Part shown: positions 1-24,702 of the stretch, in pieces
Layout: every line of letters starts with the position of its first letter
How positions within the stretch are numbered: position 1 is the first letter of the stretch
Origin: Thermodesulfobacteriota bacterium
GTDB taxonomy: Bacteria > Desulfobacterota > Desulfobacteria > Desulfobacterales > C00003060
Length of the DNA stretch: 24,702 nucleotides
Reading direction: 5' to 3'
NCBI GenBank assembly: GCA_034189385.1
Contig: JAXHVD010000035.1
Coordinates: forward strand, 1-24,702
The notes under the pieces: model-generated
Told to the model about the DNA's origin: nothing
Databases searched by the model: none
What the model saw: the letters and a program-made list of their open reading frames with translations, nothing else
Translations under genes and position numbers: made by a program

Positions 1-964
1 GGTAGTGATGCAACGTACGCCTTCTCCCCCTTTAGGCCTTGACTGACGCATAAAACTATGGCAATGTGACACAACTTAACTTTCCAATATCACCAGAGAA
101 ACTCACCTTTGTTACGTATACATGCTATGCTGAGCATCTATTTGAAAGGCCGAAATTTTCGGATATTCACCTCATATTGTGGCTCATGAGCATGAAGGCG
201 CCCCACTTCAAGCCTGCCATTTTGGTGTAGCTCCGGGTTCTTGTGTGGGCCTCCCTGCTCAGATGTTCCAAGGGCACCCCCCTCCTCCAATTTCCCCCGC
301 GGGTTTCACACCGATCTGCAATCGGACTGGGTATAGTGTGCTCTGTTGAGGGCCAATGGTCCCCACCACAGGTCTGGTTTTCACCCTAGAGAATTGCGGA
401 CCTGTAATGAGTGTTTCCCTACGCCGTCCAATCCCGCACCTTCATTCAGTACACAAATACGGTCTTTCTATCAAAAAAATACAGTCTTCACCGTATTGAT
501 TTTGCCTCTTGTAATGCTTTTAATGTGTTTAGCGACAGAATTCTGGGGCCGGAGGCAAGACGTGACCTCACTGCAACTATTCTAAACGATAGGATGAGAC
601 ACTGACCCCGGCTCCGGTACTGCCGCACCTTATGATGTTTTGAGACCGCCGTTAGACTAAAGGGCAAGTAACATGCAACGGGCTTGTGGTATACGTTACA
701 AGTCTGCAATAGAATCATCTTGTTGATTGCTATTGGCTCTTGCAAGCGCTGTCCATTGGAGGCCCCAGAGCCATCCCACAACATGTTGAAGTGACCCCGC
801 CTGGGTTCCGTTAGCCCGTCAAGGCTGTTCCTCTGCATAAAATCAATCATCAACCATGGCTCGGAATGCTTCCCACGTTTCATTGTCAATCAATGGGGTT
901 ACGCGCAGCGCTGATGCTTACACGGATAGGATCACTGATCGAATAACCTTTTAATCATAGCAAT

Positions 965-1106
965 AAACTACCCCGCCGCAAGCAGCGGGGTATCATATGT
1001 CATGCCGGACTTGATCCGGCATCCAGTCTGGTTTTCTGGATTCCGGCGTGGGCCGGAATGACGGACACGCGGCAAGCCGCGGGGAATGAACCCCGAGAGA
1101 TTCAAA
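965..1106. repeat. Nested palindromic repeat (REP/RPE-like element inside a MITE-like palindromic repeat)
   Basis: Outer parts are TACCCCGCCGCAAGCAGCGGGGTA (~969-992) and CGCGGCAAGCCGCG GGGAATGAACCCC (~1068-1094). The inner part is GTCATGCCGGACTTGATCCGGCATCCAG...CTGGATTCCGGCGTGGGCCGGAATGAC (999-1062), with GTCAT/ATGAC ends. It resembles dispersed palindromic repeats I recall from deltaproteobacterial intergenic DNA. Confidence 0.7.
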
Positions 1107-1953
1107 ATCCATATCCTATGCCTAAGAATCCCGAACAGGACGTGGACGTTCCAAGGTCTCCCCTGGCCGTGGTGAAAGAATAGCTCGCCCAAAGAAAAAG
1201 GGATGCCGTCACATCAAAGCCCAGGTCTGCGCTGATGGTATGCTGGTGAACAGATTCTCGTATCACATCGGTTCCAAAGGCCTGGGAATATCGGCGACGG
1301 GCCCTGTGGCGGCCAGCACCCTGGCCCGATGACGTTTCTGTTTCCGCGTCCACGGCCCTGAAGGAGTCTCCATGGGCAAATTCGTAGCCGATTTCGCCAA
1401 AGGACCAAGGGGTCCAGTTTACTCCAAGAAAGCCCCCTAGGGCATGCTCCGTAAAGGAATAGGTGTCCGCCTCTGCGTGGCTGTCGGTAAAGACGTAATA
1501 GGCGCCGATGTAACGATTCCTTCTCCATTTGCGATTCAGGTTCACCTTGGCCCCAAGTGTGAGGGCTGACTGATCTTCGTCCTTTACCGCTTTTCCCTCC
1601 AAGAAGGCAGAGAGGCCCACATCCCATATCCTGCCGAGCCTATATACGGCCCCCGGTGCAATGGTGGCCACAGCACAGTTAAGATCGCTGAAATCCTCAT
1701 AGGCCGTGCCATCTACACTTACGGTGGCATTCCATGTGAATCGGGATTCCTGAACAGGCTCCCAGGTGTAGAGGGCATAACCCGTGACGTACCAGTCGTC
1801 CTCCTCATCATGAACAGACCGGTTGACATTGCTGTCAAAGCCCGCTTCTGTTCCTACTTCCCAGGCCCAAGCAGCTTTGCCATGAGAGAATATCATGCCC
1901 CCTACCACCACACATCCGGCCAGGAAACGCATAAGACAAAAACCACGTATCAT
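1102..1953 (-). CDS. Outer-membrane beta-barrel protein
   Basis: Signal-peptide-like N-terminus (..AAWA), GFDSNV motif, alternating aromatic/hydrophobic strands and C-terminal GIGYGF. Last gene of the sigma-54 operon. Confidence 0.75.
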   Translation of the reverse strand: MIRGFCLMRFLAGCVVVGGMIFSHGKAAWAWEVGTEAGFDSNVNRSVHDEEDDWYVTGYALYTWEPVQESRFTWNATVSVDGTAYEDFSDLNCAVATIAPGAVYRLGRIWDVGLSAFLEGKAVKDEDQSALTLGAKVNLNRKWRRNRYIGAYYVFTDSHAEADTYSFTEHALGGFLGVNWTPWSFGEIGYEFAHGDSFRAVDAETETSSGQGAGRHRARRRYSQAFGTDVIRESVHQHTISADLGFDVTASLFLWASYSFTTARGDLGTSTSCSGFLGIGYGF

Positions 1954-1979
1954 AGGCTTTTCATTTCCAGTAGCCCCCG

Positions 1980-2552
1980 TTATCGCTGCCCGTGGCGCAT
2001 ACGGCTGCCACCGCTTCTACCGGCACCCCTTCCCGTGGGCGAACCGAAACGGCCTGCTGTTCCAGGGCCTCTCCTTCTTGATCCTTTCCAGAGCGCAGAG
2101 CCGTGTTCACTCCGAAAGACCACCGATTTTCCGGAAGCAACGACATCTATCTCCTGGGCCACGATGTATAGGTTTCCGTCTTTTCCCAGAGACTTTGAAC
2201 CCCGGACCCGGACTTCGGTCCCTTCGGAAATCTCTTCGGACTCGTCACCCCAGTACCACGCCGGGCCCGATAGGACTACGTAGGTCTCCCGCTCACCCGT
2301 GAGTTTAAAGGAGACGGGGCCCCTTTCCGCGAGCACCAGGCCGCTCACCTTTCCCTGCACCTCGCCCACCGTGTTCGGATCAAACCCGCCCGGATAACGG
2401 ATGCCGCTTTCGGGAAGGACGGTCTCCTCCTGTGCCGCAACCCAGGGCACCGGAAAGAAACATGCTGCACAAAAACAAAGGCACAGCAGGACAGCCACTG
2501 CTGCCCTGCTGTGGATTGCGATTGGGTTGCTAGTTGTTTTGACCTGGGCCAT
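1980..2552 (-). CDS. Exported protein with OB-fold-like domain (MamS/MamX-like) and Gly/Arg-rich tail
   Basis: Start reassigned to ATG 2552 (MAQVKTT), which overlaps the upstream gene end. Hydrophobic signal; FDPNTVGEVQGKV, SGPAWYW and GTEVRVRGS motifs. Confidence 0.6.
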   Translation of the reverse strand: MAQVKTTSNPIAIHSRAAVAVLLCLCFCAACFFPVPWVAAQEETVLPESGIRYPGGFDPNTVGEVQGKVSGLVLAERGPVSFKLTGERETYVVLSGPAWYWGDESEEISEGTEVRVRGSKSLGKDGNLYIVAQEIDVVASGKSVVFRSEHGSALWKGSRRRGPGTAGRFGSPTGRGAGRSGGSRMRHGQR

Positions 2553-2829
2553 TTCCGGTTCCGTCCTCGGGACGAACACCCCCACTGCCCGTACCATCAC
2601 CAGGGCCATAGGTATTTCCCTGCCTTTTCATGGCGCCGGCCTTGCCTGCGGCCGCCTTTCCACAAGACCCGTCGCGAAGACGGCGCTGCTTGCGCACGCC
2701 GCTCTGCTCTTCGGTCGTGGCATTCCCCTTCATCTTTCCGTATCCTTTCCCGGCCAGGCTTGCCGGAGGAAATGCCAACATCGCCATGAAACCGCCTATC
2801 AGAATAGCAGTAACAAGGTTTCTCTTCAT
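2530..2829 (-). CDS. Small secreted Gly-rich protein (RLRDGSC and GPGDGTG/PEDGTG motifs)
   Basis: SD AAAGGAGGTGA before ATG 2829; signal peptide MKRNLV...ASLA; first gene after a sigma-54 promoter. Confidence 0.8.
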   Translation of the reverse strand: MKRNLVTAILIGGFMAMLAFPPASLAGKGYGKMKGNATTEEQSGVRKQRRLRDGSCGKAAAGKAGAMKRQGNTYGPGDGTGSGGVRPEDGTGNGPGQNN

Positions 2830-2870
2830 CTTCTCACCTCCTTTCATGACCTGTCTGGGTCATGAATAAG

Positions 2871-2885
2871 GCAAGGATGGTGCCA
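2871..2885 (-). promoter_or_regulatory. Sigma-54 (-24/-12) promoter
   Basis: Minus strand TGGCAC-CATCC-TTGC matches the TGGCAC-N5-TTGC consensus and lies next to an NtrC-type activator gene. Confidence 0.9.
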
Positions 2886-2974
2886 AAGGAGGAAGAAATT
2901 TATAACCAAATAGAATATATAAACAAATTTAAGAGGACTGGGGGGCGAATCCGTTCCCGGCCTCTCGTCCTTCC

Positions 2975-3008
2975 TGCAATAACTGCATCCCTAGGTGCAA
3001 GCAATGCA
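2975..3008. promoter_or_regulatory. Putative enhancer: two TGCA-N5-TGCA boxes for the adjacent sigma-54 activator
   Basis: TGCAATAACTGCA (2975-2987) and TGCAAGCAATGCA (2996-3008) start 21 bp apart, about 90-120 bp upstream of the -24 element. An AT-rich tract (~2895-2930) lies between, possibly an IHF site. Confidence 0.7.
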
Positions 3009-3016
3009 TCTGCCCC

Positions 3017-4345
3017 CTACAGCCCGTACTCTTTAATGCGATACTGAAGCGTTCGGACGGAGATCCCCAGTCTTTCGGCTGCCTTCTTCCGGTTCCCCCC
3101 GACCTCAGAAAGGACCTTTTCGATCATCTCCCGTTCGGTGGCCTTTAGCAGGCCCTCCTTATAGGGCTCCCTTTTCTCAGAGACCTCAAGGTTCAGGTGA
3201 TGGATGTCTATCTGGTCGGCTGCAAGGATAACGGCCCGTTCAATCACGTTTTGCAATTCCCGGATGTTTCCGGGCCATGTGTACTCGACCAGGGCCGATC
3301 TGGCCTGGGCCGTGAAACCTCTTATCCCCTTTCCAAATGCGCCTGCAAACTTGGCGGAAAAATGCTCTGCCAGCGGGAGAATCGCCTCGGCTCGGTCTCT
3401 GAGAGGCGGGAGCAAGATAGGAAAGACGTTGAGGCGGTAGAAGAGATCTTCCCGGAACCGGCCCGCAGTGACCTCGGACTTAAGGTCCTTGTTGGTGGAG
3501 GAAATGACGCGCACATCTACGGTCAGGGGCCTAACGCCGCCCACCCGCTCGAACTCTTGCTCCTGCAAAACCCGCAGAAGCTTTACCTGTATGGAAGGGG
3601 AAATCTCGCCGATCTCGTCCAGAAACAGGGTCCCGCCGTCGGCCAGCTCGAATCTGCCCTTGCGCATGGCCGTGGCCCCGGTGAAGGCTCCCCGTTCGTG
3701 GCCGAAGAGCTCGCTTTCCAGAAGGGTCTCTGCCAAGGCAGCGCAATGGACGCTCACAAAGGGCTTCTCCTTTCTGGGACTCATCTGGTGAAGGAGCCGG
3801 GCGATGAGCTCTTTTCCCGTGCCGCTGGGCCCGCTGATCAAGACCGTGGCAGGGGTAGGTGCGACCTCATGGACCATCCGCTGGACCGTCTGCATCTCCT
3901 CGCCCAAAAATATCATCCCCGTGGGCGGAAAGTGTCTGCCAAGCTCTTCAGCCATGAGGGAAATCTTGCGCTCTGCTTCCACCTCCCGCATGACACGCCC
4001 TACCACGTGCCGCAGCTCGTCGGGATCTGCAAAGGGCTTTGTCAGGTAATCGGATGCGCCGATCTTCATGGCCTCCACAGCATTCTTGATGGACCCATAG
4101 GCCGTAATGACCACCCATGGGCAATCCACGCCCATCTCCTTTGCCTTTTCCATGAGGTCAAGGCCGGAGATGTCCGGCATGCGAAGATCCGTGATCACCA
4201 GGTCAAAGGTGCCGCCCCTGAGCTCGGAAAGCCCTTCACTCCCGCTGGCTGCCTCTTCCACCAAATAACCGTCTTCTGACAACACAGTGGTCATGAAGGA
4301 GCGGATCAAGGCATCATCGTCCACGATGAGAACAGATTTACCCAT
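3017..4345 (-). CDS. Sigma-54-dependent response regulator (NtrC/AtoC family)
   Basis: Receiver domain (VDDD, DLRMP), Walker A GPSGTGKE, GAFTGA, LFLDEIGE, WPGNIRELQN and a C-terminal Fis HTH. Confidence 0.97.
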   Translation of the reverse strand: MGKSVLIVDDDALIRSFMTTVLSEDGYLVEEAASGSEGLSELRGGTFDLVITDLRMPDISGLDLMEKAKEMGVDCPWVVITAYGSIKNAVEAMKIGASDYLTKPFADPDELRHVVGRVMREVEAERKISLMAEELGRHFPPTGMIFLGEEMQTVQRMVHEVAPTPATVLISGPSGTGKELIARLLHQMSPRKEKPFVSVHCAALAETLLESELFGHERGAFTGATAMRKGRFELADGGTLFLDEIGEISPSIQVKLLRVLQEQEFERVGGVRPLTVDVRVISSTNKDLKSEVTAGRFREDLFYRLNVFPILLPPLRDRAEAILPLAEHFSAKFAGAFGKGIRGFTAQARSALVEYTWPGNIRELQNVIERAVILAADQIDIHHLNLEVSEKREPYKEGLLKATEREMIEKVLSEVGGNRKKAAERLGISVRTLQYRIKEYGL

Positions 4346-5606
4346 GCCTATAGCTTCCCCCCTTTGGCAGACGAACGGTCATCATCGCTCCCTTTTCACC
4401 CTTGCGATTTTCAAGCCTGATCTCTCCTCCCATCCCTTCTACCACTTTCTTTGAATAGGCCAGACCCAGCCCGGTGCCGTCCGTCTTGGTAGTGTGAAAG
4501 GGCGTAAAGAGGCGCGGGATGTCCTCTTCCTTGATCCCGAGCCCGGCATCTTCTACCGTAACAACCACCTCTTTTTTCTGGGAACGGGCCGAGATGCCCA
4601 CATGGCCGGTGTGGCCCATGGCCTCTAGGGCGTTTCTGATCGCGTTTACCATGACACGGTGAAGCTTTTCCCTGTCCGCAAAAACGGTCAGCCCTGCATC
4701 CACATCCATAGCCACATCCCCTTCCCAGGACGACACGGACCCCTCACAGGCAGCTTGGATAAGAGGACGGAGCTCAAAAGATGTCATTTCATAGACTTCT
4801 TCTTTTGAGAAGCGCAAAAGGTCATTTACCAGGGATTCGATCCGCGCTGTACCTTGTAAGACCACCCCAAGAGCAGTCTTTTGGGGACCTGATTCCTGGA
4901 TTTGTTTTTCCATCCATTGGCTATATCCTTTCACACTGCCCAAGGCGTTTCGGATCTCATGGGCCAGTACTGCGGTCATCTGGCCGATAAGGGTAAGCTG
5001 ACGTTGTCTTGCCATATCTTCCTGCAATCTGATGTGCCGGGTGGAGATACGCTCAAACAGAATTCCTACCGTCCACACCAGCACCAGCATGGCGCCCACA
5101 GTCCACCACAGCCTGTCCGCCCGGGATATGATACGGTCAGCAGGGGCAGTATGGAGCACCAAACGAAGCATCTCGTCCGATCCTTGGGGCCCATGTATCA
5201 CAGAATCCATCGCATAGGCCGGAACGCCAGTGCCCAACGTGATTCTCCGGCCAGAGACAATATCCCACTGTGCCCATCGCTCCACTTCTCCTTCAGGAAG
5301 TGTTGTACCCTTTAGGCGGGGATTGGTGTGGAATAAAATGGTGCCGTCTTTTGAGGCAATGAGGGCGTAGGCCACCACCCGATCCGAAAGCACAGTCCGA
5401 ACCTCTTCACTGGCTTCGCTTCCCGCCTTGCGCAGTGCTCTTTCGGCTGAGAATGAGAGGGCCATAGCTGTTCCCTCCAACGACTGTACGGCAAGGGTGC
5501 GGGCAGCCCGGGTGTTCTGACTGGTGGTGTAAATCATAGCGGCAGAAAGCATGAACAGTAGCAGGAAGAGCCCAGTCCTCAGGGGGGTCGAATAACGATA
5601 ACGCAT
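4338..5606 (-). CDS. Membrane sensor histidine kinase
   Basis: Two TM segments, H-box AHEIRNAL, N-box NAIRNALEA, G-boxes DAGLG and GTGLGL. Overlaps the regulator start. Alternative start TTG 5618. Confidence 0.95.
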   Translation of the reverse strand: MRYRYSTPLRTGLFLLLFMLSAAMIYTTSQNTRAARTLAVQSLEGTAMALSFSAERALRKAGSEASEEVRTVLSDRVVAYALIASKDGTILFHTNPRLKGTTLPEGEVERWAQWDIVSGRRITLGTGVPAYAMDSVIHGPQGSDEMLRLVLHTAPADRIISRADRLWWTVGAMLVLVWTVGILFERISTRHIRLQEDMARQRQLTLIGQMTAVLAHEIRNALGSVKGYSQWMEKQIQESGPQKTALGVVLQGTARIESLVNDLLRFSKEEVYEMTSFELRPLIQAACEGSVSSWEGDVAMDVDAGLTVFADREKLHRVMVNAIRNALEAMGHTGHVGISARSQKKEVVVTVEDAGLGIKEEDIPRLFTPFHTTKTDGTGLGLAYSKKVVEGMGGEIRLENRKGEKGAMMTVRLPKGGSYRHG

Positions 5607-5621
5607 TTGGTATACCAATCC

Positions 5622-5888
5622 CTAGCTCTGTAGGGTAGTGTCCTGCCTTTCGAGATGCAGCTTGGCGGCAACTTTAGGCGATGATGAACCAGTGGTCAAC
5701 GACGATTTCCCTTCGATGACCCCGGCGCCCATGAGTTGTGGATCAATCCGCACTTTACCGTTCGCCTATATGATGCCCTCAATCGAGCTGTTGGTGTCCA
5801 GATGAACGGGCCCTGCATCTTCCGGTGCCACTGTTTAACCAACAGTTTCATCGGATCTTTGATCGACGCTGTAGATCACGCCTTCCAT
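5622..5888 (-). pseudogene. Possible decayed gene fragment
   Basis: One frame reads MEGVIYSVD...VG*TVAPEDAGPVHLDTNSSIEGII*ANGKVRID. Repeated EG(V/I)IY-like units are broken by TAA (5835-5837) and TAG (5766-5768). Confidence 0.3.
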
Positions 5889-6282
5889 GTAGTCTCGGTG
5901 AATGTTCAATATGATCTATGTTAGGTAATCCCCCGATTGCACAGAGAGGAGGGCTGCTATGGTCTTCTTATCTTGAACCGAACAATGAGGCAACTGGGCT
6001 GAGATACTTCTCAAATCTGAGAACCCAATTGCCTTGGTGCGCTTCTTTCATCCAGCCTGAAGTGAAGCAGACAGGGTCATCTCCACAAAAGTTTGCGTGA
6101 TCCTGAGGGTTCTAGGGGCCATGGATCGCAGCTTTCCCCTTAAAAAGATGCGGGGCTTGCCTGCCTCAGGCATGGGTTCAAGCGAAATACTAAACCACCA
6201 GGATTCATTCAGACCAGCCGTGCTGAGGCCACGCCTTCATCTCACCCTGGTCCCAGGCGGGAACATCAGATCAGCGTCTGAT

Positions 6283-6624
6283 TCAGAGGGCAAAGTGGAG
6301 CAGCAGGGCTCGGTTCACATCTTTCATGACCTCGTCGGGGAGGTGCCCGAGTTTCTCAAGGAGGCGCACCTTGTCCACCGCGCGGGTCTGGTTCACCATG
6401 ACCTTTGAGCGGCTACGGAGACCGCCGGTTCGGGCTGTGACTTCCACTTCAAAGGAATACACCCGGGTAACATTGGAAGTGATGGGGGCAATAGAGATGA
6501 TGGGGGAATGGGTGTTGTTGATGTCGTTTGAGACCACAAGTCCAGGACGCGTCTTTTTGGCCTCCGCACCAATGGTGGGATCAAAATTGACCAGAAAGAC
6601 ATCTCCTCGCCTAATCGATGCCAT
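6283..6624 (-). CDS. mazF: Type II TA toxin, PemK/MazF family endoribonuclease
   Basis: Likely true start ATG 6624 (MASIRRGDVFLVNFDPTIGAEAKKTRPGLVVSND), overlapping the antitoxin end. APITS and QTRAVDKVRL motifs. Confidence 0.95.
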   Translation of the reverse strand: MASIRRGDVFLVNFDPTIGAEAKKTRPGLVVSNDINNTHSPIISIAPITSNVTRVYSFEVEVTARTGGLRSRSKVMVNQTRAVDKVRLLEKLGHLPDEVMKDVNRALLLHFAL

Positions 6625-6829
6625 CGTCGATGGCGCCCTCCATTTCCGCATTGACGCGCCGCATGTCCGCCGAAGCCTCCTCGTACTCACGGGCTAATCG
6701 CTGGTTCCGAATCTCCTCAAGGGCGCGGGACACGGCCTCCTGAATGAATTTGCTCCTCTTTCTGGGCTTGACACTCCTGGAAAGCTCCTCCAAGAGATCC
6801 TCATGAAGTGTGATGTTGATGCGAGGCAA
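6611..6829 (-). CDS. Ribbon-helix-helix antitoxin (CopG/NdoAI-like)
   Basis: 72 aa; RINITL beta strand, RSKFIQEAV helix and acidic tail; directly upstream of and overlapping the toxin. Confidence 0.9.
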   Translation of the reverse strand: MPRINITLHEDLLEELSRSVKPRKRSKFIQEAVSRALEEIRNQRLAREYEEASADMRRVNAEMEGAIDDGID

Positions 6830-6863
6830 TAAAACGCACCCCCTTATGATATCTTTTTATGAC

Positions 6864-6892
6864 ACACTACTAATACACCGACAAAATGTCAA
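6864..6892 (-). promoter_or_regulatory. Sigma-70 promoter of the TA operon
   Basis: Minus strand TTGACA-17 nt-TAGTGT. Confidence 0.75.
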
Positions 6893-7139
6893 GAGGCGCC
6901 TTGCACCAGACGCCGACATGGACTTACGAAGAACCGAGGATTTGCGGATGCGATCTACCTTGATACCAGCCGTCGCAACGAGGCCACGGCTTTTCCCGCA
7001 CCCGGCCACAGGGCTTTGCCTGTTTCACTTTCGCCGGGGCAACAGGAAATCAGACCCGCATGGACTCAAGAGGTGCTGAGGCGAAGACAGGAGGTGCCGG
7101 ATTCCCCTAGGCCTTCATCTCCTGGACGGCGCCATGCTC

Positions 7140-7709
7140 CTATGGACGTACACGCCTTATGGTCAGGTTGACTTTGGCCTGCTCTTCCAAGAGCTCAATA
7201 AGGCTAAATGGTTCCTTGAAGTCTTTTCCCACAGAGACCACGCCGTGGTCTTTTAAGACGACAATCTGGGATCCCTTTAAGGCCTCCACAACCGGTTTTG
7301 TATCTGTAACCGTTGGACTCTCCTGGGGAATCACAGCGACATTTCCAAGATAGAATTTTGCTTCAAAGGAGAAGATGTCCAGGCTCTCGAAGTAATGGAA
7401 AAGGGCAACCGTAAAGGGTGGGTGGGCATGTAAGATCACTTCATGATCTGCAAAGGCACGGTGGATATCTAGATGTAGACTCTTTTCGCTCGTTGTCTCC
7501 CTTTTTCCTTCAAGGACGGCCCCCTCGGAGTCTATCAAAAGGACATCTTCCTCTTCCAGGTGCCCCAGGTAGGAGTCGTGTGCGGTGATGAGTATCTTCT
7601 CTGGGGCGATCTTGTAGGACATGTTTCCGCTCCTTGCCGTGACAAAACCCCTTTCGTTCAAAAGACGGGCCCACCTCATGACCTCTTTTCTTTGATTCTC
7701 AAAACGCAT
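7140..7709 (-). CDS. Class II aldolase/adducin family protein (FucA-like)
   Basis: SD AAGGAG before ATG 7709; SGNMS, SEKSLH, HAHPP and DHG metal-binding motifs. Confidence 0.9.
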   Translation of the reverse strand: MRFENQRKEVMRWARLLNERGFVTARSGNMSYKIAPEKILITAHDSYLGHLEEEDVLLIDSEGAVLEGKRETTSEKSLHLDIHRAFADHEVILHAHPPFTVALFHYFESLDIFSFEAKFYLGNVAVIPQESPTVTDTKPVVEALKGSQIVVLKDHGVVSVGKDFKEPFSLIELLEEQAKVNLTIRRVRP

Positions 7710-7835
7710 TCTTTTCTCCTTGTGGCCCACAGACCACATACCTGCCAACCGAACCAAAGACATCACCATATGTCGGCCTCTGCTGAAATGGCAAGGACTT
7801 TTGTCAGGTCACACTCCTCTTGGGACAGCATTTAC

Positions 7836-7888
7836 ATTGATTTTTTCAATCTTTAGACTCATCTATTATCAATATTAACTATTGGACT
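7836..7888 (+). promoter_or_regulatory. LysR-type operator/promoter of the yedE operon
   Basis: ATTGA-N5-TCAAT (7836-7850; T-N11-A). A second box ATCAATATTAACTAT (7868-7882) abuts the -35-like TGGACT. Aligns without gaps to the yedF upstream region. Confidence 0.7.
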
Positions 7889-7971
7889 TTTTCCATCTGA
7901 TTCGACATGTTTAGGCCTTCTGGCGCTGGCACTTACGTTCAAACAGATTTCAGAGGGAAAGGAGAGCCGCA

Positions 7972-9063
7972 GTGGGACAGATCAGAAACTTCCTGGCCAC
8001 CAAATGGGGAATCATGTCAGTGGGAGCCTTTATCGGCGTCTTTGCCACTTTGCTGCAAAGATGGGGTAATCCCGGCAACATGGGGGTTTGCGTGGCCTGC
8101 TTTGAGCGAGACATTGCAGGGGGCCTGGGGCTCCATCGTGCGGCCGTGGTTCAGTATATCCGCCCGGAAATCATTGGATTTGTCATCGGCGCGCTCATTG
8201 CAGCCTATGCCTTTAGGGAATTCAGGCCCCGGGCAGGGTCTGCGCCCATTGTCCGCTTCGTTCTTGGCGTTTTTGCCATGATTGGAGCCTTGGTCTTTCT
8301 GGGGTGTCCTTGGCGCGCCATGCTGCGGCTTACGGGTGGTGACGGCAATGCCATCCTGGGGCTTCTGGGACTGGTTGTGGGTATCTGGATCGGGACCTTT
8401 TTTCTTAAAGGGGGCTACAACCTGGGGCGAAGCAAAGAAACCTATGCATCGGTTGGCTGGCTGTTACCCCTTACCATGGCCGGGTTTCTCATCTTTCTGC
8501 TGATCTTTCCACAGGTAGAGGGGGAGGCAAAAAGCGGGATTTTATTCTACAGCCTGAAGGGTCCTGGAGCGATGCATGCCCCTATCGGACTATCGCTCAT
8601 TGTCGGCCTTGCCATCGGTTTTCTGGCCCAACGCAGCCGTTTTTGCACCATGGGTGCCTTCAGAGACCTCATCCTCTTTCGCATCCCTTATCTTTTTTAC
8701 GGGGTGCTGGCGCTCATCGTCTTTGCCTTTATTACAAACCTCATTCTAGGGCAATTTCACGCGGGCCTTGCAGGCCAGCCAGTGGCCCACACCATGCATC
8801 TTTGGAACTTTGGCGGCATGGTCCTGGCAGGCCTGGCCTTCTGCCTTGCAGGCGGTTGCCCGGGCCGTCAACTGTTTCTGGCTGGAGAGGGTGACGGCGA
8901 CGCAGCCGTCTTTGTCTGGGGTATGATCGTAGGCGCTGGCTTTGCCCATAACTTCGGCCTGGCGAGTTCGCCGAAAGGCGTTGGGCCCCATGGTATTGCC
9001 GCCGTTATCATCGGTCTTGCCGTCTGTGCCTTTATTGGCCTAACCATGCGACAGAAAGCTTAA
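7972..9063 (+). CDS. yedE: YedE/YeeE-family putative selenium transporter
   Basis: Polytopic membrane protein with GNPGNMGVCVACF, LGCPWR, QRSRFC and GGCPGRQ motifs; in an operon with selD. Confidence 0.9.
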   Translation: MGQIRNFLATKWGIMSVGAFIGVFATLLQRWGNPGNMGVCVACFERDIAGGLGLHRAAVVQYIRPEIIGFVIGALIAAYAFREFRPRAGSAPIVRFVLGVFAMIGALVFLGCPWRAMLRLTGGDGNAILGLLGLVVGIWIGTFFLKGGYNLGRSKETYASVGWLLPLTMAGFLIFLLIFPQVEGEAKSGILFYSLKGPGAMHAPIGLSLIVGLAIGFLAQRSRFCTMGAFRDLILFRIPYLFYGVLALIVFAFITNLILGQFHAGLAGQPVAHTMHLWNFGGMVLAGLAFCLAGGCPGRQLFLAGEGDGDAAVFVWGMIVGAGFAHNFGLASSPKGVGPHGIAAVIIGLAVCAFIGLTMRQKA

Positions 9064-9084
9064 GGTTAAAAGGAGGAGGTTACG

Positions 9085-9303
9085 ATGGCCGAAATAGTTG
9101 ATGCGAGCGGACTCTCCTGTCCACAGCCCGTGCTCATGACCCTGAACAAGATAAAAGGATTGGACAAAGGAGAAATAGAGGTCTTGGTAGATACAGACAC
9201 ATCCAAAGAAAACGTCAGCCGTGCGGCCCAAAGTCAGGGTTGGGAGGTTGACGAGGTGACTGAATCGGGCACCGGGTATCGAGTCCTGATAAAGAAGGAG
9301 TAA
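9085..9303 (+). CDS. TusA/SirA-family sulfur/selenium carrier
   Basis: DASGLSCPQP (CPxP) motif, 72 aa, SD AGGAGGAGG. Confidence 0.92.
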   Translation: MAEIVDASGLSCPQPVLMTLNKIKGLDKGEIEVLVDTDTSKENVSRAAQSQGWEVDEVTESGTGYRVLIKKE

Positions 9304-9309
9304 AACGCA

Positions 9310-9861
9310 GTGGCCTTTCAGGTTTTGAAACGCAGAAAAAAAAGGGCACCCAAGAAAAGAAATCCTGATCGGGGCTTTCTTGCCTTTGAAAACACCAGCG
9401 AGGTCATCAAGGCTGAATCCATTATCAGGACTCATGGGTGGAAGGTAAATGTCATGGGGCCGCCTCCGGAGTTGCGGACCGGTTGCGACCTTGTGATTGA
9501 GTTCCCCCTGGTCGAACAGCTCAATATCTTAAGACTTCTGGAGGAAAAGAGTCTTTCCCCCTTGGCAGTAGTGCCCGTAGATGATCCCCTTCTCAAGCCC
9601 GTGGATCTTTTTTTCACCACAGACTACGGCCAGCACTTGATGGTGCGGGCTGCCAACATGAAACTCACCGTAGACAAGGAGGCCCTTACCATTGTCAATG
9701 TCTCAGGCGGCGGTTGCCCGGACGTCCCCTTTTTAGGGGCAAAGCTGGTGGGCAAGAATCTCCGCCAAGCCCCGTCGCCCAGAGAGATTGGCCACACCTT
9801 GTGCGGATATGCATTACACCTGGCCTATGAGGAGATGAGAAGACAATGCTTGCTATCGTAG
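9310..9861 (+). CDS. DUF3343-type putative Se/S carrier protein with extra Cys-containing C-terminal domain
   Basis: F..TSEVIKAE...PPELRTGC N-terminal motif; SGGGCPDVP and HTLCGY in the C-terminal half; operon position. Confidence 0.7.
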   Translation: MAFQVLKRRKKRAPKKRNPDRGFLAFENTSEVIKAESIIRTHGWKVNVMGPPPELRTGCDLVIEFPLVEQLNILRLLEEKSLSPLAVVPVDDPLLKPVDLFFTTDYGQHLMVRAANMKLTVDKEALTIVNVSGGGCPDVPFLGAKLVGKNLRQAPSPREIGHTLCGYALHLAYEEMRRQCLLS

Positions 9862-10736
9862 GAACCGTGCCTGAAGAAGACTTCCCCATGTTAGAGGGAA
9901 CTGCTGTGCTAAGGAACGACTCACTCTTCTTAAGGGGTCATGAAGCATCCATCAACCGAGGGACCCCTGCCCTGATTGCTGCGGCCTCCGTGGCATGCGA
10001 CACCTTGGGGGTTTCACCACCCATCTCCCTTCTTGCGGGAGATGAGGGTGTGGGACATGGCAGTAGAAAGCTTTATGAACATCTAAAGACCCAGCTTCCA
10101 GGCCTGGCGGCGGAGGTCATTACCTTTCATTACCTTCAACCGGATGTGGACTGGCATAATCGCATCCTGCTGGCCCTTGAAGAAAAGGGTAAGCTGCCGC
10201 TTCTTATCGCCGATGCAGGATACATGTACGCCGCAAAGATGAGTGGTTTTGCTCCATGCTATGATCTTTTCACTCCAGACATCGGAGAACTGGCCTTTTT
10301 GGCCGACGAGATGGCACCCCACCCATTCTATACGCGTGGCTTTATCCTTCATGAAGAACAAAGGGTTCCTGACTTGATCCAACGGGCCTATGACGGGGAA
10401 AATGGGGCGAAGACCCTATTGATCAAAGGGGCAATAGACTATATATGTACGAAAGAAAGGGTCTTGGCCACGGTGGACACGCCCAGTGTGGCAACGCTGG
10501 AGCCCATTGGCGGAACGGGAGATACAGTGACCGGTATTGTGGCCGCTTTGGCAGTGGCCGGATACCCGGTCTCCGATGCCGCCATCATGGCCGCAAAGAC
10601 AAATCGTCTGGCAGGTCAGATGGCTGACCCCACGCCTGCGACACAGGTTTTCGAAATCATTAACAAGATACCAAGGGCCTTGGAGGATGTCCTCCAGCAA
10701 GATGCCAACAGGCGTCACAGTGCTGCCCTCGGTTAG
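9846..10736 (+). CDS. YjeF C-terminal-like (NAD(P)H-hydrate dehydratase/ribokinase-fold) protein
   Basis: LIADAG, TPDIGEL, LIKG and GGTGDTVTG ribokinase-superfamily motifs; overlaps the DUF3343 gene end. Confidence 0.8.
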   Translation: MLAIVGTVPEEDFPMLEGTAVLRNDSLFLRGHEASINRGTPALIAAASVACDTLGVSPPISLLAGDEGVGHGSRKLYEHLKTQLPGLAAEVITFHYLQPDVDWHNRILLALEEKGKLPLLIADAGYMYAAKMSGFAPCYDLFTPDIGELAFLADEMAPHPFYTRGFILHEEQRVPDLIQRAYDGENGAKTLLIKGAIDYICTKERVLATVDTPSVATLEPIGGTGDTVTGIVAALAVAGYPVSDAAIMAAKTNRLAGQMADPTPATQVFEIINKIPRALEDVLQQDANRRHSAALG

Positions 10737-10775
10737 GCCTGACAAAAGAAGCAACGAGGTCAACCCAACCCATCC

Positions 10776-11831
10776 ATGAAGATTTCCAATAACCCCATTT
10801 CTTTGACAGAGAAGGTGCGGGCCTCTGGTTGAGCGGCGAAACTGAGTCCGGGAGACTTGGAAGCCGTGATAAGGGACCTGCCGGTCATGAGCGACCCCAA
10901 TCTCTTGGTTGGGATTGAAACCTCTGATGACGCGGGCGTCTACAAACTCAACTCGGAAATGGCCCTCGTGCAAACCCTTGATTTCTTCACCCCTATTGTG
11001 GATGATCCCTATCACTTCGGTCGCATTGCAGCCGCCAATGCCCTGAGCGACGTCTATGCCATGGGCGGCAGACCCTTAACGGCCATGAACATCGTCTGTT
11101 TCCCCATTACAGATCTGCCCAAAGAGATCCTCAAAGAGATTCTGCGAGGGGGGCTTGAAAAGATCCATGAAGCAGGGGCAGTCCTGGCCGGGGGCCACAG
11201 CGTGGACGACAAGGAGCTCAAATACGGTCTTTCTGTCACAGGGGTTGTCCACCCCGACCACATCCTTACGAACCACGGCGCCAAGATGGGGGATCGATTG
11301 GTCGTGACCAAACCCATCGGCACAGGGATCATTGCCACGGCTCTGAAAGGAAAGCTGGCAAGCCAAAGTGCTGTAGATAGTCTGGTCGAGGTCACTTCAA
11401 CTCTAAACCGCCAGGCCTCTGACATCATGCTGCACCACAAGGTCCATGCCTGCACCGACATCACCGGTTTTGGTCTGGGCGGTCACTTGCTGGAGATGGC
11501 ACGGGCAAGTCACATGGAAATTGCCCTTTACACTGACAGGATTCCGATCATGCCTGAGGCCAAAGACTACGCCTTAATGGGCCTGATCCCTGCGGGAAGC
11601 TATGCCACCAAACACTTCTGTGAAGAAATGGTAGACATCAAGGCGGGGATCGACACCGTTCTCATGGACCTCATTTTCGATCCCCAGACCTCAGGGGGGC
11701 TGGTCATCTCCATGCCGGCCAGTGCGGCAGAGGCGTGCCTTCAGGAACTAAAGGGCGTTGGTGTCTCCTCAGCAGCCATCGTCGGTGAGGTGACCGGCGA
11801 GCACCCAAAGGGACGGCTGCACGTGGCCTAG
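10776..11831 (+). CDS. selD: Selenide, water dikinase (selenophosphate synthetase), selenocysteine-containing (U19), 351 aa
   Basis: ATG 10776 gives MKISNNPISLTEKVRASG-U(TGA 10830-10832)-AAKLSPGDL, in frame with the ORF-track ORF. UxxK catalytic motif plus DDAGVY, DFFTP, ANALSDVYAMGG, TDITGFGL and DPQTSGGL. Confidence 0.96.
10833..10867 (+). promoter_or_regulatory. Bacterial SECIS-like hairpin of selD
   Basis: Immediately 3' of the UGA: lower stem GCGGC/GCCGT, upper stem CTGAGTC/GACTTGG, G-containing loop CGGGA. Confidence 0.75.
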
Positions 11832-12117
11832 GGTTGGTTTGCTGAATGCAACATGCAACCTATTGGAAATGACCCGCCTTTCCTTCTCCCTGAGTCTCAC
11901 TCCTCTTCCCAGCCCTCTGTGACAATGGACACCGTTCCATCACCCGGTAAACACCGTAACATCAGAAGGCATCCCGGAACCAAGACCTCCGGCATGGACC
12001 TGGGGCTTCGTGCTGATACTCGGACGATCAGTCGGCAGAGCAGGTGAGGGAGATCAAGAAGATATGTTTGAAGAAAGGTTGTTTAAGCACTTGATGATGC
12101 CGGCGTTGAATACATGA

Positions 12118-13317
12118 TTATACGGCCAGTTTCTCGGATTTCAAGGCGTAAGCGATGGCGATACCAATCATAAAACCAACAGCCAGATTCGCTGCAAGGG
12201 TAATGCCTAACATTACCAAGGCGACGAACAAATCCTTTCGTTCCTTCATATCAATGATGGTCAGCGCAAGCTGGCTTCCTGCAAAAACGAGCAACACCCC
12301 CAACACAGACATGGGCACAAGGTACACGACGGCGAGGGAGTGAATTCCCAAAAACAAGGCGAGGCCAATGAACACCGCCCCGATCATCAGATTGGACCCG
12401 GCCGTGCGCGCCCCAAAGCGGTAGTGGGCTGCCAACCCTCCAGCCCCGTGGCACAGCGGCATGCCGCCAACGAGAAAGGCCGCAACATTGGCCAACCCCA
12501 TGCTCATGCACGCTGCCCGGTAAGTCACCCTCATAGACGCTTTTCCGAAGTACTCCTCTGACAGGTCGCCATAGGCGATGACGGCGTTGCCCAAGGTCAT
12601 GGGTATTTGGGGAAGGACAAGGACGAGGAGGGCAAAGGTGAAATCAACGCCCGTGGGGATTCCAAAAGGCAAGATTTGAGGAAGGTAGATACCTATCCTC
12701 AGTTTTTCAAACCCCTCGTGCGTCCCAAACAGCAGACCTAAACCTATACCTCCCAGAACAACGAGGAGTCCTGCAGGAAACTTCCTGTTGTCCAGCAACA
12801 AGAGGGTCAACACGCCGCCCATGACCCCGATGATGATTCCGATGGGGATCGGACCCAGACTCTGCACAGTCAGATAGGGCTCGGCCGCTTCCCGCAGCAC
12901 CTGGAACTTCGACGTCCCTATCATGAACTTCACCCCTTGGGCCATCAACAGGGTCCCTGTTGATATCTGGACCCCTCTTACCACTGGTTTTGGAATGTAT
13001 TTTCCCATGAGCGTGATGGCATTGGTGCCCCCGATAACCAACAAAAAAAAGGCAATCAAAAGCCCCGAGGCCGCAATCTGAGAGGCGGTCATGGCCGTTG
13101 CAATGGCATAGGCCCCGATCACTTTCATGGGTTGGACCGGCACGGTCACCCCATAGTAGACGCCGGAAAGGACAAAAAAGAGACCGACAGTCAGAAACAG
13201 ACCAGAAGGGCTGAGCCCGTTGATCATGATCATCCCTATGGCCAGCGGCAGCAGGGTCCCCAGGTCCCCCAAGGACCCTGCCAATTCCAGTCGGTCAAAC
13301 CTGTAACGTGAATACAT
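12118..13317 (-). CDS. Putative sulfate/molybdate transporter (MOT1-like)
   Basis: ELAGSLGDLGT, PVQPMK, PQIPMTLGNA and PLCHGAGGLAAHYRFGART motifs. Alternative start GTG 13344. Confidence 0.88.
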   Translation of the reverse strand: MYSRYRFDRLELAGSLGDLGTLLPLAIGMIMINGLSPSGLFLTVGLFFVLSGVYYGVTVPVQPMKVIGAYAIATAMTASQIAASGLLIAFFLLVIGGTNAITLMGKYIPKPVVRGVQISTGTLLMAQGVKFMIGTSKFQVLREAAEPYLTVQSLGPIPIGIIIGVMGGVLTLLLLDNRKFPAGLLVVLGGIGLGLLFGTHEGFEKLRIGIYLPQILPFGIPTGVDFTFALLVLVLPQIPMTLGNAVIAYGDLSEEYFGKASMRVTYRAACMSMGLANVAAFLVGGMPLCHGAGGLAAHYRFGARTAGSNLMIGAVFIGLALFLGIHSLAVVYLVPMSVLGVLLVFAGSQLALTIIDMKERKDLFVALVMLGITLAANLAVGFMIGIAIAYALKSEKLAV

Positions 13318-13765
13318 CGCCTTTTTGGCTCCTTTTGCTTTCACTTCTCAATGCACCCAACACAGCATAACAGGAATCCGGCTTTTAAGATGACACGACC
13401 GTTCACCGTTGACGGTTATCCGTTGTCCGCAGTGCGATCACTCATGTCACGCCTTTAGCCTACACTGTAGGCGGTCCGCCCAAAGCATCTTCGGGTACGT
13501 TTCCTTGGCTCTATAGGCCCCTGCATTCTTGTGCATTGCCGAGAGATCTCTGTCGTTGAGCAGAGACCCTAAAACGATGAGCATTTAGCGCATAACTACC
13601 ATAAGCTAGAGGTTTGGCAAGAAAGAAACGATTCCCCCTATGTGGTCCTGCCCAAATCCCATTGAAAGATCCCAATAAATTAGGTATGAACCCTCTCAGC
13701 TGGTGTTCTGGAAGATATGGTAGCCGAAAAAAGAGAGCCCGCTTTCGGAGGAAGAAGGAGGTTCC

Positions 13766-14077
13766 ATGAAGAATCTGTTCATCATCTGCAGTGACGATGG
13801 CGAAACCATCTACAACGCCATGCGGTTGGCCAATGTGGGGGTCCAGAAGGGCGATGAAATCAGCGTATTCATGCTCGGCAAGGGCGTGCTTTTTGAAAAG
13901 AGTGGCACCGAACAGTTCAATGTCATGGAAGAAATCAACAAGTTTGAAGGGGACTTCTACGTCTGAGGGGTCTGCATGAAATCCCACGGTCTGGAGGGAT
14001 CGAGCACCTGTCCCATTGCATGGATGGATGATCTGTATGAACTGTCCATGGACGCAGACAAAGTCCTCACCTTCTGA
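13766..14077 (+). CDS. DsrE-family selenoprotein with UxxC motif (U67), 103 aa
   Basis: SD AAGGAGG. Readthrough of TGA 13964-13966 gives ...DFYV-U-GVCMKSHGLEGSSTCPIAWMDDLYELSMDADKVLTF*, which completes the DsrE fold. The tail parallels CGTC...ADKVISL of YedF in this window. Confidence 0.9.
13981..14000 (+). promoter_or_regulatory. SECIS-like hairpin of the DsrE gene
   Basis: ATCCCA-CGGTC-TGGAGGGAT begins 15 nt after the UGA; apical GGUCU as in the E. coli fdhF SECIS. Confidence 0.7.
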
Positions 14078-14093
14078 GAACGGTAGAAGAGTC

Positions 14094-14951
14094 ATGTTCA
14101 CAACAGAGCCTAAGATGTCGGACTTCGGTGGCAGCCTGAAGGGGCTATTTCTGGACAAACCAGAATCTGTGATAAACCTTCCGGCACAGCTCCTTTCGTC
14201 ACAGAGAATCAAAGAATACAGGGCTATGTCCCGACTCGCCATTGTAGAAATCGCAGGCCGGGACAGCGTGGCTGCAGCCATCAGGAGTGTGGCGGCAGAA
14301 GGCTTTACGGACCTGCTGCCCACTTACGTATATACGGCCACTGAGCACGGGCCGTGGGCCGGTGTGGAGGAGGCTGTCGAGCGCCTGGCAAGGCGACTAC
14401 CCGAAGTCCGCGTACACGATCTCCTGGTCCTGGGCTCCCCCGGCTTCTGGCAGGCACTGAATGGAAGGTTCATCGGTGAACTGACATCAAGATTTGGTTT
14501 CTATACACCCTGCATCGGGTGCCACCTTTATCTGCACAGCGTCCGCATCCCCCTTGCCCTCACCTTGGGAAAAGCCCCGATTATCTCGGGAGAACGCGAG
14601 CTGCACGACAACGCCATCAAGGTGAACCAGATTCCCGAGGCCCTGGATGTCTATCAGGACGTGGCAAGAACTTTTGGAGTGCGCCTTCTTTTTCCCCTCC
14701 GTTACATGGCAGAGGGCAGGAGCATTGAGAGCATCCTTGGTTTTAGGTGGGAGGGAGGAAAGGAGCATTTGGGCTGCGTGTTGTCCGGAAACTACCGGTC
14801 ACTGGGCGGAGACCCTGCCATCACGGCCCCGCAGGTTCAAAGATTCCTGAAAGTATTCGCCGGACCATGTGCAAGGCGAATTGTCGAGGCCTACATAGCA
14901 GGCCGTGTGCCGAACCATTTGGAGATCGCCGCTGAAACGCTCCAACCCTAA
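14094..14951 (+). CDS. Uncharacterised protein, adenine-nucleotide alpha-hydrolase/PP-loop-like, with CxxC
   Basis: AIVEIAGRDSVAAA resembles a degenerate SGGxDS PP-loop; PCIGCH, IISGER, FPL and a late Cys (LGCVL). Start moved to ATG 14094 because 14016 lies inside the extended DsrE gene. Confidence 0.65.
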   Translation: MFTTEPKMSDFGGSLKGLFLDKPESVINLPAQLLSSQRIKEYRAMSRLAIVEIAGRDSVAAAIRSVAAEGFTDLLPTYVYTATEHGPWAGVEEAVERLARRLPEVRVHDLLVLGSPGFWQALNGRFIGELTSRFGFYTPCIGCHLYLHSVRIPLALTLGKAPIISGERELHDNAIKVNQIPEALDVYQDVARTFGVRLLFPLRYMAEGRSIESILGFRWEGGKEHLGCVLSGNYRSLGGDPAITAPQVQRFLKVFAGPCARRIVEAYIAGRVPNHLEIAAETLQP

Positions 14952-15043
14952 TATGAGCAGACTCGGGGCTATGGCCCTGTGTTGGATAACCTCCGCACCG
15001 GAAGTCGTCTTTGGGCCATCGTATCTGTTTGGTTCCCTTCATA

Positions 15044-15120
15044 GATCATTGTTTCTATGCTAAAGCCAGCGTTATTATAGATATTTTCAATTTGACTTAT
15101 TCTGTGATTCAATATAGTCT
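15044..15120 (+). promoter_or_regulatory. LysR-type box plus sigma-70 promoter of the TIM-barrel/apgM-like operon
   Basis: ATAGA-TATTT-TCAAT (15077-15091) is directly followed by TTGACT-17 nt-TAGTCT. A weaker distal box lies at 15044-15058. Confidence 0.7.
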
Positions 15121-15198
15121 CTCACCCAACGCGGTTGAACATCACTGCGAGAGCCACATTAGAAACGCGTTGGTAACCTCAGCCCAGACCAAAGGACC

Positions 15199-16056
15199 AT
15201 GAAAAACACTGGAACGAATGTCAGGCCAAAGCTGGCTATGTGTAACCTCTTTCTAGACGTTAAGAGACTCAGAGAGTTCGCCCTTGATCATGGGTTCTCC
15301 GGTATTGACTGGTCATTTGAACCTTCTACATTGCCCCAAACGCCGGCAGAAGAATCGATGTGGGTAAAGTACCTCTCATCCCTCAAGCCTCTCGAGCTGC
15401 GTTATCATTGCCCCTTTCAAAGGATAGACTTGGGCCATGTGGACCCTCGGGAAGCAAAGGCCGCAGAGGAGATTTTTCGCAACATTATCCGACTCGTAGC
15501 CAGGGCAAACGGCGAATTCTTGACCATTCACATCGGTCTGGGGCGAGATTCCACACAACCCCTTTCGTGGGACAGAACCTCAAAGAACCTGTCTCGTGTG
15601 GTTCAGTACGGTGCAAGCCATGGCGTCAGGGTCTGCCTGGAGAACTTGGCTTGGGGTTGGACGAGCAGGCCTCACCTTTTTGAAAAGTTAATCCGAAGAG
15701 GCGGGGCCAGCGTCACATTTGACATTGGCCATGCCCATGCTTGTGAAGCAATCAACACGCAAGAGTTTGAAATAGAAGACTTTCTTACCCCCCATGCAGA
15801 TCGGGTCTTAAATGCCCACATATACCACACGGAGCTTCCCAATCGCGGGCATATCCCGCCAGAGCGATTGGAAGACATCAAAGACCGCCTTGAGATGCTC
15901 CAACGCATTGGCTGCAACTGGTGGGTCCTAGAGGTTTGGGATGAGAACGGATTATTGCAGACCAAGAAGATCGTAGAGGAGTATTTGACACAGGCCCCAT
16001 ACTGGGCTAAATCAGACCATCAGGACCCTTCAGCCAATATGGCATCCCACGGTTAA
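15199..16056 (+). CDS. Xylose isomerase-like TIM-barrel (sugar phosphate isomerase/epimerase family) protein
   Basis: HCPF, TIHIG, CLENL, FDIGHA, HIYH and VLEV metal-binding motifs. Confidence 0.88.
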   Translation: MKNTGTNVRPKLAMCNLFLDVKRLREFALDHGFSGIDWSFEPSTLPQTPAEESMWVKYLSSLKPLELRYHCPFQRIDLGHVDPREAKAAEEIFRNIIRLVARANGEFLTIHIGLGRDSTQPLSWDRTSKNLSRVVQYGASHGVRVCLENLAWGWTSRPHLFEKLIRRGGASVTFDIGHAHACEAINTQEFEIEDFLTPHADRVLNAHIYHTELPNRGHIPPERLEDIKDRLEMLQRIGCNWWVLEVWDENGLLQTKKIVEEYLTQAPYWAKSDHQDPSANMASHG

Positions 16057-16112
16057 GCCTGGAGAGCTTTTTTGCAGAGAGGTTTCATTTTCCCAGACAC
16101 TTTGGGCTTCTG

Positions 16113-17417
16113 ATGAAGACTATCCTTGTCCTCCTAGACGGTCTGGGTGATCGCTCATATAAGATCCTTGGTGACCGCACCCCCCTTCAAGCCGCCCGCA
16201 CCCCCAATCTGGACCGATTGGCTCGCTTGGGGAGCAATGGCCTCTTTCATGCCGCCCTGCCCGGCCAGTGCTTGCCCAGTGAGATCGCCCACTATTTGCT
16301 CTTGGGCTACGACCTGGAAGATTTTCCCGGCCGGGGGCTTCTGGAGGCCGTTGGCTATGATGTCGAGTTTGATGATAGGGATGTGCTGTGCCTGGCACAT
16401 ATCGCCAGCGTGTCCTGGAAAACCGGTGTTCCCATCCTGGCCAGAAAACGTCCCCCTATGGATGACGAAGAGCTGCGGCAGGTTTTCTCTGCCATTGCTA
16501 CCTATGAAGTAGATGGAATTGCCTTTCGCCTCCAGCAGACCCGCAGCAATGACGCCATTCTCATCTTAAGTGGCCAGGCGTCGCCCTGCATATCTGACTC
16601 TGATCCCATGGTGGTCAGCCAAGCCATGGCCAAGATCTGGGCTCTTTCAGACAACCCGGAGCCAGAAAGTGCGGCCCAGAGCGCGAAAGCCTTGAACGCC
16701 TATCTTACCCACTGCTACAGGGTCTTGTCCGAGCACGAAGTCAACCGTCGGCGACAGGCCAACGGCATGCCGCCTGCCAATTTCCTTGCAACACAACGCT
16801 GCGGGCGCCGTATTGAGCAGGAGCCCTTTGATCAGAAGTGGGGTATGGCAGGGATGTTTATCGCCTCAGGAGCAATGTATAAAGGTCTGGCCCATGAGTT
16901 GGGGCTCAGATTTACCCGTGTAAAAGATACGGACAAACCAGATGAGGATCTCAGGGAAAGGATAGACCTTGCCCTGGCAGATCATGCCCGTGATTTCATC
17001 CATGTCCACACCAAGGTACCGGACGAGGCCGGCCACACGGGAGATCCAAGGCGGAAAGAAGCCGCTATTGCTGCCCTTGATCGCGGACTGGAAGAATTGA
17101 TCCGGGCAGTGGGAACCAGGGATGATCTGCTAGTCGTGGTCACGGCAGACCATTCCACACCCAGCATGGGCCCTTTGATTCACTCTGGCGAGCCCGTGCC
17201 TGTGATGCTGGTCGGCCCGACGGTTCGACGAGATGGGGTGGAGGCATTTGACGAGGTGAGTGCAGCAAAGGGCTCTTTAGGCCTGTTGAAGGGCCGGGAG
17301 TTGATGCTCACCATTCTCAATTATTCTAATCGGGCTTCGCTGCTCAGCCACCATCTGGGCCCACATCAAAGGCCTTATGTTCCCCGAACCTATGAGCCAT
17401 TTGGGCTGAAAGATTAG
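16113..17417 (+). CDS. Alkaline phosphatase superfamily, ApgM-like cofactor-independent phosphoglycerate mutase homolog
   Basis: LDGLGD, TPLQAARTPNLD, PSEIAH, GRG.LEA, HTKVPDEAGH, TADHSTP and HSGEPVP motifs. Confidence 0.9.
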   Translation: MKTILVLLDGLGDRSYKILGDRTPLQAARTPNLDRLARLGSNGLFHAALPGQCLPSEIAHYLLLGYDLEDFPGRGLLEAVGYDVEFDDRDVLCLAHIASVSWKTGVPILARKRPPMDDEELRQVFSAIATYEVDGIAFRLQQTRSNDAILILSGQASPCISDSDPMVVSQAMAKIWALSDNPEPESAAQSAKALNAYLTHCYRVLSEHEVNRRRQANGMPPANFLATQRCGRRIEQEPFDQKWGMAGMFIASGAMYKGLAHELGLRFTRVKDTDKPDEDLRERIDLALADHARDFIHVHTKVPDEAGHTGDPRRKEAAIAALDRGLEELIRAVGTRDDLLVVVTADHSTPSMGPLIHSGEPVPVMLVGPTVRRDGVEAFDEVSAAKGSLGLLKGRELMLTILNYSNRASLLSHHLGPHQRPYVPRTYEPFGLKD

Positions 17418-17531
17418 TTTTGGGGACTCGTCCTCCCCTTCTTCGTGCCGGGCAAACAACCGCCGCATTTCTCGTGGTAGACTTCAGCTGGACAGGGCAG
17501 TATGGGTACTCACAAATGCAGCCCTCTCCGG

Positions 17532-17570
17532 AAAGGAAAAGGGGGCGCCCGGTATGGAGGTGCCCCCCTT
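17532..17570 (-). terminator. Intrinsic terminator downstream of the cytochrome gene (possibly bidirectional)
   Basis: Minus strand GGGGGCACC-loop-GGCGCCCCC followed by TTTTCCTTT, between convergent genes. Confidence 0.7.
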
Positions 17571-17705
17571 GATGAACAGAAAGGAGGGTCATGCTTTACT
17601 CCTCTCTTGGCTGAAGTCATTTCCCCAACTACGCAGACCCTCCTCTCTTCAATAGATAAATGACAAGAAGTCTTGATGACCTCCAAGGCCTTTGGGGGAG
17701 GGCTC

Positions 17706-18950
17706 TTACTCGATGGTAAACTTGTGCTTCATTGTCTCCTCACCAAGCAGCTCGCCACCTGCGTAGTTGAGCATCTTCAAACTCACAATCACCTTTGCGG
17801 TGCCCGTCGCGTCGCCTACCCCGATGGTGTCAGACCACACCCAGTCATAAGTGGCTGCGGTTAGCGTCTCATCCTTGGTCAGGGCTAGCATCTTAACACC
17901 GGCCCCGTCTTTCGCCTTGGACTTGACGGCCTTCACATAGCAGCTGCCCCCGCCCAAGACGTGGAACCGCACGTTGTATTGGATGGGATCCCCAGAGGTA
18001 AACGTGTTCTTCACGGTGCCAGTGCCGCCTGTGGTCCACACATCTTCAACAATTAGCCTGAGTCCCTGATGAATCGCATCGACCGAATGGCACTCTGCGC
18101 AGTCCATCAGGCCGCACTGGGCCGGGTGCTCCTGAGCTGTAAACGGATCGGACACCTTAAAGTGACAGGTCTTGCAGCTCGCGGTGGCGTCTGGCAGCTG
18201 ATAAGGATTCTCCACGCCTGCATTTACCAGGTAATAATTGATCAATTCCGCCGTGTGTCCCGCCATGTAAGCACATGCCTTTCCACAACGATCGTTCTTG
18301 TGAGTGTTAGCGTAAGCGGACATATCATTCAAATCCACACCCGCTGCGTAACACCACTTGCTGATCGAGACATGGCAAAGGGGCGAATAGGCTGTGGTGT
18401 AGGCCAGGACCTCGTGGTCAGGTACCGGCTCGGGAGCGTAGCCGGTGTCCCAGCCGTAGGTGGGGTCCTCAAAGAGATCGTGAAGGCCTCTGGGTGGAAA
18501 CTCCGTCTCGCAGTAATGACCCAGCACTTCCGTTGCAAGCGGTGACCAAAGGTTCGCGAGACCTAAAGCAGAAATGCAGCCGTTGAGAATGCCACACAAT
18601 GTACCCCAACAGTTAATGCCTCCGCTTCCAAATTTGAACCAGCTAGTGGCACCACTTGGGATCTGATCCCAATCCGTTCCTTCGCCACTGTAAGCATCCT
18701 TAAATCCGTCAATAAGCCCCGATGCAGCCCCGTTCATGCAGCCGCCGTTTGCGTGGTAATGATACCAGGCATATTTCTTTACCATGTTGACGTCGAGCAG
18801 GTGGCTGCTATCGGCAGGCAAATAGCCCAGTGCAGCATGGGCAGTCTGGGGTAGCGTAAGCCCCCCCGCAAAGCCCGCTGTAAGAGCACCAGCTCCGACG
18901 ACACTTCTTTTCAAAAACCCTCTTCTACTAAGATCCAAATCTCTTGTCAT
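17706..18950 (-). CDS. Tat-exported split-Soret cytochrome c-like protein (C-GCAxxG-C-C-type domain, two CxxCH) with C-terminal beta-rich extension
   Basis: Tat motif SRRGFLK; GGCMNG, GTLCG, LCHVSISKWC and RCGK motifs; CKTCH and CAECH; SD AAAGGAG. Confidence 0.85.
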   Translation of the reverse strand: MTRDLDLSRRGFLKRSVVGAGALTAGFAGGLTLPQTAHAALGYLPADSSHLLDVNMVKKYAWYHYHANGGCMNGAASGLIDGFKDAYSGEGTDWDQIPSGATSWFKFGSGGINCWGTLCGILNGCISALGLANLWSPLATEVLGHYCETEFPPRGLHDLFEDPTYGWDTGYAPEPVPDHEVLAYTTAYSPLCHVSISKWCYAAGVDLNDMSAYANTHKNDRCGKACAYMAGHTAELINYYLVNAGVENPYQLPDATASCKTCHFKVSDPFTAQEHPAQCGLMDCAECHSVDAIHQGLRLIVEDVWTTGGTGTVKNTFTSGDPIQYNVRFHVLGGGSCYVKAVKSKAKDGAGVKMLALTKDETLTAATYDWVWSDTIGVGDATGTAKVIVSLKMLNYAGGELLGEETMKHKFTIE

Positions 18951-19247
18951 TTTTTCTCCTTTCTAGTTTACATGTGAGTTTTAAGAGAACAGCCCATTTC
19001 ACACCTCAGTATCACCTCCTTAAGACCGGCTTTTTAAACAATGACTTCCGACGACTTCGGCGGCGAGATGCACGTGGAGCCCTCATTGGGGGAATAAGTC
19101 ACTATGACAGCACCGGCAATGTTTGCTGTTTCGTCAAAAGACTTCTGTTCACAGGTTACAGCTCCTGCCATCATCTGCTAGACAGGCTCTGCGGCTATAG
19201 ATCAAAGACCCTTGGGTCTGTGGGGACACATTGGAAAGTCCGCGAGA

Positions 19248-19376
19248 TCAGGATCGAGCCCCGCACGCACCTTCTTTTCCGGCAACCCTAATGGGAGAGA
19301 TCCGCGTCCACCGGTAAATGGTATGATAACAGCCGATGTCCCACCGCAATTCCGTTGGATCAATTGACTCTGACAT
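19248..19376 (-). CDS. Possible 42-aa small protein (below the ORF-track cutoff)
   Basis: SD AGGGAGGAG before the ATG; MSESIDPTELRWDIGCYHTIYRWTRISPIRVAGKEGACGARS then TGA. No family recognised. Confidence 0.35.
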   Translation of the reverse strand: MSESIDPTELRWDIGCYHTIYRWTRISPIRVAGKEGACGARS

Positions 19377-19442
19377 GTCGAAATCTCCTCCCTAAAGATC
19401 CCTCTATTAGATTCATCCCTGGTCCGGTTCTAGGCCCCGGGG

Positions 19443-19470
19443 TTAGGCGGGGCCTATGGGCCCCGCCTAA
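19443..19470. repeat. Perfect 12-bp hairpin
   Basis: TTAGGCGGGGCC-TATG-GGCCCCGCCTAA, with no clear U-tract. Confidence 0.8.
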
Positions 19471-20003
19471 ATGGAGGAGAAATGTGAGACCAGACCCCGC
19501 AACACGCAGGTTCTTTCGGGCGGAACGGGGCGAAGCCTTCTCACCGAGACCTCATTCTGCATCTTTGACAAGATGCTTTTCCGCCCGAATTCTGATTAGC
19601 CAAGCGGTAGTTACGCTCACAGACCATACGTCAGGCTGGGACCGCTTTTTTGCCACACCTGCCGCGATATCTCCTCATGGGTATTCGAGACGAGACTGGC
19701 TTGCCGAAGGATTGGTGGGCTTTGCCCACGATGAAAGGAAGCTTCTTCTGGTAAGGCTTTAGGGAAGTTTGAAGCGGGACTTGACAAACAACGTCGAGAA
19801 ACGAGGACTTCCAGCCTTGCCAAAACAACCCTCCACGATTTCCAGGCCGCAACCTAACCTAGGCCGGATGGAAATTAGGGCAAGGCCTCATCTGCTCAAA
19901 CGATTCGGTATCTTCTCGTTAGGCACCGATGTTTCACCCCCAGTTCAGTAAGAATTGTGGTGCTGCAGATTTGTTCCAAGGAGAAAATTTGAACTTCGGA
20001 GAA

Positions 20004-20047
20004 ACCATATAGAGAAATAAGGAATATGTCAAATAGATAATTTCTAT
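20004..20047 (-). promoter_or_regulatory. LysR-type box plus sigma-70 promoter firing toward the cytochrome gene
   Basis: Palindrome ATAGA-N5-TCTAT (20033-20047) is immediately followed on the minus strand by TTGACA-17 nt-TATGGT. Confidence 0.75.
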
Positions 20048-20152
20048 GTTTTCCCGTATAAGATATTTAAAGTTCCCATGTCATGCGTATCCTGAGAGAC
20101 TATGAAGCCATCTGGTTGCTCGGATAGCCTTTCTGGGTTTGGAACGGGGCAA

Positions 20153-20353
20153 TCAAGTAAAAGGGCAAGCAAGTCTGCTGGCGGGGTAAAGATGTCTTTT
20201 TCCGCAAAAGGGGCAGGCAATCGTGAGTTGGACCTTGGCATCCCAGACCTTGTTTCCGGACTCATCGGTCTTGATGCCATGGTCTTTAATGATCCGATAG
20301 GCGTCAGTTTCAAAAGTCTGGTGCGTTTCAGGGCAGAAGAAGATGAGTTTCAT
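20153..20353 (-). CDS. Small Cys-rich protein (CP...CPFCG...H...CPF), possibly metal-binding
   Basis: 66 aa, SD TAAGG, zinc-ribbon-like Cys pattern. Confidence 0.7.
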   Translation of the reverse strand: MKLIFFCPETHQTFETDAYRIIKDHGIKTDESGNKVWDAKVQLTIACPFCGKRHLYPASRLACPFT

Positions 20354-20400
20354 TTACCTTATGTAACAGTGACCACCCAGAAAGGGCTCAAAAAGATTAA

Positions 20401-20600
20401 TAACGTTCAGAAGTTATGACATCGTCTATTTCTGAATAGACAACTACCGGATAGGGCGAATCGCTTCTCTTCGGCATCCAATGCCTTTAAGTAGCCCATA
20501 CCATTGCTGTGGATGGAAATGGCTGTATGCCTATGTTCAGCCATCCTCCCTATCCTTTTAACTGCCTGCGAAGACGCTTTGGCTCAACTTTTGAACGTTA
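20401..20600. repeat. ~200-nt structured non-coding element, copy 1 (candidate ncRNA or MITE)
   Basis: Terminal IR TAACGTTCAGAAGTT/AACTTTTGAACGTTA. Inner stems GGATAGGG/CCCTATCC, CATCCA/TGGATG and TGGCTG/CAGCCA. Aligns end to end with 23141-23335. Confidence 0.75.
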
Positions 20601-20608
20601 CCAAAAGC

Positions 20609-20646
20609 TTTGGCCCTGCAGGCCTGTTGGGCCCGCAAGGCCAAAT
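20609..20646. terminator. Hairpin, probable terminator for the porin transcript
   Basis: Minus strand TTTGGCCTTGCGGGCC-CAACA-GGCCTGCAGGGCCAAA followed by GCTTTT. Confidence 0.55.
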
Positions 20647-20662
20647 TAATTAGAATCTAGAA

Positions 20663-20841
20663 TGAATGAAATCGTATAAAGGCAAAGAATCCCTCTTTCT
20701 GTGACTCCTTCGAAAGCCGGGCACCGTGCCTCTGTTCAAGCCGCCAGGCGCAACCCTGAGCGCCATCCCGTAATGTCAGACAGTTAAAATGCCCCTGGAC
20801 CCCGGTTTTCACCGGGGTGACAACTTTCTACGAAACGGTCA
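20663..20841. repeat. Degenerate MITE/REP-like element
   Basis: Imperfect terminal IR TCGTATAAAG / CTTTCTACGA. Internal CTGGACCCCGGTTTTCACCGGGGTGAC resembles the 3' arm of the 999-1062 repeat. Confidence 0.5.
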
Positions 20842-20854
20842 GGATTGCATTGCA

Positions 20855-22015
20855 CTAGAATCCCACGCAGACCTGCAAGGTGAAGATTCCCCTGTCGTCT
20901 TTTTCATCGTTATCAGGATCGACATTCATGTAGTCGGCTGTTATCTTGCAGTTGTGTCCCTTCATATAATAGTTGACGCCGCCACTAAAGAAATCGGTCT
21001 CACTCTTGCCGTCCACATCCACTGTCTCGTAGCGGAAGTATGGCTGCAACTGCCCAGGGCCAAAGGATCCGGGCAGAAGATATCCGACATTGAAATACCA
21101 GTTCTCAGCATCGTCTCCAGCGGCTAGATCTGTATACATCTGCGGCTGCGTTTCCGTACATTTTTCGATATCGATATAGGCCGCCTCAAAGGTGACCGCA
21201 CCGTCTCCTAAGGGGTGGTCAAAGAAGACATCAGCGGTCCAGACCTCATTGTCTTCACCCTCAACACTGTTCAAGGTCAGGTCGTCTTGACTCTGGTAGC
21301 CCAGGCCCAGGCTCAAGACCTTTTTCTTACCCAGGTATGTCCCTTTATTAAACCAGCTGGTCTCCGGCTCCAGCAGGCTTAGCGAAAGCCGTCCCACAAA
21401 GCGCAAGTTGTCTTCGGGATTGTTGTCACCCTCAACCCCTTCGGAAATCATGAAACGGTATTGCAGGAGTCCGTCCATGGGATTCCCCCACAGGGTCACA
21501 CTGTCGTCTCGGCCCACCTTCTGGGCATAAAAGATGCCACCTCTGGAGCCTCCCTGCAAAAAGGGAAGATCCATGGTCAACATCGCCTTTGTTGACGTGG
21601 TGCCATAGTTGCGAGTGAGTGGAACATACATGCGGCCGAACTGAACCTTCAAGGCCTCATCTAAGTTTAGAGTAAGCCACAAGTCGCGCCAGGCGACACC
21701 GCTTCCCAGTCCTATTCCAGATTTGTCAAGCCCCTCCTGCCCGACCTTATCCGAAGCGATGTGGGTAAAGAAGCTCACATGCTCTGTCACCTGTCCCTTC
21801 AGATACAAATAGGCACGCCGGATCATGAAATCGTTTAAATCCTCATCACCCTTGCCATCCTCAACAAACTGATACATACCCTGCATCCAAATACCGATCT
21901 CCCCATGGGTTTGGTCATCAAGTTCCATTTTGATTCCCGCCCAGCATGGGTTCACCAATACCAGCACACACAAGAACGTCAGCATCATCTTGGCCAATAG
22001 CGCAACTCTCCTCAT
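20855..22015 (-). CDS. Phosphate-selective porin O/P family, ExtI-like (selenite/tellurite operon porin type)
   Basis: SD AGGAGG before ATG 22015; signal peptide; F.IRRAYL..KG, GRDDSVTLWG, LQPYFRYE and GVNYY.KGHN.K motifs; C-terminal Phe; downstream of yedF. The ExtI subfamily call rests on recalled similarity plus context. Confidence 0.75.
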   Translation of the reverse strand: MRRVALLAKMMLTFLCVLVLVNPCWAGIKMELDDQTHGEIGIWMQGMYQFVEDGKGDEDLNDFMIRRAYLYLKGQVTEHVSFFTHIASDKVGQEGLDKSGIGLGSGVAWRDLWLTLNLDEALKVQFGRMYVPLTRNYGTTSTKAMLTMDLPFLQGGSRGGIFYAQKVGRDDSVTLWGNPMDGLLQYRFMISEGVEGDNNPEDNLRFVGRLSLSLLEPETSWFNKGTYLGKKKVLSLGLGYQSQDDLTLNSVEGEDNEVWTADVFFDHPLGDGAVTFEAAYIDIEKCTETQPQMYTDLAAGDDAENWYFNVGYLLPGSFGPGQLQPYFRYETVDVDGKSETDFFSGGVNYYMKGHNCKITADYMNVDPDNDEKDDRGIFTLQVCVGF

Positions 22016-22204
22016 GCAACTTCCTCCTGTAGTAAGAATTTGGTAAACCTCAATAACAACCAACCTCTCAATACACTATTCCGGTTAGGTCAGCATCACC
22101 CCCTCTGGCGTGGCCCCAAGGGCCGGGTGCGTTAGAAGCGTCATGGGCCCTTTCAAAAGATCTCGTCTTTTGCATTCAATTCAGCCCGACCCTGAAGTGC
22201 GAGC

Positions 22205-22801
22205 TCACAGGCTAATTACTTTGTCCGCAACCTGCAGGCTTGTCACGATATCAAGCATGTTGGTGGTGACCCCCACCCGCTTCTGCTCCAACAGATCAAA
22301 ATGATTCAAGCAGGTGCCGCACACCAAGACGCTCACGCCATGAGCCTCTAAATGTTGGACGGCGGGCAGGGTTTCGGCCCCCTCTACTGTGAGCTTGACC
22401 CCACTGTTCAGAAAGACCAGCCTCCAAAGGGCCTCTCCCATCTCATTGAGGGTGTCGAGGTAATTGCGCATGAGCCCAGCTCCCAGAAGATCGTCCCCAG
22501 AACCCATAGTGTTCTTAGTAATCAGCACGAGTGTCTTCTGTAATGAAGACGCTGCCTCTGTCGCAGCAGGCACGTCAGCGCGTTCTTCGGACTTTGCCGC
22601 CTTGATCTCAAAGTCACGCCCCTCTTTATCAAGAGACGCTTCAAAGCCTTGGCTTTCAAAGAACCTCACGACGTTTTGGGCGGAGGCAGCATTGTCAACC
22701 ACCACCGTGAATTCCATGGCCTGAGGGTTGGATTCAACAAGATCTTTGGTTCTAAGTACCGGCTGGGGACAGGCAAGCCCCCGGCAATTCAATGTCTCCA
22801 T
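22205..22801 (-). CDS. yedF: Selenium metabolism protein YedF (SirA + DsrE domains)
   Basis: NCRGLACPQP, MGSGDDLLGAGLM, FLNSGVKL, CGTCL and TNMLDIV motifs. Confidence 0.93.
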   Translation of the reverse strand: METLNCRGLACPQPVLRTKDLVESNPQAMEFTVVVDNAASAQNVVRFFESQGFEASLDKEGRDFEIKAAKSEERADVPAATEAASSLQKTLVLITKNTMGSGDDLLGAGLMRNYLDTLNEMGEALWRLVFLNSGVKLTVEGAETLPAVQHLEAHGVSVLVCGTCLNHFDLLEQKRVGVTTNMLDIVTSLQVADKVISL

Positions 22802-22915
22802 CAAGCCCTCTCCTGTTCACGTTAGGCCTTCAGTTCTGGTGAGATAGGGATTACCGCACCTGCCAGCCTTTTCTTGTAAAAAAACAGCCTCATTCCTGTA
22901 ACATTTCTACGTAAG

Positions 22916-22968
22916 TGTCAAATAGGTAATATCGATTATATCAATTCTCATACATTGATTATCTCAAT
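22916..22968 (-). promoter_or_regulatory. LysR-type operator/promoter of yedF-porin
   Basis: Boxes at 22954-22968 (ATTGA-N5-TCAAT), 22931-22945 and 22922-22936; the last abuts TTGACA (22916-22921, minus strand). Confidence 0.75.
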
Positions 22969-23140
22969 ATCTGTTTGTGGCCATTGGAGACCGTCTTTGA
23001 GTTCACCTACTGGACCCAAAGGCGCCTTGCCTTGGGATGCTGCGACAACACCCCTGAGGCTCCTTCCAGGGGATGTCGTTGCTGCCGCCCCTTCCGGGCA
23101 GCCCAGCGCAGTGTGTTTTGTAAATGGGCCGATTATTGGG

Positions 23141-23335
23141 CAATGTTTAGAGGTCGCCACAGTGGATTTTTGAATAGACCTCGGGGAGAGGGATCATCTC
23201 TTCTCTTTGCCATCCAATGCCTTTGAGATGCAGTGCGATTTCTCTAGGTGGAAATGGCTGTGTCCCTGCGCCCAGCCACCAATCCCGTCCCCTTGAAGGT
23301 CTGCCATGGAAGTTTGCCTCAACTTTTGAACATTA
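23141..23335. repeat. ~195-nt structured non-coding element, copy 2
   Basis: Shares TGAATAGAC, CTTCTCTT, CATCCAATGCCTTT, TGGAAATGGCTGT, CAGCCA and CTCAACTTTTGAAC with copy 1. Stems are retained despite sequence change. Confidence 0.75.
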
Positions 23336-23348
23336 CCAATTGTTTGTG

Positions 23349-23376
23349 TTGACAAGCAATTAGTTCATGATAAGAA
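23349..23376 (+). promoter_or_regulatory. Possible sigma-70 promoter of the sdh operon
   Basis: TTGACA-16 nt-TAAGAA with an extended TG. Confidence 0.4.
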
Positions 23377-23424
23377 AGGGCGCCAAAAAGACGGGTTTCG
23401 CCTTGTCCACACAGGGAGAATGAC

Positions 23425-24252
23425 ATGGACATATCCGCACAAAAGGCTCGCGTTGAGACATACCTGGCAGGACTGATACCACGGTCTGAGAAGCTGACCT
23501 ACTATGCGCAATCCCACGGTTGGGGATTTGTCATGACTTGGGCCCATAAGGTCACAGGCCTGATGCTGGTCCTTTACATGTTTTTCCATATCATCACCCT
23601 TTCAGGTCTCTATGATCCTGCCGGCTTTGCTTCCAAGATGAAGTTTTTGGATAACTTTCTCTTTGGCTTTTTGGAGTGGACCCTTGCCGTGCCCGTCATC
23701 TTTCATGCCCTCAACGGGACCAGGCTCATACTCTACGAGATCTTCCGCGTGAGGAACGACGCGCTTATGATCCGTTGGGTCCTCTTGCTAAGCGCCTTGT
23801 ACGTGCTCACATTGGGCCTGTTCATGGTGATGGGCAATCAACAGGTTTCTGTGGGCGTTTTTTGGCTTACCGTTACGATGGCTGGGATGATCACTGCCGC
23901 CATTGTGTATCAGAAAGTTTGGCCTACAAGGAATGTGGTGTGGTGGAAGCTTCAGAGGATCTCAGGGGCCTTTCTTCTCCCCATGGTCTCAGGACACATG
24001 TTCTTCATGCACTTGAGCTACAAAATGGGACACGATGTGGACACCATCATGGCCAGGATGTCTGGTATAGGCATGAAGCTGGTGGACATGGTTTTTGTCA
24101 TCACTGTCTTTTTTCATGCCGGTTTTGGCGTCTACACCATCATCGTTGACTACGTAGACGATCGCCGTGCACGGCTCGGACTCTCGGTATTGACGGTCCT
24201 CATGATGACGGTTTTTGCTTATGCGGGAGTCAAGCTAGTTTTTAGCATCTAG
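23425..24252 (+). CDS. Succinate dehydrogenase/fumarate reductase cytochrome b anchor, SdhC-like and SdhD-like halves in one ORF
   Basis: HKVTG...HII and FHALNG in the first half; LQRISG...GHM and FHAGFG...DY in the second half; precedes the flavoprotein. Confidence 0.85.
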   Translation: MDISAQKARVETYLAGLIPRSEKLTYYAQSHGWGFVMTWAHKVTGLMLVLYMFFHIITLSGLYDPAGFASKMKFLDNFLFGFLEWTLAVPVIFHALNGTRLILYEIFRVRNDALMIRWVLLLSALYVLTLGLFMVMGNQQVSVGVFWLTVTMAGMITAAIVYQKVWPTRNVVWWKLQRISGAFLLPMVSGHMFFMHLSYKMGHDVDTIMARMSGIGMKLVDMVFVITVFFHAGFGVYTIIVDYVDDRRARLGLSVLTVLMMTVFAYAGVKLVFSI

Positions 24253-24316
24253 GAAAGGGCAAGCCGTTCCAAGGAGCACGCTACCCAGTGATCGGTTGCT
24301 ATAGAGGAGTATAAAG

Positions 24317-24702
24317 GTGGAAAAGAAACTCAGGATAGACTCAGTGCTGAGGCCCGAAGTCCTGGTTGTTGGGGCTGGAGGGGCAGGCTTAAGGTGTGCG
24401 GCGGAAATATGCCATCGCCGTCCAGGCACCAGTGTCATGGCTGTGACCAAGGTCCATAGCCCCCAGAAATCTCACACCTCCACGGCACAGGGCGGGATGG
24501 CAGCCGTGGACCCGGACGACCCGATCGATAAGATAGTCTATCACATGTTCGATACATGGAAAGGATCGGACTGCTCTTCCGATCAGAATATCATCAAGAA
24601 GGTCTGTGAGTCTGCCTGGGAGGAAATCGTTTGGCTCGAAAGACACGGGATGCACTTTAGCCGAACGGAGAACGGCCGGATTGCCAAGAGGCCCTTTGGC
24701 GG
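24317..24702 (+). CDS. sdhA: Succinate dehydrogenase/fumarate reductase flavoprotein subunit (5' part, runs off the window; absent from the ORF track)
   Basis: SD GAGGAG and GTG 24317; VLVVGAGGAG, SHTSTAQGG (covalent FAD His), DTWKGSD and RPFG motifs. Confidence 0.93.
   Translation, partial: MEKKLRIDSVLRPEVLVVGAGGAGLRCAAEICHRRPGTSVMAVTKVHSPQKSHTSTAQGGMAAVDPDDPIDKIVYHMFDTWKGSDCSSDQNIIKKVCESAWEEIVWLERHGMHFSRTENGRIAKRPFG

Follow-up and report, generated by a model that had tools for sequence, protein, structure and literature searches.

A selenium-gene locus of a Thermodesulfobacteriota bacterium comprises a putative import-and-activation relay and an enzyme trio of possible selenium function

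We report that a locus of a Thermodesulfobacteriota bacterium, at positions 7140..23335 of the window (the whole stretch of DNA analysed, 24,702 nt of contig JAXHVD010000035.1, assembly GCA_034189385.1), is made up of two gene modules plus bystanders and is not a single system. Module A has the order yedE-sirA-long DUF3343-SK-Sec-selD, together with yedF, extI and the gene of a 66-aa four-Cys protein, SK being a ribokinase-fold enzyme. Module B encodes a YcfA-like PP-loop enzyme (PP), a TIM barrel (TIM) and an ApgM-like protein. We hold, with middling confidence, that the locus is a selenium-acquisition regulon, in which an import-and-activation relay would be combined with a trio that builds or turns over a nucleotide or phosphate ester containing selenium. 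The question addressed is how trace selenium is captured against a great excess of sulfide in anaerobes with large selenoproteomes, and what happens between YedE and SelD.

A first-pass annotation of this DNA had tentatively placed five enzymes in one pathway, a grouping that the gene neighbourhoods resolve into two modules plus a bystander, the class II aldolase. Judged by linkage to selD and occurrence in selenium-negative genomes, four of the five hold up as selenium-linked, to different degrees, and the aldolase fails.

Selenium machinery of the window and the host genome

Every gene named in the first-pass annotation was recovered in its place by profile matches over cut-offs and an ORF check; curated Pfam cut-offs were passed by TusA, PF11823 (DUF3343), MFS_MOT1, DsrE, Carb_kinase, AP_endonuc_2 and Aldolase_II. 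YedE, YedF, DUF3343 and SelD exceed curated cut-offs and are clustered, as in the known SelD-linked selenium-trafficking cluster, and the host likewise matches the hosts of that cluster in being Sec-decoding (SelA, SelB, tRNA-Sec) and encoding LysR_Se. The bacterium is a relative of sulfate reducers. Profile and RNA searches confirmed that selA, selB, selC and selU are absent from the window; since selA, selB and tRNA-Sec (as well as LysR_Se) are encoded on other contigs of the same genome, the missing selA, selB and selC mean nothing. No selU was found in the genome, which is 90% complete, and Rfam and ARAGORN gave no matches on the window. A structured 170-nt repeat (20431-20604 and 23171-23339) was considered as a selenium-specific regulatory RNA and rejected, as ~35 near-full copies occur genome-wide.

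The proposal that SelD and a DsrE-like protein contain Sec was borne out by in-frame TGA codons at 10830 in selD (10776..11831, + strand; TIGR00476 395 bits, cut-off 125) and at 13964 in the DsrE gene (13766..14077, +; U-x-x-C, Pfam DsrE). A hairpin is predicted after each TGA, with raw energies, calculated without a shuffle control, of -19.8 and -15.2 kcal/mol, respectively. At the aligned position, all SelD homologues (52/52) have a stop; of the five DsrE homologues, four have a stop there and one has Cys. The Sec-SelD of the window is the only SelD found in the genome.

Module A, a putative selenium import-and-activation relay

The core of module A lies on the + strand, where yedE (7972..9063; a putative selenium channel of the YeeE/TsuA family, TIGR04112 478 bits, cut-off 200) is followed by a SirA/TusA-like carrier gene (9085..9303; CPxP, PF01206), the long DUF3343 carrier gene (9310..9861; PF11823) and SK (9846..10736; YjeF-C/ThiM-like, Carb_kinase), which overlaps the carrier gene, and then by selD. 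On the opposite strand are the gene of the 66-aa four-Cys protein (20156..20353), the ExtI-like porin gene (20855..22063; NF040900 165 bits, cut-off 150) and yedF (22205..22804; SirA and DsrE domains, TIGR03527 215 bits, cut-off 110).

That the ribokinase-fold protein is linked to selenium genes was overwhelmingly upheld. A DUF3343 carrier gene lies directly upstream of SK in 101/102 loci, the single exception being at a contig edge, and sirA is present in 53/59 SK loci. In the home phylum, 46/150 genomes have SK, and in 37 of these 46 a TIGR04112 yedE is found within 6 kb of it; all six SK genomes lacking a TIGR04112 match (6/6) still have selD, or else a distant yedE, next to SK. Co-occurrence says nothing in the home phylum, because selD is present in 143/151 genomes. 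In a second phylum (that of genome G401), SK occurs in 4/62 selD-positive genomes versus 0/114 selD-negative ones, and two of the four have SK within ~2 kb of selD.

SK resembles the NAD(P)HX dehydratase NnrD and the kinase ThiM in its ribokinase-like fold and GxGD motif (best PDB matches 3dzv, 2ax3 and 3k5w), but differs from both in falling far below their cut-offs (32.1 bits against 129.85 for the NnrD/YjeF-C model TIGR00196; 25.2 against 180 for the ThiM model NF006830), in its own invariant motifs and in its obligate pairing with a three-Cys carrier. Its alignment shows a GGTGD anion hole and no conserved Cys. In the carrier, C59, C136 and C165 are invariant in an alignment of 75 sequences, and the structural model predicts a ferredoxin-like N-domain and a weakly IscU-like C-domain (fold search, IscU Z 5.8). 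Foldseek gave no match for the carrier at E 0.001 or better, nor did PDB profile searches with the PP and DUF3343 alignments give a significant one.

The 66-aa protein, overlooked previously, travels with module A in 10/59 SK loci, with all four Cys invariant, and the ExtI-like porin gene adjoins module A or B genes in six other loci. Double-cubane dehydratase-like and activase genes recur beside module A in relatives, and are also among the STRING partners in the accessible part of Lin et al. 2015 (PMC5322559). The genome analysed here yielded no copy of the double-cubane reductase, which in many relatives is a flanking gene of module A. A paralogous yedE-DUF3343-SK cassette of the same genome precedes a ThiS/ThiF-type carrier pathway, and so this front end might also handle sulfur.

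Gene content and linkage of module A are observed, and from them we infer its chemistry. ExtI and YedE would import inorganic selenium species, and SirA and the three-Cys DUF3343 protein would carry selenium on their cysteines. SK would probably spend ATP, activating the incoming species for carrier loading, with selenide passed to SelD. SK, as an ATP-type enzyme, and the three-Cys carrier are the likely missing step between YedE and SelD.

A LysR-type promoter box

The shared promoter box described in the first-pass annotation is real, and corresponds to the palindromic LysR-type pattern ATWG-N7-CWAT, with five sites in the window (four intergenic, one inside selD) versus 1.65 expected from the genome rate. 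One site (7836..7850), in the aldolase/yedE intergenic region, is a likely LysR_Se site; others lie upstream of TIM-apgM (15077..15091) and at 20033..20047, without an adjacent start, where the nearest downstream gene, 1.1 kb off, encodes a split-Soret-like cytochrome. Upstream of yedF-extI are two tandem boxes (22922..22968), of which the one at 22922 is an additional near-match. The cytochrome was considered as a member of the system and rejected, being seen in no other locus except that of a 98%-identical relative.

Across loci, the box was found upstream of yedE in 33/88 versus 38/2460 genes genome-wide, and upstream of TIM in 9/42 versus 0.8 in a shuffle. Only 4/40 genome loci have it upstream of module B, with a control of 9/434 genes, and module B standing alone therefore shows little sign of selenium regulation. 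Elsewhere in this genome, one simple-pattern site precedes selA by 464 nt, and selB, selC, LysR_Se and the second yedE have no such site closer than 500 nt.

The enzymes of module B

PP (14094..14951, +) had been described as a PP-loop-like CxxC protein, and its AF2 model (pLDDT 93) agrees, predicting an AANH/PP-loop fold. The ORF has no Pfam or NCBIfam match, and NCBIfam assigns no real family to 87 homologues. The best fold match of the model is YcfA (Z 22.1, rmsd 2.6 over 217 residues; next match Z 13.8), a thioamide synthetase of 6-thioguanine which, according to the available portion of PMC12494993, adenylates GTP, makes 6-seleno-GTP in vitro and accepts selenocysteine. Along with the AANH fold, PP has the G-R-D-S pyrophosphate loop of YcfA (A54-G55-R56-D57-S58 against G16-G17-R18-D19-S20 as given there). 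Identity between the two is only 13-15%, with no HMM match, and of the guanine-binding F132, E134 and Q135 of YcfA, E134-Q135 are matched by PP N178-Q179 by eye only, a mere lead. PP differs from YcfA in its conserved C140, C143 and C228 (YcfA has Cys at 25, 43 and 113 only) and in its partners, which are ApgM-like and phosphoesterase folds instead of YcfC; profile searches found no YcfC-type C-S lyase in the window. In 87 sequences at 27% mean identity, C143 and C228 are invariant and C140 is present in at least 90%.

TtuA, NcsA and mmLarE are [4Fe-4S] sulfur insertases in which three Cys, a CxxC and a further C, are cluster ligands. PP shares with them the PP-loop fold (Z 7.5-9.0) and three conserved Cys. 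Four distant PP homologues (24-27%) adjoin EF-P/EpmA and not selenium genes, and very distant PP fusions look unrelated to selenium.

TIM (15199..16056, +; AP_endonuc_2), a metallo TIM barrel, is distantly related to MJ1311 and to the phosphodiesterase CbiR, scoring below the cut-off of the CbiR cobamide phosphodiesterase model NF041277 (43.2 bits against 105). The ApgM-like metalloenzyme (16113..17417, +) belongs to the ApgM subfamily by profile (TIGR00306 325.7 bits, cut-off 320) and by its catalytic Ser and metal ligands, S56 and D304, H308, D346, H347 and H357 being invariant. Contig C31 encodes another, distantly related ApgM homologue (29%).

Linkage of module B and alternative readings

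In 40 genome loci, the first slot of module B is occupied by PP (13) or by an NMNAT-like enzyme, NT (21), and the third by TIM (8) or a PHP protein (12), both members of a pair being found together in none. These swaps constrain the chemistry even if selenium is not the substrate. The replacement of PP by NT in slot 1 suggests that the step in common is AMP transfer, not necessarily selenium insertion. In 80 metagenome PP loci, which were chosen by similarity to the PP of the window and are not independent, apgM was found in 58, TIM in 34, PHP in 10 and NT in none; 22 of the 43 that span at least 5 kb, from several clades, contain a selenium gene.

The assignment of PP, TIM and the ApgM-like protein to selenium metabolism stands in that they form a conserved trio in or beside selenium operons of several clades, and weakens in that most genomes have no selenium gene nearby. 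This weakness is the starting point of the best-surviving alternative, which we consider possible but on the unlikely side: module A would be a selenium relay, and module B a selenium-independent pathway of PhpF/PhpG-type phosphoryl or phosphonate chemistry (nucleotidyl activation, transfer via the ApgM-like enzyme, phosphoesterase release) or of sulfur insertion, brought near selenium genes by common islands. Selenium genes are near module B in 6/40 genome loci, the other 34/40 having no canonical one within ~9 kb of the ApgM family gene and mostly no box. NT is the commonest partner (21/40), and PhpF is a CTP:phosphonoformate nucleotidyltransferase according to the available text of 10.1101/2025.05.01.651723; the ApgM-like protein scores 226.7 bits on the PhpG model NF038358, and the best fold match of PP is a sulfur-inserting enzyme. 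Against this, that score falls short of the PhpG cut-off of 545, and the selenium-adjacent share of genome loci, 15%, compares with ~3% as roughly estimated from the number of loci and the genome length.

The trio also lies mid-operon among selenium genes in several clades. In L088 it separates sirA from selD, and in L146, L148 and L150, whose gene order is yedE-sirA-DUF3343-SK-DUF1858-PP-TIM-apgM-(dsrE)-selD-yedF, it separates SK from selD. PHP/apgM-PP is found beside selB, a Sec-lyase-like csd, yedF, selD or LysR_Se in six loci (L173, L175, L182, L190, L193 and L203), the csd being near PP only in L176, L193 and L203, and 3/5 TIM loci of the phylum sample are inside selenium operons. On a quick ApgM tree (64 rows, restricted to full ApgM matches in loci of at least 8 kb), the selenium-adjacent label needs 11 changes, at least 8 of these being forced by well-supported branches; a single inherited event therefore does not explain the selenium link. 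No member of the ApgM family turned up in the 176 second-phylum genomes, which thus offer no selenium-negative comparison for module B. No phosphonate genes were seen in the loci examined, nor was the NT partner found in this genome.

A second alternative, which we think quite improbable, keeps the selenium link and makes module B a salvage or damage-control system, returning selenide to SelD from seleno- or thio-phosphorylated by-products, with no dedicated product. Example substrates are thiophosphate formed by SelD in sulfide-rich cells and selenium nucleotides taken up. The box common to module B and the uptake genes fits an acquisition regulon of this kind, two slots out of three hold folds for phospho-transfer or hydrolysis, and a HAD-like protein recurs in eight loci; slot 1, however, is an ATP-spending synthetase fold with a building role in the matched cases (YcfA, ThiI, LarE).

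In the acquisition regulon that we favour, composition and recurring linkage of module B are observed, and from these we infer its chemistry. Slot 1 would be an AMP-transferring enzyme (PP with its YcfA fold here, NT elsewhere), slot 2 an ApgM-like phospho-serine transferase and slot 3 a metallo-phosphoesterase (TIM here, PHP elsewhere), so that, as predicted from the folds, AMP would be placed on a small substrate and phosphate then moved and released. By analogy with TtuA, NcsA and LarE, the three conserved Cys of PP may serve as ligands of a [4Fe-4S] cluster and hold selenium. Adenylylation of a nucleotide-type substrate would be followed by selenium substitution and by phosphoryl transfer and hydrolysis, and the outcome would be that trace selenium in sulfide-rich cells is trapped or stored at the expense of ATP. 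A more specific version, that PP is a dedicated selenoamide synthetase, fed by the relay, making a natural seleno-nucleotide (e.g. a 6-selenoguanine nucleotide) which the ApgM-like enzyme and TIM tailor into a selenium store or cofactor precursor, is doubtful. If true, it would add to the Sec, selenouridine, hydroxylase cofactor and selenosugar pathways a new way in which anaerobes incorporate selenium. The trio is soluble and its first member is predicted to share the fold of an enzyme making seleno-GTP in vitro, which makes the existence of further natural selenometabolites a question directly testable with purified proteins.

Bystanders

The idea of a selenium-bearing nucleotide gains real support from the modelled PP-YcfA fold match. 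The selenosugar phosphate pathway that had also been allowed for, with all five enzymes including the aldolase, is largely refuted by neighbourhoods and highly improbable: the aldolase (7140..7709, probable start 7709, - strand; PF00596) shares a boxed divergent promoter with yedE and has an intact Aldolase_II domain, but 0/8 of its closest orthologue loci are selenium-linked, it is found in 1/80 PP loci (that of a 98%-identical relative), and SK and module B are mostly apart, the 59 SK loci holding PP in 0, TIM in 2 and apgM in 1. The eight best orthologues have 315-341 aa and an SCP2 tail, which the window aldolase lacks, and five of them sit in MtnA-like/nucleoside-phosphorylase/B12-radical-SAM clusters. 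We conclude that the aldolase is a bystander, outside the proposed pathway. The MOT1-like oxyanion transporter (12118..13344, -; PF16983, MFS_MOT1) is present as described, and its membership in the system is uncertain, as its association with the other genes is limited to three loci that share at least 90% identity.

Comparison with known systems

In the literature covered, with most subscription journals lying outside it, neither SK nor the trio was found described in connection with selenium; the selD-overlap supplement of 10.1101/2022.04.13.486033 may name SK. A search on the HrsM site or PhpG gave nothing useful.

The yedE, sirA, yedF, DUF3343 and LysR_Se genes belong to the same families, over cut-offs and selD-linked, as those in the accessible part of PMC5322559, where selenium transport and carriage, and LysR_Se binding of the box, are predictions only. 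DUF3343 has 80-100 aa there, and here it is 183 aa long and carries a two-Cys domain in addition; SK, the four-Cys protein and the PP/TIM/ApgM trio are not named in that part. Module A is also similar to YeeE-YeeD (TsuA-TsuB) thiosulfate uptake, which, in the available portion of PMC11073785, has a YeeE-family channel followed by a TusA-type small protein. However, YedE here is above the seleno-YedE cut-off and far below those of TsuA (45/400 and 33/645 bits), and the locus adds a three-Cys carrier, SK and SelD. The NT loci (21/40) resemble PhpF/PhpG of phosphinothricin biosynthesis in combining a nucleotidyltransferase with an ApgM-like transferase, as far as the accessible sources describe it, PhpG being identified by the NCBIfam NF038358 name. 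Lastly, the clustering of selD with enzymes, as seen here, served as the criterion for finding selenium small-molecule pathways in the available text on the senABC selenoneine cluster (10.1101/2022.04.13.486033). None of the 15 window proteins matches the SenA or SenB families, and, unlike senABC as described there, the present locus belongs to an anaerobic host group and employs different enzyme folds.

Gene content and selenium background

The genes named in the first-pass annotation were all found in the window, which is one entire contig of a 4.1 Mb, 90% complete genome; the closest homologues bear the label Thermodesulfobacteriota. YedE, YedF, SelD, ExtI and ApgM score above the NCBIfam cut-offs, and TusA, DUF3343, MOT1, DsrE, Carb_kinase, AP_endonuc_2 and Aldolase_II above those of Pfam; the PP-loop-like ORF was assigned to no family in profile searches of either collection. 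In both the SelD and the DsrE gene an in-frame TGA stands where a Cys codon would be expected, and a hairpin is predicted downstream of each; DsrE-like UxxC selenoproteins are catalogued already (PMC9312934, in part). The genes selA, selB and tRNA-Sec, as well as that for the selenium-linked LysR regulator (LysR_Se), lie on other contigs, and the SelD of the window is the sole one found in the genome. Therefore, this SelD serves ordinary Sec synthesis at least. No selU was found in the 90% complete assembly.

A probable selenium acquisition cassette containing a ribokinase-fold enzyme

We suggest that yedE, sirA, a long DUF3343 gene, selD, yedF, extI, the gene for a 66-aa four-Cys protein and that for a ribokinase-fold enzyme (SK, 9846..10736, + strand) very probably act together in selenium acquisition. 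The SK family is large (at least 4567 clusters among 8000 candidates scored) and present in 46 of 150 genomes of the home phylum, in 37 of these within 6 kb of a TIGR04112 yedE. In six SK genomes with no TIGR04112 match, selD or a distant yedE adjoins SK, and in three more yedE lies farther off. Neighbours in 59 SK loci from named GTDB records were DUF3343 (58), sirA (53), yedE (52), selD (21) and the four-Cys protein (10), while the long DUF3343 gene sits immediately upstream of SK in 101 of all 102 loci examined. In a second phylum selD occurs in 62/176 genomes, and all four genomes with SK, one of them the seed genome, are selD-positive. Linkage and profiling bear out the tie of SK to selenium genes suspected at first pass. 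The GGTGD anion hole and D145/E148 are kept in SK, whereas none of its Cys is conserved; its scores lie far under the NnrD and ThiM cut-offs. Three Cys of the long DUF3343 carrier are invariant in the alignment, and in a fold search with its model the second domain is weakly IscU-like.

Behind a second, paralogous yedE-DUF3343-SK cassette (contig C1, ~288050-297500; L233:7053-16475) come genes for a ThiS-like protein, a Glu/Leu-dehydrogenase-like protein, two lyases and ThiF, which suggests that the cassette is a front end able to feed differing downstream enzymes. A third DUF3343-SK pair is split across the ends of contigs C14 and C20. In 16 of the compared loci (L017, L025, L033, L068, L073, L097, L121 and L146 among them) the gene after SK encodes a small DUF1858-like protein in which a C-x-x-C motif is conserved; none was found in this genome, where the four-Cys protein may take the same place. 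Genes for a double-cubane reductase (NF040772), which may reduce Se oxyanions in an ATP-driven manner, and for its activase recur beside the cassette and the enzyme module described below (L039, L042, L073, L081, L084, L086, L088, L097, L126); NF040772 was likewise not found in this genome.

A three-slot enzyme module

The PP-loop enzyme (PP, 14094..14951, +), the AP_endonuc_2 barrel (TIM, 15199..16056, +) and the ApgM-like enzyme (16113..17417, +) are rarer than SK (8, 5 and 13 of 150 genomes, respectively) and mostly absent from the 59 SK loci (0, 2 and 1). They travel as a set: 80 metagenome PP loci contained apgM in 58 cases, TIM in 34 and a phosphoesterase-type alternative to TIM (PHP) in 10. 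Among 40 ApgM-family loci drawn from 400 genomes, one neighbouring slot held PP in 13 and an NMNAT-like nucleotidyltransferase (NT) in 21, and the other TIM in 8 and PHP in 12, with both alternatives of a slot in none; across all loci examined, PP and NT never co-occurred and TIM and PHP did so once. A 156-aa HAD/P-type-ATPase-like protein adjoins the module in eight loci (L126, L173, L176, L182, L187, L190, L193, L208) and a TsoB-like rhodanese in five.

The module is probably linked functionally to selenium in this lineage. A selenium gene is present in 22 of 43 metagenome PP loci of at least 5 kb, and L146, L148 and L150 carry a single operon, yedE-sirA-DUF3343-SK-DUF1858-PP-TIM-apgM-selD-yedF. 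In a second arrangement PHP is divergent from apgM-PP among selB, a Sec-lyase-like gene, yedF, selD and LysR_Se. Counting in favour of a module independent of selenium, 34 of the 40 ApgM-family loci are unlinked to canonical selenium genes, which lie within ~9 kb in only 6 (9 when double-cubane reductase genes are included), and the promoter box described below occurs at the module in only 4 of the 40. As to genomes lacking selD, the gene is present in 143 of 151 home-phylum genomes, and no ApgM-family member was found among the 176 genomes of the second phylum. Four distant PP homologues (24-27%; L069-L072), in as many genomes, adjoin EF-P and EpmA-like genes, which counts the same way, though possibly as a different use of the same fold. 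On a quick ApgM tree of 64 rows the Se-adjacent label required 11 changes, at least eight of them forced; therefore, the selenium link was gained or lost repeatedly. With the operons set against these counts, we regard independence from selenium as rather unlikely. Salvage, which would keep the selenium linkage, seems more improbable still.

P0368, P0380, P0386 and P0387 each have a very distant PP domain that comes after a DUF4062, nucleoside-phosphorylase-like or membrane domain, and they resemble fusion proteins of signalling or defence; the loop Arg is Lys in three of the four.

Promoter box, dispersed repeat and bystander genes

The shared promoter box claimed from the first reading is confirmed: the window holds five copies of the palindromic LysR-type pattern ATWG-N7-CWAT where 1.65 would be expected, and four of them are intergenic (before yedE, TIM-apgM and yedF, and at 20033). 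Across loci, which are kin and not independent, it precedes yedE in 33/88 (shuffle 2.0), TIM in 9/42 (shuffle 0.8), apgM in 4/55 (shuffle 1.4) and PP in only 1/71; the background is 38/2460 genes in this genome and 9/434 in the compared loci. We infer that LysR_Se binds it. A structured 170-nt repeat (20431-20604 and 23171-23339; ~35 near-full copies genome-wide), with no Rfam match, is probably a MITE/REP-like element.

The class II aldolase, initially counted as part of the selenium system, does not belong there: no selenium genes were found in the inspected neighbourhoods of its eight best orthologues (315-341 aa, with an SCP2 tail in the one scanned), and five of the eight lie in MtnA-like, nucleoside-phosphorylase and B12-radical-SAM clusters. 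MOT1 and a Tat-exported split-Soret-like cytochrome (17706-18950, -; box at 20033 1.1 kb upstream; two paralogues elsewhere in the genome) were seen only in near-identical relatives among the compared loci. Just downstream of the aldolase is a MazF/PemK toxin with an RHH antitoxin (6283-6829, -), and in 1102-5618 (-) three unannotated ORFs follow the kinase and sigma-54 regulator of a two-component system; their products look exported or outer-membrane-like and match nothing in Pfam.

Proposed chemistry and comparison with known systems

The predicted PP model (pLDDT 93) matches YcfA best (Z 22.1), followed by ThiI (13.8) and then QueC, MnmA, LarE and NcsA. C140, C143 and C228 are conserved across 87 PP sequences (mean identity 27%). 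TtuA-type enzymes hold a [4Fe-4S] cluster on a three-Cys site and use it in sulfur transfer, and PDB entry titles among the fold matches agree with such a site. In the partly consulted account of YcfA, the enzyme activates GTP by adenylation at the guanine carbonyl and then attaches cysteine or selenocysteine, after which YcfC frees 6-thio- or 6-seleno-GTP (PMC12494993). PP and YcfA have the G-R-D-S loop in common, but YcfA lacks the three Cys of PP, with Cys only at 25, 43 and 113 among the residues listed for the supplementary model (PMC12494993). TIM keeps its invariant His/Glu/Asp and distantly resembles the phosphodiesterase CbiR. In the ApgM-like protein the catalytic Ser and the metal ligands are retained; a second ApgM homologue lies on contig C31, and therefore the window copy need not be glycolytic. 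The NT-ApgM pairing recalls PhpF/PhpG, although the ApgM-like protein falls short of the PhpG cut-off.

The analysis establishes what the genes are, how they are linked, that the slots exclude each other, that the box is enriched and which fold is predicted for PP; every chemical step we infer. Taken with the acquisition cassette, the module would make or store a selenium-bearing nucleotide or phosphate ester, and for this combined reading we put the chances at about even. That it leads to a natural seleno-nucleotide by a novel route is doubtful and, if true, would be categorically new. No description of the SK step or of the three-slot module was found in the literature searched, and SK is not among the selenium genes predicted in the portion of Lin et al. 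consulted, which include yedE, yedF, DUF3343 and LysR_Se (PMC5322559). In Geobacter, loss of ExtI lowers selenite reduction (PMC5877670, in part). The uptake genes are already known, and we class the cluster in the window as a modified form of the SelD-linked trafficking cluster described before.

Follow-up and report, generated by a model that had tools for sequence, protein, structure and literature searches.

Repeats comparable to those analysed here have been described in several bacterial groups. The ISH6 family (p-MULT 2), with ISDesp5 of an uncultured Desulfobacterium, is the nearest by its ends; the accessible part of its description (Guerillot et al. 2014, PMC3942029) gives the target as AANATNTT and the duplication as 8-9 bp, and infers a circular intermediate for the family. 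The Chunjie MITE of Geobacter uraniireducens (Delihas 2011, PMC3184786) is likewise deltaproteobacterial and 178-235 bp long, has ends of 21 bp and is predicted to fold stably; compared by description, it differs from our elements in having 9-bp instead of 8-bp repeats, and the accessible part of that article does not mention a core shared across transposase families. The same article describes bcr1 of the Bacillus cereus group, a mobile repeat in which compensatory changes preserve the fold and from some copies of which the fold has been lost; its repeats measure 5 bp and its transcription has been shown, whereas the fold reported here is common to several end types and is known from sequence. 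Finally, the NTS/Ssn-related motifs (Chenal et al. 2025, PMC11893778, as far as available) are multi-copy hairpins with a possible single-strand role, but they measure 20-50 nt against the ~110 nt of our core.

The window examined here comprises the 24,702 nucleotides of contig JAXHVD010000035.1 of a Thermodesulfobacteriota assembly. A sequence-only reading had noticed two structured elements on either side of a porin gene and yedF, and had proposed either a riboswitch or small RNA tied to selenium genes or a mobile pair. We conclude that these elements, copies A and B, are almost certainly separate insertions of a non-autonomous ISH6-family MITE that is scattered through the genome. The account as a whole, independent ISH6-type MITE insertions carrying a passenger core, is also highly probable. 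Their 20-base ends are identical to those of elements passing the ISH6 model NF041731, and the 8-bp duplication and the AT-rich AA..TT target are common to both; the differences are that the MITE is 204 bp long without a transposase and that, apart from the ends, its sequence has no relation to the autonomous elements. The unusual point is that the folded core is also found inside mini-transposons moved by unrelated enzymes.

Table 1. Features of the two MITE copies and their surroundings (window positions; the training set of model R1 included both window copies)
Feature	Position	Strand	Remark
Conserved 66-aa protein of no family, bystander gene	20153..20353	-	adjoins extI without MITE in two relatives
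Left 8-bp target duplication, copy A	20391..20398	+	7/8 match to 20603-20610
MITE copy A, 204 bp	20399..20602	.	~90% identical to nearest genome copies
Terminal inverted repeat, copy A, degenerate	20399..20415	+	
Core in copy A	20446..20558	-	model R1, 106.6 bits
Closing helix arms, core A	~20448-20464 and ~20540-20556		
Invariant segments, core A	~20465-20488 and ~20518-20539		
Variable middle, core A	20489-20517		
Terminal inverted repeat, copy A, well kept	20582..20602	-	first 20 bases equal autonomous ISH6-family ends
Right 8-bp target duplication, copy A	20603..20610	+	overlaps T-run of extI terminator-like site
Terminator-like hairpin downstream of extI	20609..20645	-	consensus scan only; copy A inserted just behind
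Porin ExtI, bystander gene	20855..22015	-	NF040900, 165 bits (cut-off 150)
Selenium metabolism protein YedF, bystander gene	22205..22804	-	TIGR03527, 215 bits (cut-off 110)
MITE copy B, 199 bp	23139..23337	.	old, decayed; identity to other copies does not exceed 70%; 5/8 flank match
Core in copy B	23182..23293	-	model R1, 67.9 bits
Succinate dehydrogenase membrane subunit, bystander gene	23425..24252	+	copy B 87 bp upstream

MITE copies and their proposed mobilisation

The two copies lie in the same orientation and are identical in 139 of 204 aligned columns (68%), in agreement with the two-thirds identity estimated by eye. Both elements are real, but their ends lie further outward than had been drawn (20399-20602 and 23139-23337). 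Nor do they form a twin pair: the genome of the present assembly (G000) holds 36 end-to-end copies of 162-206 bp and 98 profile matches. The elements are indeed non-coding, and 35 of the 36 copies avoid called ORFs. Many copies in unrelated contexts with target duplications, which the sequence-only reading had itself named as the mark of a MITE, are what we found. Orientation is random (17 same and 19 opposite relative to the upstream gene; 18 and 18 relative to the downstream gene). The plasmid and phage collections searched yielded no match; two viral matches to the core motif were dropped as located in unrelated sequence.

At least 7 of 8 positions match between the 8-bp flanks of 23 of the 36 copies, 14 of them perfectly, a level reached by 2.1% of 1260 mismatched flank pairs. 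The duplication signal is highest at 8 bp and the target reads AA-N4-TT: in the right flanks, A occupies positions 1 and 2 in 35 and 31 of the 36 copies, and T occupies positions 7 and 8 in 28 and 26. These duplications fit an ISH6 target of the AANATNTT type. Two empty orthologous sites, with one target copy each, were found in G000 opposite the insertions L115 and L183. In this comparison, which covered 29 filled elements (4 of them from G000 itself), those metagenome insertions that could be placed on G000 by their flanks comprised these 2 empty and 7 shared filled sites.

Four elements of 1482-1535 bp are bounded by the same 20-base end and carry 8-bp duplications, and the L083 protein scores 457 bits against NF041731 (cut-off 240). 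No ISH6 transposase above cut-off was present in G000 or in the 37 genomes of its genus group, and we therefore infer the driver from other genomes; in the present assembly, the MITE family is either dormant or its driver is unassembled. By analogy with its relatives in the family, the element would be moved by a Mutator-like DDE transposase of ISH6 type that acts in trans and binds both ends, probably through a circular intermediate. Insertion duplicates the 8-bp AA-N4-TT target, and the copies sit between genes in either orientation and then decay. For the study of mobile DNA, this makes a clean ISH6-type MITE family with an autonomous partner, a target rule and empty sites.

The folded core and its end types

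The interior of the element contains a ~110-nt folded core that forms an imperfect hairpin. The sequence-only reading had rightly noticed by eye that the interior is structured, conserved and co-varying and prefers the minus strand: the long G/C-rich helix is real and co-varies across the family. That both copies fold well holds for copy A (z -6.1 and -6.7) but not for copy B (z -1.2 and -0.2). The two near-invariant segments are confirmed: the consensuses of the two subfamilies differ at 0 and 1 positions there but at 6-11 in each spacer, and in the family fold they pair with each other; the supposedly invariant UGGCUG/CAGCCA stem is not a family trait, its 3′ partner occurring in only 4 of 150 distinct cores. 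The internal loop, for which a possible loop-E-like motif was considered, has on the loop strand a variable base that is U in 55, A in 48, C in 35 and G in 12 of the 150 cores. No known RNA family had been recognised, and Rfam (including 6S RNA) returned no match at the window elements, a single chance match elsewhere (E 0.96), and no match at the elements of six loci covering five end types.

In the closing helix, 87.9% of cells are paired, compared with 78.5% when shuffled and 37-49% in slid registers, and both partners change together on a single branch of the tree 43.7 times, compared with 12.0 when shuffled (maximum 24.5). A stricter column-pair tree-simulation test gave a best E of 0.067, with no pair below 0.05. 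Such covariation can also arise unselected, through template switching. One inner pair goes from A-U to C-G (79 and 53 of 146 rows). Changes giving G-U/G-T number 66 on one strand and 33 on the other, and the strand preference, seen in 31 of 33 cases with DNA energies and 23 of 33 with RNA energies, does not appear in the small sets of end types C, D and E. Among G000 copies, picked by whole-element profile, variants number 58 in 160 core sites, 117 in 170 spacer sites and 46 in 76 end sites; private changes (31 in 80 core sites, 49 in 86 spacer sites) show no significant deficit in the core (p 0.09). Since the invariant segments served to retrieve most of the cores outside G000, part of the invariance of those cores arises by construction.

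MITE ends of at least five types enclose the core, and three of these types are tied to different transposase families (ISH6, IS4-type and IS66-type). The autonomous partner of the IS4-type ends, L268, scores 321 bits against NF049925 (cut-off 250), and that of the IS66-type ends, L455, scores 64 bits against PF03050 (cut-off 23.1) and 122 bits against NF033517, below its cut-off of 180. No autonomous partner was found for two further core-bearing end types, C and E; type E may belong to the IS66 type, judged only by its GTAA start and 8-bp duplication, both traits of that family. In G000, paired ends enclose the core in 70 of 70 ISH6-type and 16 of 18 IS4-type elements. A second, unrelated core is common to ISH6-type and IS4-type ends in other genomes. 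In addition, G000 holds one chimera and two compound elements, and L042 has perfect 17-bp arms with the core inverted, the signature of template switching as described in the accessible part of PMC8794818.

Model R1 finds the core in 18 of the 37 genus-group genomes, leaving 19 without it, and in none of 118 genomes from other genera of the order; the core motif is likewise missing from 300 genomes at phylum level. A captured conserved host RNA gene was rejected on these absences. The core was also rejected as a transposase-gene tail: the autonomous ISH6 and IS4-type elements share nothing but the ends with their MITEs. One translated frame of a B-type copy contains nothing recognisable. A nested remnant of a 136-bp element, plausible by eye, is not supported by a weight-matrix test for end remnants of the smallest element, in which the A, B, C and D flanks fall within the null. 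We found no relevant literature on a core common to several MITE families or on MITEs of this phylum in a search with most subscription papers and ISfinder outside its scope, a null that does not establish that the shared core is unpublished.

Explanations for the core

We lean, with modest confidence, towards a core that is a passenger hairpin, maintained by template switching and recombination together with selection that acts on source copies. It would most likely act as a single-stranded fold without a locus-specific host function. Its closing helix would stay paired largely through replication template switching, and nested insertion and recombination may carry it from one end type to another, as the compound and chimeric elements suggest; the two invariant segments would be kept because selection acts on those source copies from which new bursts start. 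Some observations sit uneasily with a passenger. Template switching leaves unexplained both the near-invariant inner segments around a free middle and the 2:1 strand excess of G-U/G-T, and core enclosure in nearly all paired ends exceeds the need of a purely neutral passenger.

A more tentative explanation, to which we give clearly less weight, is that the core works as a nucleic-acid module, either as RNA or as single-stranded DNA, on the strand with the purine-rich loop. Such a module might bind a host or mobile-element protein, for instance one specific to the lineage, and raise spread or tolerance, so that unrelated transposase families would pick it up. It could then be a portable, strand-specific unit of ~110 nt, consisting of a closing helix of free sequence, a purine-rich internal loop and two short invariant helices, possibly captured by ISH6, IS4-type, IS66-type and at least one more MITE type. 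The number of end types, the second core common to two of them, the excess of pairing and same-branch co-change, the A-U to C-G switch, the low variant density of the core and the strand bias are all consistent with this. Against it, no column pair reaches E <0.05, the strand preference is as strong with DNA as with RNA energies and is missing in three end-type sets, the invariance is partly a product of the search, the core is dispensable, being confined to about half of the genus group, and gene conversion among ~69 core copies could homogenise it. If the module were true, other lineages would use other cores likewise, and interchangeable ends plus a selected core would be a design rule that holds for bacterial MITEs in general. 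The case bears on the conservation of MITE interiors: with one core in the ends of three unrelated transposases, a single assay could vary the two parts independently, making a function of bacterial MITE interiors directly testable.

It is improbable that the core is the recognition hairpin of a single-strand enzyme (the motif of an Ssn nuclease, or the substrate of a REP/IS200-type HUH transposase) on which its movement or upkeep would depend, independently of the DDE ends. An invariant, strand-asymmetric hairpin with a co-varying stem would suit single-strand recognition, but the SRM pattern, as published in the available part of PMC11893778, is absent from all 150 cores and from all 36 full copies. 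No nuclease (GIY-YIG included) or transposase family recurs beside 268 core sites, and wherever ends are resolvable the core lies inside DDE-type ends with duplications.

The extI-yedF locus

The proposal that the pair mobilised the porin and yedF genes, as the ends of a composite element that brought in extI-yedF, is very unlikely. The copies do share an orientation 2.7 kb apart, and cargo bounded by MITEs has a precedent in IMU (PMC3184786, accessible part). However, copy A has its own 7/8 duplication, the outer flanks of the pair, read from the sequence, match at only 5/8 (null mean 3.8), and the ages differ, with 90% and 70% identity to the nearest kin. Moreover, the junction of the small gene with extI exists without a MITE in two relatives (G009 and G052), and a third (G041) shows linkage of extI with sdhC; the chance of a pair less than 3 kb apart is 0.59.

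A riboswitch or small RNA dedicated to the selenium genes is refuted: extI-yedF does have a copy on either side, yedE also lies in the window, and the fold of copy A is strong, but the 36 copies lie in unrelated contexts and random orientation, no gene family recurs among the neighbours of the 268 core sites, copy A sits behind the extI terminator-like site, copy B is decayed, and six relatives' loci with extI and/or yedF carry no copy. TGGTAAYGT, suggested as an extended -10 of a minus-strand RNA, consists of the terminal inverted repeat and a single base of the flank; a promoter scan of 20300-23450 gave 2 sites against 2.6 expected, neither at the elements. No tRNA or tmRNA was found in the window. 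The selenium regulator was thus a false lead, in which MITE copies and template switching mimic a covarying RNA motif. Copy B also occupies the same site in another contig, with 41 differences over 535 letters, and in one contig 328 other letters connect 20355 with 20854, possibly an empty allele of copy A.

A dispersed repeat with ISH6-type ends

The two same-orientation elements that bracket extI-yedF, copies A and B, align over the full length of both stretches and are identical at 139 of 204 columns once their limits are corrected, in agreement with the sequence-only reading, which had described diverged copies about two-thirds identical. Using an iterated profile (E up to 0.001), we found 98 matches in G000, the genome of the window, of which 36 run end to end. 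Aligned, these copies have sharp ends and a terminal inverted repeat starting RGTAACGTTCA, and they fall into two subfamilies. The copies are flanked by direct repeats of exactly 8 bp: flanks match at 7 or 8 positions in 23 of the 36 (perfectly in 14), compared with 2.1% of 1260 mismatched flank pairs, and define the target as AA-N4-TT. According to a crude ORF call, 35 of the 36 are intergenic. When 29 filled elements with their flanks, four from G000 itself, were compared for empty sites, two metagenome insertions (L115 and L183) corresponded to empty G000 sites with the target present once each, and seven to G000 sites also holding a copy, whole or deleted. Insertion product, ends, target rule and decay of a MITE are all directly visible here; the copy number, target duplications and empty sites that the sequence-only reading had proposed to examine, together with the unrelated contexts of the copies, bear out its MITE option.

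Copy B must be the older insertion, as it is at most 70% identical to any other copy, against ∼90% between copy A and its nearest kin. Flanks match at 7 of 8 positions for copy A, which lies in the T-run behind the terminator-like hairpin of extI, and at 5 of 8 for copy B, which occurs at the same place in a contig of metagenome run X2 (41 differences over 535 letters). Both had been read as folded; this stands for copy A, which on the two strands folds far better than shuffled sequence (z -6.05 and -6.73), and not for copy B (z -1.18 and -0.23). Rfam gave no match at either copy. The conserved end had been suggested as a possible extended -10, but neither copy carries a promoter consensus.

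A scan with the 20-base MITE end over species-representative genomes returned 69 stretches, most of them from records titled Desulfobacterales, Desulfobacteraceae or Deltaproteobacteria. Four contain elements of 1482-1535 bp bounded by this end, with 8-bp duplications. One of them, L083, encodes a 459-aa protein that reaches 457 bits against the ISH6 family transposase model NF041731 (cut-off 240); the proteins of the remaining three share 65-92% identity with it, and one of these is interrupted. L083, L028 and L078 are full-length ISH6 elements usable as transposase sources. No ISH6 gene above the cut-off was found in G000 (90% complete) or in 37 genus-group genomes; the two weak G000 matches are to IS256. 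The available text of Guerillot et al. (PMC3942029) gives the target duplicated by ISH6 as AANATNTT, reports a member in an uncultured Desulfobacterium and suggests a circular intermediate for Mutator-like families including ISH6. We infer that an ISH6 transposase would mobilise the MITE in trans. As a MITE family with ISH6-type ends the repeat is new and of an ordinary kind, and its shared core, itself apparently undescribed, has a putative function only. MITEs with stable folds are reviewed in the available text of PMC3184786, including the deltaproteobacterial Chunjie and bcr1, which likewise has compensatory changes; we found nothing relevant on MITEs of this phylum in the largely open-access literature.

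Location of the elements and of other features in the window and in G000
Feature	Location	Strand	Remark
MITE copy A	window 20399-20602		limits corrected
MITE copy B	window 23139-23337		limits corrected
66-aa protein	window 20153-20353	minus	conserved; two CxxC-like cysteine groups
SRM-like palindromic repeat	window 20795-20822	minus	between copy A and extI
Larger repeat	window ∼20726-20833		18 BLAST matches in G000
Tat-exported 414-aa protein	window 17706-18950	minus	CxxCH motifs in an additional C-terminal part; matches split-Soret cytochrome c weakly, far below cut-off
Repeated stretch	window 18230-18380		three near-full-length matches in G000
PemK/MazF-like toxin gene	window 6283-6829	minus	small ORF upstream resembles its antitoxin
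Chimera	G000 C5:8171-8439		left end IS4-type, right end ISH6-type, joined within core
Compound element	G000 C1:354578-354781; C17:36635-36838		same element at both loci
Tandem core-bearing interiors	G000 C9:31649-32230; C9:38512-38907		∼224 and ∼213 bp apart
Third-repeat insertions	G000 C12:191071; C19:13256; C23:23870; C9:268		∼200-bp repeat inside variable middle of cores

Genes around the copies

The genes between copies A and B encode ExtI and YedF, and the elements had been proposed to be either a riboswitch or sRNA tied to selenium genes or a pair that mobilised porin-yedF. Relative to the core loop, the upstream gene lies on the same strand in 17 of 36 copies and on the opposite one in 19, and the downstream gene is split 18 to 18. 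Around 268 core sites we compared 1140 ORFs and saw no recurring gene family apart from shared loci and common regulators; the biggest cluster appears to consist of spurious frames across the repeat itself. The element is absent from all six relatives' loci compared: the distance from the small upstream gene to extI is 105 bp in G009 and 152 bp in G052, yedF precedes extI in three loci, and in G041 extI is divergently linked to sdhC. When 36 copies are placed randomly, a pair less than 3 kb apart arises with probability 0.59; two such pairs are present. With orientation random and no recurring neighbour family, and with two element-free relatives keeping the small gene next to extI, both proposals fall: copies A and B have no tie to selenium and form no composite with extI-yedF. 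The 66-aa protein of the table, 59-71% identical in three relatives and adjoining extI in two, has no match in Pfam or NCBIfam.

A core shared by five end types

The ∼110-nt core in the middle of the element recurs in G000 within a second MITE, which is longer and has different ends and ∼7-bp duplications (judged by eye); R1, a model trained on cores including both window copies, gives 69 matches in G000 as a whole. The ends of the second MITE bound elements of 1596-1597 bp whose protein passes the IS4-family model NF049925. Three further end types, each with 8-bp duplications, came from metagenome and relative loci. One of these encloses a 1916-bp element that encodes a protein with an IS66 domain (PF03050 above cut-off, NF033517 below); no autonomous partner was found for the other two, one a minimal 136-bp form. 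Derivation of the larger forms from a nested 136-bp form failed its test. By motif rules, 150 distinct cores fall into the five end types (73, 55, 3, 4 and 7; 8 unassigned), the metagenome share coming from at least 114 loci. The core is lineage-restricted: of the 37 genomes of the genus group 18 contain it, with 1 to 66 matches in each, as against none of 118 genomes of other genera within the order. Different cores are found behind ISH6-type and IS4-type ends in other genomes, and one of these, too, is common to both; the largely open-access literature held no relevant description of a core common to several transposase families. G000 also has two compound elements, in which an ISH6-type MITE is inserted in the core of the second, IS4-type MITE.

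Several minor observations concern these elements. A second folded core, unrelated to the first and found in other genomes behind both ISH6 and IS4-type ends, occurs in L021, L031, L033, L047, L050 and others (286-287 bp) and in L275 and L276. ISH6-ended MITEs of 301-373 bp hold further cores, which lie in either orientation within inner inverted repeats (L029 vs L065, L052 vs L066). At both compound loci, three C-to-T changes set the left target copy apart from the right one. Other full-length transposase sources are L455 (G405; IS66-type, single ORF) and L268 (G034) and L269 (G430), both IS4-type. In G360, where the E-type end occurs 60 times, L462 and L463 are a strongly folded 348-bp MITE with such ends, 8-bp duplications and an interior unrelated to the core.

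Structure and origin of the core

On the minus strand, the predicted core fold has a ∼17-bp closing helix, a purine-rich internal loop, helices of 5+2 and 3 bp and a variable middle of 23-25 nt; RNAalifold returned the same helices unprompted from 39 diverse rows. In these rows 87.9% of cells pair, vs 78.5% after shuffling and 37-49% when the register is slid; of the 20 outer pairs, 17 changed on both sides, by a control that takes no account of relatedness. When a tree of 146 cores was used (four out-of-register rows dropped), same-branch changes of closing-helix partners numbered 43.7 vs 12.0 for shuffled partners, a value not reached in any of 10 reconstructions with 200 shuffles apiece. 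A stricter column test placed closing-helix pairs in six of the top seven places, with no pair at E < 0.05 (best 0.067). The inner helices hardly vary, apart from one A-U/C-G switch, and so give little covariation evidence; the invariant UGGCUG/CAGCCA stem claimed earlier requires a base present in only 4 of 150 cores. Changes from a Watson-Crick pair to G-U numbered 66 on the minus and 33 on the plus strand, upholding the minus-strand preference proposed for the inner stems. Fold energies also favour minus, in 31 of 33 copies as DNA and 23 of 33 as RNA; since the preference is at least as strong for DNA, strand bias cannot tell RNA from single-stranded DNA.

In L042, perfect 17-bp arms enclose the core in inverted orientation, and other ISH6-type MITEs have unrelated cores that also occur in both orientations (both read by eye). 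Inverted loops on perfect stems are the footprint left by replication template switching, which yields compensatory changes in one step (available text of PMC8794818). Private changes are only mildly, and not significantly, less frequent in the core than in the spacers (31 in 80 sites vs 49 in 86, p 0.09). Both findings limit any functional claim, and a working protein-binding module is possible but rather unlikely. Shared variants are half as dense in the core (58 in 160 sites vs 117 in 170), and the consensuses of the subfamilies show 1 difference within the two invariant segments vs 23 in the spacers and middle. As shared rather than private variants are scarce, source-lineage constraint or gene conversion among many cores fits better than host function at each locus. 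We lean, with some reserve, towards a passenger core that may be kept by template switching, source-lineage constraint or gene conversion. An Ssn- or HUH-type recognition hairpin is very improbable, the Ssn-related motif (SRM) in the available text of PMC11893778 matching none of 150 cores. Genome-wide, SRM matches number 46, close to 33 and 36 in shuffled sequence. The palindrome of the table fits the published SRM and is part of the larger repeat, at whose borders loose read ends occur.
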